From an uncultured Thermoplasmata archaeon (GTDB lineage: Archaea; Thermoplasmatota; Thermoplasmata; JAGHBH01), in contig CAZROC010000002.1 in assembly GCA_964601625.1 (NCBI GenBank), positions 80,694-144,693 on the forward strand: a DNA stretch of 64,000 nucleotides, written 5' to 3'. Positions 1 to 64,000 of this stretch are shown piece by piece. How positions within the stretch are numbered: position 1 is the first letter of the stretch; every line of letters begins with the position of its first letter. The notes beneath the pieces are model-generated. The model ran no database searches. It saw nothing but the letters and a program-made list of their open reading frames with translations, and was not told the origin of the DNA. Made by a program: the position numbers and the translations under genes.

Positions 1-5
1 GCTAT

Positions 6-917
6 GTGGTGTGTGGTATGGTAGAAACCGGTGTTAGGACAATGAGCTCAGAGGAGCCGAACCCAGATACGAAAAAGGAAGACTGGCCGCGTATAAGCGT
101 GGTGACGCTGACCAGAGACTCCGAAAACTATATCTCTGACCTCCTGGACAGTCTCACTCACCAGTCTGTTGAGCCCTATGAGGTGCTTGTGATTGACTGC
201 AACAGCAAAGACCGCACCCCTGAGATAGTGAAAAAGTACGCGGAAAAATATCCATATATCCGTTTTTACAACATCCCAGGCACCAGGGGCTACAGCAGAA
301 ACGCTGGGGCGAAACTCGCAAAGGGAGATGTGATAGCTTTCATTGACTCGGACGCCATAGCCAACGCTCTGTGGATAGAGGAGTTGCAGAAGAGTTTCAG
401 GGAGGGAGCGGACGTCGTAGCGGGGAGGGAAGTGCGCCTGGGCTATGCGGGCTGGAGCGGTCTGAAAAGGGTTGGAATATACCACAAGGGACAGGACATA
501 AGTTATCCCAGCGTGAACCTGGCTTACAGGCGTGAACTGTTTGAAAAGATAGACGGATTTGACCCCTGGTTCAAAGAGGCAGAGGAGATAGACCTCAACT
601 ATCGCGCGGTGGAGGCAGGTGCGAAGATCGTCTACAACCCCGATGCCATCGTTTACCACCGTGCCAGAGAGACGTTCAAGGGCTTTTTCAAACAGGCGTT
701 CTGGTATGGATTCGGACGAAAAGAGCTAACACTGCGCCATGGCTCGCTGTGGAGTGAATATGACTTCATTGACATGCTGAAAATAGGAAAAAATGAATCT
801 ATATGGAAGATAATACGTCTCTTCGTAGCCTTCCTGGGTTATATGACGTGCAAGTTTTTCAAAGGCAGCTGGGAGCTGAAGAGAAAGTGGCGTGAGTCAG
901 AGCTGAGCAGCAGATGA
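6..917 (+). CDS. Glycosyltransferase family 2 (dolichyl-phosphate sugar transferase-like)
   Basis: ORF track 303 aa. Motifs ISVVTLTRDSE...LDSL and VLVIDCNSKDRT...DSD resemble GT-A fold GT2 (DxD). True start may be the internal M near 42. G+C-rich core composition. Confidence 0.65.
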   Translation: MVCGMVETGVRTMSSEEPNPDTKKEDWPRISVVTLTRDSENYISDLLDSLTHQSVEPYEVLVIDCNSKDRTPEIVKKYAEKYPYIRFYNIPGTRGYSRNAGAKLAKGDVIAFIDSDAIANALWIEELQKSFREGADVVAGREVRLGYAGWSGLKRVGIYHKGQDISYPSVNLAYRRELFEKIDGFDPWFKEAEEIDLNYRAVEAGAKIVYNPDAIVYHRARETFKGFFKQAFWYGFGRKELTLRHGSLWSEYDFIDMLKIGKNESIWKIIRLFVAFLGYMTCKFFKGSWELKRKWRESELSSR

Positions 918-951
918 TACAAACAGAGGCAGATAAAGGAGGAACATAGAT

Positions 952-1902
952 ATGAGAGCGCTTGTCACAGGCGGTGCGGGTTTCATTGGCTCACATCTCG
1001 TGGACTGGCTTGTTAGAGAAGGATGGGATGTTGTGGTGGTGGACAGGCTTGACAGGGGAAAAAAGAACATCCAGCACCACCTGGACACCGGGGCCGTAGA
1101 GCTGCACGTGTTTGACATAGGCGACCTTGAGAGACTGAGATCACTCATGGAGGGCGTGGACACGGTATTTCACATGGCCGCCAACGCAGACATAAGGGGC
1201 GGAGTGAAAAACACACGGGTGGACCTTGAGGAAAACGTAATAAAAACGTGGAACGTCCTTGAAGCAATGCGCCTCCAGGACGTGGGGGAGATAGTTTTCG
1301 CATCCTCTGCTGCCCTCTACGGGGACGCGGCGGTGATACCCACCCCCGAGGACTATTTCCCGATCCAGACGTCTTTTTATGGTGCTTCAAAACTGGCGGG
1401 TGAGGGATACATAGAGGCGTTTTCAGAGGCCTTTGGCATAAAGGCGTGGATGTACCGCTTCGTCTCGGTGGTGGGGGAGAGACATCCACACGGTGTCACA
1501 TATGATTTTGTGCACAAACTTCGCAGAAATCCACGCCGCCTTGAAATCCTGGGCAACGGGAAGCAGAAGAAATCGTTTCTATACGTCGGCGACTGTGTGG
1601 GCGGGATAATGCACGGTTACAGATATGGAAAGGACAGGGTGAACATCTTCAACCTGGGAAACGAGGAATACACGACTGTGGACAGGGTCGCAGAGATAGT
1701 GGTTGAGGAGATGGGTCTAAAAGACGTTGAGTTCGTATATACGGGCGGAGACCGTGGCTGGGTTGGCGATGCGCCCATGGTCTTCCTTTCCATAGAGAAG
1801 ATGAAAAAGCTGGGGTGGAAACCGGAGGTGGGGGTGGAAGAGGCCATAAGGAAGACAGCCAGGTGGCTCATTGACAACCCTGGCTGGTACGAGAACCCGT
1901 AG
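952..1902 (+). CDS. NAD-dependent epimerase/dehydratase (UDP-glucose 4-epimerase-like)
   Basis: 316 aa. N-terminal Rossmann TGGAGFIGSHL. YxxxK (YGASK) catalytic motif. GAGGAAC-type RBS upstream. Confidence 0.75.
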   Translation: MRALVTGGAGFIGSHLVDWLVREGWDVVVVDRLDRGKKNIQHHLDTGAVELHVFDIGDLERLRSLMEGVDTVFHMAANADIRGGVKNTRVDLEENVIKTWNVLEAMRLQDVGEIVFASSAALYGDAAVIPTPEDYFPIQTSFYGASKLAGEGYIEAFSEAFGIKAWMYRFVSVVGERHPHGVTYDFVHKLRRNPRRLEILGNGKQKKSFLYVGDCVGGIMHGYRYGKDRVNIFNLGNEEYTTVDRVAEIVVEEMGLKDVEFVYTGGDRGWVGDAPMVFLSIEKMKKLGWKPEVGVEEAIRKTARWLIDNPGWYENP

Positions 1903-1923
1903 CCACGCCTATCTGGCTACTGA

Positions 1924-2124
1924 CTACATAGCCGCCCGGAAGGTTTTGAGCACGATTATCGTCTGAGCGATATCCCCAAGAGCGCCCATTTTGTAAAGGG
2001 CGTACAAAACTATGGCCAGAATGATGACTAGGATGAGTATCTTTATGAGTTTAAAGATGGCCAGTATTATGAGTATAACAAGGAGAGCGGCCAGGGGCAG
2101 GAAAAAGAAAAGCAGCGGACTCAT
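1924..2124 (-). CDS. small hydrophobic membrane protein (hypothetical)
   Basis: 66 aa, almost entirely hydrophobic (two predicted TM segments). Could be spurious. Confidence 0.25.
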   Translation of the reverse strand: MSPLLFFFLPLAALLVILIILAIFKLIKILILVIILAIVLYALYKMGALGDIAQTIIVLKTFRAAM

Positions 2125-2206
2125 GCACCATGCAACCTCTGCGGTGTATAAAAAATCTTCGTAAATGTTTTCCTAAACGGTTAAATACGCCGGCGGAATA
2201 AAAGGT

Positions 2207-3208
2207 TTGATGGCTGACAGACAACGTGGCAGTGCTGGAGACATTCCGCTGAAAAAGCGTCTCTACGCGTGGTTCAGGATAGTCCGCCCCCCCATAATCT
2301 TCATAGGCGTGTTCGGTTCCACGGTGACAGCTCTGGTGTTTGAAGGCGGCCCTGGGGCGATATCCTTTTCCACCCCGACGGGTCTCTGGACGTTTGTGAT
2401 CTCAATGTTCTGCTGGGGGATGCTCTGGGGCGGCATAATGGTGCACAACGACTACACGGACCTGAAATCCGACATGGTGAACCGCCCCCACAAACCGATA
2501 CCCTCAGGGGCGATAAGACCGACAACGGCGCACAGGGTGGGACTCGCAATGATGACCCTGGGGTGGCTGGTTCCCCCCGCCGTGAACATTCTAAACGGCC
2601 CGGAATATGCTCTCTCATCGCTGTGGTGGGGTTTCACACTCTGGCTGGTGGGGGTCGTCTATAACTACTGGGGAAAAAACTGGGGGGTGCTGGGACATGC
2701 CCTGGTGGCGTGGGGCGTGGCGCTTATTCCCCTCTACGGCGGCGCCCTTGTCAGCCCCGTCTTTGGTTTCAGCATGCTTTTCCCCCTGTTTATAGCAATT
2801 TTCGTAAGTGAAATAGGACGGGAGATAGTGGTCTGCGCAGGCGACTACTACGGCGACCTGCAACAGGGGTGGAAAACCGTACCAGTCCTCATCGGGCGGA
2901 AAAGGGCGATGCAGCTCGTCCCCATCTTTTTTGCCGGATTCATCCCCTTCTATCCCATACCCTATTTCGGCTGGCTGGGGTATCCACGTTTCTTCAGCGA
3001 CTACTATTTCGTGGGGTACACCATTTTCATCGTGGGACTCTACCTCTGCTGGGCCGCCATATACTGGACAATGACACACACAACAGACGAAAAAAGGATA
3101 TGGCGGGCGTTTGAGATCTACGCCAGGACCATAACCCGGCTGTTGATAATATTCACCCAGTTCGTCATGCTCGCAGAGGCCCTGTGGGGTGCCGGAGCCA
3201 GATGGTGA
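2207..3208 (+). CDS. UbiA-family prenyltransferase (archaeal lipid/quinone prenyltransferase-like)
   Basis: 333 aa polytopic membrane protein. NDxxDxxxD-like motif (HNDYTDLKSD) typical of UbiA family. Confidence 0.65.
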   Translation: MMADRQRGSAGDIPLKKRLYAWFRIVRPPIIFIGVFGSTVTALVFEGGPGAISFSTPTGLWTFVISMFCWGMLWGGIMVHNDYTDLKSDMVNRPHKPIPSGAIRPTTAHRVGLAMMTLGWLVPPAVNILNGPEYALSSLWWGFTLWLVGVVYNYWGKNWGVLGHALVAWGVALIPLYGGALVSPVFGFSMLFPLFIAIFVSEIGREIVVCAGDYYGDLQQGWKTVPVLIGRKRAMQLVPIFFAGFIPFYPIPYFGWLGYPRFFSDYYFVGYTIFIVGLYLCWAAIYWTMTHTTDEKRIWRAFEIYARTITRLLIIFTQFVMLAEALWGAGARW

Positions 3209-3283
3209 AAACCAGGGCCAGATGGTGAAAATATCCTGTGGCGATTGACAAGTTTTTTCTACTCCAACATCAATTACCTCACC

Positions 3284-4303
3284 ATGGGAGTGGACCTCTC
3301 GCCTCTCGTGGAAGCCCACGAGCGGGAGCTCAAAGATTTCACGGGCAAAAAGATAGCCATAGACGGATACAACGCCCTGTACCAGTTCTTGTCAATTATA
3401 AGACAGCCAGACGGCACACCCCTCAGAGACAGAGAGGGCAGAATAACAAGTCACCTCGCTGGTCTGCTCTACAGGACGGCTAACATGGTTGAGGTCGGAA
3501 TCCGCCCGGTCTATGTCTTTGACGGTAAGCCACCCGAAGAAAAACAGGCCACCATAGAGGAGCGCAGAGAAATCCGGGAAAAAGCGCTTGAAGAGTGGCA
3601 GATGGCCCTGGCGGCAGGGGACATGGAAACAGCCAGAACAAAAGCACAGCAATCATCACGCCTCACAAAAGACATGGTCGCAGACGCCAAACAGCTCCTC
3701 CGCCACCTCGGGATACCATACGTAGACGCGCCCTCTGAGGGAGAAGCACAGGCCAGCCACATGGCAAAAAAAGGAGACGTGTGGGCCGTTGGCAGCCAGG
3801 ACTACGACTGCCTGGTTTTCGGAGCCCCCATACTGGTGAGAAACCTAACTGTCACCGGTAGGAGAAAGCTCCCGCGTAAAAAGGTCTACGTGGAAGTGCG
3901 CCCGGAGGAGATACACCTGGATGAAGTGCTTAAAAAACACGGCATAACCTGGGAACAGCTGGTGGATATCGCCATCCTGGTCGGCACAGATTTTAACCCC
4001 GGCGTTAAAGGTGTCGGCCCCAAAACCGCCCTGAAGCTCATAAAAGAGCATGGCAACATTGAAAAAGCCCTTGAAAAAAAAGAGATGGACCCCGGGGATT
4101 TCAACAGGGTGAGAGAGATATTCATGAAACCCAATGTCACAGATGACTACTCTCTGGAATGGAGGCCCCCGGACAGACAGGCAGTGACGTCTTTTCTGTG
4201 CGGCCAGAGGGATTTCAGCGAAACCAGGGTTTCCGGGGCGCTGGACCGCATGGAGCAGGCATACGAAAAAAACAAACAGGCGAGCCTTGACAGATGGTTC
4301 TGA
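3284..4303 (+). CDS. fen: Flap endonuclease 1 (FEN-1)
   Basis: Product begins MGVDLSPLV...KKIAIDGYNALYQF (XPG-N). Internal XPG-I and helix-hairpin-helix region (GVKGVGPKTALKLIKEHG). Track ORF starts 13 codons upstream at 3245. Confidence 0.85.
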   Translation: MGVDLSPLVEAHERELKDFTGKKIAIDGYNALYQFLSIIRQPDGTPLRDREGRITSHLAGLLYRTANMVEVGIRPVYVFDGKPPEEKQATIEERREIREKALEEWQMALAAGDMETARTKAQQSSRLTKDMVADAKQLLRHLGIPYVDAPSEGEAQASHMAKKGDVWAVGSQDYDCLVFGAPILVRNLTVTGRRKLPRKKVYVEVRPEEIHLDEVLKKHGITWEQLVDIAILVGTDFNPGVKGVGPKTALKLIKEHGNIEKALEKKEMDPGDFNRVREIFMKPNVTDDYSLEWRPPDRQAVTSFLCGQRDFSETRVSGALDRMEQAYEKNKQASLDRWF

Positions 4304-4362
4304 TGGCGGCAGAAAGGAGATGACAGTCAGGAAAGGATAGACTGGAATGATGGGGTGTTAAC

Positions 4363-4671
4363 GTGGATTTCCCGGAAGAGGCAATCACCACCACAAAAAA
4401 GGGGAAAAAAGAGGCCAGAGTCCTCAAAGAAAAAGGAGAATACGTCTGGTACGCGTACGTTGACCTTGAAAAGGGCAAAGAGGAAAAGAAAACAAAACTC
4501 GTCCTTATACAGCCCGGCAGAGAGATGAGAGAATTCTTCGTCTTCCCGACCAGCGACGGAAAGAAATACCTGCTGGCTCCCACGGAGACAAAAGGGGCCA
4601 GGGCGGTGTTTGACCGGGAAAAAGGAAAAATGGTTTTCGTGGACGATGGCGGGATAACAGAGGAAAGGTGA
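4363..4671 (+). CDS. hypothetical lysine/glutamate-rich protein
   Basis: 102 aa ORF with no recognisable domain. Located between fen and pgk. Confidence 0.35.
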   Translation: MDFPEEAITTTKKGKKEARVLKEKGEYVWYAYVDLEKGKEEKKTKLVLIQPGREMREFFVFPTSDGKKYLLAPTETKGARAVFDREKGKMVFVDDGGITEER

Positions 4672-4778
4672 AACTGTGAGATGGGCGATGGATGGGCGAA
4701 AGAGATAATTACCCCCCAACATTACAACCCGATGATACCAAAGCCTTTCAGAACCACAGGACCAGAGAGGGATGAGCG

Positions 4779-6050
4779 ATGGAAAAGGAATTCCTGTCCA
4801 TAAAAGACCTTGAACTTGAAGGAAAAACGGTCCTCCTCAGGGTGGACTTCAACTCGCCAATAAACCCTCAGACAGGAGAAATACTGGACGACACCAGAAT
4901 ACGCGCCCACATCCCGACGATAAAATACCTCCGCCACACAAAACTCGTAATACTGGCACACCAGGGAAGACCGGGTTCAAAAGACTATGCCCCCCTGAGC
5001 GAGCACGCTGAGAGACTGGAGAGCCTCCTGGGGCAGCCCGTGAAATATGTTGATGATCTCATCGGCAGCCGGGCAATGAAAGAGATAAAAAAGAGCGGCC
5101 CCGGAGACATCCTGCTCCTGGAAAACACACGGTTCTACGCAGAAGAAGTGAGTTTGAAAAAACCGGAGCAACACCCGAAAAGCATAATGATAAACCGCCT
5201 CTCAGCCATAGCAGACCTCTATGCCAACGACGCCTTCGCTGCCGCCCACAGAGCCCAGCCCTCACTCGTAGGATTCGTTGATTTCCTACCCTGCGCCGCC
5301 GGCCTCCTGATGGAAAAAGAACTCATGGCACTGCGCCAGGCCCTTGAACCAGTCCAGGAGGGCGAAGAAGCGGTTGCTGTTCTCGGAGGCATGAAGGTGG
5401 ACGACTCAATACGGGTCATGAGAAGCCTTCTTAGAAACCGTGTGGTAACAAAAGTTCTGACGTCTGGTGTTGTGGGAAACGTTGTACTGCTGGCCATGGG
5501 GAAAGACATAGGAAAACCCAACGTTGAGTTCCTTGAAAGAGAGATCCCGGACTACCAGAGCCTCGTTGAAGAAACAAAAAAAGTCCTTGAAGAATACCCC
5601 AAAGCCGTTGAGGCACCCAGAGACGTGGCGGTGAACGTTGACGGCATGAGAAAAGAAGTGCGTGTAGACGAGTTTCCCCCCGACAACCTGATCTTTGACA
5701 TAGGAATAGAAACGATCTCCCACTACGCTCTCATAATACGCAAGGCGAAAAAAGTGATACTCAACGGTCCCGCCGGCGTGTTTGAAATACCCGAGTTCTC
5801 TTACGGCACATACGAAATCTTCAGGGCCGTGGCACACGCACCGGGATACACGGTAATCGGAGGAGGACACACATCCGCAGTGGCAGAAAAGCTCGGAATA
5901 GAAAACATGGTCTCCCACATAAGCACAGGCGGCGGCTCGCTCATAGAATTCCTGTCGGGAAAAGAGTTACCCGTGGTCTCAATGCTCAAAAAATCAAAAC
6001 ATCTCTACATGGAAGGAAAATACAAAAACCCCCCACCACTCAAAAAATAA
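4779..6050 (+). CDS. pgk: Phosphoglycerate kinase (archaeal type)
   Basis: 423 aa. N-terminal LRVDFNSP and C-terminal GGG...STGGGS hinge motifs of PGK. Confidence 0.85.
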   Translation: MEKEFLSIKDLELEGKTVLLRVDFNSPINPQTGEILDDTRIRAHIPTIKYLRHTKLVILAHQGRPGSKDYAPLSEHAERLESLLGQPVKYVDDLIGSRAMKEIKKSGPGDILLLENTRFYAEEVSLKKPEQHPKSIMINRLSAIADLYANDAFAAAHRAQPSLVGFVDFLPCAAGLLMEKELMALRQALEPVQEGEEAVAVLGGMKVDDSIRVMRSLLRNRVVTKVLTSGVVGNVVLLAMGKDIGKPNVEFLEREIPDYQSLVEETKKVLEEYPKAVEAPRDVAVNVDGMRKEVRVDEFPPDNLIFDIGIETISHYALIIRKAKKVILNGPAGVFEIPEFSYGTYEIFRAVAHAPGYTVIGGGHTSAVAEKLGIENMVSHISTGGGSLIEFLSGKELPVVSMLKKSKHLYMEGKYKNPPPLKK

Positions 6051-6086
6051 ATAAGACAGAACGTTTGTTCCCGACCAACCATCTAT

Positions 6087-6381
6087 GCCGCCGTAGGAGT
6101 GAAGTGCGGGAGCATTTCACGAGTAGGCGGGATTTGCGGAGCAACACGGCGGAAAGGTGTTTCCGCCTGTTCGGGAAATGCAAAGCATTTCCCTCGTATG
6201 GTGGAACCCTGTTCCACCTATTCGGGAATACTCTGTATTTCCCTCGTGCCGCCGTATGAGTGAAATGCGAGAGCATTTCACGAATAGGCGGGATTACGCA
6301 GCGAAGCGGAGTAATGCCGCCGTAGCTCATTCAAGGAACCCTTTGGGTTCCTCTGCTTTGCTACGGCGCTATGCGATTGGT
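6087..6381 (+). repeat. tRNA-5'-end-like tandem repeats with multiple perfect hairpins (candidate structured ncRNA or relic att copies)
   Basis: GCCGCCGTA(G) (the first 9-10 nt of the tRNA-Thr at 6382) recurs at 6087, 6248 and 6316 (the 6316 copy matches 14 nt). A ~60-nt unit occurs twice with a compensatory change in the hairpin GTGAA(G/A)TGC-G(G/A)GA-GCATTTCAC. Further hairpins: GGGAAATGC-AAA-GCATTTCCC, GGTGGAAC-CCT-GTTCCACC, AGGAACCC-TTT-GGGTTCCT. Confidence 0.4.
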
Positions 6382-6454
6382 GCCGCCGTAGCTCAGCTGG
6401 TGGAGCGGCTGATTCGTAATCAGCAGGTCAGGGGTTCGAATCCCCTCGGCGGCT
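6382..6454 (+). tRNA. tRNA-Thr (anticodon CGT)
   Basis: GCCGCCG acceptor stem pairing with CGGCGGC, D-arm GTAGCTCAGCTGGTGGAGC, anticodon stem GCTGA/TCAGC with loop TTCGTAA (anticodon CGT), T-arm AGGGGTTCGAATCCCCT, discriminator T. CCA is not encoded. Confidence 0.8.
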
Positions 6455-6620
6455 TATATTAACCGATAAGTTATATGAACAGCGACGGGGGATAAGGCAG
6501 AGGAATACGTAGTATTCCTTGAACGAATCCCTCCGGTGGCTCCTATTAACCAATAGATTCAGAGAGGAGGGTGGACAGGGAGAGTATGTTCTTTAATACG
6601 CTCACCTGTGGCGTAAATCG

Positions 6621-7259
6621 CTACTTAATGTTAATTATTCTCCCTGCGCCGCCTGGGATATATTTCTCTGGATAAAGATATTTTATCTCCGATATATATC
6701 GGGTGCAATGGGTAGGGCAGATTAACTCCAGCCCTTTTAGGGAGGAGGGGGAGTTTCCATGCAAGCCTCCTATTATACCATAGACCCTACCAAATTGGGA
6801 CGCCCTCTGCAGTATGTGCTCCATCTTTGGGTGCGAACATCCGACCATAACGACAATGCCTTTTTCCGTCTGGACACATAGAGATTGTTCTATTCCCTCA
6901 AGCTCGCCTGTAGAGTATATTCCTTCGTAAAGCATGGTAGGTTTTTTTACCTCAATAATTTCTCTCGCACCCTCTGCTTCGGAAAAATAGGAAGTAGTCC
7001 AGATTTTTACTCGGTTATTTAGACGAAGAAAAGATGAGAGACCTCCTATGTGGTCCCAGTGAAGGTGAGAGATAAAAACATCTTCAATTTCTTCTGGATT
7101 GACTTTAAGCTTTTCCATATTTGAAAGCAAAATCTTTCCATTCGCTCCAGCGTCAAAAAGAATTTTTCTTTTTTTGATTTCTACAAGTGCTGAAAATCCC
7201 CAATCGGCTTGCAAATCTCTTCTAAAAGCAGTATTATCGTAAATAATGGTAACCTTCAT
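6621..7259 (-). CDS. Metallo-beta-lactamase-fold hydrolase
   Basis: 212 aa. HxHxDH motif (HLHWDHIGG). A+T-rich. First gene downstream of the tRNA. Confidence 0.6.
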   Translation of the reverse strand: MKVTIIYDNTAFRRDLQADWGFSALVEIKKRKILFDAGANGKILLSNMEKLKVNPEEIEDVFISHLHWDHIGGLSSFLRLNNRVKIWTTSYFSEAEGAREIIEVKKPTMLYEGIYSTGELEGIEQSLCVQTEKGIVVMVGCSHPKMEHILQRASQFGRVYGIIGGLHGNSPSSLKGLELICPTHCTRYISEIKYLYPEKYIPGGAGRIINIK

Positions 7260-8020
7260 CTTAACAGCTCCTTATACAATCTTTTATCTAAGGTTCCATC
7301 AGGGAGCATCCAATCTGGGTGCACCTTGCCTTTTTCTTCCATCTGATAACGAATACAGTTTTCCCAATCTCCTTGGCAATACAATTCTATCCACCTCTTA
7401 TCCAGCTTTCCTTCCTCATAAAATCTCTTCATTGGACACACAGGATACCATTTGCAATCTTTAAGTAACACTCGCAATTTTCTATAACTTTTTATTAAAT
7501 CTTGCTTAAGTTCAGGATTGTAAAGAAGAGTTGCGGGATGAGACAAGGGCAGTATCTTTTTATCTCGCGCTAAAAACAGCTTACCAAAAACTGAAGAAAG
7601 ATCTGCTTTTGAAGGTAATGAAACACCATATTTTTGAAAAATATAACAGGTGGCATAATAACCCAAAGGAACCAATATCTTTGGATTTATCAATTTAATC
7701 TCTTCGTTCAAATAATAACTGCAGGCTTCAATTTCATCCTGTTTGGGCCTTCTATATTTGGGAAGCATGCATTTAACTAGATTTGTCATATAAATTTCAT
7801 GCCTTTTAATTCCTGCCGATTTTAGTAACTCATCTAATACTTTCCCTGAGGGACCAACAAACATTTTTCCTTCTCTATCCTCTTTTTTTCCCGGTGCCTG
7901 AGCAATCAACATAATTTTAGCATTCAAATCTCCCTCTCCACAGATAGCATTCGTTCTGGTTTCGGACAATCTGCATTTCTTACATTCCTTTATCCTTTTG
8001 TTCAATTCATCAATTTCCAT
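7256..8020 (-). CDS. Uracil-DNA glycosylase, family 4 (Fe-S type) with Cys-rich C-terminal extension
   Basis: 254 aa. GEGDLNAKIMLIAQAPGKKEDREGKMFVGPSGKVLDELL is the family-4 UDG signature region. Conserved cysteines at N-term (CKKC) and C-term. Confidence 0.7.
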   Translation of the reverse strand: MEIDELNKRIKECKKCRLSETRTNAICGEGDLNAKIMLIAQAPGKKEDREGKMFVGPSGKVLDELLKSAGIKRHEIYMTNLVKCMLPKYRRPKQDEIEACSYYLNEEIKLINPKILVPLGYYATCYIFQKYGVSLPSKADLSSVFGKLFLARDKKILPLSHPATLLYNPELKQDLIKSYRKLRVLLKDCKWYPVCPMKRFYEEGKLDKRWIELYCQGDWENCIRYQMEEKGKVHPDWMLPDGTLDKRLYKELLR

Positions 8021-8049
8021 ATTCCCTGCACCATTGAATGTTTTTCACA

Positions 8050-8180
8050 TTTTGCTTAACGTTGGGGATATGTAAAGTTCCCGGCTGTAGAGAGGGAGGA
8101 AGTTTGGGTGAAAGGTCTGCAAGACCCGTAATCGCATACATGCTCCGCCATCGCCGTAATTAACGGACAAAAGAGGTTGC
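8050..8180. repeat. degenerate attC-like cassette repeat
   Basis: Contains CTTAACGTTGGGGATATGTAAAGTT and AAGTTTGGGTGA (compare consensus ..AACGTYYTGGGGATATGTGAAGTT...AAATTTGGGCGA). Right half degenerate. Confidence 0.35.
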
Positions 8181-8211
8181 CGAGAGCATGGACAGGCGTT
8201 TCCTTTTCTTC

Positions 8212-8628
8212 TCAAGTATTCTCCTCTTTGGTAGGTGTAGGATCTTTAATAACATCAGATGGATCAAATGTCGATAGGAAAAAGTTCTTTGTAAGCTTCA
8301 TTGCACCAGATGGGCATATGTCTTGACAGAGTGCACAGAAACAGCATTTTCCCAGATCTATCTTGGGATATTTCTTTGGATACTTGTCTCTGTATTCCCC
8401 AGGCGCCTCAACCATCTCTATAGCTCTGTTTGGACATATCTTAGAGCACAGACCGCATGATATGCATTTGTCTATATTAAATCTGTGCTCGCCTCTATAC
8501 CCATCTGGTATCGGGTTTGACTCATGTGGAAATCTCGTTGTTATAGGTTTTGAAAACATATTTCTGATTATCTTTGGAATTACTTCCGTTTTCATCTTAT
8601 CACCTATCCATATCAGCTGGACAGCCAT
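8212..8628 (-). CDS. nuoI: NuoI-like 2x[4Fe-4S] ferredoxin subunit
   Basis: 138 aa. Two CxxCxxCxxxCP motifs (CISCGLCSKICP, CCFCALCQDICP). Confidence 0.65.
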   Translation of the reverse strand: MAVQLIWIGDKMKTEVIPKIIRNMFSKPITTRFPHESNPIPDGYRGEHRFNIDKCISCGLCSKICPNRAIEMVEAPGEYRDKYPKKYPKIDLGKCCFCALCQDICPSGAMKLTKNFFLSTFDPSDVIKDPTPTKEENT

Positions 8629-9721
8629 TCAAACTCCAATATATTGCTGGCACATCAGCTATCTGTACATCCCTTAATAGGAACTCCAGTACAGGTATAA
8701 GATGCAAGAAGCTGGGCCCCCTTATCTTTACTCTATAGGGCTTTGTCCCACCATCGCTGACCATATAGACTCCTGCTTCTCCCCTGGCGACTTCATTCCT
8801 AACATAAACCTCCCCCTCTGGCATCCTCATATTGAGCTTTAATTTGCTAAACCTTTTATCTATAAAATCTCCATCAGGTAAGCCTTTCAAAGCCTGATGT
8901 ATTATCTTCACTGATTGCTCCATTTCTTCTAAACATATCTGGAACCTAGCATAGGCGTCTCCTTCTTTCCTAACCGGAACCTCAAAATCAAACCTATCAT
9001 AAACCTCATAGGGCTCATCTTTTCTAACATCGGTTCTCAAACCACTTGCCCTGATAACTGGCCCGGTTGCTCCAAGCCTTATTGCGTCCTCTAATTTCAA
9101 TACACCTACGTCCCTTAACCTGCCTATGTTTGCAGGATTCTCTGCTTTTACAAAGTCTATCATCTTCTCTATTTTATCCAAAACCTTTGGTATCCTCTCC
9201 TTTGCAGAATCTGGTAGGTCTCTCCTAACGCCACCTGGACATATGTATCCAGCTGGATATACCCTTCCGCCCGTTATTAGTTCAAACAAATCTAGTATAA
9301 AATCTCTGTAACCAAATGCCAGCTTAAATCCGGTGTCAAAGCCCGTGCCAATAGATAGAACCCCATACCATATAAGATGTGATTGTATCCTGGATAGTTC
9401 CGCCATTATAACCCTAATATATTTTGCTCTCTCAGGCACCTCTACACCTATTAACTCTTCTACGGCTTCAGCATGAATAAGGTTCCAAGCCAACGCTTCA
9501 AGGACGCATATCCTATCTGAAAGAACAGCGTTCTGGATGGGCAACCTGTATTCCATTAATTTCTCGAATCCTCTATGTAAATAACCCGGGTCTGCCCTTG
9601 CAGAGACCACCCTTTCTCCATCTATTTTAAGCCTGACAGAGAAATTGCCTGAGCCTGGATGCGCAGGGCCAAAGAATAATTCATACTCGTTTTTTCCAAC
9701 AGATTCAGGTTTCATGATCAC
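8600..9721 (-). CDS. nuoD: NuoD-like 49 kDa subunit (no NiFe-binding Cys pairs seen)
   Basis: 373 aa. FGPAHPGSGNF..., RICVLEALAWNL, VYPAGYICPGGVRRDLP. C-terminus lacks the DPCxxCxxH of NiFe hydrogenase large subunits. Confidence 0.75.
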   Translation of the reverse strand: MIMKPESVGKNEYELFFGPAHPGSGNFSVRLKIDGERVVSARADPGYLHRGFEKLMEYRLPIQNAVLSDRICVLEALAWNLIHAEAVEELIGVEVPERAKYIRVIMAELSRIQSHLIWYGVLSIGTGFDTGFKLAFGYRDFILDLFELITGGRVYPAGYICPGGVRRDLPDSAKERIPKVLDKIEKMIDFVKAENPANIGRLRDVGVLKLEDAIRLGATGPVIRASGLRTDVRKDEPYEVYDRFDFEVPVRKEGDAYARFQICLEEMEQSVKIIHQALKGLPDGDFIDKRFSKLKLNMRMPEGEVYVRNEVARGEAGVYMVSDGGTKPYRVKIRGPSFLHLIPVLEFLLRDVQIADVPAIYWSLNGCPADMDR

Positions 9722-10221
9722 ACCTCTTCGAAATAAACCCTCTCTCTATCATTTTCTTTATCATAAAAGTTCTTTCTAACATACTCCCTCCAATCGAAGT
9801 CCTTCCTGAAAGGTGGTTTTTCATGCCATCCTTCCAAAAATAGGGGGGAGAGATCTGGATTACCTTTATATTCTACTCCAAATAGCTCGTGCATCTCCCT
9901 TTCATGGATCTGAGCGCTTTCACCCCATACTGGATATACCGAATCTATCTCTGGTTTATCTCCATTGATCTCTGTTTTGATGGTTATGAGTATTTTATCC
10001 TTGTATGACCATACGTGGTAGGTATGCTCATAGATTCCTCTTTTAGGCCAGTCAGTTATAGATAAGGAAGAGAGATGCTCAAAACCCAGATCCTTTATAA
10101 ACTTACATAGCTCAACGAGTTTATCTGGAGCGATTTTTACTATAACCCTCCTCTCTCTTTGCATAAATCCTTCCACACCGAACTTCTTCTTTATCTCGTC
10201 TATGATTTCTTTCTCCATCAT
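9718..10221 (-). CDS. nuoC: NuoC-like 30 kDa subunit
   Basis: 167 aa. WHEREMHELFGVEYKGNPD motif. Overlaps nuoD by 4 nt. Confidence 0.7.
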   Translation of the reverse strand: MMEKEIIDEIKKKFGVEGFMQRERRVIVKIAPDKLVELCKFIKDLGFEHLSSLSITDWPKRGIYEHTYHVWSYKDKILITIKTEINGDKPEIDSVYPVWGESAQIHEREMHELFGVEYKGNPDLSPLFLEGWHEKPPFRKDFDWREYVRKNFYDKENDRERVYFEEV

Positions 10222-10656
10222 TTATTCCATCTCCTCCACATGCTTGAATATCTTTGCACAGGCTTCAAAAACAGCCTCTGGTCTGGGTGGACAGCCAGGT
10301 ATGTACATGGTAACAGGCAGATAATCTTCCAACCTCTTTATCGTGTTATATGAATCCCAGTACATCCCACCGGTCATGGTGCACGAGCCCAAGGCAATCA
10401 CTACCCTTGGCTCAGGCATCTGTTCATATATCCTCTGGGCTCTCTTTATGGACTTAAGGGTCTGATATCCGGCTATGAACAAAACATCAGCATGCCTTGG
10501 ACTTCCAACAACTATCATTCCAAACCTTTCCATATCCCACCTTGACCCAACAACTGGAACGAGTTCGGTAAAACCACAAGAGTTAAACCAGTTGAACACC
10601 CATATTGCCTTAATGAGCTTCTTCATGGTTCTCTTTTGAGGAGATTCCTTGGCCAT
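10222..10656 (-). CDS. nuoB: NuoB-like 20 kDa subunit
   Basis: 144 aa. GSC..TGG and IPGCPPRPEA [4Fe-4S] N2-cluster motifs. Confidence 0.75.
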   Translation of the reverse strand: MAKESPQKRTMKKLIKAIWVFNWFNSCGFTELVPVVGSRWDMERFGMIVVGSPRHADVLFIAGYQTLKSIKRAQRIYEQMPEPRVVIALGSCTMTGGMYWDSYNTIKRLEDYLPVTMYIPGCPPRPEAVFEACAKIFKHVEEME

Positions 10657-10682
10657 CTTTTCACCCTCACTACCCAGTGTTT

Positions 10683-10800
10683 TGTGTGGTTATAAAGTTA
10701 ATGGAGGGCATATGGGCTGTGAGCGATAGTGAACAAGCCACATACCCGCTTGTTATATGATCTGAGCCGTAGGCGAAGACAAGCCCCTTTGTGGGGCGTG
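10683..10800. repeat. attC-like cassette repeat, variant (copy 0a)
   Basis: GTGTGGTTATAAAGTTAATGGAGGGCATATGGGCTGTGAGCGATAGTGAACAAGCCACATACCCGCTTGTTATATGA. Its GTTATATGA box is the reverse complement of the TCATATAAC box of the repeat at 12066. Confidence 0.5.
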
Positions 10801-10828
10801 GTGTTGGGATTGGTGCGACGTTTGTTTT

Positions 10829-11086
10829 TTATCTTTCGTATACGCGTTCTCTTTTGTCTATTTTTAGGATTATTATTTGGTTTTTGTCTTTGTTTATTTC
10901 ATATAGGATGCGGTATTTTCCTATGCGTATTCTGTATAGGTTTGTTTCTCCTCTTATTTTTTTGTAGGGGTATGAGTAGGGGTTTTCTTTTAGGGCGGAG
11001 AGTATCTCTTTGAGCTTGTTTTTGTAACCTGGGGGGAGGTTTGACACAAATTTTGCTGCTTTCTTTGAAAATAGTATTTCATACAT
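10829..11086 (-). CDS. RelE/ParE-family type II toxin
   Basis: 85 aa. LYRIRIGKYRILYEIN...IIIL motif. Confidence 0.7.
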   Translation of the reverse strand: MYEILFSKKAAKFVSNLPPGYKNKLKEILSALKENPYSYPYKKIRGETNLYRIRIGKYRILYEINKDKNQIIILKIDKRERVYER

Positions 11087-11283
11087 TATTCTCCCCCAAA
11101 CAATTCATCAAAACGTATGACTCCTCCCCTCTTGACATCTTCTCGTATCTCTTCCAGCTCCTTTTTCTCTTCTTCTGTCAGATCTTCGTATCCTAAAAAA
11201 TTATCTATTTTCATATTCAATTCCATGACCATACGTTCTATGTGGTTTATCTTCTCAAGCAACACATCAGCCATCAACACCAC
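11086..11283 (-). CDS. putative antitoxin partner of RelE/ParE
   Basis: 65 aa, acidic. Immediately 5' of the toxin with overlapping stop/start. Confidence 0.4.
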   Translation of the reverse strand: MVLMADVLLEKINHIERMVMELNMKIDNFLGYEDLTEEEKKELEEIREDVKRGGVIRFDELFGGE

Positions 11284-11379
11284 CTACACTACTTCTTACA
11301 ACCTTATTATATAAAAAGTTATTCTCAAACACCCCACAAAAAAGCACCAAGCCCAATATCATATAACGTCCTGGGGATA

Positions 11380-11500
11380 TGTGATGTGCCCTCCATTGCG
11401 TCTAATAATTGATTGTGTGGTTATAAAGTTAATGGAGGGCATATGGGCTGTGAGCGATAGCGAACAAGCCACATACCCGCTTGTTATACGACCCGAACTG
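11380..11500. repeat. attC-like cassette repeat, variant (copy 0b)
   Basis: Near-identical to 10683..10765. Preceded by inverted CCCTCCATT...AATGGAGGG. Confidence 0.5.
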
Positions 11501-11547
11501 TGTGAGGGCCTGCCACTTTTTGTGGCTGGCGTTGAGTGGGGGTTGCG

Positions 11548-11790
11548 TTATTTTTTTCCTTTTTTGAGTATTTTTTTGAATTCTTCTACTGTTAGTTCTG
11601 CGTCTTTTAGGATGCTTTTTAGTAGTTTGGGGTGTAGTATTTTGCCGGAGTGGTAGGGCACGGTTATTCTTACACCTTTGTCGTTTTTGTATATTTTGTG
11701 GCTGCCGCTTTGTCTTACTAGTTGGAATCCTACCTTTTCTAAGACTTTTATGACTTCTCTTGCGGTTACCCGGGGGAGTTTGTCGCTCAT
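11548..11790 (-). CDS. hicA: HicA-family toxin
   Basis: 80 aa. GSHKIYKN...VPYHSGKILHPKLLKSILKDA (YcfA/HicA motif). Confidence 0.7.
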   Translation of the reverse strand: MSDKLPRVTAREVIKVLEKVGFQLVRQSGSHKIYKNDKGVRITVPYHSGKILHPKLLKSILKDAELTVEEFKKILKKGKK

Positions 11791-12029
11791 ATGGCCACTT
11801 CCACGGCTGTGAGGTTGATTATTTCAACCTTTGGTATTTCTTCTCCCTCTTCCAATCGGTCAAGGATATGTAGCCGTATAGCATCTTTGATATTTTCCAA
11901 GACCTCTTCATAGGTGTCCCCCTGAGTATAGCATCCCTGCAGCTCTGGGCAATAAGCAAAATATCCATCTTCGTCTTTTTCAATAACAACCGAAACCCTG
12001 TACACCTGCATTTCATTCACCTCGCACAC
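11787..12029 (-). CDS. hicB: HicB-family antitoxin (UPF0150)
   Basis: 80 aa. EKDEDGYFAYCPELQGCYTQGDTYEEVLENIKDAI. Confidence 0.7.
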   Translation of the reverse strand: MCEVNEMQVYRVSVVIEKDEDGYFAYCPELQGCYTQGDTYEEVLENIKDAIRLHILDRLEEGEEIPKVEIINLTAVEVAI

Positions 12030-12065
12030 CTACACAATATTTATCCCAGAACGACTTAATAAACC

Positions 12066-12228
12066 TTCCGCAACCCCCGCTCAATGTCATATAACGTCCA
12101 GCGGGTATGTGAAGTTTGCGGAGCGTGAGCGGAGCAAATTTGGGCGAGCGTAAGCGAGCCACATATCCGCCTGTTGTCCGAACCCGTAAGGGGTGGAGCG
12201 GGAGCGGAGAGTTGCGGGCGACGGGTTC
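12066..12228. repeat. attC-like cassette repeat (copy 1)
   Basis: TCATATAACGTCCAGCGGGTATGTGAAGTTTGCGGAGCGTGAGCGGAGCAAATTTGGGCGAGCG...GCCACATATCCGCCTGTTGTCCGAAC...GGAGAGTTGCGGGCGACGG. Confidence 0.7.
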
Positions 12229-12231
12229 ATC

Positions 12232-12462
12232 TCATAGATATTTAGAGAACTTGTCGATATCAACCTTTGCAAGCTTTAATATTCCCCTTAAAGTACCAAT
12301 TTTCAATTCTTTATGCATTGGAACTACTGTACCAACTTTTCCTTCTGGTGTGATTTTTGATAATCTAACATGACTTCCCTTTCTTCCAGTTATTTGAAAG
12401 CCAAATTTATTACACAAGATTTTAACAACTTCTTCTCCAGAAACATTTCTAAGCTTTGGCAA
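12232..12462 (-). CDS. hicA: HicA-family toxin
   Basis: 76 aa. GSHVRLSKITPEGKVGTVVPMHKELKIGTLRGILK. Confidence 0.65.
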   Translation of the reverse strand: MPKLRNVSGEEVVKILCNKFGFQITGRKGSHVRLSKITPEGKVGTVVPMHKELKIGTLRGILKLAKVDIDKFSKYL

Positions 12463-12679
12463 CTTTTTTTGCCTCCATTTCTATTGATATTTCGAAAGTT
12501 GTAAAAAGAGGATGCTCTTTTTCTTCAAGCGGAAATTCCTCAAGATATAATTCTGTGGCTTCTTTTAGATTCTGAATCGCTTCTTCTATTGTTTTACCTT
12601 GGCTTACAGTTCCAACCTCAGGGCATTCTGCAACATACATATCTTCTTCTTTATGAATTATTGCTGTTAATATCACCAT
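12449..12679 (-). CDS. hicB: HicB-family antitoxin
   Basis: 76 aa. EEDMYVAECPEVGTVSQGKTIEEAIQNLKEA. Confidence 0.65.
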   Translation of the reverse strand: MVILTAIIHKEEDMYVAECPEVGTVSQGKTIEEAIQNLKEATELYLEEFPLEEKEHPLFTTFEISIEMEAKKVAKA

Positions 12680-12736
12680 TTTTCAATCACCTCATTGATA
12701 CAATACCTCTCCTGCATATTTTAATATTTTCCCAAG

Positions 12737-12880
12737 CCCGTCGCCCGCAATTTCGGACAACGTCCAGCGGGTATCTGAAGCCATAAGCCGGTAGGCGAAG
12801 GGTTTAGGCGGAGCATAGCGAAGCCAGATACCCGCTTGTTGTCCGAGTGCGATAGCACCGAAGCGAGGCGGAGAGTTGCC
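12737..12880. repeat. attC-like cassette repeat (copy 2)
   Basis: CCGTCGCCCGCAATTTCGGACAACGTCCAGCGGGTATCTGAAG...GCCAGATACCCGCTTGTTGTCCGAGTGCGATAGCACCGAAGCGAGGCGGAGAGTTGC. Confidence 0.7.
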
Positions 12881-12889
12881 TGCTTGGTA

Positions 12890-13282
12890 TTATACGTGCC
12901 ATATACTTTTCTTATTTTTTCCGTCAAAACAAATTACATAGTTATCTAAAATGTTTTCTCGGCCTATTATGTTTATTCCTGTTCCTAGTCTGTCGGAAAA
13001 GCCTATTATTGCGTTGGTTTTTAGATGTTCAATAATCAACTCCAGTTTAAAGATGTACAGTGGGATTATTCCCCCGTCACCAACAGTGATGTCTTTTCTT
13101 TCTCCGGAATATATGTCTAAGCCCAGTTCTTCTGCAAAATCGGCATGGAAGACGGAATATGTGGCACCAGTATCAAGATAGGCTAGGGTTCTAACTGTCT
13201 TGTCTTGGTTTATTATTTGTACTTCAACTAATGGGCAGTAACGGCCTCTCCATGGGATATAAGGTATTTCTATCTTGTTCAT
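12890..13282 (-). CDS. retropepsin-like (clan AA) aspartic protease
   Basis: 130 aa. AYLDTGATYSVF (D-T/S-G-A active-site motif). Confidence 0.55.
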   Translation of the reverse strand: MNKIEIPYIPWRGRYCPLVEVQIINQDKTVRTLAYLDTGATYSVFHADFAEELGLDIYSGERKDITVGDGGIIPLYIFKLELIIEHLKTNAIIGFSDRLGTGINIIGRENILDNYVICFDGKNKKSIWHV

Positions 13283-13545
13283 ATTAAAAGAGCCTCCTCT
13301 CCCCTCCTTGGTATATATGCTATCAATGGGTCCTTGACTCCCATTTTTTTGACCTTCTCATACACTTCGTGTATTGTTTTTCCTATAGCAACGATTTTAT
13401 TTTTGTATAAGGCAACATATTTTCCTCCCTGTTCCTCTTCCAGTTTCTCTTTATTCGCTATCAGATAAAGCATCTCATCGCTGACCATTTTGACCACCTT
13501 TATTATTGCATATACTCCTCCATAGCTTATATGATTTACTATCAA
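13279..13545 (-). CDS. small protein partner of the retropepsin-like protease (hypothetical)
   Basis: 88 aa. Overlaps protease gene by 4 nt. Two-gene cassette reminiscent of TA-like pairs. Confidence 0.35.
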   Translation of the reverse strand: MIVNHISYGGVYAIIKVVKMVSDEMLYLIANKEKLEEEQGGKYVALYKNKIVAIGKTIHEVYEKVKKMGVKDPLIAYIPRRGEEALLI

Positions 13546-13559
13546 ATTACCGGGCAGGC

Positions 13560-13720
13560 AATTACGCCTAACGTCTTGCGAGGTATCTGAAGCCCTGAGC
13601 CGATAGGCGAAGGGTTTAGGCGAAGTGCCGGAGGCACGTAGCCAGATACCCGCTTGTTATATGACCCGAACGAAGTGGGGGCGAGGAGCGAAGCGGAGAG
13701 TTGCGGGTGAAAGTTTTCCT
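13560..13720. repeat. attC-like cassette repeat (copy 3)
   Basis: ACGCCTAACGTCTTGCGAGGTATCTGAAG...GCCAGATACCCGCTTGTTATATGACC...GGAGAGTTGCGGGTG. Confidence 0.7.
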
Positions 13721-14530
13721 TTAGAGGGAATTTGTAATGGCATATAAACATACTCCTTTAAGCCTACATATCTCGCATTGAGGCTTTTTAATGCATATCT
13801 TGTACCTATCTTCCGCACAATATGACCAAATGAAAATATCCACTATACCTGGAGATTCTCCTAAATCTATTTCTTTGAAACTACCATCTTTTTTCTTTAT
13901 TTTTATTTTAAATCCCTTTAGATGTTTCTCACAAAAACGTGTAAGAATATCTTGAAAATGAGCTTTTTCTAATGGGTCGCTTCTATCCTTACTGCTACAA
14001 CTATGATAGATTCCGCTTCGGAGTATAAATCTCATTTCATGTGTATCTATAGGGACTCTATCCCAATATCCAAAATCACGAAGATAGTTATCTCTTCCTT
14101 TTTCACCTAAAACCTTAGTTTTTCCTTCTTTTGCCAAATTGTAGAGGTTTTCCGTGAAATCTTGTATTGTGGGATATTCAAGAAGATGTTCTATGTTTTT
14201 CTTTCTTCGATTTCCCACTAACCCAATTAGTTTATTTTTCGCTCCAGATGTTCTGAAATTTTTCCCATGATCTCTAATGAAAGAATCCATTTTGCTGTCA
14301 AAATCTAAGGGTTTCTTCAAGCGCCATCCATTGGTTACTATTAATTCAACTATCATACGCAGCGCTTTTAGAGAGTTAGGGTTTCTCCCAAGTTCATCTT
14401 TGTTGTTTATAAAGAATTGAAGGTCGTCTTTAATCTCTTTTGAATGAGCATTTCTCAACATCCAATTAATAGTTTCTTTGAATTCTTTAGCGAATTTAGT
14501 TGTATTAAATTCCATTTTTATTACCTCCAC
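13721..14530 (-). CDS. HhH-GPD superfamily DNA glycosylase (endonuclease III-like) with C-terminal Cys cluster
   Basis: 269 aa. LGEKGRDNYLRDFGYWDRVPIDTHEMRFILRSG resembles the HhH-GPD motif (VDTHV.R). C-terminal CAEDRYKICIKKPQCEICRLKGVC. Confidence 0.5.
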   Translation of the reverse strand: MEVIKMEFNTTKFAKEFKETINWMLRNAHSKEIKDDLQFFINNKDELGRNPNSLKALRMIVELIVTNGWRLKKPLDFDSKMDSFIRDHGKNFRTSGAKNKLIGLVGNRRKKNIEHLLEYPTIQDFTENLYNLAKEGKTKVLGEKGRDNYLRDFGYWDRVPIDTHEMRFILRSGIYHSCSSKDRSDPLEKAHFQDILTRFCEKHLKGFKIKIKKKDGSFKEIDLGESPGIVDIFIWSYCAEDRYKICIKKPQCEICRLKGVCLYAITNSL

Positions 14531-14537
14531 TTATTCT

Positions 14538-14690
14538 TTCGCCCGCAATTTCTGACAACGTCCTGGGGATATGTGAAGTTTGCGGAGCGTGAGCGGAGCA
14601 AATTTGGGCGAGCGGTAGCGAGCCACATATCCTCCTGTTGTCCGAACCCGTAAGGGTCGAAGCGAGGCGGAGAGCTGCGGGCGACGGGGG
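14538..14690. repeat. attC-like cassette repeat (copy 4)
   Basis: CGCCCGCAATTTCTGACAACGTCCTGGGGATATGTGAAGTTTGCGGAGCGTGAGCGGAGCAAATTTGGGCGAGCGGTAGCGAGCCACATATCCTCCTGTTGTCCGAACCCGTAAGGGTCGAAGCGAGGCGGAGAGCTGCGGGCGACGG. Confidence 0.75.
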
Positions 14691-14703
14691 CATTTTAATC
14701 ACT

Positions 14704-17700
14704 CTAAATTTCATAATGATGTTTCGAATAACTCCCTTCTGTTATTTTTAGATTACCACTCTTTAAATCTCCGATTATATTTTGAATTTGTGTTTCAATG
14801 TCTCCTAGTTCTTTTCCTTCACTTGTAGTTATAAGAAAATCTGTAACGCCAAGTTTCTCATAAATTTTATATTTTTTAAACCATCTATTTTTATATAATT
14901 CATTATTTAAAAGTCCCAGATGCTCCCAATAAAACTCACCATTTTCTAGGAAAATTTTGAAATCCGGTTTTATATGGTACTCTGCCGTAAAGTCTTCAGG
15001 TTCATAAATAAATTCTATTCCAAGCGAATCTAGAGCTTTTGCAATTATGTATTCAATCTTGGATCTAACTGCAATCTTCTTGCCATTCTTTAATTGAACT
15101 AAATACGGTTTAAATGGACTTTGTTTATGACCGAACAAAAGTGTATGAATTAATTCAATTTGAGAATTAATATAAGCAGTTCTAACTAACTCATATAACT
15201 CTTCTTTTAACTCCTCATATACTAAAACATACATTTTCTTCTTTGCTCTAGTAAAGCCGGTATATAGTAATTCACGAGTTATAAACGATGACCTCTCAGA
15301 CAGAACAAAGAGCACATAATCAAAATCACTCCCCTGAGATTTATGAACCGTAATAGCATACGCAGGTGTATACGATATATCCGCTTTCTCAATTTGATTT
15401 AATAATTCTGATTTTATTTCTTTCAATTTATCCAATATTTTTTCTTTTGCTTTAGGGAATATGTTAAATAGGTCATCAATGTCAACAAATTTGACATATC
15501 CTCTCTTAGTTAAATATCCTATCGAGCCATTAGCTAAAGCAAGAATTCTTTTATTTTTTTCAATTTCCCAATACTGGTTTTCCTCGCAAATTATTTTAGT
15601 GCCTTCTGGAATCCTACTCTGTCCTTCAAGGATGATTTGTCTGTTTATCACAATGCTTCCAAACATCCCAACTCTTTTTGGAGTTATTATTTGAATTTTT
15701 TCTAGATTGTTATAATCAAACTTCCCATCAGGTTCGAAAATGTAACCAAATAATTTCCACAAACTTTCATTATTTTTTTGTTTACTCATCTCAAGGAGAA
15801 TTTGTCTTAACTTCTCTTTCAAATCGTTTGCATCTCTAAAATAATTTATCTCTAGTGTATCATCGGCTGATTTTGCTATATCATGTATGTCCTCTAATAA
15901 AGGTTCTTTGGCACCTCTAAACAATTCGGCTAATTCTTCTACTTTGGCACATTTGATACCATTAAATGGAAAGCGTAAGTTTGTACTTAGGTGACAATAT
16001 TTGCTTTCCAATCCCTGATTTTTAAGATGATATATAAGATCAATAAATGGTCTGCCAACACCTATGGGTGGAAGCTGTTTATCATCCCCTATGATTATCA
16101 AGTGCTGGACTGTAGAAGGATTTATTAGGCTGAATAAAAGGCAGAGAAGAACTTCGTCCACCATTGAAGCCTCATCAATTATAACAACTTTTGGATTAAA
16201 TTGCCAGTATCTTGCCAATCTATTGAAGTCATTTATAAATTCATATTGCCCCTCAAAGATTTTTGATGTAAGATCTACAAGCTTAAATATCTCGTTCCTA
16301 CGTTTATATGACAATCTTTTGGTTCTTTCAAATAATTCTCTATATATAAACCTATGAATTGTTGAAATTGTAATGCTTAAATCGTTGTCTAATCCCAGCT
16401 CTTTTAAACGCTTTCGAATCACCAAACTCGCTTTACCTGTGGGTGTAAAAATAAAAACAGGAGCTTTTCTTTGATTTTTGAATATATCGATTAGGTTAAG
16501 AATTGCAGAAGTTTTTCCGCTCCCAGCTTTTCCGCTTATAACAACCAATTTATTGCGAAGTATTTTTTGATAAAGTTCGTGTCTCTCTCTTATAAAATGT
16601 TTGTATGTGTTACTATCTCTAAGTTTATCTTTGAATTTCTCAACATCTCTACTTACTAAGGTGGATACAATATCTTGATCAATGGTGTATTCCACTCCCT
16701 TCACTTTTTTAATAAATTCTTCAATTATTCTCTCTATTTTTTCCATAGATTTTAGCTGATAAATTGTTTGATCATAGATGGAAATTATATTGAATATCTC
16801 TTTAAATCTTGGATTATTCTCATATTCACTTAATAGTAATTGATCAATTTCAAAATCCTGTTGAATGTAATATAAAGGATAATCTTTGATTTTCTCTAAA
16901 ATTTCATCTCTTGAGAGGTACGTATGTCCATCATTTTGGGCGGCGTTTCTAAGGATCAGGGTTATCAGAGCCCGAATTCTTTCCAAGGATTTAGCAGTGT
17001 ACAAAGCTCTCCAATTTGCATATCTCGTGTCAGGAATAAGTGCAATATCTAAGTGATAAACAGAAATGCCATAGTCATTGTTATCTATATCCCAATCATC
17101 GTCTTTGATATCATAAAAGTACTCTTCTAAAATAGAATATGGATTTGCTTTAAAATTTTTGAATCCTTTTTTGCCGATAAAATCAATTATGTTTTTGAAT
17201 TGTTGTTTTGAGAAATCAAAACGAGCTAAAAAAGTGAAAACTTCAAACTGTGACTTTATTATATTAATGGTGGTTTCTAACTCCCCATCTTCGCATTTTA
17301 AAGCGGTTATATTTTTCTCATCATTTAAAAACTCATCTATCGATCCAAACTTTTTGATGATAAACGTCTTTAGTTTTCTAATTATTTCTTCAATTTTATC
17401 ATCTCTAAAGTTATCTTTCAGCTTAATTGCAATGAGATTCTCAAAGCCTGGATACTGTTCTCGCTCTCTCCAAGCAATTTCTAATAATTTATCTACTTTT
17501 TTCTCATAATTTTCAATTTGTTCAATAGGAATAACTCCATGCTCTTTTAGCTTATTTATTGATTTTTTCAGTTTGTACAATAAGTAAATAGCTTTATCAT
17601 GCGTTAGATGCATTGAAACGTACTTGAAATGAGGTATTATAGTTGGGTCATCTACCTTTACGGTTATATCTTCTAACCATTTTTCCTTCTCTTCTCTTTT

Positions 17701-18411
17701 TATACCATCTTTTTTTTCTAGAAATTGTAGATACTCATGATATGGGAGTATAAATGTTAATTTAGGATCAAGAGGAACTTGAAATTGCCATGCGATTTTA
17801 GGGAAAACTGGCATTTTCCTATTTATATCCTCATACAATTCTTTTGGAATAGCATATTCTTTAGGAAATTCTATCTTCTCTCTTACTAAACCCACACCCA
17901 ATACCAAATATTTTCTCTCATCTCCAGTGATTGGATTGCTGTAATTCGCATAGAAAAAAACTATTGATTTAGACGATTCAATCTTTTTTATGTATTTTCT
18001 TACCCTATCCTCTAAATCAGGAGGATATTTATATGCTCCAGTGGTTGTAAATGATAACTTGAAATTCCACGTGAATGCTGAAAAAGGTTTTAATACTTCT
18101 TTAAGTGGCGGAACAACACTAAATTTATCCCATGTGTCTCCGAAGGGATGAATATCTTCTACGTTATATTCTTTCTCCCCAAGTACATTTATACACCAGT
18201 AGCAAGGTGGTGTATAATTTGCATTATCCTTTACTTCCGATATGGATCTTCCTTTAAATTTTTCTTCGATTTCAATATTTCTCCTTCTTTGGATTCTAGA
18301 AGATAAAAGGGAATAATTATCAACACAATAAACATTCTCAAATGGATTCTTACAAACTTTTCCGTTCCATTTGCTGTCGTGCCATGCAAATCTTATTGTT
18401 AGATGTTTCAT
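14704..18411 (-). CDS. Large superfamily-1 helicase-like protein (RecD/AAA_30-like core) with long N-terminal region
   Basis: 1235 aa. Walker A GKAGSGKTS, Walker B VIIDEASMVD, motif VI-like TVHKSQGSDFDYV. Sole gene of its cassette. Confidence 0.55.
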   Translation of the reverse strand: MKHLTIRFAWHDSKWNGKVCKNPFENVYCVDNYSLLSSRIQRRRNIEIEEKFKGRSISEVKDNANYTPPCYWCINVLGEKEYNVEDIHPFGDTWDKFSVVPPLKEVLKPFSAFTWNFKLSFTTTGAYKYPPDLEDRVRKYIKKIESSKSIVFFYANYSNPITGDERKYLVLGVGLVREKIEFPKEYAIPKELYEDINRKMPVFPKIAWQFQVPLDPKLTFILPYHEYLQFLEKKDGIKREEKEKWLEDITVKVDDPTIIPHFKYVSMHLTHDKAIYLLYKLKKSINKLKEHGVIPIEQIENYEKKVDKLLEIAWREREQYPGFENLIAIKLKDNFRDDKIEEIIRKLKTFIIKKFGSIDEFLNDEKNITALKCEDGELETTINIIKSQFEVFTFLARFDFSKQQFKNIIDFIGKKGFKNFKANPYSILEEYFYDIKDDDWDIDNNDYGISVYHLDIALIPDTRYANWRALYTAKSLERIRALITLILRNAAQNDGHTYLSRDEILEKIKDYPLYYIQQDFEIDQLLLSEYENNPRFKEIFNIISIYDQTIYQLKSMEKIERIIEEFIKKVKGVEYTIDQDIVSTLVSRDVEKFKDKLRDSNTYKHFIRERHELYQKILRNKLVVISGKAGSGKTSAILNLIDIFKNQRKAPVFIFTPTGKASLVIRKRLKELGLDNDLSITISTIHRFIYRELFERTKRLSYKRRNEIFKLVDLTSKIFEGQYEFINDFNRLARYWQFNPKVVIIDEASMVDEVLLCLLFSLINPSTVQHLIIIGDDKQLPPIGVGRPFIDLIYHLKNQGLESKYCHLSTNLRFPFNGIKCAKVEELAELFRGAKEPLLEDIHDIAKSADDTLEINYFRDANDLKEKLRQILLEMSKQKNNESLWKLFGYIFEPDGKFDYNNLEKIQIITPKRVGMFGSIVINRQIILEGQSRIPEGTKIICEENQYWEIEKNKRILALANGSIGYLTKRGYVKFVDIDDLFNIFPKAKEKILDKLKEIKSELLNQIEKADISYTPAYAITVHKSQGSDFDYVLFVLSERSSFITRELLYTGFTRAKKKMYVLVYEELKEELYELVRTAYINSQIELIHTLLFGHKQSPFKPYLVQLKNGKKIAVRSKIEYIIAKALDSLGIEFIYEPEDFTAEYHIKPDFKIFLENGEFYWEHLGLLNNELYKNRWFKKYKIYEKLGVTDFLITTSEGKELGDIETQIQNIIGDLKSGNLKITEGSYSKHHYEI

Positions 18412-18451
18412 AATACTATTCTCCCCATATTAGATTTATTAATTTCGTTAG

Positions 18452-18600
18452 TCCGTCGCCCGCAATTTCGGACAACGTTCTGGGGATATGTGAAGTTTCG
18501 CCGATAGGCGAAATTTGGGCGAGCGGTAGCGAGCCACATATCCTCCTGTTGTCCGAACCCGTAAGGGTCGAAGCGAGGCGGAGAGTTGCGGGCGACGGGC
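18452..18600. repeat. attC-like cassette repeat (copy 5)
   Basis: CCGTCGCCCGCAATTTCGGACAACGTTCTGGGGATATGTGAAGTTTCGCCGATAGGCGAAATTTGGGCGAGCGGTAGCGAGCCACATATCCTCCTGTTGTCCGAACCCGTAAGG...GGAGAGTTGCGGGCGACGG. Confidence 0.75.
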
Positions 18601-18602
18601 TA

Positions 18603-19850
18603 TTATGTTCTATACTTTTTAATAAGGTCCACATTTTCATTATACCCCCGACATATATCGTTGAGAGGGCATTCTTCACACTTTGGTTCATCATGATTAT
18701 AACAATAATTGGTACCGATATACATGAGCCCATCATCAAAATCAGCTACCGAGAATTTATATCCATCTTGATGTAATTTATAAATGAGGAGATTTGGGAT
18801 TCTTTGTATTTCCACAGATCTAGGTCTTCCCATTTTTAGAAGCTCCCGTACCACAAATAGATATTCATTGAAAATCTCTGAGTTCTGAGGAATTCCAGTT
18901 GCTTTTCTGCCTCGGATATTAGTCACCCGTATGTAATTAACTCCACCTTTACCTTTTCCTTTTTGAATTACGTCCCATTTTTCATAATCCTTTAAAGAAG
19001 CCAATTCCAGAAGGAAACCGGTTCTAAATAAAACACGCCCAGCATTACTGTCGAAAGGAACTTCATATGAGAAATCCGTCCAACCATTATCTTCCGTTCT
19101 ATGTTTTACAAGTCTAAAAATACTAACATATAATTTAGCAAATAAATGGCAGGCTTTATCACCAATCGCACTTCCGAGACCGTATCTTTCATTATCTTTT
19201 AATTGTTGGGCCATAATTTCAGCCGATGGGTATGATTCCAGATAGTCAATTAAGGGTTGTGGAGAGATCTTACGTTGTGATTCTAAATCTTTCTCTAATA
19301 GTAATGGAACACATAAAGGCACACCCCACCTATGAATTGCATAATCCAATACTTGCTTGGTTGATATTATACCACGCATAGACTGAGCAAAAAATAAATT
19401 ATATTTGCTAGGTGATGATTTATTCTCTTTGGCCCAATCTTCTGCCCGTATTTCTTTAATTGATTCATGTTTAGATAATATTTCATCAATTGAAATGCCT
19501 AGCTCTTTAAAGAAATCCATTGGTCTGTGAAATATTCTAATTTCTTGTCTGTATAAACTGGTCGTTACATTTTTCAGTAGCTCTCTAACACCAATCATAT
19601 CTGGACCTTGATCTAGTACAACATTTACTAATAAATATCTGGTCAATATTTCCCGCCTTGTGAATTTACCGTCATATTCATCGAGCTCATCATATTTTAA
19701 AGTTCCATCCTTTTTAAAGTAATGTTTGAAAGGCTCTACTTCAAAAATAGGCGGCATCTCTCTTTCTTGGCTTCCGATCTCCGCTAATCTTTTCGCAAGA
19801 TCTAAAAGGAATTCCCAATCAATCATTTTTATCACTCCATTTTTCACCAT
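18603..19850 (-). CDS. HhH-GPD-like protein with Fe-S-cluster-loop-like Cys motif (putative DNA glycosylase; candidate restriction partner of the adjacent MTase)
   Basis: 415 aa. GLGSAIGDKACHLFAKL and FDSNAGRVLFRTG resemble HhH/GPD elements. C-terminal C-x7-C-x2-C-x5-C (CYNHDEPKCEECPLNDIC) resembles the EndoIII FCL. Confidence 0.35.
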   Translation of the reverse strand: MVKNGVIKMIDWEFLLDLAKRLAEIGSQEREMPPIFEVEPFKHYFKKDGTLKYDELDEYDGKFTRREILTRYLLVNVVLDQGPDMIGVRELLKNVTTSLYRQEIRIFHRPMDFFKELGISIDEILSKHESIKEIRAEDWAKENKSSPSKYNLFFAQSMRGIISTKQVLDYAIHRWGVPLCVPLLLEKDLESQRKISPQPLIDYLESYPSAEIMAQQLKDNERYGLGSAIGDKACHLFAKLYVSIFRLVKHRTEDNGWTDFSYEVPFDSNAGRVLFRTGFLLELASLKDYEKWDVIQKGKGKGGVNYIRVTNIRGRKATGIPQNSEIFNEYLFVVRELLKMGRPRSVEIQRIPNLLIYKLHQDGYKFSVADFDDGLMYIGTNYCYNHDEPKCEECPLNDICRGYNENVDLIKKYRT

Positions 19851-20595
19851 TAACCCACTTAAATAAGCTCATTTGGACTTTAGATATTCTCTCTTTAGCA
19901 AACTCATAGTATTCAGGGACAATTTCAAACCCTAAATAGTGTCTTCCCAACATTTTAGCTACTACTGCTACCGTACCTGAGCCCAAAAAAGGATCAAAGA
20001 CTATGTCTCCCTCATCACTACTAAACAGAAGTATCTTTTTTACTAGTTCCACAGGTAATTTTGTTGGTGTTTTGATCTTTCCTGTCCAATACTCCCTATT
20101 AATTATCCATACATCTTCTGGATAATGTTCAATTTTATTGAACTTATATTTTTTCTCATCCTTAACCACAAAAAGAATATGATAATGACTTGTAACATAT
20201 TTTCTTTTTGTAAAAACTCCAAATTGATATTTCCATATTAAATGGTTTATTGTTATAAAGCCTACCTCATCCAGTGCATTAAGAATATCTTTTAGATTTG
20301 TCCACCCAGAGAAAACATACATACTTCCTGTTTTTTTCAAAATCCTATAGGCTTCTTTCATCCAATTTACTGTAAAATCATAATATTTTTCTTTGGGAAT
20401 CTCGTTATAACCTTCAAGGACCCTCTCCTGCGTCCTATTGTAATTATTACGTTTTGCTTTAAAATCAATGGCGAAAGGTGGATCTGTTACAATTAAATCT
20501 ATAGATTCTGAGGGTATGTCTTTCATTAGTTCTAATGCGTCACCACAATATATTTCGTCAATTTGAAACCTACCTATTTTTTTCGTTTCAGTCAT
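19819..20595 (-). CDS. DNA methyltransferase, beta class (N6-adenine or N4-cytosine)
   Basis: 258 aa. Motif IV DPPF (LIVTDPPFAIDF) precedes motif I FDPFLGSGTVAV, which is beta-class order. Confidence 0.75.
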   Translation of the reverse strand: MTETKKIGRFQIDEIYCGDALELMKDIPSESIDLIVTDPPFAIDFKAKRNNYNRTQERVLEGYNEIPKEKYYDFTVNWMKEAYRILKKTGSMYVFSGWTNLKDILNALDEVGFITINHLIWKYQFGVFTKRKYVTSHYHILFVVKDEKKYKFNKIEHYPEDVWIINREYWTGKIKTPTKLPVELVKKILLFSSDEGDIVFDPFLGSGTVAVVAKMLGRHYLGFEIVPEYYEFAKERISKVQMSLFKWVNGEKWSDKND

Positions 20596-20627
20596 CGTTA
20601 TACCGCATAGTAATTTTCATATTTAAT

Positions 20628-20800
20628 CCCGTCGCCCGCAATTTCGGACAACGTCTGGCGAGGTATCTGAAGTTTGCGACCTTGGGGAGCAAACTTGGGC
20701 GAAGCCACCCAACGGGTGGCAGAGCCAGATACCCGCCTGTTATACGCTCCGAACCAATAGGTGAGGACGAGGGAGCGACAGCGACCGAAGAGTCGTGAGC
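20628..20800. repeat. attC-like cassette repeat (copy 6)
   Basis: CCGTCGCCCGCAATTTCGGACAACGTCTGGCGAGGTATCTGAAG...GCCAGATACCCGCCTGTTATACGCTCC...AGTCGTGAGCAAAAGGC. Confidence 0.7.
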
Positions 20801-20873
20801 AAAAGGCAACCATCCCAACCATATAACTCTCTTAGGAATCCTTGAACCAATGTCCCTTTGCAATTCATATATT

Positions 20874-21359
20874 TTAACATTTACAATCCCACTTCTCCAA
20901 AAAGACATCATCTTGATAATCTTTAAGGGTTTTGCTATTTTTTGAAGGAGGATGTGTCCCCTTTTCAAGATTCCAAAAGCCAATTCCCGGCTTACCTGTG
21001 TCCTTTCTTATCACGATAGATGATGGATATACAGAAGGATTGGTTCTCTCTGACACCACATTGCTTACTTCACCTACTATATACCCTATTGTCTGCCTAT
21101 TTATTTTACTATGTTCCATCTTTTTGAGGCTTTCCATGAGCTCTGTGTAAGTAATACATCGTTTATGTTTAGCTGCATTTTTTATTATCTCGCAAGCATC
21201 TTCAAAAAGCTCTTTAGGTAAAGTCGTTTTACCAGACCCCATAGGAACATCTCTCCTATCACTCCATTCGCACATTTTTCTGCCTCCTTTATAGCCTCTC
21301 TTACAGGGTGGCACCACAGTAGGGACATACCTTAAACTCAGCATTAACCTCTTTTCCAC
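20874..21359 (-). CDS. hypothetical protein
   Basis: 161 aa. No recognisable motif. Confidence 0.3.
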   Translation of the reverse strand: MEKRLMLSLRYVPTVVPPCKRGYKGGRKMCEWSDRRDVPMGSGKTTLPKELFEDACEIIKNAAKHKRCITYTELMESLKKMEHSKINRQTIGYIVGEVSNVVSERTNPSVYPSSIVIRKDTGKPGIGFWNLEKGTHPPSKNSKTLKDYQDDVFLEKWDCKC

Positions 21360-21633
21360 ACTTCGGACACTTATGTTTGATCTCTTTTAGTTTAGCCCCA
21401 CAAAAAGGGCAAATAGCAAACTCCAGAGAAACCGGGTTATTACAATTAGGACATACCCCCTCTGGAAGAATCTGAGGTTGCGACGGATATTGAGGTGGTG
21501 AAAGCTGTTGAGATGAGTGTGCCTGATATTGTTGTTGGGGTGGTTGTAGCAGTGAGGCGGCCTGACGTATTTTCGCGACAAGTGTTTGTAATCTCATACT
21601 CCACAATTCTTTATTGTCTATAGTGAACACCAT
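21301..21633 (-). CDS. double zinc-ribbon protein with Gln/Pro-rich linker
   Basis: 110 aa. CPNCNN...CPFCGAKL and CPKCGK...CPYCGATL. Confidence 0.45.
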   Translation of the reverse strand: MVFTIDNKELWSMRLQTLVAKIRQAASLLQPPQQQYQAHSSQQLSPPQYPSQPQILPEGVCPNCNNPVSLEFAICPFCGAKLKEIKHKCPKCGKEVNAEFKVCPYCGATL

Positions 21634-21689
21634 AATAAATGTCTCTCTGATTTTTTTTACACCACCAAAGAAACTTTTTTTCTCGATTT

Positions 21690-22061
21690 CTAATGGCGAT
21701 TCGTAGTGTATCTCCAGACCTTCTTTTTTTCTCCCATTAAATTTTTAAACGTGCCTCGCCAAAATCCTTGTTTAGGCGTCGAGATATTTGTGATATATTC
21801 ATATGGTACATCAAACCATTGCCCCAATGCTGTACCAAATTGCTCTGCTGAATCAACTCTCATATTCGTTGCGTTTAACATTATAAGTTTTAATATAAGG
21901 ATCCTCTTATTTGTCAAGTAGATTTTTCCTATACAAGTATCATATTTTTTAAAGAATGTTCCCTTTTCAAAGTTGATCACGGATACTGAGGGATTTTCAA
22001 GTTCAAGCTTTTCTCCTTCATCTAATGCCTTATAGATACCAATAATCTCTTTTTCTGTCAT
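21690..22061 (-). CDS. hypothetical protein
   Basis: 123 aa. Confidence 0.3.
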   Translation of the reverse strand: MTEKEIIGIYKALDEGEKLELENPSVSVINFEKGTFFKKYDTCIGKIYLTNKRILILKLIMLNATNMRVDSAEQFGTALGQWFDVPYEYITNISTPKQGFWRGTFKNLMGEKKKVWRYTTNRH

Positions 22062-22096
22062 TTATATCACCACCCCTATATATTTCTTTTTTAAAA

Positions 22097-22260
22097 GCCT
22101 TTTGCTCATGATTGCGTATAACGTTTTGCGAGGTATCTGAAGCCCTGAGCCGATAGGCGAAGGGTTTAGGCGAAGGCACAGAGTGCCGAAGCCAGATACC
22201 CGCTTGTTAAGTGAGGGCGTTAGCCCCGAGCAACCTGAAGGGTTGCGAAGAGTTTGGTTC
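22097..22260. repeat. attC-like cassette repeat (copy 7)
   Basis: GCCTTTTGCTCATGATTGCGTATAACGTTTTGCGAGGTATCTGAAG...GCCAGATACCCGCTTGTTAAGTGAGG. Confidence 0.7.
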
Positions 22261-22279
22261 ATGCGTTGTGGATCTGCTA

Positions 22280-22528
22280 TCAGATTTCTGATAGCATCTT
22301 GATTAGCTCTTCTTTAGACATGTTGTTCCATAGAGATACTTTTGAGAGTATGTCGTTTAGTGTGCCTTTTGCGATCTCTCTGTGTTTTGGCACAGTTATA
22401 TTATGTTCACCTGTTTCTGTTTTCTTTCTTAAACGTACGTGGCTTCCTTTTTGTCTTATTATTTCATATCCTAATTTAGTCAATAATTTTATTAGTTTAT
22501 CTCCGCTAATGACCGGCAGCTTTGACAA
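22280..22528 (-). CDS. hicA: HicA-family toxin
   Basis: 82 aa. GSHVRLRKKTETGEHNITVPKHREIAKGTLNDIL. Confidence 0.65.
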   Translation of the reverse strand: MSKLPVISGDKLIKLLTKLGYEIIRQKGSHVRLRKKTETGEHNITVPKHREIAKGTLNDILSKVSLWNNMSKEELIKMLSEI

Positions 22529-22763
22529 TTGAATGCACCTCTATTTCTGATATTGATAGTATCCTTATATCCTCACCTTTTTCCATAAACTCTCCAAAAT
22601 GTACTTCAACGGCCCCTTTTATATTTTCCATCAGCTCATCAAGTGTTTTTCCTTGTGTGAATATATCAACTCCTATACCTCTCGCACACCAGTATTCACC
22701 GTCATTATATATCTCAAATTTTACGAGCATTTGTATCACCAAACTGTATCGCCAATTAATCAA
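22506..22763 (-). CDS. hicB: HicB-family antitoxin
   Basis: 85 aa. YNDGEYWCARGIGVDIFTQGKTLDELMENIKGAVEVHF. Confidence 0.65.
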   Translation of the reverse strand: MINWRYSLVIQMLVKFEIYNDGEYWCARGIGVDIFTQGKTLDELMENIKGAVEVHFGEFMEKGEDIRILSISEIEVHSIVKAAGH

Positions 22764-22809
22764 TTAACCAGTACTGTAATCATTGTATTTCTATTTTTCT
22801 CAACGCATG

Positions 22810-22975
22810 AGCCGAATTTCACTTAACGTCTTGGGGATATACGACGTTCGCCGATAGGCGAATGTCCCGAAGGGCGGGGCAGTAGCCCCAGCGTATATCC
22901 TCCTGTTAAGTGACCGAAGCCCGATAGGGGCTGAGGCAGGAAGCCAACGGGCTTCCGAAGAGTCGGGGGCGTATG
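22810..22975. repeat. attC-like cassette repeat (copy 8)
   Basis: GAATTTCACTTAACGTCTTGGGGATATACGACGTTCGCCGATAGGCGAA...GCGTATATCCTCCTGTTAAGTGACC. CACTTAAC and GTTAAGTG are perfect inverse boxes. Confidence 0.7.
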
Positions 22976-22992
22976 GCACTTTCACCTTTCTT

Positions 22993-24381
22993 TTATCCGT
23001 TATTTTCATAGGAGACCGCCTTTTTTGAAATATTTGTATTGATATCATTCGATTGTATAGAATCTATCCATCTCTTTGTTATTTGCAACCTTTTTCCAAT
23101 AGGACCTTTTAAAATGTTAATTGAAGTCGTCTCTGGAATTACTGTCAGCGATTGCTCAAAAGCCAACATATAATTTGCACCCAAATTGATTAATATTTCA
23201 TCATATTCTTTTTTAGATAAAAGTTGGGAAAACTCTCTATAAATGGAATATTTTAATTGCTCTGCTCTTTCTTTCGTCATTATTTGGTCATAATTACGGA
23301 TTGGGGTAAGTGGATCTATTAATCCATATTTTGCCGATAAGATCTTGATGTCTAATCCATTTTCATTTGTAAAATCTGTTATTCTTTTTCTCAATAATCT
23401 ATAAATTGGGCCATCATATAAGTTGATTGCTGGAATCAAACCTTCAACATCCCTTTTGGCTTTGGAGCATGAGACAATTAAAAGTCTATTTTTATTTAAC
23501 CACTCCTGGGATTTTGAGAGTATTTTATTATTTATAAATTCCCGCACTTGTCTAAATCTTTCCGTTTGTGCTTTCTTATCTCCACGTTTTTTTGACCTAA
23601 CATCATACTGAAAAATCCAACCTTTATAATCACTTCCAAATACAGAATGTCTAATAAATATATCTTGTCTTTTTGGGGAATAGCAACCTAAAGCAAAAAT
23701 CATCCCGTCTTGATCTATTTCTCTGATTGATGAAAGAATATCCTCTAAAAGAGATTCATCTCTGACATGCACGTATCTAGCGCTGTTTTCTTTCTTTTTC
23801 AACAGCCCTCCTATACCAATATATTTATAACCCATCTTTTTTAATTCTAAATAGCATTCTAAATAATCTTCTTTTGTAACTCCTTGAGCAACTCCCATTA
23901 AATTGAAGGTCCATTCTCTGCGATTGTATATTCTAATAGCCTCTTTTGCACTATTTAGAGTTCGTTCTTTATCTTTGAGATAATCCATAATAATTCCATA
24001 ATCTACACCGAGACTCTCATAAATTTCAAATAATTTTTCATAACTTGAATACATACACCCCTCTTTGGTAAAAACTCCAGAATCACAGATCGTAACAAGA
24101 TTTTTCTTTATTTTTTTCCCTAATTCGCATCTAGATAAATCCTGTTCATAAGGACACTTTTTATTCCCAATGACCGCACATGCTTCGGGATTCACACAGG
24201 GATATTTTTTGAACAATTCTTGAAAGTTTTTATGTGTATTTGCATGGGTCATTAAGCCATATCTTTTCCCATCTGGAGGTATAATTCCACTAATTATCCT
24301 AAGGGATGCTTGCCTATCTACAACAAAAAATGGAGTGAATGAGGAAAGACTCTTGTCCTTACTCTCTGTTCCTTGCCGCAT
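22993..24381 (-). CDS. tRNA-guanine transglycosylase (TGT)/DpdA-like TIM-barrel protein with unknown C-terminal domain
   Basis: 462 aa. ICDSGVFT (compare TGT DSGGFQ), FNLMGVAQG (compare LFGIVQGG), YIGIGGLL (compare AIGGLSVGE). Confidence 0.45.
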   Translation of the reverse strand: MRQGTESKDKSLSSFTPFFVVDRQASLRIISGIIPPDGKRYGLMTHANTHKNFQELFKKYPCVNPEACAVIGNKKCPYEQDLSRCELGKKIKKNLVTICDSGVFTKEGCMYSSYEKLFEIYESLGVDYGIIMDYLKDKERTLNSAKEAIRIYNRREWTFNLMGVAQGVTKEDYLECYLELKKMGYKYIGIGGLLKKKENSARYVHVRDESLLEDILSSIREIDQDGMIFALGCYSPKRQDIFIRHSVFGSDYKGWIFQYDVRSKKRGDKKAQTERFRQVREFINNKILSKSQEWLNKNRLLIVSCSKAKRDVEGLIPAINLYDGPIYRLLRKRITDFTNENGLDIKILSAKYGLIDPLTPIRNYDQIMTKERAEQLKYSIYREFSQLLSKKEYDEILINLGANYMLAFEQSLTVIPETTSINILKGPIGKRLQITKRWIDSIQSNDINTNISKKAVSYENNG

Positions 24382-26200
24382 TTATAATCCTCTCGTTTGC
24401 ATCGTTTGCTTTAGCAGGTATTGGAACTCCTTTCAGTCCTGTTGCATCGTGGCTTATAATAAGCCAATGCCCAGGTCTAAAAGTAAAAGTAGGGGATAAT
24501 TGTTCTTCACCTATTCCAAACGCTTCAGCTACTCTCTGCCGATCGTATGAACGGGGTAGTTTGCTAACAAAATAGGTATGAAGGTTTCCCATAACTTCTG
24601 TGTCCAGCAATGAAGCTCTTTGAGTTGAAATACCAATCCCTAAACCAAACTTTCTCCCTCTTCGAGCAAGTGTTACACAGAATTCCTTAATCTGTCGTGT
24701 CTGTTCATTCCCACCTTCTCCTGGGATGAAGATATCCGCCTCATCAAATAGAAAAAGAGTGTGCGGTTCAATTATGCCTTCTCTCCTTCTGCTTTCATAA
24801 AGCTGATTTCCCATAACTTCTGAAAATACTTTTAAGTCGGAATCTCTTCTGGCAGTAACAATTATTGTCATTTGTCTGTCCGGGTTATTCAAAGCATTGA
24901 TTAATTCTCTAGTTGATATTATTGCATTAGAAGGAATTTCTGCCAGATTTCTTCTCAGCCTCTCTAATGCCCGAATCGTCCTCTCGATAACTCCAGAAGC
25001 AGTTCCCTCTTGTGAACGATGTAACCTTGTCAATGGCCGCCTCACAGGATTTCCAATTTCATTGACGAAATCAAGTGCTTGTTGAAGAGTGTCCGTTGTT
25101 ATGGGTGTATCAAAATATCTTAGTATCCATTCATCCATAGCTTCTTGTAGAGCTTCCCGCACTGCTGGGCCAGCACGAGGATCAATTTGGTTTTGCATTT
25201 CACTTCGAATTAAAGCGGCTAAATCTTGAGCAGGTAAAACTATTCTAGTTCGATTTAACGCTGATGAAACACCCCTATCCATATAATCATTGATATCTGG
25301 ATTGTTTTTCAAACGAGATGGTAGGTTCATTTGTCTTCTTAAAAGATTTACTAAATCAGGATTTTCGCCTGGCCTATTTCCTAATTCTCGGATTATTGGT
25401 AATGGTAAAGAGTCCGTTCCCACATGGATATAATACAGATCATTTGGATGAGATACAAAATGGTCGATTAGCAATCCCAAATATTCGTCATTAGGGTCAA
25501 TGATAACAATGTTTGAATTGTCTGTTGTGTTATTCGAAAGAGAAGTAACCATTGAGGATACTAGATTTGATTTCCCTACCCCAGTAAACCCAAAAATTCC
25601 AAAATGAGTGGTTAATAATGCCTCTTTATCAAGTTTGACGTTCAGTTCTTCAAACTTTTTATGATAAAATGGAGACTCTGGTTGGTCTAACATCCCTTGA
25701 TTTATTATTGAATCCACCATTTCCATGCTAAGGGGTCTGACTTCAGCGCCTACCATCGGCAGATTTTTCTCATCAGTGAGGGAAGGTAATTCGTTGTCTC
25801 TAGGATTATAGGTAAACTGCCATCCAGTAGATACCGATTTGGCTACAATTGTAGTGGTAAGTTGAAGTGGGTGTTCCTCTTGTCTTTCCCAGTCCTCTTT
25901 AATACCTCGCATGGATTCGAATACATGCCCAGGATACGTCCCCTCACCTTGGTTAGCGAAGTGTGTAGGATATACTTGAGTAAGTGTTAAAACGGAATAA
26001 GTTTTAGAACTCCCTGACGGGGGAGTGTAGTTTTCGACAGCTACTAAGTCCCCAACTTGGAGAGCATCCAAACCTTTTCTTGTGTATTGACACCAAATCT
26101 CAAACTCAAATCTGCCCTGTTTGTCTGGAGTCATTTTCACGAGGGCGGATCGCCCTCCATATAGTTTTTCCTCATCAAATGGATTGCTCATTTTAGCCAC
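24359..26200 (-). CDS. HerA/FtsK-superfamily ATPase (HerA-like, DUF87-type)
   Basis: 613 aa. N-terminal barrel (GRFEFEIW...VGDLVAVEN), Walker A GIFGFTGVGKSN, Walker B LFLFDEADIFIP, ISTQRASLLD. Confidence 0.7.
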   Translation of the reverse strand: MAKMSNPFDEEKLYGGRSALVKMTPDKQGRFEFEIWCQYTRKGLDALQVGDLVAVENYTPPSGSSKTYSVLTLTQVYPTHFANQGEGTYPGHVFESMRGIKEDWERQEEHPLQLTTTIVAKSVSTGWQFTYNPRDNELPSLTDEKNLPMVGAEVRPLSMEMVDSIINQGMLDQPESPFYHKKFEELNVKLDKEALLTTHFGIFGFTGVGKSNLVSSMVTSLSNNTTDNSNIVIIDPNDEYLGLLIDHFVSHPNDLYYIHVGTDSLPLPIIRELGNRPGENPDLVNLLRRQMNLPSRLKNNPDINDYMDRGVSSALNRTRIVLPAQDLAALIRSEMQNQIDPRAGPAVREALQEAMDEWILRYFDTPITTDTLQQALDFVNEIGNPVRRPLTRLHRSQEGTASGVIERTIRALERLRRNLAEIPSNAIISTRELINALNNPDRQMTIIVTARRDSDLKVFSEVMGNQLYESRRREGIIEPHTLFLFDEADIFIPGEGGNEQTRQIKEFCVTLARRGRKFGLGIGISTQRASLLDTEVMGNLHTYFVSKLPRSYDRQRVAEAFGIGEEQLSPTFTFRPGHWLIISHDATGLKGVPIPAKANDANERIINAARNRE

Positions 26201-28040
26201 CTCTATTCTGCCTCAATGTTCTACTAAGGGGATTTGCACGATTTAACCTCTCAGAAGACCTAAGCATAGGTTCTACCATCTTCAGAACCGATTTTGCACC
26301 CCGGTCTGCATGATGTAAAGGATCTGGATAGCCAATTACCTCTGGGAACACATTCCTAGTTAATACTGAGAGTATATATATGGTTATTTCTTGTTCTTGA
26401 TTTTCAACTCTTTTGTCTTTATGAAAAAACGGCTCGAGGGTACCTAAATCTTGGTCTCCCTCAGTTATTTTTATCCTTCTAGGAGGAGGATTGCTAGGGT
26501 GAACCAAACGATCAACGAAAATAACATGTCCCATAATCGGTTCCATTGGTGGGTTACGACTTAAGTGAAACTGAACTAGAGACTTCATTATGAGATTTGG
26601 TGGAACTAAAACATCACCGCGAACACCTTGAATTTTAGGCTTATCTGAACCCCAATCCTTTTTCAGTCGGAGTGTCATAAAGACCGAGTCAAATTCGGTT
26701 GAACTCCAAGGCCCATTCAATTCTCCATCAATAAAGGGCAATCTTTCCAAAGTCAGTCGGTCTGTAGCAGGAATAAGTCTAGGAGTGAAATTAAATTCAC
26801 CAATATGCCGTAATACTCCAAAGTAGTGATTAGTGAAATAAGTTGAAGCAGAATCTTTTACCACGCCGATAAACATTACGCCGTTTCGCCAACACTCCTC
26901 CATAGTAAAACGTAACCCGATAGCTAATAAGAACGACAATTCATCTGAGGATAGAAATCTGGTTCTTTCTAAGCCGTTTTCATCCTCATAAGTATAAAGT
27001 AAAACCGTTGGATCTTTCTCTTTAAAGAATTGGTCAGTAAAATGTAAATACAAACGTTTTATTTTGGCTGGAGAGTTTTGATATTCGGGATTGAGACTAA
27101 GAAGGGTCCTTTCTTTTTTCACAAGAGCATCGGGTGGATTAGAATTATCATGTTTTTTTCCATATTTATCACATTCCCACAGGATCTTTAGCTGTCCTAT
27201 TACTTTTTGCAAGGGAATCTTAGTTTCCTCTGCAAATTCTGCCAAATCAAGAGAATGTTCCTCATTTTGGTAGATCTTAGCAATGGCCCTCTCCCATAAT
27301 CTGTGGGCTTTTTTCGAAGGAACATCAAGTTCTTCATTCCACGGTTTAGAGTAACCAACCAATAAATCAGGATACCATATTGTTTCCCCTGCAATTTTCA
27401 CACCAGCAAACCTAAGATTCCTAACGTTGGGTGTTGCATTGGCCAATACTGAAGATAAGGAATGGTCCCATAAAATAAGATGGGGCCTATCCAAACCTGA
27501 CGCACCTCTATAACACAAATAGTTTTCTGCTAAGAGCATAAGGGATGTGTCTAATCCGGAAATTGAGATTCTCTCCGAGTCATTCACAACGAATCTATTT
27601 TCTGGTTCAATGGTTGTCAAATCTTCAGGAGTTAATGGTAAATACGCGACTAAACTACTATCATCTTCAGGCTCCGACTCTCGATATGTGAGCAGAGGAG
27701 GATTGTCCTGAAGACCTAACTCCCCTTTAACTACGTAAGCGCCCCCATAAAAGATTGCCATATCTGCAGTCTCGATTTTCTTACATGCACCATCAATCGC
27801 CCAAAACCTCAATGTGCTACTACGGTGCCGTTGTTGCAGTTCTCGATGTAATTCACGTCTATATGCTTCATTTATAAATAAATTATAGTAAGAAACAATG
27901 TGATTTTTTAGAAATTCATCATAAAATATTTGGAGTTCTCTCGTGCCCTCTTCAATTCTCTGTTCCAACCTACTTCTGGTCTGGGATAAGGCTTTATCAT
28001 AAAGTCCAAATATGTCTGAGATCGTTTCTCTTCTAGTCAT
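26193..28040 (-). CDS. large hypothetical protein, operon partner of HerA-like ATPase (possible nuclease)
   Basis: 615 aa. Overlaps ATPase gene by 8 nt. Weak FWAIDGAC motif reminiscent of NurA DGS. No firm domain call. Confidence 0.35.
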   Translation of the reverse strand: MTRRETISDIFGLYDKALSQTRSRLEQRIEEGTRELQIFYDEFLKNHIVSYYNLFINEAYRRELHRELQQRHRSSTLRFWAIDGACKKIETADMAIFYGGAYVVKGELGLQDNPPLLTYRESEPEDDSSLVAYLPLTPEDLTTIEPENRFVVNDSERISISGLDTSLMLLAENYLCYRGASGLDRPHLILWDHSLSSVLANATPNVRNLRFAGVKIAGETIWYPDLLVGYSKPWNEELDVPSKKAHRLWERAIAKIYQNEEHSLDLAEFAEETKIPLQKVIGQLKILWECDKYGKKHDNSNPPDALVKKERTLLSLNPEYQNSPAKIKRLYLHFTDQFFKEKDPTVLLYTYEDENGLERTRFLSSDELSFLLAIGLRFTMEECWRNGVMFIGVVKDSASTYFTNHYFGVLRHIGEFNFTPRLIPATDRLTLERLPFIDGELNGPWSSTEFDSVFMTLRLKKDWGSDKPKIQGVRGDVLVPPNLIMKSLVQFHLSRNPPMEPIMGHVIFVDRLVHPSNPPPRRIKITEGDQDLGTLEPFFHKDKRVENQEQEITIYILSVLTRNVFPEVIGYPDPLHHADRGAKSVLKMVEPMLRSSERLNRANPLSRTLRQNRGG

Positions 28041-28099
28041 ATATATTGCCTCTTTGATTAGGATGATAGGCGGTCTCCCTATTTTCTTTTTCTATCAGC

Positions 28100-28255
28100 C
28101 ATACGCCCCCGATTTCACTTAACGGATTGCGGGTATCTGAAGTCGCCGAAGGCGATTTGGGTGAGGGCTGAAAGCCCGAACCAGATACCCGCTTGTTAGG
28201 CGTGGGCAATAGCCCCGAAGTGAGCGATAGCGAACGGAGAGTCGTGAGCAAAAGG
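28100..28255. repeat. attC-like cassette repeat (copy 9)
   Basis: CCGATTTCACTTAACGGATTGCGGGTATCTGAAGTCGCCGAAGGCGATTTGGGTGAGG...CCAGATACCCGCTTGTTAGGCGTGG...AGTCGTGAGCAAAAGG. Confidence 0.7.
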
Positions 28256-28456
28256 TTTAAGCATAAGCATGTCTATTTTTCCTTTTTCTATCCATTTCCA
28301 TCGTGTTCGCTCTTTTTCTTTGCCATTTTTATAATTGTTCTTGTTCCTTCTTCTGGACCAGCAGGCTTCGCTACAACTGGTCGTATTTCTGGTTGTGATG
28401 TTTTAGGATTTTCTTTCTTCTTATTTTCCATACAGTCACCTCTATTATTGATTTAT

Positions 28457-28948
28457 CTAGACAGTAAGAATTAGTAAGATATATAATACATTTTCTACAC
28501 AGAAACAGTAATATAGGCGGGTGAGCCATTTAATTTCGTTATTATATACATTATAATTGTGTTCGTAAGCTTCCCTCACATAATATAAAAAATCCGATAA
28601 TAGATCATTTACACTAATAGAACATAGTCTATTAAATCTATTTTTTTTAAACATCTCCACATCTTTGTAATTCTTAGGTCGAAGTAGATATATTGCTAAG
28701 ATGGCAGAGATAAATATGAATGTTAAGTATAAAATGAGTGTAATATAAGAATAGATTGAAAAACGTCCTCCATTGTTAAGGATAATGATTATTAAAGTAA
28801 CTTGAAATGATATAACGCCGAGTATTATTCCAAAAAAAGAAGATACTTTTTCTCCTACATATGAGATATTCCCCTCAAGACGATTAAACAATTGGTTTGC
28901 TTCCTCTAGCAATATTTTTGCTCTTTCTTCCAGATCCTTATTGTCCAT
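28457..28948 (-). CDS. small membrane protein (N-terminal coiled-coil, 2-3 TM segments)
   Basis: 163 aa. Hydrophobic stretches IILGVISFQVTLIIIILNN and ITLILYLTFIFISAILAIYLL. Sole long ORF of its cassette. Confidence 0.35.
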   Translation of the reverse strand: MDNKDLEERAKILLEEANQLFNRLEGNISYVGEKVSSFFGIILGVISFQVTLIIIILNNGGRFSIYSYITLILYLTFIFISAILAIYLLRPKNYKDVEMFKKNRFNRLCSISVNDLLSDFLYYVREAYEHNYNVYNNEIKWLTRLYYCFCVENVLYILLILTV

Positions 28949-28967
28949 TAGATACCCTCACATTCTT

Positions 28968-29110
28968 ATTTAGCCTTTTGCTCACGATTACGCCTAACGT
29001 TTTGGGGATATGTGAAGTTTCGCCGTAAGGCGAAATTTGGGCGTAGCCGAAGGCGAAGCCACATATCCTCCTGTTATACGCCAGCCCATTATGGGCGGGT
29101 GGTGCGAAAG
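28968..29110. repeat. attC-like cassette repeat (copy 10)
   Basis: GCCTTTTGCTCACGATTACGCCTAACGTTTTGGGGATATGTGAAGTTTCGCCGTAAGGCGAAATTTGGGCGTAGCCGAAGGCGAAGCCACATATCCTCCTGTTATACGCC. Confidence 0.7.
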
Positions 29111-29121
29111 ATAATTTTTAG

Positions 29122-30219
29122 CTAATTATGCCTTCCTTTAGATCTGAATTGTATATCATAATATCTAAACTGGTGTGGAGGATCTTGCACATTATTTTTG
29201 ATTATAGATTTAACAAAATTTTCCAATTCAAAATGATGTTTTGCGATGAGTTTTTCTTTAGTATTAACCATCATACTCCATGTTTCATGTGGTCTTGTAA
29301 ATTTTTTATTTTCTAAATAAATACTTACTGGGCACAAAAGCCTATTATTATCATTAAGAAATTTTAATGTAGAATTACGTATATAACTTCTAATTTTAAC
29401 TTCTTTCTCGGAATCGATGCCTGACCGTATATGTCCTATAGAAAAATCATCTCCCAACTCAGGCGCTCTTAAGCATGGATATAGTTTACCATCTACATAC
29501 ATACACAAAGCATCTTCCATGATGCCGCACGACTCCTCTTTTTTAGGTTTAAATTGTTCAAAAAAAATATATATAGCATCCTCTAAATATACATTTTTTT
29601 TATCAATCATATCTAAAATTAATTTTTCATATTCTTTTTCAAACACCTTAACATCAGCATAAGAGTACCAGCCCTTGTTTTCTATTATATTTACTATAAC
29701 ATGTTTAAACCCAAAAGACCATATATCATTTACATCCCTGTATAAATTTTCAATATTTACTAACTGTTTGTTTATTGTAATGTTTTTTAATTTAATTAAT
29801 CTAGGAAACCTTTTTTTTATTAAATCAAAACCTCCTCTGTAATAATCATGTGTATTTTTATTACCATCCAAGCTCAGAGATATCTCAAAATCTAAATTTT
29901 CAAATAGTTCTATTATCTCTTCATCTAACAAAGTACCATTTGTAGTAGTAGCAAACTTCATATCTGGTAACTCTTTATGAATTTCATTCACAACATACTT
30001 AAAAAGAGGGCGATTAAATAGAGGCTCACCTCCATATAAATTAATCACTTTAACATTATTATTACTACAAAAGTCAATAATATCTGGCAATAATTTTTTA
30101 TTTAAAAATTTCATTTGTGCGTGTAGATTGGGTGTGCCCATGTTCTGAAAACAGTATTTACAATTTAAATTGCACGGAGTACCTAGCCACACAGTGAGTT
30201 CTCTACTTTGATTAGACAT
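29122..30219 (-). CDS. Radical SAM / SPASM-domain maturase-like enzyme
   Basis: 365 aa. CNLNCKYCFQ (CxxxCxxC). C-terminal extra Cys cluster (CGIMEDALCMYVDGKLYPC...LCPVS). Confidence 0.65.
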   Translation of the reverse strand: MSNQSRELTVWLGTPCNLNCKYCFQNMGTPNLHAQMKFLNKKLLPDIIDFCSNNNVKVINLYGGEPLFNRPLFKYVVNEIHKELPDMKFATTTNGTLLDEEIIELFENLDFEISLSLDGNKNTHDYYRGGFDLIKKRFPRLIKLKNITINKQLVNIENLYRDVNDIWSFGFKHVIVNIIENKGWYSYADVKVFEKEYEKLILDMIDKKNVYLEDAIYIFFEQFKPKKEESCGIMEDALCMYVDGKLYPCLRAPELGDDFSIGHIRSGIDSEKEVKIRSYIRNSTLKFLNDNNRLLCPVSIYLENKKFTRPHETWSMMVNTKEKLIAKHHFELENFVKSIIKNNVQDPPHQFRYYDIQFRSKGRHN

Positions 30220-30238
30220 AATGCTCTCTCGTCAATGG

Positions 30239-30427
30239 CTACTTAGTTCTAGGGCCACCACATTTACAGCAGTGCATGATCATATAGCTTCTTTCTTGTA
30301 CAAAAATCTCATCTTTTTCCAGTGCTCTCAAACTTTCTCCCTCTGTAACATACCCATACCTAATCGATATATCCAGCCACGCAGGATTTTTTCCCTTAAT
30401 ATATATTTCTTTTGTCATCTTATACAC
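30239..30427 (-). CDS. small peptide with Cys-rich C-terminus (candidate RiPP precursor)
   Basis: 62 aa ending ...MIMHCCKCGGPRTK. Immediately 5' of the radical SAM gene on the same strand and in the same cassette. Confidence 0.25.
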   Translation of the reverse strand: MYKMTKEIYIKGKNPAWLDISIRYGYVTEGESLRALEKDEIFVQERSYMIMHCCKCGGPRTK

Positions 30428-30461
30428 CCAATCTACTATATTTCATTGTATTATTTATACC

Positions 30462-30608
30462 TTTCGCACCATGGCGTATAACGTTTTGGGGATATGTGAA
30501 GTTTGCGATAGCAAATTTGGGCGTAGCCTAAAGCGAAGCCACATATCCTCCTGTTGTCCGAGTGCGATAGCACCGAAGCAAAGCGGAGAGTTGCGGGCGA
30601 CGGGGGCA
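30462..30608. repeat. attC-like cassette repeat (copy 11)
   Basis: GGCGTATAACGTTTTGGGGATATGTGAAGTTTGCGATAGCAAATTTGGGCGTAGCCTAAAGCGAAGCCACATATCCTCCTGTTGTCCGAGTGCGATAGCACCGAAGCAAAGCGGAGAGTTGCGGGCGACGG. Confidence 0.75.
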
Positions 30609-30614
30609 TTTTAA

Positions 30615-31142
30615 TCATCTCATATTATCAAATAATATAATGTTTAATATTTCGTTAATTACATCATTTATTTCTTTTTCATCTAACTCTATAACTATCT
30701 GCTTTATTTTCTCACCACACCAAAAATTTGAGCGGATTGCATCTTCAATTTCTCTTTGTATATATTCTATGTGATGATCTATTTCAATATTAAACGGCGA
30801 TTCATAATCATACACTTTATATTTTATTCTTTCTTTCAATAAATCCACATTATTGATTTTACATATAACTACAATGGTGCGATCGCCGGATAATTCTAGG
30901 GCCCTCTTTATTGCATATTTATGACATCCGGCTCCTGTAAATTCCGCTATTATGTTATTATTTTCTTCAATGCTTTTTATAAATAAATATAACGATAGAT
31001 ATTCTAACGAAACTTTTTTATTTTTTAAAACTTTAGAACGAATATCATCTATTTGTATAAATTTATATCCTAAAATTTTACTTAACTTCTTGCCAATAGT
31101 AGTTTTCCCACATCCAATATTACCTATTATCAATATTTTCAT
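30615..31142 (-). CDS. P-loop NTPase/kinase-like protein
   Basis: 175 aa. Walker A IGNIGCGKTT. Confidence 0.5.
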   Translation of the reverse strand: MKILIIGNIGCGKTTIGKKLSKILGYKFIQIDDIRSKVLKNKKVSLEYLSLYLFIKSIEENNNIIAEFTGAGCHKYAIKRALELSGDRTIVVICKINNVDLLKERIKYKVYDYESPFNIEIDHHIEYIQREIEDAIRSNFWCGEKIKQIVIELDEKEINDVINEILNIILFDNMR

Positions 31143-32625
31143 TTCTGACCACCAAAATAGATTTTATTTTATCAAGTGTTACTTTATCAATCTTGCACAC
31201 CCTTTCCAGATATTCTCTTGTACCCTGAAACTCCTTATCCAGTATTTTGAACAGAAGCTCTATGTATCTTCTATGAGTATCACTATATGCAGCCAAGTAA
31301 TCCTCTATTATACACTCCCTCTCAACACCTAACATATCCAGCAGCAGTGCAATGATTATTCCAGTCCGGTCTTTACCACCTTCACAATGTATAATTACTC
31401 CACCTTCTTCAACCTGAGAAATGTATTCTGTGAAAATCTTCCTTATGGTGTCTTTGGCTTGAATAATGATTGCATAGTAGAGGTTCATATACGGATTATC
31501 AAATTTTCTTATTCTAATACTAGTTTCTATAGGAATAGAAACTACATACTTTTTAATTTCTTCTCCATATCTCCTATTTTTCTTTCTTTCGTATTTTTCA
31601 ATATCCTCTGGAGTTCTCAAATCTATTATCCATTTGATCTTCTTATTTTTGAGCATAGAGAGTATGGTATCATCGTCGTATCTTGATAAGGATGCTGATC
31701 TGAAAATCACACCACTTTTAATCTTCACCCTCTTCGAGCAAAAATTTACAATTTTTGATATATCTCTAAAGTTATAAAATTTATAGTATTTATTCTCTAT
31801 TTGGCTAATAATTCTTTTGTATGGTTCTTCATCAAATTCAATATTAAAATTCTTAGCGGCTTTAACAGAGTTTTCAAGAAAGATTTTCACTAATTTTTGT
31901 TTCTTATTAAACAATTCAATAGGATTCATAATTGCTGATACATTAATTAAGGATTTTCTCTCTAAATCATCTTTTATTACATCTCTGGTAAGAAACCAAG
32001 GTTGATACAGATTTCTATATTCCCCATGAGCCAACGCCATCATTGCCGCTAATTTATACACAGATATTGTGTAATTCATCCATGCTCTGTATACATCTCC
32101 TCTGGTGAATCTACTCAAAAATTCATCATAATAATATATAAAAGAATTTAGTATATCATAAAATTCCTCATTAACTTTATCTCTTAAAGAGTACCAGTGC
32201 TTTCTGTATTCATCCACAATGTCATCTTTATCCACGATTATGGAATTTTCAAAATTTTCTATTCTTGACTGGATGATATAGACAACATCATTTTTAATGG
32301 ATTTCTTTTCAGAAAAAATTATTTCCAGCTTCATCATATAATCTTTATCTGTCCTATAAGAGAAGACAATCCATTTGTTGCGCTTGGTAAATTCAAGCTG
32401 TATATCATAACCCATACCCTTCAAAATATCCTTTATGGCATTTTTAACATTCATAATGTGGGCTTTATCATAGAGGTAGATAATAAAATCCCCATCCGAA
32501 AAATAATCCTCATCCCTTCTCCCCAAACTTCCAAACACCACAATTCCAGCGACATAATCAGCCTTTATACCATACTCCTTCAACTGATCTTTAAAGTACC
32601 TGATATCCCTATTCAAAACTATCAC
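31120..32625 (-). CDS. Fusion protein: N-terminal minimal nucleotidyltransferase domain + C-terminal protein-tyrosine/dual-specificity phosphatase domain
   Basis: 501 aa. GIVVFGSLGRRDEDYFSDGDFII (GS...DxD NTase). VIIHCEGGKDRTGIIIA (CX5R PTP loop). Confidence 0.55.
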   Translation of the reverse strand: MIVLNRDIRYFKDQLKEYGIKADYVAGIVVFGSLGRRDEDYFSDGDFIIYLYDKAHIMNVKNAIKDILKGMGYDIQLEFTKRNKWIVFSYRTDKDYMMKLEIIFSEKKSIKNDVVYIIQSRIENFENSIIVDKDDIVDEYRKHWYSLRDKVNEEFYDILNSFIYYYDEFLSRFTRGDVYRAWMNYTISVYKLAAMMALAHGEYRNLYQPWFLTRDVIKDDLERKSLINVSAIMNPIELFNKKQKLVKIFLENSVKAAKNFNIEFDEEPYKRIISQIENKYYKFYNFRDISKIVNFCSKRVKIKSGVIFRSASLSRYDDDTILSMLKNKKIKWIIDLRTPEDIEKYERKKNRRYGEEIKKYVVSIPIETSIRIRKFDNPYMNLYYAIIIQAKDTIRKIFTEYISQVEEGGVIIHCEGGKDRTGIIIALLLDMLGVERECIIEDYLAAYSDTHRRYIELLFKILDKEFQGTREYLERVCKIDKVTLDKIKSILVVRNENIDNR

Positions 32626-34342
32626 CTCTTTTCTTTAATACCATTATAGATGGAGAGCAGTCATTCCCAATTCTTTTAATATCAACCAATTCGAAACCAG
32701 CTTTGGAAAATAGATCAAGGAATTCAGATAGTTTTCTTTCCCTACCACCAACCATTACAAGAAGATTGAAGTTCAGAGAGACTCCGCAGTCAAACTCTAA
32801 CGTTTCAGGAACAATTGTTTCTATCACGTATACAAATCCGCCATCATTCAGGGCATTCCTGATGTTTCGAAGTATTGTTACACATTTTTCATCGTCCCAG
32901 TCATGAAGCACCCTTGAAAGTAAAATAGCATCCACCTTAAATGGGATGCTATCAAAGAAATCACCAGAGACAAGTTCAATGTCTCCCCCGCTCTTAGTGC
33001 TTTCTATCACCTTGGGGAGATCGTATATGATTGCTTTTGATATATGCGGATACCTCTTCTTTATCTTTTTCAATAATGTTCCATGTCCACCTCCGACATC
33101 CGCTATGGATTTTATAAACTTCGGAATCTCAAAATGTGCTATAATCTTATCGTAATCGAGAGAATACTCTTTCATGGCTTCTTGATAAATTCTATTTTTC
33201 TCAGGCATATCTTCAAGGTACTCAAAAAAGCCTTTACCATATATATCAGGGAATGCAGGTTTTCCACTTTTTAAAGCTTTTATAAGATGCGCTATAGTTA
33301 TGTAATGCTCTTCTCCCCACATTAATGCTGCATATTTCAATCTTTTTTTGCAGTTTTCTGTTAGCATCCTTCCTATGGGGGTGATCTCGTATTTACCGCT
33401 ATCATAAGTTACCATATTGTTAACTGTAAGGTAATTCAATATCAAATCAAGGCTATTTCCTGGTAGATTAAACGCTTCTCTCAAATCTTCCTTGGTCCAT
33501 TTACCACTTCTGATGTAATCCAGAATCCCCAGTCTAACCACAGAATATAAAATTTGAGTTTGCCAGAATCCCACAAGCTTCGCCATTAGCTTTTTTCTAT
33601 TCATTTCCATTACTGATTCTGAATTATAGTCTGCCACATCTTTTACAATGTCGCCTTTTGTATCTATGATAACTATTCTACCATCAAACAATCTTGCAAA
33701 AGCAAAGTCATTATAAAAATTCTCAACCCATGCAAACCTTCTGGAATAGAGCGCTCTGCCTTTTTTATCTATATGAAAAGATCCACAAGAGTCTCTTGCA
33801 ATGGCATAGCCTTTGTGATATACACCCAGTCCTAGGAAGTATTTGCCATGTATCAACTTTCCATTTTTGTCAATATGTGTGGCAAACCCCTCATCATTAT
33901 AAACTACTGCAATACCGTATTTGAAATCCCCGACATATCTGTATCTTTCTGGATACGCAGGTTTACCATCTCTATTTATATGATAGTAAAATCCCTCAAA
34001 GTCCCTGACAGCGCATCTTCCCTCCTGAAAATTTCCGGCCCATGCAAATCTTTTACTGTGAATAGGTTTGCCTTTGATATCTATATGGAAATATCCTTTT
34101 TCATCTACAACGGTGGCTATGCCCTCATAAAAACCATAGGTTTTAAGATATCTTTGAGGGTAAATGGGATTGCCATTTAAATCTATGTGATAGGCTCCGG
34201 ACTCATCTTCTACTGCTGCTACTCCTGGAGGATGGAAACTCATAACTTTTTTAAATCTTTTGTTGTAAAGAGGCTTTCCATGATATATGTGATGGGTTTC
34301 ATCAAAAGATATTTCAACCTCTGAAAGATCGACCCCGTTCAT
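32609..34342 (-). CDS. Fusion protein: WG/KWG beta-repeat region + C-terminal class I SAM-dependent O-methyltransferase (Methyltransf_2-like)
   Basis: 577 aa. Seven or more repeats of ~ (F/Y)HID.KG+P...R(F/Y)..(V/A)..F..G.A.V. Then DVGGGHGTLL...YDLP...LSRVLHDWDDEKC. Confidence 0.55.
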   Translation of the reverse strand: MNGVDLSEVEISFDETHHIYHGKPLYNKRFKKVMSFHPPGVAAVEDESGAYHIDLNGNPIYPQRYLKTYGFYEGIATVVDEKGYFHIDIKGKPIHSKRFAWAGNFQEGRCAVRDFEGFYYHINRDGKPAYPERYRYVGDFKYGIAVVYNDEGFATHIDKNGKLIHGKYFLGLGVYHKGYAIARDSCGSFHIDKKGRALYSRRFAWVENFYNDFAFARLFDGRIVIIDTKGDIVKDVADYNSESVMEMNRKKLMAKLVGFWQTQILYSVVRLGILDYIRSGKWTKEDLREAFNLPGNSLDLILNYLTVNNMVTYDSGKYEITPIGRMLTENCKKRLKYAALMWGEEHYITIAHLIKALKSGKPAFPDIYGKGFFEYLEDMPEKNRIYQEAMKEYSLDYDKIIAHFEIPKFIKSIADVGGGHGTLLKKIKKRYPHISKAIIYDLPKVIESTKSGGDIELVSGDFFDSIPFKVDAILLSRVLHDWDDEKCVTILRNIRNALNDGGFVYVIETIVPETLEFDCGVSLNFNLLVMVGGRERKLSEFLDLFSKAGFELVDIKRIGNDCSPSIMVLKKRGDSFE

Positions 34343-34346
34343 ATAA

Positions 34347-35042
34347 TCACCCCTTTTTAATTATATGATAGTAATCAAATGTGCGTACATGGGCAAAATA
34401 AATACTTTTATTTATTTGGAAAATGTCTTCTTTGTCCCATATATTAATTGCCATATCTCCAAACCAATATTCATTTCTATCCTTTATATCCTCAGGAAGA
34501 ATAGCTGCCCAAAGAAGCTCATCGTTTGGCTCGCCATTCCATACACGCAATATTCTTTTCATAATCTTACTCCATTTTGTATTGGTATAATACACCCCAC
34601 AATTAACTTTAGCCCAATAATTGGGAATGTAAATAAATTTGGGAGTTCCGTAACTTCTACACCAATCCCAGAAAACTTTATCTGGCCATTTTAGTATTAA
34701 AACATCCCAGTCTACCCAGAGAACTTCTTTATACTTTTCTATTGCCCAAATTACCATATAATGCTTCATAAGATGTGCTTTGTTCTTTTTGATTTTTTGC
34801 GGTACCTCATCAAAAGCCTTTTCCACCCTCAAGCCCAAATTCTCTAATTTCTCCGCACTCTCACTATCACCAGCTAAAAAAGAAAATTCATTAAGATTTT
34901 CAATTCTGTTATATTTAAAGAAGTTGTACATCTCATTTACAACTTTCTTATATCTTTCTTCGTGAAACTTTCCGTCACGAACGTATTTGTACAACCCCAT
35001 AACCATTTTAGGATTTGCTTCCATGCATATATACCTCCTCAA
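34347..35042 (-). CDS. hypothetical protein (possible nucleotide-sugar transferase-like)
   Basis: 231 aa. VDWDV acidic motif. No firm call. Confidence 0.3.
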   Translation of the reverse strand: MRRYICMEANPKMVMGLYKYVRDGKFHEERYKKVVNEMYNFFKYNRIENLNEFSFLAGDSESAEKLENLGLRVEKAFDEVPQKIKKNKAHLMKHYMVIWAIEKYKEVLWVDWDVLILKWPDKVFWDWCRSYGTPKFIYIPNYWAKVNCGVYYTNTKWSKIMKRILRVWNGEPNDELLWAAILPEDIKDRNEYWFGDMAINIWDKEDIFQINKSIYFAHVRTFDYYHIIKKG

Positions 35043-36051
35043 CAGGTCTCCTCATATTGCATTTTTTACATATCTCACTTGAACCCCAGTTTTCAATCAA
35101 ATTGTTATATTTTTCACTATTCCAGAGTTCCATAAAGTCTTGTTCATTTACATTTCCAAAATATCCGAAAGATTTTCTCAATTTATCTGGTGCGCAGCAT
35201 ACGTTGAAAGTCCCATCCCATGATATCCAAGCTTCCCGCCCAAGAAACGGGCATATCCAGTCATCCGGGATGCTGCTGTCCACACTTTCAGAAAGTTTGT
35301 GAATATTGTCAAGCTTTATATCTGAACCGTATTCTTCTTTTAATTCATACAGAATGTCCACCATTTCGTTCCATCGTTTTATGCTATCCTTATTTCTCTT
35401 TAGTGACTCATTACTTAGTTCTGGCCATGTAACCCAAAGATGATGGCCTTTGAACCTATCCACTCCAAGCTCTATCGCCAGCTTCAGCAAAGATGGTAGC
35501 TCGTTAAGGTTTCGTTCCATAAAAGTAACCTGAAAAGTCACTGTGGGATTGTTCCTTCCTTCCCTTCTGATGTTATCCCTTATCTTTAAAAATTTTTTAA
35601 TGTTCTTCATATGCTCTTCAAAGTTCAGACCCACCATTATTGATTCGGCTGTTTTTTTGGTGACGCCGTTTATTGAGATCTTAACATCACTTGCCAATGG
35701 TAATATTAATTCACCCCACCTCTCTACGCCCAAACGAGGAAAAGTGCCGTTGGTAGTGAGATTTATTTTAATTCCAAACCTTTTAACAATTTCCAGTACG
35801 CTTTCAAAATATGGATATAGCAAGGGTTCACCCATAGTACTGGGAATGATCTCCTTCACATACGGCTTTGTTGATTTGAGCACACGCTCTATTACCTCAA
35901 CAGCCATAATTTTGTATCTTTTTATAATCTCGTCCCTCTTTCTATTGTATATGCTGTGAGTATCACACATAATGCATCTCAAGTTGCACAGCCCCGGATT
36001 TGTATCAAATGTTATCCTCCATGGGCCATCCAGTTTAGGTGGTAGTTTCAT
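35008..36051 (-). CDS. Radical SAM enzyme (possible SPASM/twitch C-terminal Cys)
   Basis: 347 aa. CNLRCIMC. C-terminal CCAPDK...CKKC. Confidence 0.6.
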   Translation of the reverse strand: MKLPPKLDGPWRITFDTNPGLCNLRCIMCDTHSIYNRKRDEIIKRYKIMAVEVIERVLKSTKPYVKEIIPSTMGEPLLYPYFESVLEIVKRFGIKINLTTNGTFPRLGVERWGELILPLASDVKISINGVTKKTAESIMVGLNFEEHMKNIKKFLKIRDNIRREGRNNPTVTFQVTFMERNLNELPSLLKLAIELGVDRFKGHHLWVTWPELSNESLKRNKDSIKRWNEMVDILYELKEEYGSDIKLDNIHKLSESVDSSIPDDWICPFLGREAWISWDGTFNVCCAPDKLRKSFGYFGNVNEQDFMELWNSEKYNNLIENWGSSEICKKCNMRRPVEEVYMHGSKS

Positions 36052-37252
36052 GCATCACCCTCCTGAACAGTTCTGTAAGTTTGGCAGCATCATCTTGAAT
36101 GTCTCTAACCTTCTCTCTGTTACCTCGAATTTTGTTCAACATCTCTGGATTTTTGATTACCTTTTCCAAAATCTTCTTCAAGGATTTTTCATCACCCACA
36201 TTGAAAAGAAAGCCATCCACTCCGTCATCAACCAGTTCCTTCATCCCTCCAATATTTGAGGTTATCACCGGTATCCCCTTCAGAAACGCTTCCTGGATAA
36301 CTAGGGGAGAATTTTCATACCATATTGATGGAACAACCAGAATGTCAATGTTATCCAGCACCCTATCTATTTCTTTATTATCAAATCCTCCCATGAAGTA
36401 TACATCCTCATCTCCCAGTTCACTGAGGTATATTCTGTACTTGCCAGCGTCTCCATATATTTTTAGAGAAGCCCCCCTCTTCTCTTCAATGGAAGAAAAA
36501 GCTCTTATCAAAATATGAACACCCTTGGGAGGAGTTATTCTCCCAACAAATCCGAATGTTATCTTGCTATCTCTTTCATATTTTTTCTTTCTGTACTTTA
36601 TCTTTGACTTATCAAATCCGTATGGGAAATAGAGTACTTTAGAAGATGGAACTTTCATATTGATGTAAAATGTCCTTATGAATCTCGACGGGGCAAGAAA
36701 AACATCTATATTTTTCAAAACCCTTTGCATGTGTTTTCTGTATTCTGAAATCTCATCTTTATTTGTATGGAGGTAACTTAGACATGTTAAGCACCGATCT
36801 ACTCCCGGCCCACTGCATATCCTGTATTCTTTTGTCAGTAGTTGACCCCTAACACAGAACATCCAGAAATCGTGAATGGTGAAAATAACTGGTTTTTCAT
36901 ACTCCTCTTTGGTGATATTCACAATGTTTGTTGACAGATGAGATAAATGATGTATATGTACGACATCTGGGTCTATATCTTCTATTATTTCCCTGTACAC
37001 ATCATCCATTCTTTCATCCATGTACTTATCCCTTAATGAATAATCCATTTTCGGTTTGTTGACCCTAATCACATTTATATCACCCATATTGGATCTTACG
37101 ATATCATACTCTTGGAGAAATGGATTTTCAATTCTTGAAAAAACATATACTTTATGATTCTTACTCAATTCAGAGGCCAGTGTGTATGCATATACTTCAG
37201 ACCCTGCCATATAGTATGGTGGAAATCCGTGAATCACCTCTAAAATCCTCAC
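36035..37252 (-). CDS. Glycosyltransferase family 4 (GT-B, GT1/GT4 clan)
   Basis: 405 aa. EAFLKGIPVITSNIGGMKELV motif. Confidence 0.7.
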   Translation of the reverse strand: MRILEVIHGFPPYYMAGSEVYAYTLASELSKNHKVYVFSRIENPFLQEYDIVRSNMGDINVIRVNKPKMDYSLRDKYMDERMDDVYREIIEDIDPDVVHIHHLSHLSTNIVNITKEEYEKPVIFTIHDFWMFCVRGQLLTKEYRICSGPGVDRCLTCLSYLHTNKDEISEYRKHMQRVLKNIDVFLAPSRFIRTFYINMKVPSSKVLYFPYGFDKSKIKYRKKKYERDSKITFGFVGRITPPKGVHILIRAFSSIEEKRGASLKIYGDAGKYRIYLSELGDEDVYFMGGFDNKEIDRVLDNIDILVVPSIWYENSPLVIQEAFLKGIPVITSNIGGMKELVDDGVDGFLFNVGDEKSLKKILEKVIKNPEMLNKIRGNREKVRDIQDDAAKLTELFRRVMHETTT

Positions 37253-38190
37253 CTGAACACCTCCAGAAATCTTTCAACTGTCATTTTTATGCCAGTATCA
37301 ATATCTATTCTTGCCTCAAAACCAAGCAACTCTTTTGCTTTAGAAGGGGCGCCATAAAATCTCTCCACGTCATAACTCCTGGGATCTGTGAATTTCACTT
37401 GCACATCAGTCCCCACATGTTTTGAGATTATCTCAGGGAGATGTATTATTTTTGTAGGTTTACCAGTGAGGATATGGAAATCTTCTAGCGCATCGTCATT
37501 TTTTTCCAAGAACTCCATAGAGGCAACAATACCGCGTACTGTATCATCTATGTATGTAAAATCAAATATCTGTTTGCCTCCCTGTATCACCAATGGCTCT
37601 CCTTTAATTGCCCTTATTACAAATTTTGGTATAAGTCTGTCTAGTATGTCCCTTTCATTTCCATATACATTTGAAAATCTCAGGATAATGGAATTTATTC
37701 CAAATCTTTTAGAGTACTGCTCAACCAGTTTTTCCCCTTCTAACTTCGTTTTTCCATATATGTTTATTGGCATTTTCTTTGAGTCTTCTTTCACAGGAAG
37801 TGTTTGCTGCTCCCCATACACTTCTCTACTGCTACCAAAGATAAACCAAGGTTTAGTGGGTAAGTTTGATATTGAACTCAGGATTGTTTCTGTTCCTCCT
37901 ACATTTGTGGATATGCTGAGATTTGGATATTTTTCACCCCAGACAACTCTGGATACAGCCGCCAGATGAATAACACCATCAAAGGAAATATCATTAAACA
38001 ATTTCCTCAAAAGCACTTCATCCCTTACATCTCCTTGGATGTAGTTCACTTCATCATAAAAATCCTTTAGATTTACAGGATTTTGTTTAATATCCAGTAT
38101 ATGCACTTCATATTTTCCGGTCTTCACAAGCTTCTCAGATAAATTGGACCCTATGAATCCTGCTCCTCCAGTAATCAAAATCCTTTTCAT
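37249..38190 (-). CDS. NAD-dependent epimerase/dehydratase (UDP-glucuronate decarboxylase / UDP-sugar epimerase-like)
   Basis: 313 aa. TGGAGFIGSNL. YGKTK (YxxxK). Confidence 0.75.
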   Translation of the reverse strand: MKRILITGGAGFIGSNLSEKLVKTGKYEVHILDIKQNPVNLKDFYDEVNYIQGDVRDEVLLRKLFNDISFDGVIHLAAVSRVVWGEKYPNLSISTNVGGTETILSSISNLPTKPWFIFGSSREVYGEQQTLPVKEDSKKMPINIYGKTKLEGEKLVEQYSKRFGINSIILRFSNVYGNERDILDRLIPKFVIRAIKGEPLVIQGGKQIFDFTYIDDTVRGIVASMEFLEKNDDALEDFHILTGKPTKIIHLPEIISKHVGTDVQVKFTDPRSYDVERFYGAPSKAKELLGFEARIDIDTGIKMTVERFLEVFR

Positions 38191-38927
38191 CCAACCACCC
38201 CTTCACGTGCATATTTCAAAAATTCAAAGAATCCCTCAACATTTCCACAGTCAAACCTGAAACCGTTTATTATCACCGCATAAATGTCCTCTGTCCTCAT
38301 CAATTTCTTCAATCCATCAGTCAGCTCTATTTCCCCTGTTCTTGGATTTCTACCTCCAATAGATCCGAATATACTGTCTGTGAGAAAATATCTTCCTACA
38401 ATAACCAGCCCATTCAGGATTTTTTCGCTCGGTTTTTCAATAAGATCCTTTACAAGAAAAATGCCATCTTTTATTTCCTCTCCCACAACAACACCATACC
38501 TTCTCATATGATCAGATCTGCTCACACCAATCACTGTGGAACCGAATTCATCATAAACTTCTTTCAGCTTTGACATAGGAGGCTTTTCGGAGACTATTAC
38601 ATCATCTGGTAAAACAACACCAAAAACATCATCTATCCACTCACTAACTAGGGTTATGGCATCACCGAGCCCCCTGGGCTCAGTCTGTATAAAGTATTTG
38701 TATTCAAAATTAGTGTAATTCTTGTTCAGATATTCTTTCAAAATCTCCTTTCTCGGATTTATAACAACACCTAACTTTTTCACGCCCCACACTGTGATTT
38801 CCTCCATAATATAATCTATTACCACCCTGTTGTTTACGATAGGCAACAGCTCTTTCGGGGCATTATCTGAGATTTTTTTCATTCTCTTCCCATCTCCAGC
38901 GGCGGGTATCACCACTTTATCTATCAC
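38187..38927 (-). CDS. Sugar-phosphate nucleotidyltransferase (UTP/dTTP-glucose-1-phosphate type)
   Basis: 246 aa. PAAGDGKRMK N-terminal nucleotide-binding motif. Confidence 0.6.
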   Translation of the reverse strand: MIDKVVIPAAGDGKRMKKISDNAPKELLPIVNNRVVIDYIMEEITVWGVKKLGVVINPRKEILKEYLNKNYTNFEYKYFIQTEPRGLGDAITLVSEWIDDVFGVVLPDDVIVSEKPPMSKLKEVYDEFGSTVIGVSRSDHMRRYGVVVGEEIKDGIFLVKDLIEKPSEKILNGLVIVGRYFLTDSIFGSIGGRNPRTGEIELTDGLKKLMRTEDIYAVIINGFRFDCGNVEGFFEFLKYAREGVVG

Positions 38928-39797
38928 TCCCTCACCCCGTATTTTTCCTTCATTTCATCATTTACCTTCTTCACAGCGCGATGTAATGGAACATTCCTGT
39001 ACTCTTCTGCAAACCTGATGAACGCGGTAAGGTCCTTTGGTAAGCACTTTCCGCCGAAGGCCTTACCGTGCACGGTTCCATACTTGCCTATGCGGGGATC
39101 AAGTGCTACGGCCTGTGCAACTATATTTGAGTCAATACCCAGTTCCTTGCACACCAAAAAAATTTCGTTCCAGTAAGATATCCTTGCCGCCAGAGCGTTG
39201 TTGGAGGCATATTTTATCATCTCCGCGGTTTTGTAATCAGTTCTTATCACCGGTACGGTTATATCGGAATAAAGTTCATCCAGTATTTCATCGCCCCATT
39301 TTTTATTATCTCCCTCTCCCATAACCAATCTATGCTCATTTTCTGGGGTTATGGAGTATCTATCATCATCAATCCATGTGCTATGGATCTCAGTTAGAAA
39401 CTCGGGACTGTAAATGATACCAATTCTGTTTGAATTTCTTAATTTTTTAAAAATAGGTATTACAACTTTTTCTGTTGTACCCGGAAGAATGGTAGATTTC
39501 AATATTACTATATGACCCCTTTTAGATTTTTCCAGAGTCTTTGCTAGGACACATGAAGCGTTTATTATATAATCCAATATCTGATTGCCTTGGTAATCTG
39601 TAGGAGTTGGTACAGCTATAAACAAATATCTACACTCAGAGAGTTCCTCGATTTCCACAGTGGCGTTGAATCCATTGTTTTTCATATCATCCACAACATT
39701 TGGATTTATATCATAGAATTTGACATCAAAACCCTTTTGATGAAGTATTTTCCGGTGGCTTTACCCACAAATCCTGCGCCTATTATTCCAATGCTCA
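38924..39797 (-). pseudogene. UDP-glucose/GDP-mannose 6-dehydrogenase, apparently frameshifted near its 5' end
   Basis: Rossmann start MSIGIIGAGFVGKATGKYF is encoded at 39797..39740 in a different frame from the main ORF 38924..39694 (..FIAVPTPTDY.., catalytic C in GGKCLPKD). A single frameshift near ~39730 would join them. Confidence 0.4.
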
Positions 39798-39829
39798 TAA
39801 GATACCACCTATCACTCTAATTCTATATT

Positions 39830-39965
39830 CGTCGCCCGCAATTTCGGACAACGTTCTGGGCATATCCGAAGTTCCGAGCGGAGCGAGGAATTTGGACGGA
39901 GCGTCAGCGAAGTCGGATATGCACCTGTTAGGCGACCCGAAGGGCAAGGCTGTGAGCGCAAAATT
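39830..39965. repeat. attC-like cassette repeat (copy 12)
   Basis: CGTCGCCCGCAATTTCGGACAACGTTCTGGGCATATCCGAAGTTCCGAGCGGAGCGAGGAATTTGGACGGAGCGTCAGCGAAGTCGGATATGCACCTGTTAGGCGACCC. Internal stem GCATATCCG/CGGATATGC. Confidence 0.7.
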
Positions 39966-41067
39966 ATATTTCAATACCAATGGGATATGCATCTATATGT
40001 CCCTCCTTCCAAAGTTTTGCTGGATCAGGAATCTTTTCTATTTTTGCATTTTTTGTTCCAGCACCATAAACCCTATAAATGTAAAATTTATCTCCTTTTT
40101 CTTTCATTAATCTCCATTGATCTTTTGACACTTGGAACCAAGCTTTTTCGTATTCCTTTGTGGATTTAACCTCGATAAAAATCTCATCTCCATATTCTGT
40201 AATTTTTATGTCATAGTGCTGTCCACTTTCTCCGTTTTTATTTAACCATATTACTTCTACAATTACACTACCATCTTTTTCTAATTTAAAGCCTTGCTCA
40301 GTATCCAATAAAGAGGTGTCGGGATACTTTTTTCTCATTTCATCTTTAATGCACCTAAGAGCATATTCTTCTCCCCATCGTCCAATATCTTCTTTGGCTT
40401 TTTTACTCAAGACTCCGGTAGATTGTGCCCAATCTCCATGTGGTCTGGTTGCGGACTTTTTATCTGAAAGTTTTACCTTCTTCTCTGTTGTTTCTTCTTT
40501 TACTTCTTTAGGAGCATATTCTTCTACATTGATGGGAACATCTTTTGGAGAAAATTCTGGAGTCCATTCTTTTTCTTTTGTTTCATCTAAAATATCTTCA
40601 TCGGTTGAGATAACTGTTTCTCCTGCCAATCCTGACAAATCTTGAGTTGAGGTTTCTGCTGGTATTTGGGTGATTTTTTCAATCTCTGCTTTCTCTTCTG
40701 CGGAGTAAACTTCTTTCGATTCACTCTCTAACAATTGCTTTTCTTTCTCTGCTTTTTCTACTGTTTCTATTTCTTTAATTTTAGAGACCCTTTTTAAAAT
40801 TCTTTCTTCGGATTTGGGCAAGGCCTCTATATTTTTAACACTCATTATATTCTCTGCATTGGGGCTATTACTCATTATATTCATTATAAAATCATCAAGA
40901 CCCTTGATTTCACCAAATACTTTAGAGAACTCCACTGCGAGGTCGTATATGCTACCATCACTCTTCATATATATACAATTCTTGTCCTTATGGAAAATAC
41001 ATGTTTTTTCAGCTTCTTTGTTTATTTCTCTCCATTCATTGACCTTTATTGAATATCTTACTCCCAA
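39964..41067 (-). CDS. PD-(D/E)xK-like (DUF3883-like) C-terminal domain protein
   Basis: 367 aa. C-terminal D...EVK (DIKITEYGDEIFIEVKST) restriction-endonuclease-fold motif. Glu/Lys-rich middle. Confidence 0.4.
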   Translation of the reverse strand: MGVRYSIKVNEWREINKEAEKTCIFHKDKNCIYMKSDGSIYDLAVEFSKVFGEIKGLDDFIMNIMSNSPNAENIMSVKNIEALPKSEERILKRVSKIKEIETVEKAEKEKQLLESESKEVYSAEEKAEIEKITQIPAETSTQDLSGLAGETVISTDEDILDETKEKEWTPEFSPKDVPINVEEYAPKEVKEETTEKKVKLSDKKSATRPHGDWAQSTGVLSKKAKEDIGRWGEEYALRCIKDEMRKKYPDTSLLDTEQGFKLEKDGSVIVEVIWLNKNGESGQHYDIKITEYGDEIFIEVKSTKEYEKAWFQVSKDQWRLMKEKGDKFYIYRVYGAGTKNAKIEKIPDPAKLWKEGHIDAYPIGIEI

Positions 41068-44000
41068 ATTGTCAGTAACATAAACTTTAATTTCTCCAGT
41101 TTTTCAAGCACACTCTTCTCCTTGAGTTTTTCATATTCTTCATTTTCCTCCCAGTAAAGGTATCGTAAAACATACGGTATGATATCTTGAATGAGTTTGG
41201 TACGTTTATCATCTTTTGAGAATGTTGTCTTTTCTACCAAAGGCTCAATCTCCACATTTTCAGATAAATAATGGAGGTCACAAGCTTTAATGAAGAATTT
41301 TATTTTATCTGGATGATAGCCATCCGGTAGCCAGAGAAAACCGATATTTTCCTCATCTTTGAATAATTCATAAAGCTCATTATTATCGTTTATGAAAATA
41401 TCTCCACCGTTAGACCAGAAATCACCTTTATTAATAAGAAAAATCGATTTTTTGATAAAATCATTCCACCAATCTTCCTTAGATATAGGATTTTCAATTT
41501 TATCTGGATCTGGATTCAAGTTACGGTTTAGTTCTTCGTATATTCTTATGATTATCTTCTTATCCTCATCAGATATGTGACTTTTCTCGGATATAGAATA
41601 CAAAACATCCGCATAGTCTTTCGGCGTGGGTTTTTCACTTATACCAATCTTTTCCACAAAGAATCTTCTGAATTTCGAATAATATTTCTCAAGATATATT
41701 CTATTTTTACCAAAAATATTGCTAACATCTTTCCATATAACTTCCCCGCCACTGTAGTAATTTTTATCTGTATCAGGAATAAAAATCAAAGAATTTTGCT
41801 TAAATGCTTCTTTGATTTTAGTGGCATCCTCCCAAAAATGTTCATCTAAGAATCTATATAACTTTTCAAATTTCTCTTTATCTTTACTTTCTTGCTTAAC
41901 AAGGACTTTTAGGTAATTTAAAACGCCCTCTACGCTGGCTTGCGTATTGATGCCCAGAGTTCTAATAAAATCTTCATTTTCAATTTTTACCGCTAAGTAT
42001 GGAACAGTGTCGCCTAAAACTTCGCGGATTTCTGGTTTATCCAAAAATACCTCTGACGGTTTTGCTAAAGTATTTTGAGTTGTTGGGAGCCATGAAGTAC
42101 TTTTAAGTAAATGGACCCATGTAGAATCTGTATGAGCAGAATACCAGGCATAATATTGCCATTTATAAGTTAAATCTTTATATTTTGATATTTCAGACCA
42201 TTGTTTTTGTAGCAACCTTAAGAGGTGGATCATCTTTGATTTTTCACCACGGTTAAGTATTCTATCTAGAAACTCAATAGTATAATCTTCAATTTCTTGA
42301 CTTGTATAATCCCAAGAGGGATTATAACGAGAGCTGTAGTAAGTATTACTTCTTCTTAATTTTTCTTTCTTATCTGCTGATAAATAGCTTCCATCACATC
42401 TAATTACTCGCAATCCTGAATCCACTCCCATTTTCAAGAAAAAGTCTCTCCATTCTCTAATCTTTTTCTCTTTTTCTTCTTTTAGGTCTATAATCTTCTT
42501 TTCTATTTTCTTTACTTCTTTTCTATGTTTCTTTTTCCACTTCTTACTTTTCCCCTGTATTTTGTTTTTTAACTCCAAAATTTCATTATCAATTCGTTTT
42601 AACTCTTGTTCAAGATAACAGAAATGCGCGAAACTTACATCTATACCTTCAAATAACGTCTCTAAATCATTTTCGTTTCCATAACTCCTTGGCAAATATA
42701 CATTCTCTGGATAGTTATACTGTTTTTCTCCTTCATCATCTTTATTAATACGAATACGAAGCGATTTTTTAAGACGTTTTAATGGATCTTCTTTAGTTTC
42801 CCAAGATGCTTTATTGGCATTTAACCTTCTATCGCTTTCTCTTTCGTATTTGTCTGTATTATCTTTGATATACATAACATATCCGATAAGAGTCCTTGAA
42901 TCTTTTTGTTTCCAATCTTCACTTTCATAAACGGGCAAAATATGATCTTCAATGATTTCGTAAGGGTGTGCTTGTTTAAGTCCTAATCTCTGGAGGAATT
43001 CTGAAATTATTTTATCTCTCTCTTCTTTCTTCCGCTTTGAAATAGTATCTATAATATCCCTTTTAATTATTCTGAGCTCATCTTCAAAGCCATATACTGC
43101 TTTTCTCTCCAGCGGGAAGAATACAGCACCTTTATTTATAGATGTCAGTTCTCCATTTTCCAATTTTATAATCTCTAAACTCCTAAGTCGTTCTAAGTGC
43201 TCATCAGATAGCTTTTTCTTGCTAAGATAGTTAAATAGCTTTGCAAACCATTCTTCATTCTTGTTTTCGATCCATTCCTTGTTCTCCAGACACTTAATTA
43301 GGTCATCAATTGAAAAATCATTAACTCCCAGTTTTTGAAGAACTTGCCTTTTAGCCTTTATCTTATCCGATAGATATTCTTTTCCAAAAAATTTCTGGAG
43401 ATCTTCGTTGGTTACTATTTCTTTTATTTCATCATCACCAATTAAAACCTCTGAAGGTCTCTTCCACTTATTTGTTTTTGTCAAAATACATGCTTCCTCC
43501 TTAAGTCTCTCATATATTTGTTCTACTACTGGTAAAAAGAAATCGTCTTTTATTTCTTCTTTGAGAGGAAGATAATTGTAAAAGTTGTATTTTAAATTTT
43601 CATCATTTTTGAATTCTCTAACAGCATCTAGAAATACTCCAATAATGGAATCCCTCAGCCACATGTTCCATCTATTATCATCTTTCTTTATATCCTCTCG
43701 GTCCCCTGTTAAAAGAAAATCTGCTTGGATGATAAACTTAAACCCATATTTATTAATTGGAAGAAAAGCGAAAACAAATTGCTCTTCCGATGTTTTCGAA
43801 TTGCCGCTATTTTCAAGAGGAAATGCTAAAATTATTTCAGTAGTATCAACATCAACCTCTTTCATCATTTGATTTTTGAGATAAACTTTCAACTCAGTGG
43901 GTATTGTCATTTGTTTCTTAACAACTCTCCATCTTTGTTCATTACTGTTATGTAATACCCAAATTTCATTTCTCTTCTTTTCTTTTTTAAAGTACATACT

Positions 44001-44660
44001 TTCATTAGTCACTTTATTTTCAACTTTTATTATTTTAATATTCTTAAGAAATAGTAGCAAAGGAGGGGACATTTGATTTACCTGACCTAAAACTTCTTTT
44101 ACCTTCTTTTCCTCTTCAGCGAAAGGCAATATAATATTTGTGTATTCTCGCTTAATAAATTCTGGAGGACTATCAACCCAAAGAGGTCTAATCAAAGTAA
44201 GAGGCTCCTCTTTTTCATAATGAAACTTAAAACTAAATCCATTTGAATAAATATATGGATCATTAGTGATAGAAAAGACAGATTTAAATCCAACCCCGAA
44301 CTCACCGATAAAACCAACTTTTCTCTTAGTAGAACCAAAAAATTGGCATAGTTTTTCAACATTTTCCTTTCTAAATCCCATTTCATTATTTAGTATCCAC
44401 AAACAATAAGGATAACCTTTTTCTCCGTAATTGATTATATAAATCTCCAAAGAAGGATCTGAAACATCGTAATTATTATCATCAGCGTTTTGTATTAGTT
44501 CTATAATAAATCTAGGTCTGGTATTAAGGCGATCTAAAATTCTTTTTACACCTTTATAATCCACTGGAGTATATCCACCTCTATTTTTCTTTTCTATCTC
44601 CTCAGAGACCCGTTTTTGAATATTTTCAATAATTTCTTTTGGATTTGACTTATGCTTCAT
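41058..44660 (-). CDS. Very large protein with N-terminal GHKL (sacsin/Hsp90-like HATPase_c) domain
   Basis: 1200 aa. IIELIQNADDN motif. Overlaps the downstream PD-(D/E)xK gene by 10 nt. Confidence 0.5.
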   Translation of the reverse strand: MKHKSNPKEIIENIQKRVSEEIEKKNRGGYTPVDYKGVKRILDRLNTRPRFIIELIQNADDNNYDVSDPSLEIYIINYGEKGYPYCLWILNNEMGFRKENVEKLCQFFGSTKRKVGFIGEFGVGFKSVFSITNDPYIYSNGFSFKFHYEKEEPLTLIRPLWVDSPPEFIKREYTNIILPFAEEEKKVKEVLGQVNQMSPPLLLFLKNIKIIKVENKVTNESMYFKKEKKRNEIWVLHNSNEQRWRVVKKQMTIPTELKVYLKNQMMKEVDVDTTEIILAFPLENSGNSKTSEEQFVFAFLPINKYGFKFIIQADFLLTGDREDIKKDDNRWNMWLRDSIIGVFLDAVREFKNDENLKYNFYNYLPLKEEIKDDFFLPVVEQIYERLKEEACILTKTNKWKRPSEVLIGDDEIKEIVTNEDLQKFFGKEYLSDKIKAKRQVLQKLGVNDFSIDDLIKCLENKEWIENKNEEWFAKLFNYLSKKKLSDEHLERLRSLEIIKLENGELTSINKGAVFFPLERKAVYGFEDELRIIKRDIIDTISKRKKEERDKIISEFLQRLGLKQAHPYEIIEDHILPVYESEDWKQKDSRTLIGYVMYIKDNTDKYERESDRRLNANKASWETKEDPLKRLKKSLRIRINKDDEGEKQYNYPENVYLPRSYGNENDLETLFEGIDVSFAHFCYLEQELKRIDNEILELKNKIQGKSKKWKKKHRKEVKKIEKKIIDLKEEKEKKIREWRDFFLKMGVDSGLRVIRCDGSYLSADKKEKLRRSNTYYSSRYNPSWDYTSQEIEDYTIEFLDRILNRGEKSKMIHLLRLLQKQWSEISKYKDLTYKWQYYAWYSAHTDSTWVHLLKSTSWLPTTQNTLAKPSEVFLDKPEIREVLGDTVPYLAVKIENEDFIRTLGINTQASVEGVLNYLKVLVKQESKDKEKFEKLYRFLDEHFWEDATKIKEAFKQNSLIFIPDTDKNYYSGGEVIWKDVSNIFGKNRIYLEKYYSKFRRFFVEKIGISEKPTPKDYADVLYSISEKSHISDEDKKIIIRIYEELNRNLNPDPDKIENPISKEDWWNDFIKKSIFLINKGDFWSNGGDIFINDNNELYELFKDEENIGFLWLPDGYHPDKIKFFIKACDLHYLSENVEIEPLVEKTTFSKDDKRTKLIQDIIPYVLRYLYWEENEEYEKLKEKSVLEKLEKLKFMLLTIWE

Positions 44661-44687
44661 ATTCTATATCACCAATCCCAATTATAT

Positions 44688-44865
44688 CGCTCACAGCCTT
44701 GCGTTGCCGAAGGCAATGTCGCCTAACGTTTTGCGGGTATGCGAAGTTGCCCGATAGGGCAATTTGGGTGAGCAACGAAGGTGCGAACCGCATACCCGCC
44801 TGTTATATTCCCCGAGCGTAGCGAGGGCGAGGAGCGTTAGCGACGAGAGTTGCGGGCGAAAGGTA
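44688..44865. repeat. attC-like cassette repeat (copy 13)
   Basis: GCGTTGCCGAAGGCAATGTCGCCTAACGTTTTGCGGGTATGCGAAGTTGCCCGATAGGGCAATTTGGGTGAGC...CCGCATACCCGCCTGTTATATTCC...GAGAGTTGCGGGCGAAAGG. Internal stem GGGTATGCG/CGCATACCC. Confidence 0.7.
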
Positions 44866-44883
44866 CGTTTAAAGATGAGTATA

Positions 44884-45816
44884 CTATTTGGTTTCATAGT
44901 TTAAACCCCACAAATGTTTTTTAAATTTATTTATATTATCGATATTAAGACTTTTAGCTATAAAACGATCAAAGCCCAAACTGAAACCTCCATGGTTGGT
45001 AGGATTTTCTTCTAAGACTTTTAAATAAAACATATAGTCTCTTGGATTGACGCCAAACTCTTCCATTTTTTCAATAATAATTTTTATATTAGTTTCCCTT
45101 ATGCCACCTGAAGATATCTCCCAGCCTTTAAATATCAGGTCAAAAGCATGCTTATATTTATTATCATCATCGTATGATTTTATATAGAATTTCTTTACAG
45201 ATTTAGGATATTTTTTTATAAAAAACATGTCTCCCACAGTATTTTTCAACAAATTTGCTAGTTTTTTTTCACGATCCGGACCAATGTCTTCACCCCATTT
45301 AATATTTATACCATTATCATTTAGAAGAGATATAGCATCGTCGTATAGTATTACAGGTATTGGATATTTTACATCTCCTATTTTTAAATGATATTTTTTA
45401 AATATGCGGTCGGACACACATTTTATCATGTTGCCCAAAAAAGTCATCAGTTGATCTTCGGTCGAAATACCAGCCATTTCTACATCTATTGTCCAGAATT
45501 CATCATTATGTCTTTCAGTTTTTTCTACATTATCTCTCCATGTAGGGCATATTTCATAAACTCTCTGCAAACCATAGCATACAGCCATTTGTTTAAACAT
45601 TTGAGGAGATTGCGCTAATAACCCACGTTTCTGCCCATTAGTCGAAAACACTATAAATATCTCCTTTTTCGTCCCCCGTATAGGGTCTGTAGCGACAGGC
45701 ACAAGTTTTGGTGTAAGTATTTCTACAAAATCTTTACTTCTGAGATAAGACCGAAAGAAAAATAAAACATCATCCATATATTTTAATATCTCCTTTTTAT
45801 TATTGATTCTCATCAT
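44884..45816 (-). CDS. Class II aaRS catalytic-core-only paralog (AsnA-like / AspRS-like, no anticodon-binding domain)
   Basis: 310 aa. FVEILTPKL, QSPQMFKQ...RVYEICPTWRDNVEKTERHNDEFWTIDVEM (motif 2), HGGFSLGFDRF (motif 3). Confidence 0.6.
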   Translation of the reverse strand: MMRINNKKEILKYMDDVLFFFRSYLRSKDFVEILTPKLVPVATDPIRGTKKEIFIVFSTNGQKRGLLAQSPQMFKQMAVCYGLQRVYEICPTWRDNVEKTERHNDEFWTIDVEMAGISTEDQLMTFLGNMIKCVSDRIFKKYHLKIGDVKYPIPVILYDDAISLLNDNGINIKWGEDIGPDREKKLANLLKNTVGDMFFIKKYPKSVKKFYIKSYDDDNKYKHAFDLIFKGWEISSGGIRETNIKIIIEKMEEFGVNPRDYMFYLKVLEENPTNHGGFSLGFDRFIAKSLNIDNINKFKKHLWGLNYETK

Positions 45817-45819
45817 ATA

Positions 45820-47658
45820 CTATTTACCTCCCAATTGGTGACCTTCATTATTATCTATACATAGATGCAGCTCTTTAAGCTGATCTTTTGAAACAGTAGA
45901 AGGAGTATCGTCCATCAGGCACCTTCCATCCTTATTTTTAGGAAATGCTATTACTTCTCTTATGGAGTCAACTCCTGCCATAATAGCAACAAGTCTATCT
46001 AAACCTAACGCAATTCCACCATGAACTGGTGCACCGTAATCCAGCAATTCTAACAATGATCCAAACTTAGTCATATATTCTTGGGGTGATAGCCCAATCA
46101 ATTTGAAGATTTTTTCTTGGAGTTTTCTATCATGGATTCTTATTGACCCTCCACCAACTTCCCAACCGTTAAGCACAAGATCATAAGCTTTAGATCTAAT
46201 CTCAGAAGGATCCTTCAAATCGTTTAATGAATCAATCTTCATTAATATCTCTATATGTTCATCTTTAGGAGATGTGAAAGGGTGATGAACACAAACCCAG
46301 CGTTCTTCTGTGTTGGAATACTCAAACATCGGAAAATCAACTACCCACAAAAACTGATACTCTTGTTTATCCAGTAACCCATAGTCTCTAGCGATCTTTA
46401 ATCTAATTTCTCCGAGTGTTTCTGAGACCTCTTTACCTCTTCCTGCCATAAGTATTAATAAATCTCCATCACTTAATTGGGTCCTCTCTATTATACGATT
46501 TATTTCCAATGTAGATAGATGTTTAGATATTTGTGATTTTAATTTATTGTCAATGAATTTAAACACAAAAACCCCCTTGTCTCCTTTACTTCTAACAAAA
46601 TTTGAGATTTTATCAATATACTTACGACTAATTTTATCTGCTAATTTTGGTATTTTTATACATTTAATAACACCATTATTATTAAGAACTTCTCTAAATA
46701 TAGTAACAGATGTATTTTTGAAAATGTCAGATAAATCTACAATTTTAGATTTAAAGCGTAAATCTGGTTTATCTGTGCCGAATTTATTAATAACATCATC
46801 ATATGAGTATATAGGGAAAGGTGTTTTTATTTTAATATCAAGTGTTTCTCTAAAAATATACTTCAAAAGGTCTTCGATAGTTCTAAAAATATCTATGGGC
46901 TCTACCCATGACATTTCAATATCTATTTGTGTGAATTCTGGCTGTCTGTCTGCTCTTAAGTCCTCATCTCGTAGGCATTTTGCAATTTGATAATACTTGT
47001 CAAATCCTGCTATCATCAATTTTTGTTTATATTGTTGGGGAGATTGAGGCAAGGCATAAAATTTTCCAGTGTGAAGACGGGATGGAACCAAAAAGTCCCT
47101 AGCGCCTTCAGGAGTTGGTTTTGCGAGAATTGGCGTTTCAATATACACGAATCCTTTTTCAAATAGATAGTGCATGGTATAATTAATCACCTTACTTCTC
47201 AAAATGATTCTATTTTGCATGTCCTTTCTCCTTAAATAAATGGGTCTCCACCGTAGTTTAGATTCATCATATATCTTCGCATTATCCTCAACTGGAATGG
47301 GTAAAGGTTTTGCTTTATTGTATATAAAGCACTCTTTCACTATGACCTCAATATCTCCCGTTTTTATATGTGGGTTTTTTAAATTTTCCGGTCGTTCTTT
47401 GACAACACCTTTTATTCCGATTGTACTATGAATATTTAAATGTCTTAAAACTTCAAATTGGTCTTCTTTTATCATGCTTCTATTGAAAACAAGCTGCACT
47501 TCCCCGTATCTATCAAATAGGTTCACAAATATCATACCACCATGCCATCGAAGACTTTTAATCCACCCAGATAGGACAACTTCTTTTCCCACATCTTTCA
47601 ATGTCAATTCTCCACACGTATGAGTCCTATATTTTTTTACCTTTTTCATGATTATCAC
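45820..47658 (-). CDS. aspS: Aspartyl-tRNA synthetase, bacterial-type length (with insertion domain)
   Basis: 612 aa. N-terminal OB fold, FVYIETPILAKPTPEGARDFLVPSR, QSPQQYKQ, FRDEDLRADRQPEFTQIDIEMSW, GAPVHGGIALGLDRLV. Confidence 0.8.
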   Translation of the reverse strand: MIIMKKVKKYRTHTCGELTLKDVGKEVVLSGWIKSLRWHGGMIFVNLFDRYGEVQLVFNRSMIKEDQFEVLRHLNIHSTIGIKGVVKERPENLKNPHIKTGDIEVIVKECFIYNKAKPLPIPVEDNAKIYDESKLRWRPIYLRRKDMQNRIILRSKVINYTMHYLFEKGFVYIETPILAKPTPEGARDFLVPSRLHTGKFYALPQSPQQYKQKLMIAGFDKYYQIAKCLRDEDLRADRQPEFTQIDIEMSWVEPIDIFRTIEDLLKYIFRETLDIKIKTPFPIYSYDDVINKFGTDKPDLRFKSKIVDLSDIFKNTSVTIFREVLNNNGVIKCIKIPKLADKISRKYIDKISNFVRSKGDKGVFVFKFIDNKLKSQISKHLSTLEINRIIERTQLSDGDLLILMAGRGKEVSETLGEIRLKIARDYGLLDKQEYQFLWVVDFPMFEYSNTEERWVCVHHPFTSPKDEHIEILMKIDSLNDLKDPSEIRSKAYDLVLNGWEVGGGSIRIHDRKLQEKIFKLIGLSPQEYMTKFGSLLELLDYGAPVHGGIALGLDRLVAIMAGVDSIREVIAFPKNKDGRCLMDDTPSTVSKDQLKELHLCIDNNEGHQLGGK

Positions 47659-47667
47659 CTCAATTTT

Positions 47668-49689
47668 TCATGGTACAAATAATTTACTCGTTCTGGGAAA
47701 AGCTACGACTCTTGATACGTCACCAAAGCCTAACAATTTAGTTATAAATCTTTCAATGCCCAAAGCAAAACCTCCATGTTGTGGCACATTTTTATCTTTA
47801 TAAATATCCAAATACAACTTATACCTCTTAGGAGGTAGACCCGATTTTATTAAATTTTTTTCTAATGTTTCGTAATCGCATTCTCTCAAACTACCAGATG
47901 CCACTATCCAGTCACTCATTATAAAATAGAAACGAGTAGATGTTTTTTCATCTATGTTTTTGACATAGAATCTTCTAAAATCGACAGGTAAATTTGTTAC
48001 AAAATACAGTGATGTATCAAACTCGTTTATTATGTGTTTTGTTATGATAGGAAGATATTTCCTAAATGACCTATCATCGTTTACCTGTACACCATTTTTG
48101 CCAAAATATTCTACCAAGTCAGAAAATGTTATTTTCATGATCTTATCAGAATAAAGTGCTTTATATAATCCAAAATCTCTTAAATATACATATTCATTCT
48201 CCCAAAGCTTTTCTCTGCATGAGATTATCATGTTTTTTAATAAGTTAATAATGTTATCAGTATTATTTGTAGTTAGTTCGCAGTCCACGGCCCACGCTTC
48301 ACACAACGAGTCCTTGCGGTGATGAGTTAATTTTCTCCAAAATGGTGCAATCTCATATATTTTCTCAAATCCATTTACAATCAAAAGAGATTTGTAATAT
48401 TGTGCTGATGCTCGTAGGAAACTCTTCTTACCATAGTAATCAACTTCAAACTGTGCTACTTTTTTTGTTGTGGTTATATCTACCGGGATCACAGTTATTA
48501 ATGGCGTGAATATCTCAATAAAGCCCTCCGAAGTAAGAAATTGTTTCATATAATTAATAGCAGAAGATTTAATTATAAATATTGGTTTTTTAACGATGAA
48601 TATACTTCTATCCGATAAATGTTCCTTTATAGTGTAATCTATTAACCTTTTTTGTAAATACAATTTAAAGTTCTCACACTCCCTCCCGATAATAGAATTA
48701 ACCTTTATAAGTTCCTTTTTACGCATTTCGATCGTTTTATCTGCAAATCTTCTGATATCATCAATATGGTAAATCCGTATCTTTTTGATTTTCTCTATTT
48801 CCAAATCGATCACTGGTGGAACACTTATGTCAAAAATTTTTACATCTTTTTTAAGCAGATTTGTGTCGTTGATGGTGATAAGATGTTTGGGAGAGTCAGT
48901 AGTAGCGATTATTATATCATACTCTTTGAGATTTTGCTTTAGGTATGAGTAGCTATATACAACATATCTTAGATCTTTTATTTTTTTGGCTTTCTCTGGA
49001 TTTTTAGTGTATACAAACACTTTCTTAAAACCATTCTCGTGGAGTGCCTTACATATCAATTGTCCTGAACTTCCTGCTCCTAATACAGCAATGTTGCTAT
49101 CAATATGAACATTCTCCTTAAGAAGGTGTGCTACTATGTTTCGTTCTATACTTGTGTATCCGCGATGGAAGCTGGTTTTATTATTTATTTCATCATCAAC
49201 AATTTTTGCATATTCAAAAAGGGTTTGTAAAAAAACACCTGTACAACCACTTTCCCTTGCGATTTGAAATGCCTTTAAAACTTGACCTCTTACTTGTGAA
49301 TCACCTAATATGACACTCTTTACACCGCATATGGTCTCAAACAAGTGTCTAACACCATGCATCTGGCTGTATTTCTCAAGTTTTGTTTTATAAATATCCT
49401 CATGGAACTTTTTTGAAAACTTCTTCCATACTTTGTATATAACTTCATCCACCATCCTCGGATCAGTAGTTACCACATAGAACTCTATAGAATTGCACTT
49501 TTGAATTATTACACATTCTTTAATTATTGAAATATTTTTTAACTCACAAAGAGCAGGTCTTACATCTTTTATTTTCTTATTACTATCCCACAAAGACATA
49601 TCCCCAATAATCTGTTGAAAATTTCTTTCTGCACCACCAACTCGTCTAACTTCTAAATGATTATTTTTTAAAAAATCCTCAACGAGCAT
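47668..49689 (-). CDS. Fusion protein: N-terminal glutamyl-tRNA reductase (HemA)-like domains + C-terminal class II aaRS catalytic core
   Basis: 673 aa. CVIIQKCNSIEFYVV (compare VLSTCNRTEIY), HLFETICGVKSVILGDSQVRGQV (compare [23 protein letters not shown]), NAD(P) site VLGAGSSGQLICKAL. C-term FWRKLTHHRKDSLCEAWAVDCE (motif 2) and QHGGFALGIERF...VVAFPR (motif 3). Confidence 0.55.
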   Translation of the reverse strand: MLVEDFLKNNHLEVRRVGGAERNFQQIIGDMSLWDSNKKIKDVRPALCELKNISIIKECVIIQKCNSIEFYVVTTDPRMVDEVIYKVWKKFSKKFHEDIYKTKLEKYSQMHGVRHLFETICGVKSVILGDSQVRGQVLKAFQIARESGCTGVFLQTLFEYAKIVDDEINNKTSFHRGYTSIERNIVAHLLKENVHIDSNIAVLGAGSSGQLICKALHENGFKKVFVYTKNPEKAKKIKDLRYVVYSYSYLKQNLKEYDIIIATTDSPKHLITINDTNLLKKDVKIFDISVPPVIDLEIEKIKKIRIYHIDDIRRFADKTIEMRKKELIKVNSIIGRECENFKLYLQKRLIDYTIKEHLSDRSIFIVKKPIFIIKSSAINYMKQFLTSEGFIEIFTPLITVIPVDITTTKKVAQFEVDYYGKKSFLRASAQYYKSLLIVNGFEKIYEIAPFWRKLTHHRKDSLCEAWAVDCELTTNNTDNIINLLKNMIISCREKLWENEYVYLRDFGLYKALYSDKIMKITFSDLVEYFGKNGVQVNDDRSFRKYLPIITKHIINEFDTSLYFVTNLPVDFRRFYVKNIDEKTSTRFYFIMSDWIVASGSLRECDYETLEKNLIKSGLPPKRYKLYLDIYKDKNVPQHGGFALGIERFITKLLGFGDVSRVVAFPRTSKLFVP

Positions 49690-49690
49690 C

Positions 49691-50860
49691 TTAGATCACC
49701 TCGCTCCATTTTTTATAAATATTCTTTATTTGTGACTTTGAAATTGGCCATGGATTGTTAATAAGTAGTCTTTCTCTTTTTAAACAAGATGCAACCATTC
49801 TATCCAAATTTAATCTATTTCTTAATTTGATAAGATAATTCCTATATCCTGTAAAGTTCATACATCTATTAATTACTTCAATACATCTTATTAGAATATC
49901 TTCATCTATGTGGTCTACAAAATCCCCATAATATTCTTCCAACACAAATTTTAAAAATAGGGATACCGCTATACTGTGTGGTATTTCGTACAGGTCTTGC
50001 AATGGATAGGACAAAGCATGAATTAAACCAACGCCAGCATGTTTGTCAGCTATACCAGCATAAAAAGTTCCTATCATCAATTTCTCTCTATTGTTAATTT
50101 TATTAGGGTTAGTAATAGATTGTAAGAGATTTGATGAAATAAGGTTTATAGAATAAGATGAAAAAGTCTTAGTCATGTATGTTTTCTTTTTAGAAATATG
50201 TGCCTCAATTGCATGGGATAACGCATCAAGTCCTGTGGATGCAATAATCGATTGAGGCAACGTAAGGGTCCAAAGAGGATCCAAAAGCACAATATCGGGA
50301 AGCAAAAGAGGATCTATTAATGCAACTTTTTCTCCGCTGTTATTTTTTACTATAGATATGTCTGTTGCTTCACTACCACTTCCAGTTGTTGGTAATACAA
50401 ATAACGTAGTCTTTGAAATTTCTGTTATAACCTTTTTAGTATCTATAATATTTGATAAAGTTTGAAGCGGGCTTACGGTTCTGTTGATTACGGATACTAT
50501 CTTTGCCAAGTCAATTGTACTTCCACCACCAATTGCAATGATAGCATCCGCTTTGTTTTTATGACAGACATTGTGCATCATTTTTCCTATAGTACCTATA
50601 GTTGGTTCACCACTTGGTTTTTTGTATATATCATATGAAATAGTATTTTCATCTAAAATCTTCAGTAGTTCTTTCATTATATCCATATTTTCTATAGATA
50701 ACGAAATAATAATTAATATTTTATCACAATTTTTATTCTTCAATTCATTAATAATTGCTTTGTAACACCCTTCTCCATAATAGGTCTTTGGAATTTCTAT
50801 ACTGTTTATTTCTTTTTGTTTAGTTCTTCCAGCACATCCATTAGATGGCATAGTATTCAC
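49691..50860 (-). CDS. Iron-containing alcohol dehydrogenase / 3-dehydroquinate synthase-like oxidoreductase
   Basis: 389 aa. GGGSTIDLAK glycine-rich NAD motif. His-rich metal-site region. Confidence 0.55.
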   Translation of the reverse strand: MNTMPSNGCAGRTKQKEINSIEIPKTYYGEGCYKAIINELKNKNCDKILIIISLSIENMDIMKELLKILDENTISYDIYKKPSGEPTIGTIGKMMHNVCHKNKADAIIAIGGGSTIDLAKIVSVINRTVSPLQTLSNIIDTKKVITEISKTTLFVLPTTGSGSEATDISIVKNNSGEKVALIDPLLLPDIVLLDPLWTLTLPQSIIASTGLDALSHAIEAHISKKKTYMTKTFSSYSINLISSNLLQSITNPNKINNREKLMIGTFYAGIADKHAGVGLIHALSYPLQDLYEIPHSIAVSLFLKFVLEEYYGDFVDHIDEDILIRCIEVINRCMNFTGYRNYLIKLRNRLNLDRMVASCLKRERLLINNPWPISKSQIKNIYKKWSEVI

Positions 50861-50887
50861 CCCAAATTGTTATTGTTTTAGTATGCC

Positions 50888-51045
50888 TTTCGCCCGCAAT
50901 TGAATATAACGTCCAGCGGGTATCTGAAGTCCTGAGCGACAGCGAAGGATTTGGGCGAAGTGCCGGAGGCACGTAGCCAGATACCCGCTTGTTGTGCGAA
51001 CCCGATAGGGCTGATGCCGAAGGCGGAAGGTCGTGAGCAAAGGGC
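50888..51045. repeat. attC-like cassette repeat (copy 14)
   Basis: TTCGCCCGCAATTGAATATAACGTCCAGCGGGTATCTGAAG...GCCAGATACCCGCTTGTTGTGCGAACCC...GTCGTGAGCAAAGGG. Confidence 0.7.
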
Positions 51046-51058
51046 AAACTGGCATTAA

Positions 51059-52348
51059 TCATTTCATACCACCTTTTTTCTTCATTTTTTCTTTCCATGT
51101 TATAAATTCAAATAATGCGTCAATTTCAAGATAAATGGGCAGTTTTGGACATTGCTGTCCAACAGTTCTTAAATATGTTCGCTTTACAATTTCCATATCT
51201 TTAACGAAGGCATCGTATTTCGCAGGTGAATAGGGAGATGCTAAATCCTTAAAAATTTCTTTTAATCCTTTTTTAGCCTTCCCATTTAAATGCGGGTACT
51301 TATCACCATGTGCAAGCATTAATAATTGTGTTGCTAATCCCCATGGATGCTTATCCTTTCCCCCAATAAGTATTTTATTACAAAATCTTTCAATTCTATC
51401 AGTTACAGGTTTTTTCCCATATAATAGCTCTTTCAGCTCTTTATTTAATTTTTTCTCTCCATTTTTATTTATGATCTCTTTCTCCACAAAAATATCTGGG
51501 TTCTTTCGGCTATACCCTCCTTCTGTTCTTATTATATTATCCAAATCAAATAAAGGATATTTTCCTCCAAATAGTTCTATAAGTTCTCTTTTACTAAGCG
51601 TCCTACCTCTTTTTATTTTGTCAATTAATTTTTTCTTACTATTATAAAATCGTAATCTTGCATCACATTCGTTTGGTACTGCCCAAGGTCCGCGTTTTGT
51701 TTTCCACCATGTTGACAAATCACTTTTATGTTCATTCAAGCATTGTCCTACTAAAATGATCTTTTTGCTGCCAATGTCTGACATTTTAATCTTGTATATT
51801 TCCTTTTTCACGTTCTCTTTAGTTTTTTTAATGTGTCTATAATCCTTTTTGTATTGTTTTACTAAATCATCATTCAACCTCACTCCATTGCTGAAAATTT
51901 TATCAAAATTTACAAGAACATCTCTTATTTCTGGATCAGAGGCTTTTCCACTAATTAAAACATTATATTCAAAATTATCTGAAAAACCTCCTTTACTTAC
52001 ATTTGACGATCCTATTATTACGGTAACATCATCACTCTTCTTAAATATGTACGTTTTTATATGGAATGTCTTTCCACTTACGGGAAAATTATATAATCTA
52101 CACTCCCATGAGGCTCCTGCCTTTATTTCATTGAGAATGTCCTCTAATACTGCCTGTTCAGTATTATAAAAATCACACCCGATAGCAAATTGCACATTCT
52201 TTTTTAGTAATACACCTTTAAGTTTGTCATACATTTGTTTCTTGACAAAAAATACTGCTATTTTGACATCGTTTGCTTTGTTTATTTCCCATCTTATTAT
52301 ATGTTCCAAATCCTCTTCAGGAACAAGTATTGTCCTAATATTAGCCAT
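51059..52348 (-). CDS. PLD-family (HKD) nuclease-like protein with C-terminal unknown domain
   Basis: 429 aa. Single HKD motif FHIKTYIFKKSDDVTVIIGSSNVSKGG. Confidence 0.55.
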   Translation of the reverse strand: MANIRTILVPEEDLEHIIRWEINKANDVKIAVFFVKKQMYDKLKGVLLKKNVQFAIGCDFYNTEQAVLEDILNEIKAGASWECRLYNFPVSGKTFHIKTYIFKKSDDVTVIIGSSNVSKGGFSDNFEYNVLISGKASDPEIRDVLVNFDKIFSNGVRLNDDLVKQYKKDYRHIKKTKENVKKEIYKIKMSDIGSKKIILVGQCLNEHKSDLSTWWKTKRGPWAVPNECDARLRFYNSKKKLIDKIKRGRTLSKRELIELFGGKYPLFDLDNIIRTEGGYSRKNPDIFVEKEIINKNGEKKLNKELKELLYGKKPVTDRIERFCNKILIGGKDKHPWGLATQLLMLAHGDKYPHLNGKAKKGLKEIFKDLASPYSPAKYDAFVKDMEIVKRTYLRTVGQQCPKLPIYLEIDALFEFITWKEKMKKKGGMK

Positions 52349-52506
52349 GTTTAAACACCTCCTGCATCAATATTCTTTTCCCCTTCTTAAGCCCTTTGCT
52401 CACGATTTCGCACAACTCCCCCATCTCCGCATTATTACATATATTTTGCTTTGCGGGTGGTGTATGTGTATTGCGGATATTTTTCTTTCTGGTGGTGTTT
52501 TGTGTG
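52349..52506. other. attI-like junction: half cassette-repeat adjacent to the integrase stop codon
   Basis: GCCCTTTGCTCACGATTTCGCACAACTCCCCC carries the left (AAC-side) box TTCGCACAAC, the exact reverse complement of the GTTGTGCGAA box of repeat copy 14. No right half follows. Confidence 0.45.
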
Positions 52507-53631
52507 TTATTTCGCATATTCATACCTCTCTATGTTGTGTTGATTTTGGGTCTCGGGATTGTTGTTATCACCGGCTGTCTCTCCTGTTTCGTTTGCCGTG
52601 GCAGTTATCGTATCCAGCGGGCTTTTTATTCTGGTGAGTGTGCGGGTTGTTACGTGGGTGTAGATTTCGGTGGTTTTGGTGCTTTTGTGGCCGAGGAGTT
52701 TTTGTATGTATCTTATGTCTATTCCGTTTTCAAGGAGGTGGGTGGCGAAGCTGTGTCTGAGGGAGTGGACTGTTGCTGGTTTTTGTATGCCTGCTTTTTT
52801 GAGGGCTGTTTTGAATATGGCCTGTGCTGTTCTGGCTGAGATGTGTCTGGTTGGGTTGGCTCCGGGGAAGAGCCATTTTTGGGGGTTGTAAGTTTGCTGG
52901 TATTCTTTCAGTGTTTTGATAGCGGTTTCGGCGAGTATGGTGTATCTGTCTTTTCTTCCTTTTCCGCCTTTTATGTGTATGACTTTCTGGTCTGTGTCTA
53001 TGTCTTCGTTTTTCAGGGATACCGCTTCGCTGACCCTGAGTCCCGAGGAGTATATCAGCATAAGCAGGGTTTTGTGTTTGAGGTTTGTTGTGGCTGACAG
53101 GAGCTTTTGTATTTCGGCTGGTGAGAGTACGACGGGTAGTTTTCGCTCTTTTCTGGGCCGTTTGATGTCGTATGTAAATTTTCTGTTGAGCATCTGGCCG
53201 TAGTAGAATTTGATGGCGCTTATGGCGGTGTTTATTGTTGTGGCCGATACTCCTTTTTCTGCGAGGTCTGAGAGGTAGTTTTTTATGTCTGTGGCGTTTA
53301 TCTGGTTGGGGTTTTTTGATGTGTGTTTGAGGAGTTGTTTGTTGTAGCGCATGTAGGCGGCGGCTGTTCTCGGGCTATATTTTCTGGCTGCGAGTTCTTC
53401 TTTCAATGGGTGGAGCCAGATGTCTGGGTTTGCTTTGATTTTTTCTCCTTTGAAGAGTTTGAGGAACGTGGATATTTGCTGGCTTGGGACTGTCCAGTGT
53501 TTTTTGTGTGGATGCCATCTGTGGCCGGGTATGGTCTTTATTTTTTCTATGTACTCCGGGTTATATGGAAACCTGACGATAATCTCCTCCCCTCCGCCTG
53601 TCCCTGTCTTTACGGTTATCTCCCCTCTCAT
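52507..53631 (-). CDS. Tyrosine recombinase / integrase (candidate integron-type integrase)
   Basis: Start chosen at ATG 53631 (MRGEITVKTG...). C-terminal catalytic domain with R (GLRVSE), H-x-x-R (HSLRHSFATH) and Y (TTEIYTHV). Track ORF extends upstream to 54741 as low-complexity read-through. Confidence 0.7.
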   Translation of the reverse strand: MRGEITVKTGTGGGEEIIVRFPYNPEYIEKIKTIPGHRWHPHKKHWTVPSQQISTFLKLFKGEKIKANPDIWLHPLKEELAARKYSPRTAAAYMRYNKQLLKHTSKNPNQINATDIKNYLSDLAEKGVSATTINTAISAIKFYYGQMLNRKFTYDIKRPRKERKLPVVLSPAEIQKLLSATTNLKHKTLLMLIYSSGLRVSEAVSLKNEDIDTDQKVIHIKGGKGRKDRYTILAETAIKTLKEYQQTYNPQKWLFPGANPTRHISARTAQAIFKTALKKAGIQKPATVHSLRHSFATHLLENGIDIRYIQKLLGHKSTKTTEIYTHVTTRTLTRIKSPLDTITATANETGETAGDNNNPETQNQHNIERYEYAK

Positions 53632-53748
53632 TGCGGTGTGAACTGTTTTTTGGTTTATAATTCTTTCTTTATGGCGTGTTTGGTGGTGGTTAGAGATGTG
53701 GGAATAAGCATAAGTACCACGTCTTTTTTCCCTGCTCTGTGATGTGCT

Positions 53749-54531
53749 ATGGCTCCGCTGGATGATGTTGAGGTCACCCGCAGGATTGTTGCGAGGTTTG
53801 CCGAGGAGTTTCTGGCTTCGGTGGATGTGGATGTGGTTATCGGTGGCGCTGGCCCCTCTGGTCTGGTTGCGGGGCGATATCTGGCTGATGCGGGTCATCG
53901 GGTTGTTGTTTTTGAGAAGAAGTTGTCTCCGGGGGGCGGGATGTGGGGTGGTGGGATGACGTTCCCGGTTGTTGTTGTGCAGGAGTCGTCTCTGTCTGTG
54001 CTGGATGATTTTGGTATAAGGTACAGGGACGATGGTGGGGGGTATTACACGGCGGATTCTGTTGAGTTTGCTTCCAAACTTCTGGCGGGGGCTGTGGATG
54101 CCGGTGTGAGGATTTTCAATGCTGTGACTATTGAGGATGTGATGATGCGAGAAAACCGTGTTGTGGGGGTGGTGGTCAACTGGTCTGCTGTTGAGGCCGC
54201 CGGCCTCCATGTGGACCCTCTGTCTGTTCGTGCGAAGTGTGTTGTTGACGCCACAGGCCATCCGGCTGAGATATGTCATGTTGTTGAGCGCAAGACAGGA
54301 CGGCTTTCCACCCCGACGGGGTCTGTTTCTGGCGAGCGGAGCATGTGGGCTGAGAAGGGGGAGCAGCTGGTTGTTGAGAACACGGGGGAGGTGTTTCCGG
54401 GGTTGTTTGTGGCTGGCATGGCTGCTAACGCTGTTCATGGTGCTCCGAGGATGGGCCCGATCTTTGGCGGGATGCTTTTGAGCGGTAAAAAGGTGGCGGG
54501 GTTGATTGATGGGAAACTGCGCTTGGAGTGA
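53749..54531 (+). CDS. thi4: Thiazole synthase Thi4 / ribose-1,5-bisphosphate isomerase-like flavoprotein
   Basis: 260 aa. VVIGGAGPSGL FAD motif. G+C-rich; core composition resumes here. Confidence 0.7.
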   Translation: MAPLDDVEVTRRIVARFAEEFLASVDVDVVIGGAGPSGLVAGRYLADAGHRVVVFEKKLSPGGGMWGGGMTFPVVVVQESSLSVLDDFGIRYRDDGGGYYTADSVEFASKLLAGAVDAGVRIFNAVTIEDVMMRENRVVGVVVNWSAVEAAGLHVDPLSVRAKCVVDATGHPAEICHVVERKTGRLSTPTGSVSGERSMWAEKGEQLVVENTGEVFPGLFVAGMAANAVHGAPRMGPIFGGMLLSGKKVAGLIDGKLRLE

Positions 54532-54553
54532 CCGGGCGGTTTTTGGGATGTGT

Positions 54554-56599
54554 TCAGAGTGAGAAAGGCGCGGCGGGGTCTCCGTACAGCTGTGTTTCCA
54601 GGACGCAGACCCTGGCGAACGGCCTGCTGCTCTGGTCTGTCCATTCTTTGTTGTAGAAGTCGTCTTTTGCCATTCTGAGGGCGTCGCCTGTTGTTTTGTT
54701 TTCTCCCAGGACGTGGTCCCAGAACATTGTGGGCATGTCAAAGTCGCCGTATCCCCAGGCGTCGGGCGTGCCGTCTGCCAGTCCGCCGAAGAACGCTCCC
54801 CAGCTTTCCTCTGTTGCTCCGATGTAGCCGCCGGCGCCTGCGTGTATAAATGCCAGGGATATGCATGTGGCGGGGGCCATGGTCTGCTGGTTTTCGCTCC
54901 CGTTCCACACTATTGGCCAGTCTAATGCGCTTGAGAGACAGCACGCTCCGAAGACGGGGGTGGCTTTGAGGGTGAGGCCGTAGATGTCCTCTGAGCCGAT
55001 TCTGTCGTAGTCTTTGCTGTTGTCGTGTGTTGATGCCCAGAGCCAGTACCAGCCGTCGGGGTATCCGTGGCCGTCGTATATGATTATGTCCATGTCTTCC
55101 ATTTTTCTGACAGCCCCAGCCTCGTTGAAATAGACGATTTTCCAGCATTCGTAGGGGTGTTCTATATCCGCTATCACGCCGTAGCCGCCGAGGACTGCCT
55201 GCTGGTGTCTTGACGCCCCCGAGTCAGAGTCGCCTGTCATGAGAGAGGTTATTATTTCCGCTTTTCTCTCCCCGGCCAGCCCCCATCCCTCCGCCATGGC
55301 TGGCCTCTCGTACTCGTAGTAGAAGATGCTTCTGTCGCACAGGGCCACGGCGTCCGGAAGGGACGTCCCTATGATTCTTCCCACGCTGAGCTCAAGCGTG
55401 TAGAGGGGGTCTGATGTTTCGTTGAAGTTGTTTTCAAGTGTGTCGTTTGTGGCGGAGAGGTGGATGTCCAGGTCGCCGTAGTACATGTCTGTTGCCAGGT
55501 ACTCTTCTCCTTTTTCGCTCTGCTGGACGTTTTCGTACCATATCGGGCTTTTGATGTAGAGCATAGGGACGGCGGCGGGGCCCCCGGCGAGGGCGACATA
55601 GTGTGGTGTCCCGGAGCGGTCTTTTATAAAGGACGCCCAGAGGTCTATGGTGTTGTCAATCAAGACGCTTTTTGTGTCTATTTCCATCTGGTAGTGGAGT
55701 TCTAGGTCGTCCGGGATGGTGTCAGGGTCTCCTCCCCGCTCCCCCGAGCCAGCGTCTCCGGTCCCGTATCCGAGGCCCTGGACGTGGCTGAGGTTCACCG
55801 TGTAGTTTCCAACGGCCACAAAAGCTGTTCTCCAGGCGGCTAGGAGTGAGCCAGCGGCTGACAGGTGGGGTATGAAAAATTCAACGCCTGGCTTGGAGGA
55901 GTCCAGTGTGTCACGGGGGTTTGTGACCACCAGATACGCATCTCTGCATGTTTCTGGCCAGTGGTTTGCAATGAACTCCCACTCGTCCGTGTTGTTCTGT
56001 ATGTGGTGGACTGCCATGCCGGGGAGTGTGACATCCCCAACTGCTATGACACTTTTTATACCCATATCGGACAGATATTCCCGTGTCTCGGCCGAGTCAT
56101 ATAGGATCGGCGCGCATGCCAGTGCGGATATTGACGACGCCCTGACAGCGTTTTCATAGTTGTCCACCACGATGGCCATGTCAACCCTTTCCCAGTATCT
56201 CCTTGCCAGAGAAACGCTGGCCTCCGAAGGGTTTTTCCCCAGGTCTGATATGTGGACGACCTCCGGTTCTGGATACTTTCCCACCCTCGGGGGCGGTGGT
56301 GTGCCGTCGTCAACGAACACCGGCACGGGTTTTCCACGGTTGTATGCCAGCGGGGCGAAACATGGTATCACCTGCGTGCCGTTTTCGGGGTCTTTGGCTG
56401 TTACCACGAGAAACGACGGGGGAAGGTCTTTTATCTGGTTGGTGTCGTAGAAGACAAATGGCTTTTCCCCTGTGATGGCTCCGCGCCTCTGGATAACAAG
56501 CATGGCTCCTATGAGAAGCAGGACTGCTATGACGGCGAAAGCGGCCTGGGCAATGTTGTTTCTGCGGACGTGCTTCCAGAGGTTTGCACCGATCTTCAT
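54554..56599 (-). CDS. large membrane-anchored extracytoplasmic protein (hypothetical)
   Basis: 681 aa. N-terminal TM anchor. G+C-rich. Confidence 0.4.
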   Translation of the reverse strand: MKIGANLWKHVRRNNIAQAAFAVIAVLLLIGAMLVIQRRGAITGEKPFVFYDTNQIKDLPPSFLVVTAKDPENGTQVIPCFAPLAYNRGKPVPVFVDDGTPPPPRVGKYPEPEVVHISDLGKNPSEASVSLARRYWERVDMAIVVDNYENAVRASSISALACAPILYDSAETREYLSDMGIKSVIAVGDVTLPGMAVHHIQNNTDEWEFIANHWPETCRDAYLVVTNPRDTLDSSKPGVEFFIPHLSAAGSLLAAWRTAFVAVGNYTVNLSHVQGLGYGTGDAGSGERGGDPDTIPDDLELHYQMEIDTKSVLIDNTIDLWASFIKDRSGTPHYVALAGGPAAVPMLYIKSPIWYENVQQSEKGEEYLATDMYYGDLDIHLSATNDTLENNFNETSDPLYTLELSVGRIIGTSLPDAVALCDRSIFYYEYERPAMAEGWGLAGERKAEIITSLMTGDSDSGASRHQQAVLGGYGVIADIEHPYECWKIVYFNEAGAVRKMEDMDIIIYDGHGYPDGWYWLWASTHDNSKDYDRIGSEDIYGLTLKATPVFGACCLSSALDWPIVWNGSENQQTMAPATCISLAFIHAGAGGYIGATEESWGAFFGGLADGTPDAWGYGDFDMPTMFWDHVLGENKTTGDALRMAKDDFYNKEWTDQSSRPFARVCVLETQLYGDPAAPFSL

Positions 56600-56745
56600 T
56601 GCGAACGCCTCCTCTCACGTCGTGTCTTTCAACGACACGTTAATATCATTATATACCTCAGTGTTCTTATCGGAGATAAACTTTTTCTTAAATAGTGACT
56701 TCCATATTGACTTATAGTGACTTCCATATTGACTTCCTGGCCAGG

Positions 56746-57786
56746 TCAGACCCTGTAGCGCAGAAGTGCCGCTATACCTCCAAGGCCAGCGAGCTTTTTT
56801 CCGCCTTCGTGGTGTTCGCTCACAAGAACGACCTTTGCACCCAGGTTTTCTGCCATTTCCACAAGGTCCCTCCACGTGTCATCAAACAGGCGGCTTTCCA
56901 GGACGACGAGCGTCTCAACCGCTCCCCTTTCAACGGCGTTTCGCACGTCCTCAAAACCATAAGCACAGTCCTCGTCTTTTTTTATTGCCTCCAGAACCTT
57001 CTCAACGTGTGCTGTCTCAACCACCACTCTGTGGTCGGCCAGCAGTTTCATTCCGCCCCCGCCTTTTATGGCCTCGTATACACCTCTCAGGCCGCCGTGG
57101 GATGTTGGATAGACCAAAATGTGCACCTCGCCGCCGAGTTTTTCTTTGAGGAACTCAACGAATTCATCTCTGTAAAATCCCGGGCCTGCGACCAGGACGA
57201 CACCGCTCCCGGTTGTGGCCAGAAGGTTTTTGACCACGCCAGCCACCTCGCCAAAAAACTCCCGCCGATCTCCACCGCCGTCAAACATCTTTCCTCCGCC
57301 GCCACCCCTGATCGTTGCCACCGTCTCAACGCCGTAGTTCCAGAGAACTCCCACCACACCCTCTTCGTCGTCTATGCCCACAGCGACGACTTTCTGCCGC
57401 CCCATGTCCCTCTCCGCCGATCTGAGACGCTTTTCAACCAGCGGATGCCAGCGCTCTTTGGCCAGCTCAACCGTGTCTCCCGGGCTCACATCAATTGAAT
57501 GATGTTTTCCCCTGTCCTGCGGGCCTTCAACGATCACGCCCAGAACCCTGAGGCGGTCCGTGAAAGGCCTGAACTCAACACTTTCCACACGGATGCCCAG
57601 GTACATCCGCTTTTTCTCGCCCTTTTCGGGGCGGAGGGCATCTGTCCGCCTCTCCTCACGTCTGAAAGTCCAGCCATAAAAAACGTCCCCTGGCTCAATA
57701 ACCCTTGAGAGGTGCCACAGGTCATCCGGACTCTCCGCCTGGACCTTTATTCTGCCGCGCTTTCTGTCAACGGATAGAACTCTCAT
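56746..57786 (-). CDS. pelA: Pelota (aPelota/Dom34) ribosome-rescue factor
   Basis: 346 aa. N-terminal MRVLSVDRKRGRIKVQAESPDDLWHL, central and eRF1-like C-terminal domains. Confidence 0.75.
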   Translation of the reverse strand: MRVLSVDRKRGRIKVQAESPDDLWHLSRVIEPGDVFYGWTFRREERRTDALRPEKGEKKRMYLGIRVESVEFRPFTDRLRVLGVIVEGPQDRGKHHSIDVSPGDTVELAKERWHPLVEKRLRSAERDMGRQKVVAVGIDDEEGVVGVLWNYGVETVATIRGGGGGKMFDGGGDRREFFGEVAGVVKNLLATTGSGVVLVAGPGFYRDEFVEFLKEKLGGEVHILVYPTSHGGLRGVYEAIKGGGGMKLLADHRVVVETAHVEKVLEAIKKDEDCAYGFEDVRNAVERGAVETLVVLESRLFDDTWRDLVEMAENLGAKVVLVSEHHEGGKKLAGLGGIAALLRYRV

Positions 57787-58054
57787 CGCATCTTAATGGC
57801 CGGGAGGTATTTTAAAGGTGGGGGTGGTGTACGGCGGAAGAGTAGTAACGCGTTACTTAGGAACACGATACTGTGTATTTAAATGCTTTAGCTGTTGATT
57901 AATTGACGTCATCGGCCCAGATAACAAGATTTAAATATAAATATCCACATGTATTAAATGATGGGTGGAGAAAACAGCGGGGCTCTGGACTTAAAGGACT
58001 GCATGTGGAAAAAAACAGGGGAAAAAGAGGAAAGCACTCCTCTCTGCGTCTACA

Positions 58055-58738
58055 GTGGCCTGTTTGAAGCTTGTTTTTCTTGTTATCTTTTCCACGGTCA
58101 TATCCGTGGTAAAAGCGAACCCCGTGGTATACACGTCCCCGGGATTGAGAATGGCGGAAGACTCCATATATATCATTATTGTTTTCTTCGTCAACATCGG
58201 GGCTGACGCCATCCTCCTTTATACGCCGATAAAACTGATATATAAAACGGGGCTGGACAGTGATCTGCCGCGCATCTGGCCTTTCACCGTCCCTATAATA
58301 GCGTTCTGGGGCGCTTTTGTGGATTTACTTACCTTTGAAAGTATTGATATAATAGATTCACCGGTTTTATCAGTCCCGGCGGCTGCGGCGATAATTTTCA
58401 TGACGTATATAATAGTCGTCTTTTTAGTGCTGAAAAAACGGATGGGAACAGCGCTGATCACGGCGACGCTGGCAACGGCGGTAAACCTGGCCATGTGGTC
58501 TAATCTTGATAAATCTGAGTTCGTATTAGCTATCTATGTCATGTCGCTCCTCCTCTCACTTATCTTTATGTTCTATCTGTTCCTTGAAATCTTGACGTTT
58601 TTCAAGGAGATGAAGAGCGGGAGAACAGGCGCTGAGAAAGAGAGGGAGGAGACCATCTTTGTTTATGGGTTGTTTCACCTGTTTCTGCCCTTTTTCCTGC
58701 TGATATTCGCATTTGTAGTGTTCGCCGCAGGGGGATAA
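58055..58738 (+). CDS. polytopic membrane protein (hypothetical)
   Basis: 227 aa with ~6 hydrophobic segments. Confidence 0.4.
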   Translation: MACLKLVFLVIFSTVISVVKANPVVYTSPGLRMAEDSIYIIIVFFVNIGADAILLYTPIKLIYKTGLDSDLPRIWPFTVPIIAFWGAFVDLLTFESIDIIDSPVLSVPAAAAIIFMTYIIVVFLVLKKRMGTALITATLATAVNLAMWSNLDKSEFVLAIYVMSLLLSLIFMFYLFLEILTFFKEMKSGRTGAEKEREETIFVYGLFHLFLPFFLLIFAFVVFAAGG

Positions 58739-58864
58739 CCCATAAACAAGGGGCAAAACTATATATACCCCGGCCGATATGGTTTATCTGCGGCGGGAGG
58801 GGTTGAAGGCGACACGTGTTGTCTAACCCTCTGCCGGCAAAGAAAAGACCAAGGAGGAACGAAA

Positions 58865-59137
58865 GTGAACATATACGTAGGAAACCTGTCGTATGACCTC
58901 TCCGAAAACGAGTTGCGACAGGCTTTTGAAGAGTATGGAGAGGTGTCGTCTGTTAAAATAATAACAGACAGATACACGGGCAGATCCCGGGGCTTCGGCT
59001 TCGTGGAAATGCCAGACGACGAACAGGCGAAAAACGCCATAGATGGGCTCAACGGAAAAGAGCTCAAAGGACGGCAGCTGAACGTTAATGAGGCCCGTCC
59101 CAGACCGGAAAGGAGAGAGAACAGGGACAGATGGTGA
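58865..59137 (+). CDS. RRM-domain RNA-binding protein
   Basis: 90 aa. RNP2 IYVGNL and RNP1 RGFGFVEM. Confidence 0.7.
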   Translation: MNIYVGNLSYDLSENELRQAFEEYGEVSSVKIITDRYTGRSRGFGFVEMPDDEQAKNAIDGLNGKELKGRQLNVNEARPRPERRENRDRW

Positions 59138-59284
59138 GACTGCATCTAAACCCGGTAACTTAACAAACCTTTTTCCCAACACTTTTCTTTTTTTGTTTTT
59201 TCTTTTTGTTTTTCCTGTTTTTCGCTCAACCCACCAACCTACAACTTTTTTTGTCTCCTCCCACTGTTTTTAACTCCCCTGGGT

Positions 59285-59710
59285 GTGGCGGTGGTGGTGA
59301 TGGATATGAGGATAGGCATTGTGGTCAGCGAGTTCAACTATGACATAACGATGATGATGCTTGAGCGGGCGAAGAGCCACGCCGAGTTTCTGGGTGTTGA
59401 GGTTTCCCATGTGGTCCGGGTGCCGGGGGTGTTTGACATGCCGCTGGCGGTGAAACATCTGCTGAGCAAAGATGACGTGGACGGCGTGGTGACTCTGGGG
59501 GCTGTGATTGAGGGGGAGACGGACCACGACGAGATTGTCATACAGCACGCCTCACGCAAAATAGTTGATCTCTCCCTGGAATACAGCAAGCCGGTTTCTC
59601 TCGGTATAACGGGTCCGGGTATGAGCCGACTGCAGGCGGAGGAGAGGATTGAGCGGGCTAAAGCCGCCGTTGAGAGCGTGGTAAAACTTTATAGAGCCCT
59701 AAAAGATTGA
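59285..59710 (+). CDS. ribH: 6,7-dimethyl-8-ribityllumazine synthase (archaeal short form)
   Basis: 141 aa. [15 protein letters not shown]...VPGVFDMP. Confidence 0.8.
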
Positions 59711-59717
59711 CCCCCAC

Positions 59718-61391
59718 ATGGCGTCCAAGGGGAAAAAAAGGGGGCGAAAACGGGCTGGGTCTATCGCAATAAAGACGGGGGCCAGAGCTGTTGAGAACAG
59801 GATTCGGCGGAAGGCGGAGTTTCTCAGGTACCACCCGGAGGTGCTGATACCCGAGGGGTGTGAGAGGTTTTTCGTGTCAATCAAAAAGGCGGTTGATCGT
59901 GTTCAGGAGGCGGCTGATGACCCTGAGGCCCTTAAAAAGCTCTCAAAAAAAGGGGACAAACTGGCCAGGGCCTATGCCTCCACTCTTCTGGTTCTTGAAA
60001 AGGAGAGCAGTCCGACGCTGGCTGTTGTGCATTTTCCTCATGGAGAGGCGAGTGTGGTCTATAACCCTCACACGCCCAAGGAAAAGCTGGTTGGAGTCCA
60101 GTACTATGACAGCCCTGTTTTTCGCATCTATGCCATAAAAGATGTTGCGGAAAAAAAGAGGGTCTTCGTTTTTTCGCTTGACGATAAAATGGTGTGCACG
60201 GGGCGTGAGTTCAGCGTTCCAGACGGGTTCGTTGAAGATGTTGTCGCTGAGGCCCGTCTTTCTGTCCAGAAACTGGGCCCGGGGATGTACGCCTGCCCAC
60301 ACATGGTGTTCAACAGCGATGGCGGCGCTGGCCCTAGAAAAGAGATGAGTGGTGGCCGGGAGCCGGTGGGAGCGCACATGCATGTGTTTCTGGGTGATGC
60401 CCGCATTTTCGTGTGTCAGAGATGTGCGAAGGGAAACCGCAACCTGTCCATGCTGCTCCTCCGCCGGATTGCGGGTCCGAAGGTTGAGCGTTTTCTGGAG
60501 GTCAGGGGGAGCAACGGCCTGGTTTGCGGCGAAAAAAGGGCGGGGGGAAAGAGGTGCGATAGTTGTCTGGCGGAGAAAGGAGTGGCTTTTGGAAAGCGCT
60601 ATCTGGCTGGGAGAGAGACGGATGAGGATGCCCTGACACGTGCTCTTGAGGAAGAAAAGCGGCTTTTAGTTGAAAACGGCCTGTTTGTGGTGGACGGCGT
60701 GTGCTATAAAAAAATGCGTTCTCTGGCAGAAAACGTTGAGGGGGACGTACTTGAGAAAAAAGCGCTGCTGGGCATAGCAGAGATTGTTGAAAACCGTGGA
60801 GAGGGTTTTTTTGTCAGTGGAGGCGCTGGGGGCGTCCTGTCAGCCCTGTGGGCGGAAGTGGGGGGAGAGGCCATAAAGAGCGTTCTGGAAGATGCTTCCC
60901 TGGCAGACGAAGTGGTGGAGCGGGTTTTCTCTCCTGACCTTGGTTCACATGGCCCCGTCCATTTGCTGAGGCGCGCTGTTGAAGAGGAGAAAAACATACG
61001 ACTCCTTTCCAGCCTCCCGTCTTACTCAGATATGGGCCCTATAGGAAGACTGGCGGATCGTCTGGCCAGGGCTTACAGGGTGGGCGGAAAAGAAGGTCTT
61101 ATAAAGCGTCTCCACGACGAACGCCTTTCCACAACAAAAGAAAAAAGCCTGTCATATGCTTTCTTTCTCGCTGTCGGGGAGGAAGGCGGGGGCTGGCGTT
61201 ACACCGAGACAGAGAGAGATTTTGCCAGATATCTATCGGATTTTGCAAGGGAACTCCTTGAAGCCGATGCCGGGGACTACCACGATGCCCTCTGCAGACT
61301 CGTGCAGGCGGTGGGAAGCGGGGAGCCCATGCCCGTGAAAGCCCGGGGCGGTGGAAACGACGCCAGCGACGCCAGTGACACTGGCGATTGA
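59718..61391 (+). CDS. hypothetical protein with CxxC pairs
   Basis: 557 aa. CQRCAKG...CDSC zinc-ribbon-like. Confidence 0.4.
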   Translation: MASKGKKRGRKRAGSIAIKTGARAVENRIRRKAEFLRYHPEVLIPEGCERFFVSIKKAVDRVQEAADDPEALKKLSKKGDKLARAYASTLLVLEKESSPTLAVVHFPHGEASVVYNPHTPKEKLVGVQYYDSPVFRIYAIKDVAEKKRVFVFSLDDKMVCTGREFSVPDGFVEDVVAEARLSVQKLGPGMYACPHMVFNSDGGAGPRKEMSGGREPVGAHMHVFLGDARIFVCQRCAKGNRNLSMLLLRRIAGPKVERFLEVRGSNGLVCGEKRAGGKRCDSCLAEKGVAFGKRYLAGRETDEDALTRALEEEKRLLVENGLFVVDGVCYKKMRSLAENVEGDVLEKKALLGIAEIVENRGEGFFVSGGAGGVLSALWAEVGGEAIKSVLEDASLADEVVERVFSPDLGSHGPVHLLRRAVEEEKNIRLLSSLPSYSDMGPIGRLADRLARAYRVGGKEGLIKRLHDERLSTTKEKSLSYAFFLAVGEEGGGWRYTETERDFARYLSDFARELLEADAGDYHDALCRLVQAVGSGEPMPVKARGGGNDASDASDTGD

Positions 61392-61447
61392 TAACCGGCG
61401 ATTGATACTATTGACGGATGTTATCGACGGCTGTTGGCCATTACCGG

Positions 61448-62605
61448 TCATGGGCGCACTTCTGCGTCCACGACCACATGCCACACCCCCGGCGAATAAG
61501 ATTTGACCCACCGGATGTCTTTTTTTACAACCCTGAAACCGGATTCCCCGGCGGCCCTTTCAATCCGCCTGTACGGCCGCTCTGGTATAATCTCTTCGGG
61601 ACAGTTTTCGTGGTAGTGGACAACGCCCCCTTCCGGGCGCAGTATTTTCATGGCTTTTGGGAGAAAGAGATGTGTGTCTTTTAGATAGCCCATGACCACC
61701 CTGTCCGCCACGCCCTCTTTTGCCTGGCGGTTGTCCAGGTTGTGCGTCTCAACAACATCTTCCACACGGTTCAACCTAGTGTTCTCCGCCAGGAACCGGT
61801 ATGCGCGTGGGTTTATCTCATACGCCACCACCTTTCTGGCGCCCGTGTATCTGGCGATGGGGAGGGTGAAATAGCCGATGCCGGCGAACATGTCCACAAC
61901 CACCTCGCCCCCCATGTCAATCTTTGCCATCCTCTGCCGCTCGTCTATGTTTCCGCTGGAAAACATTATGTGAAGAACGTCAAGCTTGTACCTTATCCCG
62001 TTCTCCACGTGGACTGTTATGAGCTCTTCATCCACACCCACACCCCCGCTCCCGCCGCAGGACCATATGATTTTCGCATGTGGCTCCCTGTAAACGCCCG
62101 TTATGATGTCATACGCCACGGCTGCTCTGGCTCCCAGCACATCACAGTATATCTCCCCTATCTTTTCGGCAACAATCGGTGGCGTATCGGGGGGCAACCG
62201 GAGGCAGACCACGTCGCCTATCTTCTCCCATTTGTCGGGCAAAAGAGCGGCGTCCAGACCCATCTGTTCTCCGAGAGCTTTTATCTTTTCATAGGGCGCC
62301 GGCTGGCTTCTTTTTCTCTCAAAAAACCACGTGCCCGTTGAGCCCTCCAGCCCCCGTATTTCTTTAACGCTATCAGGTGCTTTGATGGGGTATATGACAT
62401 GGTCGCCGTCTCTCAGCGGTTTGAGATCCGTGTCTATGAGCCCGTGGCTCCACAGCAGCCGCCGCACCTCTTCTGCCTGGAACCTTTCAACTCTCAGGCC
62501 GGGCTTTTTTTCTTCCCTGTTTTTTGTCTCCTGACGCTCCGGGCCCTTTTCTGTCATCTTACCATCATATTGTTTTCGTCTCTCAAAAAGGTTTATACAC
62601 CCCAA
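61448..62605 (-). CDS. tRNA (guanine37-N1)-methyltransferase Trm5-family (Trm5/Taw2-like)
   Basis: 385 aa. DMFAGIGYFTLPIA...AYEINPRA class I MTase motifs characteristic of Trm5/TYW2. Confidence 0.6.
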   Translation of the reverse strand: MGCINLFERRKQYDGKMTEKGPERQETKNREEKKPGLRVERFQAEEVRRLLWSHGLIDTDLKPLRDGDHVIYPIKAPDSVKEIRGLEGSTGTWFFERKRSQPAPYEKIKALGEQMGLDAALLPDKWEKIGDVVCLRLPPDTPPIVAEKIGEIYCDVLGARAAVAYDIITGVYREPHAKIIWSCGGSGGVGVDEELITVHVENGIRYKLDVLHIMFSSGNIDERQRMAKIDMGGEVVVDMFAGIGYFTLPIARYTGARKVVAYEINPRAYRFLAENTRLNRVEDVVETHNLDNRQAKEGVADRVVMGYLKDTHLFLPKAMKILRPEGGVVHYHENCPEEIIPERPYRRIERAAGESGFRVVKKDIRWVKSYSPGVWHVVVDAEVRP

Positions 62606-62623
62606 CCCCGATTACCGCCCACC

Positions 62624-63580
62624 ATGTGCCCCCGAGAACGAGCACGGAAACCTGTGACCCAAAACCCAACCGCACACCCTCCCTCACGCTCCACACACCC
62701 CACTGCACGCCCAGGCTCACGCCCGGCCCTGTCGGTGTTTCTGTCGGTGCTTGTCGCAGCGGTGCTCCTGTCTGCATCGTTTATTGTTCCAGTTCCCGCT
62801 ATGTCCCTGCCGCCTGCTGGCACCCCCGAAGAGCTGGAGATATACGACGTATCTCTTGTACCACGGTTCAACCTGACATTCGTTGAGTTCCCCCCGGGTG
62901 AGACCTTTCACAGGCCCGTGGGGCTGATAAACCACTACTCGTTTCAGATCACCAACGTGACCGTTTCCATGGAAGTGTACCTGTTTGCAACTATAAAAGA
63001 GGCGGCTGACGTGAGAGGGCTGGAACACCCGCCTCGACTTTCGGCGGAGGGAGAATGGGCGTCGGATGAGCAGGAGGGCTGGACGTCTGCCACATTCTTT
63101 TTCCCCGTTATAGAGCCTGGAGAAGAGGTACATTTCACCCACACAATAACAACGGACAAAAAAACACCACAGGGCACGTATTTCGTCAGAACAAGCGTGT
63201 CTTTCCAGGCCAACAAAACAAACTATGTGATGAAATCCAGGGGCTATTTTGACGACGACACATGGAAAAAGGCCCTGAACACCACAGTTAATCTCACAAT
63301 AGGAGACACCAATATCACATATCCTGTAAACATAACCCTCCTGGGCGTGGACGGCATAACACCCGACACGTCTTTCACCGTGAAAAAACCCCGCTCCTTG
63401 ATACCATTTTTTGCCCTCGCGGCCCTGGCAGGGTTTTTCGGGATTTCCGCCCTCGTATTCTACCTGCAGGAAGAGTATAACATGTTCCCCCGGGCAGAGT
63501 GGGCGTACAGGCGGGTGATGGGAAAAATATACGTGTGGAAATCCCGGCTGGAAAGGCGGATAAAAAGAGGCATGCCGTGA
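62624..63580 (+). CDS. secreted/membrane-anchored protein (hypothetical)
   Basis: Start moved to internal M (MCPRERARKPV...) because the track ORF N-terminus overlaps the Trm5-family gene antisense. Signal-peptide-like hydrophobic stretch. C-terminal TM. Confidence 0.35.
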   Translation: MCPRERARKPVTQNPTAHPPSRSTHPTARPGSRPALSVFLSVLVAAVLLSASFIVPVPAMSLPPAGTPEELEIYDVSLVPRFNLTFVEFPPGETFHRPVGLINHYSFQITNVTVSMEVYLFATIKEAADVRGLEHPPRLSAEGEWASDEQEGWTSATFFFPVIEPGEEVHFTHTITTDKKTPQGTYFVRTSVSFQANKTNYVMKSRGYFDDDTWKKALNTTVNLTIGDTNITYPVNITLLGVDGITPDTSFTVKKPRSLIPFFALAALAGFFGISALVFYLQEEYNMFPRAEWAYRRVMGKIYVWKSRLERRIKRGMP

Positions 63581-63648
63581 GGGCAGGGGCGTTGTTCACC
63601 AGATAACCAGGGAACATCACAACAAATTATTTATACCGGCTTTTTCAG

Positions 63649-63873
63649 TTGGGGCGGAGAGGACTGGAGAACATGGAGAAACGAAAAATCCTGCTGGTGT
63701 TCTATTCCCTCCTGTTTTTCGGGGGAATCGCTCTGTATCTGGCGTGGAACATAGCATACGGTGTCTGGACAGATGTGGGAATATACTCTGTTACGATAAT
63801 AATGGTGTTGCTGGGGTTTTTCGGGATGCTCCTCTATTCAAAAGAAAGAGAGGAGATTGAAGAAGAGGACTGA
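63649..63873 (+). CDS. small two-TM membrane protein
   Basis: 74 aa. Confidence 0.3.
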   Translation: MGRRGLENMEKRKILLVFYSLLFFGGIALYLAWNIAYGVWTDVGIYSVTIIMVLLGFFGMLLYSKEREEIEEED

Positions 63874-64000
63874 GCCACCAGCAGAACATTATACCGCCTA
63901 TAATAACCGCCTATACTTTTGTGAGCTTTTTCCTTCTCTCTTTTGCGGTGTAACCTGTTGCCCGGAACAGGAACTCGTTGTAGCGTTTTATCGTCTCGGC

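Follow-up and report, generated by a model that had tools for sequence, protein, structure and literature searches.

Integrons have already been described in archaea (Ghaly 2022, PMC9668308), where the recombinase is an IntI that carries the IntI-specific insertion and the recombination sites are canonical attCs of 58-90 nt. The insertion reads the extrahelical bases of the site. An A+T-rich block of an archaeal chromosome, located at about 6.46-53.7 kb of a 64,000-nt window of an uncultured Thermoplasmata archaeon (contig CAZROC010000002.1, positions 80,694-144,693; the whole stretch of DNA that was analysed), was examined. The block contains a 46-kb integron-like array of gene cassettes carrying mostly defence genes, apparently run by a recombinase and a folded DNA site that both differ from those of classical integrons. 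The first-pass annotation had described this block as an A+T-rich insertion of about 47 kb between tRNA-Thr and a tyrosine recombinase, organised as an integron-like cassette array, and the observation itself was confirmed. No paper describing this system was found.

GC content was 0.50-0.575 outside the block and 0.30-0.42 inside it. A fine profile showed that the transitions were less sharp than the first-pass annotation had claimed. On the left, GC fell from 0.55 (6300-6499) through 0.42-0.50 (6500-6900) to 0.33-0.39 from 7000. On the right, the cassettes (0.27-0.40) ended at about 52.4 kb, the recombinase gene was intermediate (0.44-0.48) and the host level (≥0.54) resumed at 53.7 kb. The flanks encode FEN-1, PGK, Thi4, Pelota and Trm5, and the best named FEN-1 relatives were from Thermoplasmatota. 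All credible genes in the block are on the minus strand, with 1-9 genes per cassette. The cargo includes three HicAB pairs, ParE, a type II DNA methyltransferase, a PLD nuclease, helicases, and sugar and radical-SAM operons, and is typical of integrons, as had been proposed.

Recombination sites were detected using a covariance model (i.e. R1) built on 14 copies. This model found 17 sites, all on the minus strand, consisting of the 14 training copies plus 11356-11487 (53 bits), 10692-10766 (truncated, 25 bits) and 8049-8154 (decayed, 22 bits), such that 15 copies are complete, one is truncated and one is decayed. A strict IUPAC pattern gave 8 matches as compared to 0 in 100 shuffles. Reconstituted sites were 158-203 nt long, in agreement with the 17 palindromes of 140-180 bp noted previously. 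AAC was invariant in 16 copies and GTT in 15 copies plus the attI junction. The features of the block are collected in the table.

Table. Positions (in the 64,000-nt window), strands and supporting evidence for features of the cassette array and its borders. Bit scores labelled R1 are for the covariance model; arm scores (out of 23) measure complementarity between the start and end of the same cassette.
Position	Strand	Feature	Basis
6382..6454	+	tRNA-Thr(CGU); host gene that borders the far end of the array	ARAGORN; Rfam RF00005, 70.5 bits
6455..6560		Distal boundary zone; short inverted repeat TTATATTAAC-CGATAA-GTTATATGAA (about 6457-6484); decayed second copy of the tRNA 3' end with the following TATTAAC motif (about 6520-6560)	Read directly from the sequence; no other copy of the tRNA 3' end (≥12 nt) in the window
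6486..8062	-	Terminal cassette: family-4-type UDG (7256-8020) plus an MBL-fold protein (6621-7259, Apyc1-like)	Pfam; 82% identical over 1432 bp to metagenome locus L144, where it also follows a site; homology starts at GTT, about 8060
8049..8154	-	Decayed recombination site (site 17); 3' half conserved (CACCCAAA..GAACTTTACATATCCCCAAC/GTTAAGC, the slash marking the junction), 5' half degenerate	R1, 22 bits, E=0.003
8155..10691	-	Four-gene block between a truncated and a decayed site: NuoB-like (10222-10656), NuoC-like (9718-10221), NuoD/[NiFe] large-subunit-like (8600-9721), 2x[4Fe-4S] protein (8212-8628)	Pfam
10692..10812	-	Truncated site (site 16); long arm, R'' (CATATAAC) and 5' part of the centre present, L' and R' deleted; closes cassette 16 (10752-11367: ParE toxin plus a 65-aa ORF)	R1, 25 bits; 93% identical over 89 nt to the variant centre of site 15; arm score 20/23
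11341..12095	-	Site 15 (11341-11543; AAC at 11485, GTT at 11367; centre carries a ~40-nt insertion) and cassette 15 (11483-12095: HicB and HicA)	R1, 53 bits, not in the training set; Pfam; arm score 21/23, rank 1
12069..12761	-	Site 14 (12069-12233; AAC 12175, GTT 12095) and cassette 14 (12173-12761: HicB and HicA)	R1, 87 bits; Pfam; arm score 23/23
12735..13572	-	Site 13 (12735-12898; AAC 12840, GTT 12761) and cassette 13 (12838-13572: DUF5678 protein plus an aspartyl-protease-like protein)	R1, 92.7 bits; Pfam; arm score 17/23, rank 1
13546..14559	-	Site 12 (13546-13716; AAC 13658, GTT 13572) and cassette 12 (13656-14559: 269-aa protein)	R1, 95.6 bits; no family hit for the protein in the Pfam and PADLOC searches
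14533..18476	-	Site 11 (14533-14697; AAC 14639, GTT 14559) and cassette 11 (14637-18476: 1235-aa UvrD/RecD-like helicase, PADLOC candidate defence gene PDC-S68)	R1, 91.2 bits; Pfam; PADLOC, 1022 bits
18450..20652	-	Site 10 (18450-18608; AAC 18550, GTT 18476) and cassette 10 (18548-20652: type II N6/N4 DNA methyltransferase plus a 415-aa unknown protein)	R1, 90.3 bits; Pfam and PADLOC; 86% identical to L106, homology beginning exactly at GTT 20652
20626..22122	-	Site 9 (20626-20799; AAC 20741, GTT 20652) and cassette 9 (20739-22122: three small ORFs, one a double zinc ribbon)	R1, 86.4 bits; Pfam
22096..22827	-	Site 8 (22096-22266; AAC 22208, GTT 22122) and cassette 8 (22206-22827: HicB and HicA)	R1, 95.3 bits; Pfam; homologue in L180 shares the start at GTT and the R'' box but has a different centre type
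22801..28123	-	Site 7 (22801-22965; AAC 22907, GTT 22827) and cassette 7 (22905-28123: 615-aa unknown protein, HerA-like ATPase, DpdA-like/DUF6884 protein)	R1, 67.7 bits; Pfam and PADLOC
28097..28998	-	Site 6 (28097-28255; AAC 28197, GTT 28123) and cassette 6 (28195-28998: 163-aa unknown protein)	R1, 89.5 bits; arm score 23/23
28972..30482	-	Site 5 (28972-29133; AAC 29075, GTT 28998) and cassette 5 (29073-30482: radical SAM protein)	R1, 88.9 bits; Pfam; arm score 22/23
30456..39852	-	Site 4 (30456-30613; AAC 30555, GTT 30482) and cassette 4 (30553-39852, nine genes: UDP-glucose dehydrogenase fragment, NTP transferase, epimerase/dehydratase, GT4 glycosyltransferase, radical SAM/SPASM, an unknown, O-methyltransferase, Tyr phosphatase, P-loop kinase)	R1, 92.1 bits; Pfam; arm score 21/23
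39826..44727	-	Site 3 (39826-39987; AAC 39929, GTT 39852) and cassette 3 (39927-44727: Tiamat TmtA-like defence gene split into 1200-aa and 367-aa ORFs)	R1, 94.5 bits; PADLOC TmtA, 635 and 156 bits; site matches the D. atlanticum site at 89/101 positions, the 12 differences lying mostly in the R boxes
44701..50910	-	Site 2 (44701-44862; AAC 44804, GTT 44727) and cassette 2 (44802-50910: Fe-ADH; a GluTR_N/shikimate-DH/class-II aaRS fusion; a bacterial-type AspRS with GAD domain; an aaRS-II catalytic-domain paralogue)	R1, 89.6 bits; Pfam; arm score 23/23
50884..52416	-	Site 1 (50884-51051; AAC 50993, GTT 50910) and cassette 1 (50991-52416: PLD-family nuclease, NgoFVII/type IV REase-like)	R1, 97.3 bits; Pfam and PADLOC; arm score 23/23, the start GTTGTGCGAAATCGTGAGCAAAGGGC being complementary to the end GCCCTTTGCTCACG...TCGCACAAC
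52416..52506	-	attI-like site: ATATCCGCAAT...AATAATGCGGAGATGGGGGA/GTT, with an A/T-rich TATA-like box (AAAATATATGTAATAA) about 20 nt upstream of the junction	Sequence; same architecture 75-190 nt after the recombinase stop in 9 loci from different phyla (2-3 copies of a ~12-nt ATATCCG-type box, then ..GATATGAAnGA/GTTRT)
52507..53631	-	Tyrosine recombinase, 374 aa; N-terminal beta-beta-alpha-beta-beta-alpha domain (aa 1-70), SAM_4-type core-binding domain, catalytic domain with R199/K224/H289/R292/H315/Y324, IntI-like C-terminal SPLD motif; no IntI-specific insertion	Alignment with IntI4 and XerA for the lack of the insertion

Cassette logic was examined by scoring the complementarity of cassette ends. 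The first ~25 nt of each cassette (GTT...) are complementary to its own last ~60 nt (...AAC) and not to the neighbouring site. The start and end of the same cassette scored 20.3/23 on average, as compared to 14.9 for the two arms of one site and 14.6 for all non-cognate pairs, with the cognate partner ranking first in 12 of 16 rows. The summed cognate score of 325 was reached in 0 of 100,000 permutations (mean 238.8, sd 10.3). Reconstituted circular-junction sites folded at -26 to -49 kcal/mol as compared to -20 to -41 in array context, and the bottom strand was more stable in 15 of 15. The homology breakpoints provided a further test, as the cassette homologues in metagenome loci L144, L106 and L180 became homologous exactly at GTT. 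Cassette 1 starts at the GTT of the attI-like junction, 91 nt after the recombinase stop codon, and the single TaqI R-M cassette of Desulfurobacterium atlanticum has the same attI/GTT start and complementary ends. The site stems were then assessed for covariation on 138 metagenomic sites. Pairing was observed in 94.5% of cells, as compared to 74.5% when shuffled and 16-56% when slid, with 437 double-sided changes against 136 in shuffles, and 0 of 500 shuffles reached the observed value.

The same recombinase, attI and site were found in D. atlanticum, a Spirochaetota MAG, a Bacteroidia MAG and other MAGs, plus at least 118 metagenome contigs, indicating that the system also occurs in bacteria. 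Among the numbered comparison loci, recombinase homologues at 42-58% identity (L016 lower, 38%) were followed by a co-directional attI (i.e. L001, L004, L005, L016, L083, L085, L086 and L137) and by co-directional sites (i.e. L001, L004, L016, L083/L084, L086 and L137). Seven of 80 short metagenome loci chosen only by the DNA pattern also carried the recombinase or fragments of it, with the sites downstream and co-directional in L137, L090, L141, L111 and L114. More distant recombinase homologues that still match the N-terminal region (Bacteroidota, Gemmatimonadota, 37-42% identity) showed no site repeats (L014, L019, L027) or no attI (L007, L008). All sites shared one strand in 39 of 39 multi-site loci, the cognate arm score was 16.2 as compared to 13.3 for random pairs (P = 6e-13), and ORFs of ≥100 aa were co-directional with the sites 218 to 49.

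The best explanation, held with a probability of roughly 80%, is a chromosomal, integron-like cassette platform, in which a resident tyrosine recombinase sits next to host Thi4 and is followed by an attI-like site, sixteen intact cassettes and two decayed blocks (44 genes in all, all co-directional and rich in defence and toxin-antitoxin genes). Read 5' to 3' in the gene direction, the site that ends each cassette comprises a long arm (outer stem half, side hairpin and R'' box ending in AAC), a centre (L'' box, two small hairpins and L' box) and then the R' box GTT plus a short arm. In the proposed mechanism, strand exchange would occur between the G and TT of the invariant R' box, such that the GTT box and short arm would belong to the next cassette. 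An excised circular cassette would rejoin its own two ends into a long imperfect hairpin with a 12-15-bp outer stem, a 9-10-bp R stem and a 9-11-bp L stem. Cassettes would enter by site x attI recombination and leave by site x site recombination, as in integrons. The analysis directly demonstrated the site family and its single orientation, the covarying stems, the complementarity of cognate ends, the GTT breakpoints, the conserved attI and the co-occurrence with the recombinase in archaea and bacteria, whilst it is by inference that this recombinase is taken as the catalyst, folded single-stranded DNA as the substrate, the N-terminal domain as recognising the branched, folded form of the site, and an attI-proximal promoter as the source of expression. 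Some observations are not readily accommodated, among them the lack of site repeats or attI at the more distant recombinase homologues and the size of half of the cassettes (3-9 genes or 4-9 kb). In array context, the R'' and R' boxes of one site are often poorly complementary beyond AAC/GTT because R boxes are diverse (e.g. GTTGTCC, GTTAGGC, GTTATAC and GTTAAGT), and folded-strand recognition inside the array would rest mainly on the L stem. Site centres are only weakly linked to the upstream cassette, as the R'' 7-mer was identical in 19% of pairs with ≥90% identical centres and one cassette homologue carries a different centre type; neither result is predicted by a single crossover at R'.

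The interpretation given in the first-pass annotation, an integron-like array in an archaeon, was partly supported. A gene-cassette array on an archaeal chromosome, a palindromic site at the end of each cassette and a co-directional recombinase with the array beginning just after its stop codon were all upheld. A classical integron was not, as the recombinase lacks the IntI-specific insertion, which satisfies in part an outcome that had been named beforehand as counting against the integron reading (a recombinase that clusters with phage/XerD integrases lacking the IntI insertion). Residues 244-261 (18 aa) of the recombinase face residues 180-239 (60 aa) of IntI4, whereas XerA aligns in one stretch, and the TIGR02249 score of 230 is below the cutoff of 265. 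A single 47-kb insertion at the tRNA was also not supported, as no copy of the tRNA 3' end lies at the far side, the recombinase is compositionally intermediate rather than foreign and the sharp GC drop on that side is at attI, which fits a resident platform that has accumulated foreign cassettes. Both junctions of the block were reproduced, as independent Logan assemblies from the SRA runs SRR7051160 and SRR35108318 matched the window at 100% identity across both the tRNA/cassette junction (7807-6403 and 7426-6408) and the recombinase/Thi4 junction (53068-57531 and 53558-57531).

In comparison with known systems, the sites are longer than classical attC, have no extrahelical bases, carry an extra outer stem and have centres that seem to shuffle independently of the cassettes. 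Half of the cassettes hold 3-9 genes or are 4-9 kb long, unlike typical integron cassettes. The L boxes differ from those of the attCs of the published archaeal integrons. In the proposed explanation, the recombinase is a sister of IntI and XerA which, in place of the IntI insertion, has an extra N-terminal domain with a UvsW/XPB-DRD/HARP-like fold, known from proteins that bind branched DNA. The cassette logic is that of an integron, whilst the recombinase and the site are not those of a classical integron.

The A+T-rich cassette block and its position between a tRNA gene and a tyrosine recombinase gene were confirmed. GC content was 0.50–0.575 in the flanks and 0.30–0.42 from about 7 kb to 52.4 kb. 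The change in composition was less abrupt than described in the first-pass annotation, as GC passed through 0.42–0.50 over positions 6500–6900 on the left whilst, on the right, the sharp drop was at about 52.4 kb, the recombinase gene was intermediate (0.44–0.48) and host-level GC returned at 53.7 kb. The flanks encode FEN-1, PGK, Thi4, Pelota and Trm5/TYW2, and the closest named relatives of the FEN-1 protein were from Thermoplasmatota (66%), with Aciduliprofundum at 60%. Logan assemblies of two different SRA runs matched positions 7807-6403 and 7426-6408, covering the last cassette and running into the tRNA, and positions 53068-57531 and 53558-57531, covering the recombinase and running into Thi4 and Pelota, all at 100% identity, indicating that the block is not an assembly artefact.

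Coordinates of the features described in the text (window positions unless a locus is named)
Sequence	Position	Strand	Feature
Window	6086-6134, 6247-6295, 6315-6370		three copies of a ~50-nt element
Window	6382-6454	+	tRNA-Thr(CGU)
Window	6455-6560		zone with decayed repeat of the tRNA 3' end and dif-like inverted repeat
Window	6621-7259		MBL-fold protein of the terminal cassette
Window	8049-8154	-	decayed site
Window	8212-10656		NuoBCD-like genes and 2x[4Fe-4S] protein
Window	10692-10766	-	truncated site, variant centre
Window	11356-11497	-	site with variant centre
Window	39964-44660		split TmtA of cassette 3
Window	44884-50860		operon of cassette 2
Window	52416		GTT at the start of cassette 1
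Window	52507-53631	-	tyrosine recombinase
L083 (D. atlanticum)	9642-9717		tRNA-adjacent platform, tRNA-Asn(GUU)
L001 (MAG GCA_002441125.1)	6889-6964		tRNA-adjacent platform, tRNA-Asn(GUU)
L106 (metagenome contig)	about 1900-1984		possible tRNA 3' end and cassette GTT junction
L001	9872-9962		site immediately upstream of the recombinase gene
L137 (metagenome locus)	3715-3815		site immediately upstream of the recombinase gene
L001	8709-8781		duplicated recombinase 3' fragment
L024 (Bacteroidota MAG)	13146-13264 and 15381-15499		119-nt exact direct repeat

A repeat search revealed a multi-part repeat family within the block. Read in the gene direction (minus strand), each copy consists of a long arm (for example CCCGTCGCCCGCAACTCTCCGC..[small hairpin]..TCGGACAAC), a conserved centre (AGGAGGATATGTGGCT..[hairpin]..CGCCCAAATT..[hairpin]..AACTTCACATATCCCCAGAAC) and a short arm (GTTGTCCGAAATTGCGGGCGACGG). 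A covariance model of the inner part, built on 14 copies, recovered these 14 plus a variant copy (53 bits), a truncated copy and a decayed copy, giving 17 sites, all on the minus strand. A strict sequence pattern gave 8 matches as compared to 0 in shuffled sequences. An Rfam scan at gathering thresholds found only the tRNA in the window, and no known RNA family matched the repeats. The two most distal sites share a variant centre (93% identical over 89 nt) that includes a ~40-nt insertion forming its own stem (GCCCTCCAT...ATGGAGGGC), and the distal copy is cut off after CCACACAA.

The units between the repeats behave as cassettes. The right-hand arm of each copy is complementary to the left-hand arm of the next copy and not to its own, such that each unit starts with GTT plus about 25 nt that pair with its own last ~60 nt, which end in AAC. 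Cognate pairs scored 20.3/23 on average, whilst the two arms of one site scored 14.9 and all non-cognate pairs 14.6, and the cognate partner ranked first in 12 of 16 rows. The summed cognate score was 325 as compared to 238.8 ± 10.3 in 100,000 permutations, none of which reached the observed value. Joining the ends of each cassette in silico gave hairpins of 158–203 nt at -26 to -49 kcal/mol, each with an outer stem of 12–15 bp, an R stem of 9–10 bp, an asymmetric internal loop and an L stem of 9–11 bp; the bottom strand was more stable, by about 5 kcal/mol, in 15 of 15 sites. The L stems are perfect helices without bulged bases, and the only asymmetry is an internal loop of about 4 nt against 7 nt plus the side hairpin, so that the extrahelical L-box bases and unpaired central spacer that set bottom-strand selectivity in attC sites were not found. 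The first cassette begins at GGGGGA|GTTGTGCG, 91 nt after the recombinase stop codon, and its start is perfectly complementary to its end. An A/T-rich TATA-like box was noted by eye in this attI-like site. Three cassettes have homologues in unrelated contigs, with the UDG/MBL cassette matching the contig L144 at 82% over 1432 bp, the methyltransferase cassette matching L106 at 86% and a HicAB cassette (cassette 8) matching L180 at 80%. In each case homology starts at the GTT, and a GTT breakpoint was also seen in the Desulfurobacterium atlanticum locus L083.

The sites are conserved in structure, and AAC and GTT are invariant. RNAalifold on the window copies predicted the L stem and a hairpin, with compensatory changes in 10 of 15 pairs. 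On 138 further sites from metagenomes, 94.5% of cells were paired as compared to 74.5% in shuffles and 16–56% when the partner was slid, and there were 437 double-sided changes as compared to 136 in shuffles, with 0 of 500 shuffles reaching the observed values. The alignment was fitted to the model, which favours the structure, but the slid controls and the independent RNAalifold result agree with it.

The recombinase (374 aa) contains Phage_int_SAM_4 and Phage_integrase domains, with a weak HARP match at residues 19-54, in Pfam. The protein scored above the cutoff of the NCBIfam model NF040815 recomb_XerA_Arch (239.2 bits against 220), whose own product name is 'site-specific tyrosine recombinase/integron integrase', but below the cutoffs of the integron-integrase models TIGR02249 (230 against 265) and PRK15417 (176 against 435), each matching in two split stretches. 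The best hit among PDB sequences was VchIntIA (2a3v; E=7e-43), but in two pieces, with query residues 244-261 (18 aa) standing where IntI4 has residues 180-239 (60 aa). XerA (4a8e) aligned in a single stretch, and the match to Thermoplasma acidophilum XerA (E=1.7e-41) was slightly weaker than that to IntI4. The IntI-specific insertion is therefore absent, and an alignment with 22 relatives likewise showed no long insert in that region. This alignment also showed the full catalytic set, an invariant IntI-like C-terminal ..SPLD and a conserved N-terminal FPYNP..I.KIK.I.G.RW....K.W..P domain. The additional N-terminal domain of 70 aa is UvsW/XPB-DRD/HARP-like and is absent from IntI4 and from the XerA structures 4a8e and 5hxy. 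Domains of this type recognise branched or distorted DNA, and it is hypothesized that this domain helps to recognise the branched, folded site, doing the job of the missing IntI insertion. A profile search of a protein library with the N-terminal domain found 4294 cluster representatives at E<=1e-3, mostly fragments and multi-copy proteins, many with 2–4 tandem copies in proteins of 240–790 aa whose length does not fit this recombinase. The domain is therefore a widespread module with other partners, and this number does not size the recombinase family.

The system recurs across domains. Homologues of the recombinase at about 55% identity are numerous (more than 8000 candidates were scored) and, where DNA downstream of the gene was available, the same layout was seen. 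The recombinase is followed by R-M cassettes separated by sites in L001 (MAG GCA_002441125.1), by one TaqI R-M cassette and a 92.5-bit site in L083/L084 (the cultured bacterium D. atlanticum), by three sites in L086 (GCA_053530635.1), and by one site each in L004 (a Spirochaetota MAG) and L016 (a Bacteroidia MAG). Nine loci share an attI architecture 75–190 nt after the stop codon, consisting of 2–3 copies of a ~12-nt ATATCCG-type box and then ..GATATGAAnGA|GTTRT. Site 3 of the window and the D. atlanticum site match at 89 of 101 positions, with the differences mostly in the R boxes. A scan of metagenomes with the DNA pattern hit at least 118 contigs. In the 80 loci retrieved from these, the covariance model found 138 sites, all sites shared one strand in 39 of 39 multi-site loci, cognate arm complementarity exceeded that of random pairs (16.2 against 13.3, P = 6e-13) and ORFs were co-directional with the sites 218 to 49. 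Seven loci carried the recombinase or fragments of it, with the sites downstream and co-directional in the five clear cases. In two loci (L001 and L137) a site of the same family also lies immediately upstream of the recombinase gene, with the R' GTT about 25–40 nt before the start codon, and L001 has a duplicated recombinase 3' fragment; arrays may flank the gene on both sides, or the gene may itself have been moved.

A scan of genome contigs with the recombinase alignment was dominated by generic motifs (LRHSFATHL, KTTEIYTH) and returned mainly relatives at 33–48% identity, most of which lack the N-terminal domain and show no sites; its taxonomic spread says little about this family. Distant homologues that still match the N-terminal region (Bacteroidota, Gemmatimonadota) had no arrays or no attI, and the system was not extended to them. 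Downstream of a distant (36%) homologue in L024, a 119-nt exact direct repeat, with copies 2235 nt apart and the second at the contig end, is unrelated in sequence to this site family.

Much of the identifiable cargo is anti-phage defence, alongside toxin-antitoxin pairs. Cassette 1 encodes a PLD nuclease, cassette 5 a radical SAM protein, cassette 7 HerA plus a DpdA-like/DUF6884 protein, cassettes 8, 14 and 15 HicAB, cassette 10 a type II methyltransferase plus an unknown protein, cassette 11 a PDC-S68 helicase and cassette 16 ParE, whilst cassette 4 holds a nine-gene sugar/radical-SAM/methyltransferase block. Cassette 2 is an unusual operon for an archaeon, encoding an Fe-alcohol dehydrogenase, a fusion of a glutamyl-tRNA-reductase N-domain, a shikimate-DH-like domain and a class-II aaRS core, a full bacterial-type AspRS with GAD domain, and a stand-alone class-II aaRS catalytic paralogue, which suggests aminoacyl-tRNA-dependent chemistry of bacterial origin. 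In cassette 3, the Tiamat defence gene TmtA is split into a 1200-aa ORF (PADLOC 635 bits, profile positions 5-895) and a 367-aa ORF (156 bits, profile positions 1031-1302), being either a frameshifted pseudogene or a natural two-gene version. A decayed block, lying between a truncated and a decayed site at GC about 0.42, contains NuoB-, NuoC- and NuoD/[NiFe]-large-subunit-like genes plus a 2x[4Fe-4S] (ferredoxin) protein, which form the hydrophilic module of a group-4 hydrogenase/complex-I-like enzyme; no membrane subunits are present. The terminal cassette encodes a UDG, with >=90%-identical copies on five other contigs, beside an MBL-fold protein with a precomputed Pfam hit to Anti-Pycsar_Apyc1, a cyclic-nucleotide-degrading anti-defence family.

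Repeats are also present around the tRNA gene. Three copies of a ~50-nt element starting TGCCGCCGTAG, the same 11–15 nt as the 5' end of tRNA-Thr, lie just upstream of the tRNA and each forms an imperfect hairpin; these may be remnants of tRNA-targeted integration or a local repeat, and a Logan contig (L205) ends inside this zone. The tRNA 3' end plus the following TATATTAACCGATAAG is repeated in decayed form (GAACGAATCCCTCCGGTGGCTCC TATTAACCAATAGA) about 95 nt downstream. Between the two copies lies a dif-like xxxAAC-N6-GTTxxx inverted repeat (TTATATTAAC CGATAA GTTATATGAA), which may be a relic att site or the ancestral target of the array. Related platforms also sit next to tRNA genes, as tRNA-Asn(GUU) lies about 285 nt upstream of the D. 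atlanticum recombinase and just upstream of the L001 array. In L106, a cassette's GTT junction lies about 85 nt after what looks by eye like a tRNA 3' end, with no site centre in between, although ARAGORN found no tRNA there and the contig ends at that point.

The proposal of an integron-like cassette array in the first-pass annotation was thus partly supported, as the locus works like an integron but is neither an IntI integron nor a single insertion. An attI-like site, AAC/GTT boxes, structural conservation and the cassette as the mobile unit are present, whilst the IntI insertion and the extrahelical bases, two defining features, are absent. The site family with its single orientation, the covariation, the cognate complementarity, the GTT breakpoints and the recurrence of the attI-like site and sites with the recombinase rest on the sequences themselves, whereas catalysis by this recombinase, a folded DNA substrate, the role of the N-terminal domain and expression of cassettes from a promoter in the platform are inferred. 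Some observations do not fit the simple integron model. Centres are only loosely linked to the upstream cassette, the L180 homologue of cassette 8 shares the arms and R'' box but has another centre type, and R boxes within one array are diverse, so R stems in array context are weak. The canonical view that the centre always travels with the upstream cassette does not fit these data, which suggest a second crossover point at AAC, use of either strand, or a Xer-like two-sided reaction around an extruded centre.

The main mechanistic rival, considered possible but unlikely, retains the same platform and recombinase but with Xer-like chemistry on double-stranded DNA, or with use of either folded strand. 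In this view, recombinase monomers would bind the duplex R'' (..AAC) and R' (GTT..) boxes, brought together by extrusion of the centre, and the two strand exchanges would fall on either side of the centre, such that centres and cassettes would reassort independently, somewhat like pdif modules or IMEX elements at dif. The XerA_Arch score and ungapped alignment to XerA, the lack of extrahelical bases in the L stem that could set strand polarity, homology breaks at AAC as well as at GTT, the weak linkage of centres to either flank and the dif-like repeat next to the tRNA are consistent with this possibility. However, strong compensatory covariation in the L stem and hairpins argues for a folded nucleic-acid form, the bottom strand consistently folds better, and about 80 nt between the two binding boxes is unprecedented for a Xer core site. 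The resemblance of the N-terminal domain to branched-DNA binders fits a cruciform as well as a hairpin and does not decide between the models.

A canonical integron (IntI, attI, attC) of the kind reported in archaeal MAGs, as first proposed, is very unlikely and is already contradicted on the IntI criterion. The R boxes are of canonical type (GCCTAAC/GTTAGGC, GTATAAC/GTTATAC), as in published archaeal attCs, the best PDB hit is VchIntIA, the core-binding domain is SAM_4-type, the SPLD motif is IntI-like and attI also lies downstream of intI in the published archaeal integrons. Against this, the insertion is absent, the integron-integrase models score below their cutoffs, an extra N-terminal domain is present, the sites are about 160 nt long with an outer stem, a side hairpin and no extrahelical bases, and the L boxes and the CCCAAATT motif are absent from the attC set of Ghaly et al. 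2022. A single large island integrated at tRNA-Thr, with the palindromes as unrelated REP- or MITE-like elements or terminators, is more doubtful still. The A+T-rich block abuts a tRNA gene with a tyrosine recombinase at the other end, the tRNA 3' end has a decayed duplicate and related platforms sit near tRNA-Asn, but no repeat of the tRNA region of >=12 nt was found near the recombinase (52–54 kb), which lies at the end distal to the tRNA and has intermediate GC. In addition, the repeats have cassette-specific complementary arms, homologous cassettes occur singly in other arrays with breakpoints at GTT, and the sites co-occur with this recombinase across phyla, always in one orientation. An assembly or binning chimera can be all but dismissed, as, despite the GC contrast (0.35 against 0.53), the metagenomic origin and the breaking of Logan contigs near the array, both junctions were reproduced in assemblies of two SRA runs, and flank and cassette proteins are recorded together on a 158,173-nt contig as well as on the 107,939-nt JGI contig.

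Integrons are defined by IntI and its special insertion, which reads extrahelical bases of the folded attC, and searches for integrons, including those that found them in Archaea, require that insertion and the canonical attC model. Here the full cassette logic (attI, a G|TT crossover, structure-conserved sites and self-complementary cassette ends) is paired with a different recombinase architecture and a different site architecture. If this recombinase runs the array, integron-type gene capture is broader and probably older than the IntI clade, current tools may under-count such platforms, especially in archaea and uncultured lineages, and the system offers a natural experiment on how a tyrosine recombinase can recognise folded DNA without the IntI insertion. 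The one-cassette version in D. atlanticum makes the system experimentally tractable. As much of the identifiable cargo is defence (Tiamat, PDC-S68, R-M and HerA systems) and the site centres are near-identical across domains, the element would, on the same condition, be a candidate vehicle for cross-domain defence-gene traffic. A more far-reaching possibility, rated slightly less likely than not, is a distinct, ancient class of integron shared by Archaea and Bacteria, whose integrase never acquired, or has lost, the IntI insertion and would instead use the N-terminal UvsW/XPB-DRD/HARP-type structure-specific DNA-binding domain to read branched, folded sites. Such sites could cross over at both AAC (R'') and GTT (R'), so that cassettes and site centres shuffle independently. 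This could be the 'missing' recombinase for many integrase-less cassette arrays in archaeal and candidate-phylum genomes and a route of defence-gene exchange between archaea and bacteria, as the nearly identical site centre shared by a Thermoplasmatota archaeon and Desulfurobacterium would suggest.

Literature searches on integrons in archaea, XerA and Xer-like recombinases, attC-like sites, Thermoplasmatota and HARP, which did not extend to subscription-only papers, found no description of this recombinase/site combination, and Smyshlyaev et al. 2021 note only that the insertion is 'not fully conserved' in their integron-like subgroup. Classical integrons (IntI/attI/attC/Pc), especially sedentary chromosomal integrons such as the Vibrio super-integron with its VCR repeats, share a tyrosine recombinase gene next to an attI-like site, a one-directional array of cassettes each ending in an imperfect palindrome with R''(..AAC), L'', L' and R'(GTT..) boxes, a proposed crossover at G|TT such that the first bases of a cassette pair with its last, conservation of structure more than sequence, similarity of sites within one array, and a cargo of toxin-antitoxin, R-M and other defence genes plus unknowns. 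They differ from the present system in the IntI insertion, which is replaced here by the N-terminal DRD/HARP-like domain. Here attI lies downstream of a recombinase gene that is co-directional with the cassettes, rather than upstream and divergent, an orientation also seen in 'reverse' Spirochaete integrons and in archaeal integrons. The sites are about 160 nt long with an extra 12–15-bp outer stem and a side hairpin, the cassette-borne 5' part is about 25 nt and not 6, the L stem has no extrahelical bases, centres appear to reassort separately from cassettes, and many cassettes are multigene, up to 9.3 kb.

The archaeal integrons of Ghaly et al. 2022 (Sci Adv, PMC9668308) also occur in archaeal hosts, with Thermoplasmatota among the phyla, have attI immediately downstream of the integrase gene and are enriched in TA and R-M cargo, and those authors likewise argue for cross-domain sharing of cassettes. 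However, their six IntIs carry the additional domain, their attCs are canonical (58–90 nt in Data S9), with the same R-box types but different L boxes, and were detected with HattCI and the attC covariance model, and most of their arrays are CALINs with no integrase; the present site family (CCCAAATT centre, ATAT-type L boxes) is not in their supplementary sequences. For XerA/dif (archaeal chromosome-dimer resolution), IMEX elements and Acinetobacter pdif modules, the similarities are the score above the XerA_Arch cutoff, XerA-like spacing in the catalytic domain, modules bounded by inverted recombinase-binding boxes and the dif-like repeat at the distal end, but XerA is a two-domain protein of about 280–300 aa that has no N-terminal DRD/HARP-like domain and acts on one 28-bp dif site, as compared to 17 sites of about 160 nt with conserved folded centres, a dedicated attI with repeated boxes, and IntI-like SAM_4 and SPLD features in the present system. 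Tycheposons and other tRNA-targeting tyrosine-recombinase islands share a cargo-rich, tRNA-adjacent variable region with a tyrosine recombinase, but those elements are bounded by partial tRNA repeats and each unit carries its own integrase, whereas here the repeats are not tRNA-derived and one recombinase would serve many cassettes.

Follow-up and report, generated by a model that had tools for sequence, protein, structure and literature searches.

In the 'inverted-integrase' integrons of Spirochaetota and others, the integrases have kept the IntI-specific domain, and their attC sites are classical. For archaeal genomes, Ghaly et al. 2022 defined IntIs via the IntI-specific domain, reported attI directly downstream of intI and proposed cross-domain exchange of cassettes; the nine attCs tested in that study were classical, about 70-90 nt long, and were recombined by the bacterial IntI1 (PMC9668308). 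In the integration of CTX by XerCD, a folded hairpin of single-stranded DNA, which mimics a duplex site, is reported to be the substrate of a Xer-type recombinase lacking the integron insertion; one strand pair is exchanged and the junction is resolved by replication (PMC3442271). Here we describe a 42-kb array on an archaeal chromosome, in which 16 gene cassettes bounded by folded-DNA recombination sites are stacked as in an integron. The recombinase next to it is non-canonical, without the domain that is considered to define integron integrases. No description of such a system was found in the searchable literature.

Results

Organization of the array

The window, i.e. the whole stretch of DNA analysed, is 64,000 nucleotides long. 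Its host is an archaeon (fen_arch, 507 bits; pelota, 255 bits), and the GC content is 31-40% in the array as against ~52% in the flanks. The analysis established the layout as a recombinase gene (52507-53631, minus strand), an attI-like site on the same strand and then 16 cassettes, each made up of genes and one structured site. The recombinase gene lies just upstream of the attI-like junction and has the same direction as the cassettes. The window ORFs that were scanned include no second integrase.

The segment from 10,682 to 52,416 holds 15 full repeats, a truncated copy and a half-site junction, all in a single orientation. The full copies, measured from AAC to GTT on the plus strand, are C1 (11365-11485; 121 nt, with an extra hairpin), C2 (12093-12175), C3 (12759-12840), C4 (13570-13658), C5 (14557-14639), C6 (18474-18550), C7 (20650-20741), C8 (22120-22208), C9 (22825-22907), C10 (28121-28197), C11 (28996-29075), C12 (30480-30555), C13 (39850-39929), C14 (44725-44804) and C15 (50908-50993). 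The truncated terminal site T0 is at 10682-10754. Past the array end, a decayed relic on the plus strand (8048..8154; covariance model R1 22.8 bits, E 1e-4, filters off) has a broken stem A and is missing the GTT end. The repeats thus exist as originally predicted, the first copy of that prediction being C2; the copies listed there were right, but C1 and the truncated copy had been overlooked. The terminal half-site TTCGCACAAC is likewise real, though its position is 52407-52416 and not 52404. A search of Rfam with the repeats gave no match.

All the cassettes lie on the minus strand. Cassette 16 (50910..52415), which adjoins attI, carries a PLD-family nuclease (51059-52348) and site C15. Cassette 15 (44727..50909) has site C14 and four genes, namely three class II aaRS-like paralogues, one with a GlutR-like fusion, and an Fe-ADH. 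The TmtA (Tiamat)-like defence protein of cassette 14 (39852..44726; site C13) is split into ORFs of 1200 aa and 367 aa. Cassette 13 (30482..39851; site C12) is 9.3 kb long, and its nine genes include those for sugar-nucleotide enzymes, a glycosyltransferase, a radical SAM/SPASM protein, an O-methyltransferase, a phosphatase and a kinase-like protein. A radical SAM protein with a weak match to pVip is encoded in cassette 12 (28998..30481; site C11), and a 163-aa ORF of unknown function in cassette 11 (28123..28997; site C10). Cassette 10 (22827..28122; site C9) encodes a DUF6884/DpdA-like protein, a HerA ATPase and a 615-aa protein, cassette 9 (22122..22826; site C8) a HicAB toxin-antitoxin pair, and cassette 8 (20652..22121; site C7) small proteins including a double zinc-ribbon. 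Cassette 7 (18476..20651; site C6), with an N6/N4 DNA methyltransferase and a 415-aa partner, is probably a restriction-modification system. Cassette 6 (14559..18475; site C5) encodes a 1235-aa SF1 helicase (PADLOC PDC-S68, 1022 bits). Cassettes 5 and 4 (12761..14558; sites C4 and C3) hold a 269-aa ORF, then DUF5678 and a 130-aa ORF, and cassettes 3, 2 and 1 (10682..12760; sites C2, C1 and T0) hold HicAB, HicAB, and ParE with a 65-aa ORF. Cassettes are thus as large as 9.3 kb with nine genes, and many have defence or toxin-antitoxin functions.

Structure of the sites

The stem and hairpin sequences quoted in the original prediction were all found. The covariation claimed for stem A and A' held in a MAFFT alignment of 14 copies, in which the 11-bp stem is 99.4% paired and 5 of the 11 pairs show compensatory changes. 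Stem A together with the base of hairpin 1 showed 97.5% pairing against 17-49% in slid controls, and none of 500 shuffles matched the observed pairing or covariation. The 54 distinct sites taken from elsewhere have 96% of cells paired and compensatory changes in 14 of 17 pairs, and 50 of them retain a G·T pair at the hairpin 1 base.

In the plus-strand fold, the R arm is formed by the box and AAC paired with GTT and the box. It is followed by a spacer that is asymmetric (5 nt on one side and 1-2 nt on the other), by 11 bp of uninterrupted stem and by two hairpins, which create a three-way junction. Extrahelical bases are absent from the sites, the 11-bp stem having bulges in only 3 of 58. Conserved motifs in the site sequence include ATTTGGG and TTTGGG/CCCAAA. 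The site cores are mosaic within the array.

Pairing between cassette ends and the folding strand

The GTT-side box of each repeat had been said to be the reverse complement of the AAC-side box of the following repeat and not of its own. The match was scored between the 7 variable bases after GTT in repeat i and the reverse complement of the 7 before AAC in repeat i+1. Successive repeats scored 7,6,7,2,3,7,7,6,6,6,6,7,6,7,6,7 of 7. The mean is 6.0/7 for neighbours and 3.7/7 for the two boxes of one repeat (permutation p<1e-5), and neighbour-matching does exceed self-matching. The nine pairs listed in support of the rule are all correct; C3->C4 and C4->C5, which break it (2 of 16 cassettes), had been left out. 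This daisy-chain relation is symmetric between the strands and therefore does not by itself reveal which end of a repeat bears the crossover.

The pairing extends beyond the boxes. The R arm was found to consist of the two ends of the same cassette, lengthened by an 'outer stem' of 8-16 nt, one strand of which is interrupted in this lineage by one or two small hairpins. Outer stems are present in 16 of 16 cassettes, including the two that break the box rule, with a score of 12.25 for a cassette's own ends and 6.3 for others; no permutation among 20,000 scored as high. Composites of the circle junction fold with a mean of -46.9 kcal/mol, compared with -35.0 for the in-array sites, and in 10 of 15 cases the best of 16 flanks was the cassette's own. 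A circularised cassette would thus reconstitute a hairpin far more stable than the sites in the array.

When the folding of the two strands was compared, the plus strand proved the more stable in 14 of 15 sites, with a tie in the remaining site. In the composite sites, G·T pairs number 58 on the plus strand and 4 on the minus strand, and the summed energies are -704 and -617 kcal/mol, respectively. As G·T pairs are almost confined to the plus strand, these results identify the plus strand, opposite the genes, as the strand selected to fold.

Related loci and the crossover point

With the covariance model derived from the window, sites were detected downstream of recombinase homologues in L081, L083-L086, L088-L090, L014 and L002. 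Of the 34 related metagenomic loci with at least 1 kb of downstream sequence, 26 have the site family on the downstream side of the recombinase gene, and all 58 sites of that scan share one orientation, on the strand opposite to that gene. The pairing of recombinase and site recurs in other archaea and in some bacteria, relatives of the recombinase being found in Aquificota, Spirochaetota and Bacteroidia. The cultured Desulfurobacterium atlanticum (L089) shares this architecture and has a site 88% identical to C13; in L002, a Spirochaetota genome, a 46%-identical relative has a weak site downstream. Six related loci (L081, L111, L116, L117, L128 and L150) have an additional site upstream of the recombinase gene, and the order of gene, attI and array is therefore not universal.

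One cassette occurs in two contexts. It lies behind attI in L104, where the junction reads ...TATGAACAAG|TTATCTGCC..., and behind an attC (internal site) in L112, where it reads ...CCTCAACCG|TTATCTGCC.... The two loci have the 3' site of this cassette in common up to CG|TT, and the core moves with the cassette. The platforms L081 and L086, which are 92% identical, diverge right after GAACGAG|TT; L106 and L112 have their first cassette in common and diverge after its site. Comparison of arrays showed that the crossover G|TT corresponds to AA|C on the plus strand, at the left edge of each repeat, and that on the coding strand a cassette runs from TT and a 7-nt box to the G of its own site. The G|TT crossover of the original prediction is therefore correct for the minus (coding, 'top') strand and not for the right-edge G|TT of the plus strand. 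With the crossover at G|TT, each cassette therefore opens with a sequence that matches the inverse box of its own site.

The HicAB cassette of the window (cassette 9) was found again in L083 and L084 with 82% identity. In this between-genome comparison, the only one to involve a window cassette, the flanks are conserved and the central core is of a different subtype. Such a core swap and the mosaic cores are not predicted by a single crossover point.

The recombinase and the attI-like junction

The tyrosine recombinase (52507..53631, minus strand; 374 aa; Pfam PF00589 and PF13495) combines a HARP-like N-terminal domain (about residues 1-70) with a SAM-like core-binding domain and with a catalytic domain that has the motifs R199, K224, H289, R292, H315 and Y324. 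HARP PF07443 was matched in 5 of 5 N-termini. The protein scores 239 with NCBIfam XerA_Arch (NF040815; cut-off 220) and 230 with the integron integrase model TIGR02249, which is under the cut-off of 265 and split into two stretches. The top Foldseek match is 2a3v; the nearest solved structures are VchIntIA and then XerA, PDB 4a8e and 5hxy being close. In comparison with VchIntIA (2a3v), the IntI-specific insertion is missing, query residues 244-261 standing in place of IntI4 180-239. The solved XerA structures leave the HARP-like domain uncovered, as their matches start at query residue 66 at the earliest.

The attI-like region (52417..52506, minus strand) lies between the stop codon of the recombinase and the insertion point, and its top strand ends ...GATGGGGGAG|TT. 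In the half-site (52407-52416) the left flank of a cassette is kept up to AAC, with no core after it. At five other loci, the homologous junctions terminate in (A)G|TT followed by the cassette box, and in several platforms cassettes are inserted ~90 nt past the recombinase stop codon. Short palindromes occur within the attI regions.

Discussion

The serial insertion of circular cassettes with one site each, inferred in the original prediction, is supported by the recombinase and attI-like half-site junction at the end of the array, by G|TT breakpoints resolved to the nucleotide in related loci and by the more stable hairpin that circularisation reconstitutes. The locus is most probably a sedentary chromosomal platform for cassette capture, which works like an integron but with an enzyme from a different branch of the tyrosine recombinases. 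We infer that an excised cassette circle would fold into a fully paired structure of ~150-190 nt, which the recombinase may bind as a dif-like site with a geometry of roughly 11-6-11, cutting at AA|C and swapping one strand with attI. The junction would be resolved through replication, by analogy with integrons and with XerCD integration of CTX phage. As in-array sites have poor R-arm pairing, the balance should lie with capture and not with excision. The HARP-like domain may stand in for the missing IntI insertion in the recognition of branched or folded DNA. Recombination has yet to be observed, and there are no circular junctions, empty sites or activity data; that single-stranded DNA is used and that replication resolves the junction are inferred from analogy and from the G·T asymmetry. 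XerCD-CTX integration offers the best precedent for how an enzyme without I2 might work in this way.

The same cassettes and crossover could also operate on a double-stranded substrate, by cruciform extrusion or classical two-strand exchange, without a folded single strand. The missing I2 insertion, which the integron field associates with single-strand recombination (PMC4792948, PMC7790495), would fit this, and the mosaic cores and HicAB core swap would be easier to account for with crossovers possible to both sides of the core. We nevertheless consider it unlikely, given the strong G·T strand bias (58 vs 4), the consistently greater stability of the plus strand and site arms lying 60-120 nt apart, which is excessive for a conventional duplex core site; the core that moves with the cassette in L104 and L112 is what the single-strand model predicts. 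There is only a slim chance that the recombinase is the host's housekeeping XerA, 'attI' a dif-like site and the cassettes an IMEX-like pile of Xer-exploiting elements, cf. CTX phage. Such a reading can draw on the known integration of folded single-stranded CTX DNA by XerCD through one-strand exchange (PMC3442271), and also on the close match of XerA structures and the short palindromes of attI regions. Since the recombinase exceeds the archaeal XerA cut-off of NCBIfam (239 vs 220), a housekeeping role cannot be excluded. Against it, the recombinase family has the extra HARP-like domain outside the XerA matches, the top PDB match is an integron integrase, and the gene always adjoins the array, which is unexpected for a dimer-resolution gene. 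Relatives also occur in Aquificota, Spirochaetota and Bacteroidia, which are expected to possess XerCD.

The array could instead be an ordinary integron array (CALIN) on which a canonical IntI acts in trans from elsewhere, its Xer-like neighbour being a bystander. CALINs are the most frequent integron-like finding in archaeal genomes (PMC9668308), and the AAC...GTT ends and the logic of R and L boxes are common to attC and these sites. This is highly improbable, however, with the same recombinase family paired with sites in 26 of 34 loci and 58 of 58 sites in one orientation, insertion points ~90 nt from the recombinase stop codon in several platforms, no second integrase among the scanned ORFs, and sites devoid of the extrahelical bases that canonical IntI reads; the nine archaeal attCs of Ghaly et al. 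are of a different type, of roughly 70 nt. That the repeats are structured RNAs, terminators or REP-/MITE-like intergenic repeats, and not recombination sites at all, can be almost dismissed. They are indeed intergenic and strongly structured with conserved motifs (ATTTGGG), but Rfam has no match, the preferred structure is antisense to every gene, and neither the complementarity of cassette ends nor the exact G|TT breakpoints between arrays would be explained.

The cassette-capture platform proposed here can be compared with the systems already described. Its sequence family overlaps that of archaeal XerA/dif, and the inferred geometry of the folded site, roughly 11-6-11, is similar; unlike XerA, the recombinase has an extra HARP-like domain and its gene is linked to a cassette array, and the sites are folded structures of roughly 100-190 nt where archaeal dif is a 28-bp duplex. 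CTX-type (IMEX) elements are whole phages at chromosomal dif that rely on housekeeping enzymes, whereas this array consists of small cassettes adjoining a dedicated recombinase. As in the archaeal integrons of Ghaly et al. 2022, cassette arrays are carried by archaeal genomes; the TTTGGG/CCCAAA motif is absent from those of their supplementary sequences that are available as text (PMC9668308). The direction of the recombinase gene is that of the cassettes, a feature common to 'inverted-integrase' integrons (Spirochaetota and others) and different from bacterial sedentary integrons. The platform differs from the latter also in its archaeal host, in a recombinase with a HARP-like N-terminal domain and without the IntI-specific insertion, in sites without extrahelical bases whose simple variable loop is replaced by a three-way junction, in cassette-specific outer stems that lengthen the R arm to about 20 bp or more, and in cassettes of up to 9.3 kb and nine genes. 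As two canonical features, the IntI-specific domain and the extrahelical bases, are missing, the term 'attC-like' is right and 'integron', taken strictly, is not. The likeness to bacterial sedentary chromosomal integrons lies in imperfect-palindrome sites with invariant AAC...GTT, R arm, spacer and L arm, in a site structure better conserved than its sequence, in the G|TT crossover and a folding strand opposite the genes, in interspersed toxin-antitoxin and defence cassettes, and in VchIntIA as the nearest solved structure. Like the superintegron of Vibrio cholerae (VchIntIA, VCR sites), the locus combines a recombinase gene, an attI and a long one-way array of compact cassettes.

Structure of the repeats

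Fifteen full attC-like repeats, named C1 to C15 and read from AAC to GTT on the plus strand, were located in the window: C1 (11365-11485), C2 (12093-12175), C3 (12759-12840), C4 (13570-13658), C5 (14557-14639), C6 (18474-18550), C7 (20650-20741), C8 (22120-22208), C9 (22825-22907), C10 (28121-28197), C11 (28996-29075), C12 (30480-30555), C13 (39850-39929), C14 (44725-44804) and C15 (50908-50993). All 15 share one orientation. Their lengths range from 76 to 121 nt, the upper value being that of C1, which is longer by an extra hairpin. The leftmost copy of the array is a truncated site (10682-10754), and a half-site, TTCGCACAAC (52407-52416), retains the usual left flank followed by unrelated sequence and no core (the repeat interior). 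The copies reported in the original prediction, whose copy 1 is C2, were correct; two copies to the left of its interval had been overlooked. An 89-nt segment with 93% identity is common to the truncated site (10682-10770) and C1 (11413-11501) and carries an extra long hairpin, GTGCCCTCCAT...ATGGAGGGCAT, absent from the other copies.

In an alignment of 14 window copies, the 11-bp stem A was 99.4% paired, with compensatory changes at 5 of its 11 pairs. When stem A and the base of hairpin 1 were taken together, 97.5% of cells were paired as against 84% in shuffles and 17-49% in slid controls, and the observed covariation was reached by none of 500 shuffles. The proposal that the stems covary between copies thus holds in a proper alignment, and all the stems and hairpins quoted with it are found in the window. 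With DNA parameters, every window copy folds as a three-way junction of stem A and two hairpins. The spacer of the sites is asymmetric (5 nt vs 1-2 nt) and the motif TTTGGG/CCCAAA is nearly invariant across the site family. The 11-bp stem runs without interruption in 55/58 sites from other loci; bulges were seen in the remaining 3/58 and in 3/14 window copies, at positions that are not conserved. An Rfam scan of the window matched tRNA alone and gave no RNA family for the repeats.

Outer stems and the folding strand

Pairing was found to extend well beyond the box, the 7 variable bases flanking AAC or GTT. An outer stem of 8-16 nt, lying 15-56 nt past GTT and pairing with the segment immediately 5′ of the box at the opposite cassette end, is present in 16/16 cassettes, and one or two small hairpins lie between box and outer stem. 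The outer-stem score was 12.25 for a cassette's own ends vs 6.3 for other combinations, a value reached by 0 of 20,000 permutations. With these outer stems, a feature absent from the original prediction, the end-to-end complementarity far exceeds the 7-nt box. Each cassette was also modelled as a circle, in which the left flank of site i+1 adjoins the core and right flank of site i. The circle-junction composites fold at a mean of -46.9 kcal/mol, compared with -35.0 for sites in their array context. The own flank was the best of 16 in 10/15 composites, and the rest tied with flanks of the same type.

The plus strand fold was the more stable in 14 of the 15 window copies, with a tie in one. G·T pairs in the composite sites number 58 on the plus strand as against 4 on the minus; the energies summed over these sites come to -704 kcal/mol for the former strand and -617 kcal/mol for the latter. 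At the base of hairpin 1, a G·T pair is retained by 12/14 window copies and by 50/54 distinct sites from elsewhere. The G·T bias, the energies and the kept G·T pair argue for a selected structure, as predicted by folding, on the plus strand, opposite the genes; the strand actually exchanged is only inferred. For an mRNA structure, the plus strand would be the wrong one.

Among loci encoding homologous recombinases, the attI of L089 (Desulfurobacterium atlanticum) reads ...ACAGAG|TTATATGACATTCCGCCCCGAAGCC, and its cassette end consists of GGCTTCGGGGCGGAA, hairpins, GTCATATAAC and core, an architecture as in the window. The R arm (box and AAC paired with GTT and box) forms one unbroken stretch of ~20 bp without inserted hairpins in the Bacteroidia contig L014 and the Spirochaetota contig L002.

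Cassette boundaries and position of the crossover

The box after the GTT of one repeat matched the reverse complement of the box before the AAC of the next at a mean of 6.0/7 positions, whereas a repeat's own two boxes matched at 3.7/7 (permutation p<1e-5). The match was at least 6/7 in 14/16 cassettes. The daisy chain of boxes that had been described is therefore confirmed. All nine box pairs given for it are correct, and two junctions it left out, C3->C4 (2/7) and C4->C5 (3/7), are true exceptions, in both of which the outer stems still match. Three explanations were considered for these two junctions, namely an inversion, exchanged cassette order and an additional crossover at GAGAG|TT, the boundary between hairpin module and outer stem; none fits cleanly. 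The module of R box and hairpins was found on different outer stems, in C3/C12 and in C4/L083/L081/L089, a recurrence that suggests gene conversion or else recombination inside the sites.

The 'GTT box + small hairpins' module (GTTATATGACCCGAACGAAGTGAGGGCGAGG...) is nearly unchanged beside different outer stems in different organisms. It lies in the right flanks of C3/C12 and C4 in the window, and at 14229-14273 in L083, ~9800-9874 in L081 and ~13430-13480 in L089. Its end is marked by a conserved RAG|T(T/C) sequence similar to the attI junction and might be a second recombination breakpoint.

Because the box relation is identical from either strand, it cannot locate the crossover. The half-site (52407-52416) stops at AAC without a core, and so the core belongs to the cassette on its right in plus-strand coordinates. 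Read on the minus (coding) strand, the cassette order is canonical: G|TT and box, genes, inverse box and AAC, core, G|. Breakpoints could be compared in related loci. In L104, a cassette starts as ...TATGAACAAG|TTATCTGCCGTTGCTG directly 3′ of the recombinase gene; in L112 the same cassette starts as ...GCCTCAACCG|TTATCTGCCATTGCTG after an internal site, and its 3′ site is identical in the two loci through ...CG|TT, with divergence beyond. The platforms of L081 and L086 (92% identical) part immediately after GAACGAG|TT. L106 and L112 have their first cassette in common, diverge after its site and share nothing else. As inferred from sequence, the crossover is settled by the half-site, the position of the recombinase and these breakpoints. 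The G|TT originally proposed is correct, with the refinement that it lies on the minus strand and corresponds to AA|C at the left edge of the repeat on the plus strand. The recombinase gene, the half-site junction and the base-level G|TT breakpoints likewise support the interpretation of the array as serially inserted cassettes.

The recombinase

A tyrosine recombinase is encoded on the minus strand (52507-53631), and the half-site junction, the attI-like insertion site, adjoins the gene, 90 nt past its stop codon. All six catalytic residues (R, K, H, R, H, Y) are present. The protein passed NF040815, the NCBIfam model for archaeal XerA named 'tyrosine recombinase/integron integrase' by NCBI (239 bits vs a cut-off of 220). 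It failed the integron-integrase model TIGR02249 (230 vs 265), which matched in two stretches because the IntI-specific insertion of integron integrases (I2) is missing. Residues 244-261 (18 aa) stand where VchIntIA has residues 180-239 (60 aa), and this stretch is just as short in 22/22 aligned family members. In sequence as well as in predicted fold, VchIntIA outranks XerA as the best match.

The first ~70 residues form an additional domain of beta-beta-alpha-beta-beta-alpha layout. Pfam HARP matched this domain in 5/5 family members tested, in one of them above the gathering score. A HARP-domain search gave 1053 cluster representatives at E<=0.001, many of which are either short fragments or proteins of 600-1100 aa with HARP in tandem. 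Tandem repetition is expected of HARP, a type of domain that binds forked DNA. The search supports the putative domain assignment and gives no measure of the size of the recombinase family. That the HARP-like domain helps to read the branched site is an inference.

No database record was found for the exact sequence of the window recombinase. In a plasmid collection, the N-terminal domain was covered only by relatives of at most 40% identity, on Chryseobacterium and Persicobacter plasmids. A genome-contig scan with the full-length recombinase alignment, based on generic Xer/IntI motif patterns, gave mostly relatives of 35-46% identity among the matches listed. Repeat searches in four of these relatives yielded nothing useful; L002 and L014 were matched later by the covariance model. 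The bin with the most extreme AT skew of the window is 52001-54000, at -0.43 on the plus strand, and the coding (minus) strand of the recombinase is A- and C-rich.

Linkage of recombinase and sites in other loci

In five other loci, the attI region terminates with (A)G|TT, and a cassette box and outer-stem arm come next. A covariance model was built from the window copies and searched against loci encoding relatives of the recombinase. Among the close relatives (52-58% identity), L081 has five sites, of which one precedes the gene, and L083, L084 and L088 have three each; L085, L086, L089 and L090 were matched too. Matches were also obtained in L014 and, weakly, in L002, a contig of 4.3 Mb. 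All these sites sit on the strand opposite the recombinase gene. A metagenome scan seeded with the HARP-like domain alone gave 80 loci, in which 58/58 covariance-model matches were again on the opposite strand. A downstream site was present in 26 of the 34 metagenome loci having at least 1 kb of downstream sequence. Many contigs stop just past the recombinase gene, as expected where repeats break assemblies. The genes downstream of the recombinase in relatives belong mostly to restriction-modification and toxin-antitoxin systems.

In six related loci, the recombinase gene is itself preceded by a site, which in some cases is truncated. Such sites lie at 9874-9963 in L081 (truncated), immediately upstream in L116, L117 and L150, and ~1.3-5.8 kb upstream in L111 and L128; an overlap between L111 and L112 puts array sequence upstream of a second recombinase copy. 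The platform of recombinase and attI may itself be mobile, or may be located inside arrays.

In Desulfurobacterium atlanticum, a cultured member of the Aquificota, L089 13479-13582 is 88% identical over 104 nt to window 39838-39941 (site C13). Sequence comparison suggests that a cassette or site pool could be shared between domains, and the system is common to archaea and some bacteria.

Content and mobility of the cassettes

The array consists of 16 cassettes with 585-9296 nt between GTT and AAC. Toxin-antitoxin cassettes encode three HicAB pairs and one ParE. Among the defence-related genes are those for a methyltransferase and its probable restriction partner, a PDC-S68 helicase (1022 bits), a trio of DpdA-like/DUF6884, HerA and an unknown protein, a PLD nuclease, and a radical SAM protein with a weak pVip match. 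A Tiamat-like TmtA is present as two adjacent ORFs of 1200 and 367 aa (39964-44660) that match the N- and C-terminal parts of PADLOC PDLC03972; the split could be a frameshift, a pseudogene or a true two-gene form. A nine-gene biosynthetic cluster encodes sugar-nucleotide and modification enzymes, a phosphatase and a kinase-like protein. The four-gene cassette at 44884-50860 carries three class II (Asp/Lys/Asn-type) aminoacyl-tRNA-synthetase paralogues, one of which includes a fused region that resembles glutamyl-tRNA reductase and shikimate dehydrogenase, together with an iron alcohol dehydrogenase; this unusual set possibly serves aminoacyl-tRNA-dependent biosynthesis. Several cassettes have no assigned function. 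The first start codon lies 25-82 nt from the boundary in 15/16 cassettes and 156 nt from it in the nine-gene cassette 13, and last stop codons lie 35-91 nt from the boundary. These short start-to-boundary distances leave little room for promoters. In integrons, promoterless cassettes are transcribed from a Pc promoter in intI or attI.

The cassettes behave as discrete mobile units, the one common to L104 and L112 being attI-adjacent in the former and internal in the latter. The window HicAB cassette 9 (22122-22826) recurs in L083 and L084 at 82% identity with its flanks kept, including 30 identical bases at one end, and its core is of a different subtype from that of its counterpart. Cores are mosaic; in L104/L112, however, the core travels with its cassette. 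The mosaic cores could stem from gene conversion between sites or from the other strand being recombined now and then.

Flanks of the array

The window is a segment of an archaeal chromosome of ~52% GC, as marked by an archaeal flap endonuclease (507 bits, cut-off 352), pelota (255, cut-off 178) and a Taw2-like protein; further genes encode Thi4 and a C25 peptidase. A low-GC block (31-40%) occupies ~10.7-52.4 kb, with all its sizeable ORFs on the minus strand, and is punctuated by the repeat family. The left end of the array is decayed, with its last site truncated at 10682-10754 and a relic beyond, at 8048-8154. The relic falls within a block (6621-10656) between a tRNA and the array whose GC of ~42% is intermediate between host and cassettes. 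This block encodes, all on the minus strand, MBL-fold, UDG-family and ferredoxin proteins and Nuo/hydrogenase-like 49K, 30K and 20K subunits; it may represent old cassettes that are now fixed.

Ahead of the tRNA-Thr gene (6382-6454), its 5′ end recurs in part three times (GCCGCCGTAG...), at ~6087, 6248 and 6317, two of these partial copies lying inside a 49-nt direct repeat with a spacing of 161 nt. The copies may be scars of repeated integration at this tRNA, or tRNA-derived elements. An island integrated at tRNA-Thr was rejected on layout alone, without a search of the far boundary for a tRNA 3′-end repeat, as the recombinase lies 46 kb away at the opposite island end and the interior is a cassette array.

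Significance of the locus

Our judgement is evenly balanced on whether the locus represents an undescribed second integron lineage, either a surviving Xer-IntI intermediate or a parallel invention. In such a lineage, an I2-less recombinase with a HARP-like domain that perhaps binds branched DNA would recombine branched single-stranded sites of ~150-190 nt and capture multi-gene cassettes of up to ~9 kb from a pool shared by Archaea and anaerobic/thermophilic Bacteria. A single-strand mechanism with replicative resolution is inferred, no direct recombination event having been seen. In the field (PMC4792948, PMC7790495), I2 is regarded as the innovation that enabled recombination of folded single-stranded DNA. 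If the proposal is true, a widespread natural cassette system without I2 would be another route to the same function or a living intermediate, and either way the Xer-to-IntI transition would become testable with real proteins. It would also provide a native cassette-capture machine for Archaea, for which the evidence so far is mostly bacterial-type attC clusters without integrase. The assembly of some archaeal and bacterial defence islands (restriction-modification, HerA, Tiamat-like, PDC-S68, toxin-antitoxin) would be accounted for. Site-specific cassettes can be entire operons, up to 9 kb. The cultured bacterium Desulfurobacterium atlanticum carries a minimal one-cassette version suited to experiments. 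Such loci are probably mislabelled as XerC/D genes and unrelated islands.

Comparison with known systems

No description of this pairing of recombinase and sites was found in the searchable literature, the coverage of which is incomplete, so that an earlier description is not excluded. Archaeal integrons are known (Ghaly et al. 2022, PMC9668308), with integrases defined by the IntI domain and most loci being CALINs. The nine attCs tested there are classical, ~70-90 nt, and the TTTGGG/CCCAAA motif is absent from those of its supplementary sequences that are available as text. IntegronFinder assigns a CALIN where it calls two or more attC sites with no IntI nearby. That label would be expected for the window if the attC model of IntegronFinder detects its sites, since a match of the recombinase to the IntI-domain profile is not expected. 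By analogy, the nearest precedent in mechanism is XerCD on CTX phage, in which an enzyme lacking I2 acts on folded single-stranded DNA (PMC3442271).

An archaeal XerA would be consistent with the family model that the recombinase passed (NF040815), but XerA acts at a single ~28 bp duplex dif with no cassette linkage, whereas the window recombinase adjoins an array of 76-121-nt sites, a linkage also seen in the 26/34 related loci. The pdif/Xer modules of Acinetobacter plasmids are bordered by 28-bp XerC/D sites that alternate in orientation, in contrast to the 15 long folded sites of the window in one orientation. Strict membership of the integrons fails on the two defining features tested. Integron integrases carry the IntI-specific domain, which the window recombinase lacks, and the integron L box has conserved extrahelical bases that set strand choice, of which the window sites have none. 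The three-way junction, the asymmetric spacer, the extended R arm, the recombinase gene oriented as the cassettes and the cassette size are also unlike an integron. The other features are integron-like: an attI-type site beside the recombinase gene with insertion at G|TT; imperfectly palindromic sites that end in AAC and GTT, contain R and L boxes and keep their structure through covariation; an inverse core complementary to the start of its own cassette (14/16, the outer stems extending the pairing in 16/16); and a one-way array of mobile cassettes. The predicted folding bias towards the strand opposite the genes agrees with the integron 'bottom strand', the folded and recombining strand there, exchange of that strand in the window being only inferred. 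The locus is best described as a variant within the integron kind, in which an IntI/XerA-like recombinase that lacks the integron-specific domain and has a HARP-like one is paired with a distinct family of extended sites.

Follow-up and report, generated by a model that had tools for sequence, protein, structure and literature searches.

A methyltransferase-linked protein of the MutY/endonuclease III superfamily as a candidate base-excision restriction enzyme in an uncultured Thermoplasmata archaeon

On plasmid pFV1 of a thermophilic archaeon, the HhH-GPD Fe-S glycosylase Mig.MthI is encoded beside a restriction-modification system; Mig.MthI and Vsr both repair T:G mismatches and are found alongside C5-cytosine methyltransferases. 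Another glycosylase, Brig1, is directed against a modified base specific to phage and is not known to have a cognate methyltransferase. Type II restriction enzymes are spread over five folds, and base excision has been found only in the half-pipe family of R.PabI (PMC7806768, PMC10273834, PMC12707154). The members of this family (R.PabI, R.CcoLI and R.HpyAXII; HALFPIPE) belong to two-gene Type II systems and excise adenine from unmethylated GTAC, leaving abasic sites that are broken by a lyase, an AP endonuclease or heat, and the family has been exchanged between archaea and bacteria by horizontal transfer (PMC7806768, PMC10273834). In the END nucleases a PLD nuclease is fused to an inactivated EndoIII domain, which senses hypermodified bases (PMC12191111), and Brig1 is described as a DNA glycosylase with the role of antiviral effector (Hossain et al., 2024, as cited in PMC12191111).

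The window analysed here, the whole stretch of 64,000 nucleotides from an uncultured Thermoplasmata archaeon, encodes two overlapping genes which an earlier note, made from the letters alone, had put forward as a glycosylase-based restriction candidate:

18603..19850, minus strand: X, a 415-aa protein of the MutY/EndoIII superfamily and candidate restriction glycosylase (AF2, Foldseek, hhalign, hmmsearch)
19819..20595, minus strand: M, a beta-class N6/N4 DNA methyltransferase of 258 aa, the modification component

Both open reading frames were found as claimed, with an overlap of 32 nt that shrinks to 8 nt if X starts at an internal Met at 19826; this is the start used by most X homologues and would give a protein of 407 aa. 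Searches of X in Pfam, NCBIfam and PADLOC matched no family above threshold and gave only sub-threshold matches to Fe-S-loop and MutY families. The predicted fold of X, its conserved pairing and the avoidance of AGCT in the surrounding DNA lend support to the restriction proposal, and we regard the pair as probably a Type II restriction-modification system, the restriction component of which would be a MutY/EndoIII-superfamily glycosylase with AGCT as its probable target.

Fold recognition on X, which the earlier note had suggested as a check, returned HhH-GPD/Fe-S-loop glycosylases. The AlphaFold (AF2) model (pLDDT 93.9, pTM 0.92) is nearly all helical and has the two-lobed arrangement of a helical barrel and a cluster domain. 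HhH-GPD glycosylases, almost all of them Fe-S enzymes, make up 13 of the first 14 Foldseek matches in the PDB and 15 of the first 17, with MUTYH, EndoIII, MutY and MIG (structure 1kea) at the top; probabilities reached up to 0.99 and target-normalised TM scores 0.5-0.57, with weak E-values (0.05 or above), and the scores equal those of a clearly canonical neighbour in the window (13721..14530). No PD-(D/E)xK, HNH, PLD, GIY-YIG or half-pipe fold was present among the Foldseek matches, and none of 63 PDB matches was a PabI-family chain. A conventional PD-(D/E)xK or HNH enzyme or an unrelated fold, named beforehand as the outcome that would speak against the proposal, did not appear in the fold searches; a hidden PD-(D/E)xK, HNH or PLD domain in X was rejected on the helical model and the lack of such fold matches.

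The family profile of X matched E. coli MutY in the PDB (hmmsearch, E 3.7e-7) and aligned with MutY in hhalign (probability 95.4, E 1.9e-8), while a single-sequence phmmer search with X against the PDB reached only E ~0.8. The mutY model TIGR01084 gave 1.6e-5 (below cut-off), and an alignment (hhalign) of the family with one E. coli EndoIII sequence covered the Cys loop alone. Only 137 relatives of X were found among 1.84 billion representatives, with bona fide MutY proteins at the tail of the list, and a tblastn search with X in plasmid and phage collections gave zero matches. Judged from the model and these alignments, X is best described as deriving, with an increase in size, from the MutY/endonuclease III branch of HhH-GPD glycosylases. 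It shares with MutY and EndoIII the overall fold, the Asp helix cap, the helix before the cluster and the Cys loop. It differs from them in having about 200 extra residues and in the failure of Pfam PF00730 (HhH-GPD) to match any of 54 family members, even with E-values up to 10 allowed. Approximately half of the protein, residues 1-200 and 278-347, is without an equivalent in repair glycosylases.

Four segments of X carry the motifs considered here:

19599..19616, minus strand: LDQGPD, X residues 79-84 (G82 invariant; D80 and Q81 at least 90% conserved)
19119..19223, minus strand: HhH-like element, X residues 210-244 (helix, YGLGSAIG hairpin, helix, from predicted secondary structure), which holds K232
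19017..19052, minus strand: DSNAGRVLFRTG, X residues 267-278, aligned to MutY LDGNVKRVL containing D138 (hmmsearch, hhalign)
18651..18704, minus strand: C383-x7-C391-x2-C394-x5-C400, the predicted [4Fe-4S] cluster loop (alignment to the MutY cluster loop)

Over 32 homologues, down to 22% identity, no substitution occurs at D267, C383, C394 or C400, and conservation at K232 and C391 is 90% or higher, so these motifs are not chance features. The invariant residues beyond the Cys loop are D267, P265, G278, G224, K239, G82, G87 and Y150. The GPD-like reading of DSNAGRVLFRTG was borne out in that D267 aligns with MutY D138, and the whole Asp-x-Asn-x-x-Arg-Val-Leu helix cap aligns with MutY D138/N140/R143, as does the helix ahead of the cluster loop with its MutY counterpart. 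D267, capping helix 268-277, is the predicted catalytic Asp. The tail with its four cysteines, previously likened to the EndoIII iron-sulfur loop, also found its equivalent in the MutY loop, and Pfam EndIII_4Fe-2S matches 43 of the 54 family members below its cut-off; the first spacing in X is x7, as against x6 in the standard Cys-x6-Cys-x2-Cys-x5-Cys loop. LDQGPD may, from the motifs alone, be the counterpart of the EndoIII SAQATD / MutY LQQTQV loop.

The helix-hairpin-helix is less straightforward. GLGSAIGDKA (X residues 224-233), proposed earlier as HhH-like, is a real and conserved element, but it may equal the upstream pseudo-HhH of MutY and not a canonical HhH. The element that contains it stands 35 residues ahead of D267, and in the EndoIII/MutY branch the canonical LPGVG-type HhH stands about 20 residues before the catalytic Asp. 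When the X family was aligned by hhalign with an Ogg2-like family, the hairpin behaved as a true HhH, with K232 on the invariant Lys of that family at the catalytic-Lys position. Against MutY the hairpin falls on the pseudo-HhH GLGYYSRA and the LPGVG hairpin of MutY faces a gap, so that K232 is at most a candidate equivalent of EndoIII K120. The assignment stayed ambiguous in hhalign runs with sub-alignments, and the canonical HhH may be missing from X. Compared with MutY and EndoIII, X also lacks a confidently identified LPGVG hairpin, a conserved and alignable counterpart of the MutY catalytic Glu, and a NUDIX domain.

These features bear on how X might act. It is conceivable that X restricts by hydrolytic phosphodiester cutting at a site not recognised here, the HhH/Fe-S scaffold merely binding DNA and recognising the target. 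The absence of repair-glycosylase counterparts for half of the protein would agree with this, as would the fact that a canonical HhH was not found by sequence methods, and the gene linkage and AGCT avoidance described below speak to a restriction-like function and not to its chemistry. Nevertheless, X has no nuclease family match in Pfam, NCBIfam or PADLOC and no nuclease fold among its Foldseek matches, its near-total helicity is unlike PD-(D/E)xK, HNH, GIY-YIG and PLD enzymes, and its invariant residues, the glycosylase Asp among them, do not add up to a recognisable metal-binding motif of a nuclease. Hydrolytic cutting by X is thus considered unlikely.

Alternatively, X may have no catalytic activity and, in the manner of the EndoIII domain of END nucleases, serve as a sensor or DNA-binding partner that regulates or targets the methyltransferase or assists an unlinked effector. 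EndoIII-like domains are used by defence proteins as non-catalytic sensors of modified DNA, and the END nucleases resemble X in that an EndoIII/Ogg-like domain has been recruited against foreign DNA (PMC12191111); the ambiguous HhH of X would also suit such a role. END domains, however, have lost their catalytic residues, whereas D267 is invariant in the X family. With its catalytic Asp retained and no nuclease domain of its own, X falls outside the END class; END nucleases act without a methyltransferase (Type IV logic), whereas X depends on one (Type II logic). There is no fused nuclease domain in X and no conserved effector gene nearby, and neither site avoidance nor strict dependence on a methyltransferase is expected of a pure sensor, which makes this role for X distinctly improbable.

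Highly improbable is a further alternative, in which X would modify or exchange bases and the pair would carry out DNA modification in two steps instead of restriction. The top viral fold match of X is endonuclease III and the second, at probability 0.54, a protein with an amino acid:DNA transferase domain, which gave rise to the idea. The match with the transferase is weak. The conserved two-gene module lacks the kinase and hydroxymethyl-pyrimidine genes required for such a pathway, and modification alone exerts no selection against a target site.

The methyltransferase itself is of a familiar kind. M matches Pfam N6_N4_Mtase (E 2.4e-43) and PADLOC MTase_II (7.5e-63), and its closest solved relatives are CcrM (9e-29) and DpnA (9e-25). 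Its motifs are as follows:

20473..20484, minus strand: motif IV, DPPF, M residues 38-41 (translation check, partner motif survey)
19972..19989, minus strand: motif I, FLGSGT, M residues 203-208, for AdoMet binding (translation check)

The order of DPPF followed by FxGxG had already been noticed and was reproduced by translation; M is of the beta-class order because motif IV precedes motif I. DPPF-type motif IV is tied by published motif rules to N6-adenine enzymes. As to the specificity of M, homology led only to plasmid methyltransferases at 35% identity or less, every one of which is generically annotated. In a survey of the partners of X, motif IV was DPPF at 36 loci, DPPY at five and SPPY at 32. 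On the tree of X the DPP[FY] and SPPY types are intermingled, and the partners of X thus change repeatedly between them.

Conservation of the pairing in other genomes, the other check suggested, was found on a wide scale, together with partner swapping and fusion. X adjoins a methyltransferase in 77 of 80 GTDB species-level loci (many of them from MAGs) in more than 20 phyla, and the two genes mostly overlap or lie within 20 bp of each other. Thermanaerothrix daxensis GNS-1, T. solaris and Thioalkalivibrio sp. HK1 are cultured carriers of the family. Among the three exceptions, X is at a contig edge in two and is a truncated remnant, without methyltransferase, in the third (L057). The flanking genes vary from locus to locus, and a conserved third gene was rejected as part of the system, since no gene family near the pair occurs in more than five of the 80 loci. 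In the sister clade of X, the loci of which were obtained by a metagenome scan, linkage to a methyltransferase is likewise seen, and one locus (L123) encodes a methyltransferase-X fusion. The pair therefore shows the tight linkage and the movement as a unit that characterise Type II systems (77/80, with differing flanks), and X is a horizontally scattered, methyltransferase-linked gene, unlike the housekeeping MutY and EndoIII. None of the evaluable loci among the 80 contains an intact X without a methyltransferase, while a disrupted X beside an intact methyltransferase was found at three (L026, L031 and L052) and the reverse was not seen. This is the pattern of a Type II system, in which the restriction gene is not tolerated alone and the methyltransferase is able to survive alone.

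The few loci where X decays and the methyltransferase survives would also fit a dispensable helper, and X could be a repair glycosylase, and not a restriction enzyme, that fixes methylation-linked damage, as do Vsr and Mig.MthI, or off-target alkylation. X is of the repair-glycosylase superfamily and has kept the catalytic Asp, and Mig.MthI, an enzyme of the same HhH-GPD Fe-S type, is an example of a methyltransferase-linked mismatch glycosylase in this superfamily. But every partner of X belongs to the N6_N4_Mtase family with a DPP[FY] or SPPY motif IV, and none is a C5 enzyme of the kind accompanied by Vsr and Mig; X also differs from those systems in having no separate endonuclease gene and in the avoidance of its presumed site in host DNA. 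Deamination of m6A gives hypoxanthine and that of m4C gives uracil, both of which are already dealt with by general repair. Furthermore, a helper should be harmless alone, yet intact X was not found alone at any evaluable locus. The AGCT depletion, the roughly 200 extra residues, the sporadic spread of a two-gene unit over more than 20 phyla and the repeated swaps between two chemically different methyltransferase types would all go unexplained. A repair role for X is accordingly held to be improbable.

The depletion of AGCT is a restriction-type signature that was not foreseen in the earlier note. In the DNA around X the observed/expected ratio of AGCT is 0.44 when pooled, with a per-locus median of 0.33, against a median of 0.94 in the controls (Mann-Whitney p 4.5e-12 for X loci versus controls, and 1.3e-8), which were few (seven replicons and three loci) and not phylogenetically matched to the X loci. 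The seven control replicons range from 0.86 to 1.46. In the sister-clade loci the ratio is 0.42, the lowest of 136 strand-symmetric 4-mers. Avoidance of a palindrome in host DNA, as known for Type II systems, was thus observed for AGCT, if with phylogenetically unmatched controls. It is absent from the present window, where the ratio is 0.73 in the host flanks and 0.82 in the island, and seven sites lie within the cassette. If one site is common to the whole X family, it must be open to protection by both m6A and m4C, and AGCT is a plausible site of this sort. The fold and superfamily of X, the conservation of its Asp and four Cys, the obligatory gene linkage and the AGCT avoidance are shown by this analysis, and the occurrence of the pair in more than 20 phyla with AGCT-avoiding DNA therefore probably points to a new structural class of base-removing restriction enzyme.

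The scheme that follows is inferred as regards the chemistry of X, its target base, the lyase step, the site that is recognised and its protection by methylation. The methyltransferase would mark a short palindromic site in host DNA, predicted to be AGCT, with methylation of adenine N6 by the DPP[FY]-type partners, including M, and of cytosine N4 by the SPPY type. At an unmethylated site X, as the restriction component, would flip out and excise one base per strand by means of D267. The resulting abasic sites might then be broken by an intrinsic lyase step, for which K232 is the candidate nucleophile, by host AP endonucleases or by heat, and the end product would be a double-strand break.

X as proposed resembles R.PabI by analogy, in that a base would be excised at a 4-bp palindrome within a two-gene Type II system. 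R.PabI, however, is a half-pipe beta-sheet with Tyr/His/Asp as catalytic residues, whereas X has an all-helical HhH-GPD/Fe-S-loop architecture and is not a member of that family. X is also about twice the size, bears four invariant or near-invariant Cys, and has a predicted glycosylase activity directed probably to AGCT and not to GTAC. By description Brig1 may be set beside X as a defence glycosylase, the role proposed for X. We would give roughly even chances to the fuller reading, in which X represents a second class of restriction enzyme that excises bases, unrelated in structure to the half-pipe family, the first on a MutY/EndoIII scaffold, the first Fe-S restriction enzyme and a sixth Type II fold, recognising AGCT and blocked by m6A or m4C.

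Should this be true, base-excision restriction would have arisen at least twice, with one origin in the cell's own repair machinery, and a redox-active [4Fe-4S] cluster would enter restriction biology. X could then yield a thermostable, sequence-specific and possibly metal-independent tool that introduces breaks or abasic sites at a target of 4 bp. Since X is not covered by Pfam, NCBIfam or PADLOC, annotation may overlook the partners of some methyltransferases that are at present counted as orphans, and X in environmental archaea and bacteria could, if the reading holds, help to explain the persisting 'orphan' AGCT methyltransferases of Nitrososphaerota and Methanomicrobiales. The prediction is directly testable with two genes and one predicted site (AGCT).

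In this window the pair forms one discrete attC-bounded cassette of an integron-like array, with the following borders:

18460..18572, plus strand: attC-like imperfect palindrome at the X-side border (repeat family; ssDNA fold -29 kcal/mol, z -5.7)
20636..20755, plus strand: attC-like imperfect palindrome at the methyltransferase-side border (repeat family; ssDNA fold -31.6 kcal/mol, z -5.5)

Rfam gave nothing on the cassette region, and this attC-like repeat is absent from every other X locus. Other genes of the array include a PLD nuclease and one that PADLOC classes as a defence candidate (PDC-S68). X and two further glycosylases reside in a low-GC region of about 6.5-52.5 kb, where the GC content is 30-42% as opposed to some 53% in the flanks, and it had been suggested that all three might restrict. 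The second HhH-GPD glycosylase claimed, a 269-aa protein at 13721..14530, was confirmed as such: it has no Pfam match, but its family profile matches S. solfataricus Ogg (E 3e-4) and its model (pLDDT 95.8) matched Ogg2-type glycosylases with probability 1.0. A restriction role for it by analogy with X was rejected, as it lacks an adjoining methyltransferase in both of the contexts examined elsewhere. The family-4 UDG reported at 7256..8020 was recovered by both Pfam UDG (3.2e-36) and TIGR00758 (174.6 bits, cut-off 125.3); it is an ordinary family-4 enzyme and, like the 269-aa protein, shows no link to a methyltransferase, and the suggestion of three restricting glycosylases is not supported.

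Two genes of the window overlap to form the pair discussed here, and a neighbouring glycosylase gene serves for comparison:

19819..20595, minus strand, partner methyltransferase (MTase), 258 aa
18603..19850, minus strand, candidate restriction glycosylase (X), 415 aa
13721..14530, minus strand, Ogg2-type HhH-GPD glycosylase, 269 aa, with invariant K144 and D162

The MTase and X reading frames overlap by 32 nt, or by 8 nt (ATGATTGA) if X begins at an internal Met at 19826, the start position of most of its homologues. The 258-aa partner is a DNA methyltransferase: it matches Pfam N6_N4_Mtase (2.4e-43) and PADLOC MTase_II (7.5e-63), its closest solved relatives are CcrM and DpnA, and, with FLGSGT (203-208) coming after DPPF (residues 38-41), it has the motif order of the beta class. 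The earlier note had described a methyltransferase with DPPF followed by FxGxG, overlapping a 415-aa protein, and the reading frames and motif positions confirm this. The motifs it listed for X were likewise all found at the positions checked, namely GLGSAIGDKA at 224-233, DSNAGRVLFRTG at 267-278 and C383-x7-C391-x2-C394-x5-C400.

X scored above threshold in none of the curated libraries (Pfam, NCBIfam and PADLOC); its sub-threshold matches there involved the last 40 residues only, to the EndoIII Fe-S motif and MutY, and all named homologues in the protein collection are labelled 'hypothetical'. The AlphaFold2 model (54 homologues; pLDDT 93.9, pTM 0.92) is nearly all helix. In the PDB fold search, 13 of the 14 top matches and 15 of the top 17 were HhH-GPD glycosylases, almost all of them iron-sulfur enzymes, including human MUTYH (probability 0.99), MutY, MIG, NTHL1 and endonuclease III of E. 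coli and D. radiodurans. TM-scores were 0.5-0.57 normalised to targets of about 215 residues, with weak E-values (at least 0.05); as a calibration, the 269-aa neighbour, which has textbook HhH, Lys and Asp motifs, obtained an equal TM range with the same set of glycosylases. The best match in the viral structure library was a haloarchaeal virus endonuclease III. The sequence profiles point the same way: with a profile of 32 members, down to 22% identity, E. coli MutY was hit at E 3.7e-7, the match being split into two collinear segments, and hhalign of the family against a 26-sequence MutY alignment gave a probability of 95.4 and E 1.9e-8 over 142 columns. Membership of X in the MutY/EndoIII superfamily is supported by both fold and profile evidence, MutY and endonuclease III being structurally closest. 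An exhaustive search of 1.84 billion cluster representatives found only 137 relatives, many of them fragments, with genuine MutY at the tail only, indicating a compact, isolated offshoot of the MutY/EndoIII branch rather than an ordinary member.

Both the profile search and hhalign aligned F-D267-S-N-x-G-R-V-L of X to L-D138-G-N-V-K-R-V-L of MutY, a segment containing the catalytic Asp and the adjoining Asn and Arg, and DDGLMYIGTNYC..P.C..CP....C to the MutY cluster loop NQAMMDLGAMIC..P.C..CP....C. Among the 32 members, D267, C383, C394 and C400 are invariant, and K232 and C391 are at least 90% conserved. X has a single HhH-like element (helix 210-219, hairpin YGLGSAIG, helix 230-244), on which the two profile comparisons disagree. 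Against MutY, hhalign placed YPSAEIMAQQ...YGLGSAIGDKA on FPTVEDLA...AGLGYYSRA, the pseudo-HhH preceding the real one, and the LPGVG hairpin of MutY faces a gap. In the comparison with the Ogg2-like family to which the neighbouring gene belongs, the element falls on the true HhH and K232 on the invariant Lys of that family, which matches the catalytic Lys of MjOgg in position. The helix count of the predicted model fits the Ogg2-type mapping better than the MutY mapping. Given this disagreement, K232 is proposed only as a candidate lyase nucleophile. No conserved, aligned equivalent of the catalytic Glu of MutY was found in X; LDQGPD (79-84) resembles the SAQATD / LQQTQV loop by eye only.

When one genome for each GTDB species was scanned with a pattern, 111 species had a relative, and 80 of these were kept. 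Archaeal carriers belong to Thermoplasmata, Nitrososphaeria, Aenigmarchaeota, Altiarchaeales and Asgard archaea, and bacterial carriers to Chloroflexota, Bacteroidota, Planctomycetota, Nitrospirota, Omnitrophota, Acidobacteriota, Myxococcota, Gammaproteobacteria and others. Identities of 45-90% between the two domains show horizontal transfer. The earlier note proposed to look for conserved pairing, and this was found: an N6/N4 MTase homologue adjoins X in 77 of the 80 loci, with partner exchange besides, and a fusion in a sister clade. In most loci the MTase precedes X on the same strand, with an overlap or a gap of no more than 20 bp, and in some it is downstream or on the opposite strand. 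In two of the three remaining loci X lies at a contig end, and the third (L057) holds a truncated X remnant with a stop codon. The pair is flanked by unrelated housekeeping genes that differ in each genome, and no third gene family recurs in more than five of the 80 loci.

Motif IV of the partner reads DPPF in 36 cases, DPPY in 5 and SPPY in 32; the two kinds differ chemically, as published motif rules link DPPF/DPPY with N6-adenine and SPPY with N4-cytosine enzymes. The DPP[FY] and SPPY partners are interleaved on a neighbour-joining tree of X, which indicates repeated partner exchange. The sister clade, known from metagenomes and 22-26% identical to X, is MTase-linked in 31 of 43 loci, most of the others being short contigs; in one (L123, 2013..4715) an N6_N4 methyltransferase domain and an X-like domain are fused in one chain of about 890 residues. 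In 26 of the sister-clade loci (L093-L134) a further conserved ORF of about 235 aa separates MTase and X, with a weak likeness to SPPY-type methyltransferases and no Pfam family, and another ORF of about 234 aa occurs in twelve.

Five loci carry an X that is interrupted by a stop codon or a frameshift; the MTase is intact in three of them (L026, L031 and L052). Short MTase ORFs all lie at contig ends, so that in no locus does an intact X stand beside an internally broken MTase. This is the genomic behaviour of a restriction gene. That X is instead a repair helper of the MTase is hard to reconcile with this pattern of linkage and decay, as such a helper would be harmless alone. A restriction-modification logic for the pair is well supported by comparative genomics.

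Avoidance of a palindrome in the host is a classical trace of restriction activity. Observed/expected ratios of 4-mers around X were calculated with a maximal-order Markov expectation on both strands. For AGCT the ratio was 0.44 pooled over 714 kb, with a per-locus median of 0.33, and it was below 0.5 in 76% of the 51 X loci that are 8 kb or longer; AGCT is nearly missing from several loci of different phyla (0/16, 1/26 and 1/21 observed/expected). Depletion was seen with both partner types (DPP[FY] group 0.45, SPPY group 0.38), and in the sister clade AGCT was by a wide margin the most depleted of the 136 strand-symmetric 4-mers (0.42; next 0.72). Seven control replicons from seven lineages (Sinorhizobium pSymA, Thermus pTT27, Deinococcus MP1, Halobacterium pNRC200, Nostoc alpha, the M. 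jannaschii large element and Clostridium pSOL1) gave AGCT ratios of 0.86-1.46, with CTAG low in five of the seven; in 28 control pieces of 11 kb the AGCT median was 0.94 and the minimum 0.77. The difference gave Mann-Whitney p values of 4.5e-12 (main family) and 1.3e-8 (sister clade), against controls that are few and not phylogenetically matched. From this depletion AGCT is predicted to be the recognition site; as it contains both adenine and cytosine, m6A-type and m4C-type partners would both protect the one site. Other AGCT systems could contribute to the depletion. AGCT methylation (m4C) by MTases scored as orphans is widespread in Nitrososphaerota, Methanomicrobiales and environmental MAGs (PMC10609329, PMC6329791, PMC8919816), making an AGCT-directed selective agent plausible in those environments. 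The present window shows no AGCT avoidance (0.73 in the flanks, 0.82 in the low-GC island, seven sites inside the MTase-X cassette), which fits a recent arrival of the pair and is not positive evidence. As a separate observation, TCGA is nearly missing from the high-GC host flanks (1..6400 and 52600..64000; 2 observed, 31 expected), where CTAG and CGCG are also low; the near-absence of TCGA suggests that a TCGA-specific restriction system has shaped the host genome.

Functionally, the closest known system is the R.PabI family. END nucleases also use an EndoIII-like domain in defence, but there the domain is a dead sensor attached to a nuclease, and no methyltransferase takes part. No described system like X-MTase was found in the full texts searched, which are mostly from non-subscription journals. 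Comparative genomics, fold and profiles together support the central reading of the earlier note, glycosylase-based restriction by X with its MTase. Stated in full, the pair is probably, with a fair margin for doubt, a base-excision restriction system on a new scaffold, for which we infer the glycosylase chemistry, the lyase step, the target base and the AGCT site.

The low-GC island that holds the pair is laid out like an integron, as an array of cassettes. At least 11 copies of an imperfect palindrome, each about 110-150 nt long and all in one orientation, lie between gene groups from 10.7 to 51 kb, and a shuffled-sequence control gave no matches to it. The elements of the array are:

10735, 11466, 12156, 12821, 13639, 18531, 20722, 22189, 28178, 44785 and 50974, cores of the palindromic repeat
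52507..54741, same direction as the cassettes, tyrosine recombinase, 744 aa, at one end of the array
6382..6454, tRNA-Thr gene, at the other end of the island from the recombinase

The repeat layout is attC-like: the outer stem is ..GGACAAC / GTTGTCC.. (R''/R'-like), the inner stem, set off by a spacer, is GCGGGTATCTG / CAGATACCCGC, and the variable loop is branched. Folded as single-stranded DNA, the repeats have z of -3.5 to -5.7. The genes of the island are all on one strand. The best NCBIfam model for the recombinase is 'site-specific tyrosine recombinase/integron integrase' XerA_Arch (236.9 bits, cut-off 220), and on the integron-integrase model it scored 218 bits, below that model's cut-off. 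It also carries an N-terminal extension of about 440 residues. The MTase-X pair is exactly one cassette, bounded by repeats at about 18460-18572 and 20636-20755, with a GC content of 34% against about 53% in the window flanks. Of the neighbouring cassettes, one holds a PDC-S68 gene and the 269-aa glycosylase, another a HerA-like ATPase group and another a PLD nuclease. Integron cassettes are known to carry defence systems (bioRxiv 10.1101/2024.07.02.601719; PMC12614218). The repeat family of the window is absent from all other X loci, indicating that the pair also moves by other routes.

The earlier note counted three DNA glycosylases in the insertion, the third being:

7256..8020, minus strand, family-4 uracil-DNA glycosylase (UDG), 254 aa

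This enzyme and the Ogg2-type one are genuine; the restriction or counter-defence role suggested for these two is unsupported. The UDG gene has the tRNA gene on one side and the first detected repeat on the other, with hydrogenase-type genes next to it, and nothing about it points beyond repair; its domain stops near residue 186 of 254, leaving a C-terminal extension of about 70 residues. The 269-aa glycosylase has an added four-Cys tail (C-x5-C-x2-C-x5-C) and belongs to a family of about 139 members without a Pfam family. It shares one attC-bounded cassette with the PDC-S68 gene here, and in the two other contexts examined neither an MTase nor PDC-S68 was its neighbour.

The PDC-S68 gene (14704..18411, minus strand) encodes a 1235-aa SF1 helicase protein with a RecD-like core, matching the PADLOC candidate defence system end to end (E = 0). 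The four-gene cassette at 22280..28040 (minus strand) encodes a DUF6884/YaaA-like protein (462 aa), a HerA-type DUF87 ATPase (613 aa), an 82-aa ORF that is HicA-like by eye and a 615-aa protein without a family; by its gene content it may be another defence module. The cassette closest to the recombinase carries a PLD-family, NgoFVII-like nuclease of 429 aa (51059..52348, minus strand), and no MTase was seen adjoining it. At 39964..44660 (minus strand), a 1200-aa Sacsin-type-domain protein adjoins a 367-aa NOV_C-domain protein; the two close a 16.6-kb cassette, which also holds two radical-SAM enzymes, an O-methyltransferase, a GT4 glycosyltransferase and sugar-nucleotide enzymes. A single cassette at 44884..50860 (minus strand) contains three class-II aminoacyl-tRNA-synthetase-like paralogues of 310, 612 and 673 aa, of which the 673-aa one also carries glutamyl-tRNA-reductase and shikimate-dehydrogenase-type domains in fusion, and after them an iron-dependent alcohol dehydrogenase; this odd cluster is possibly biosynthetic.
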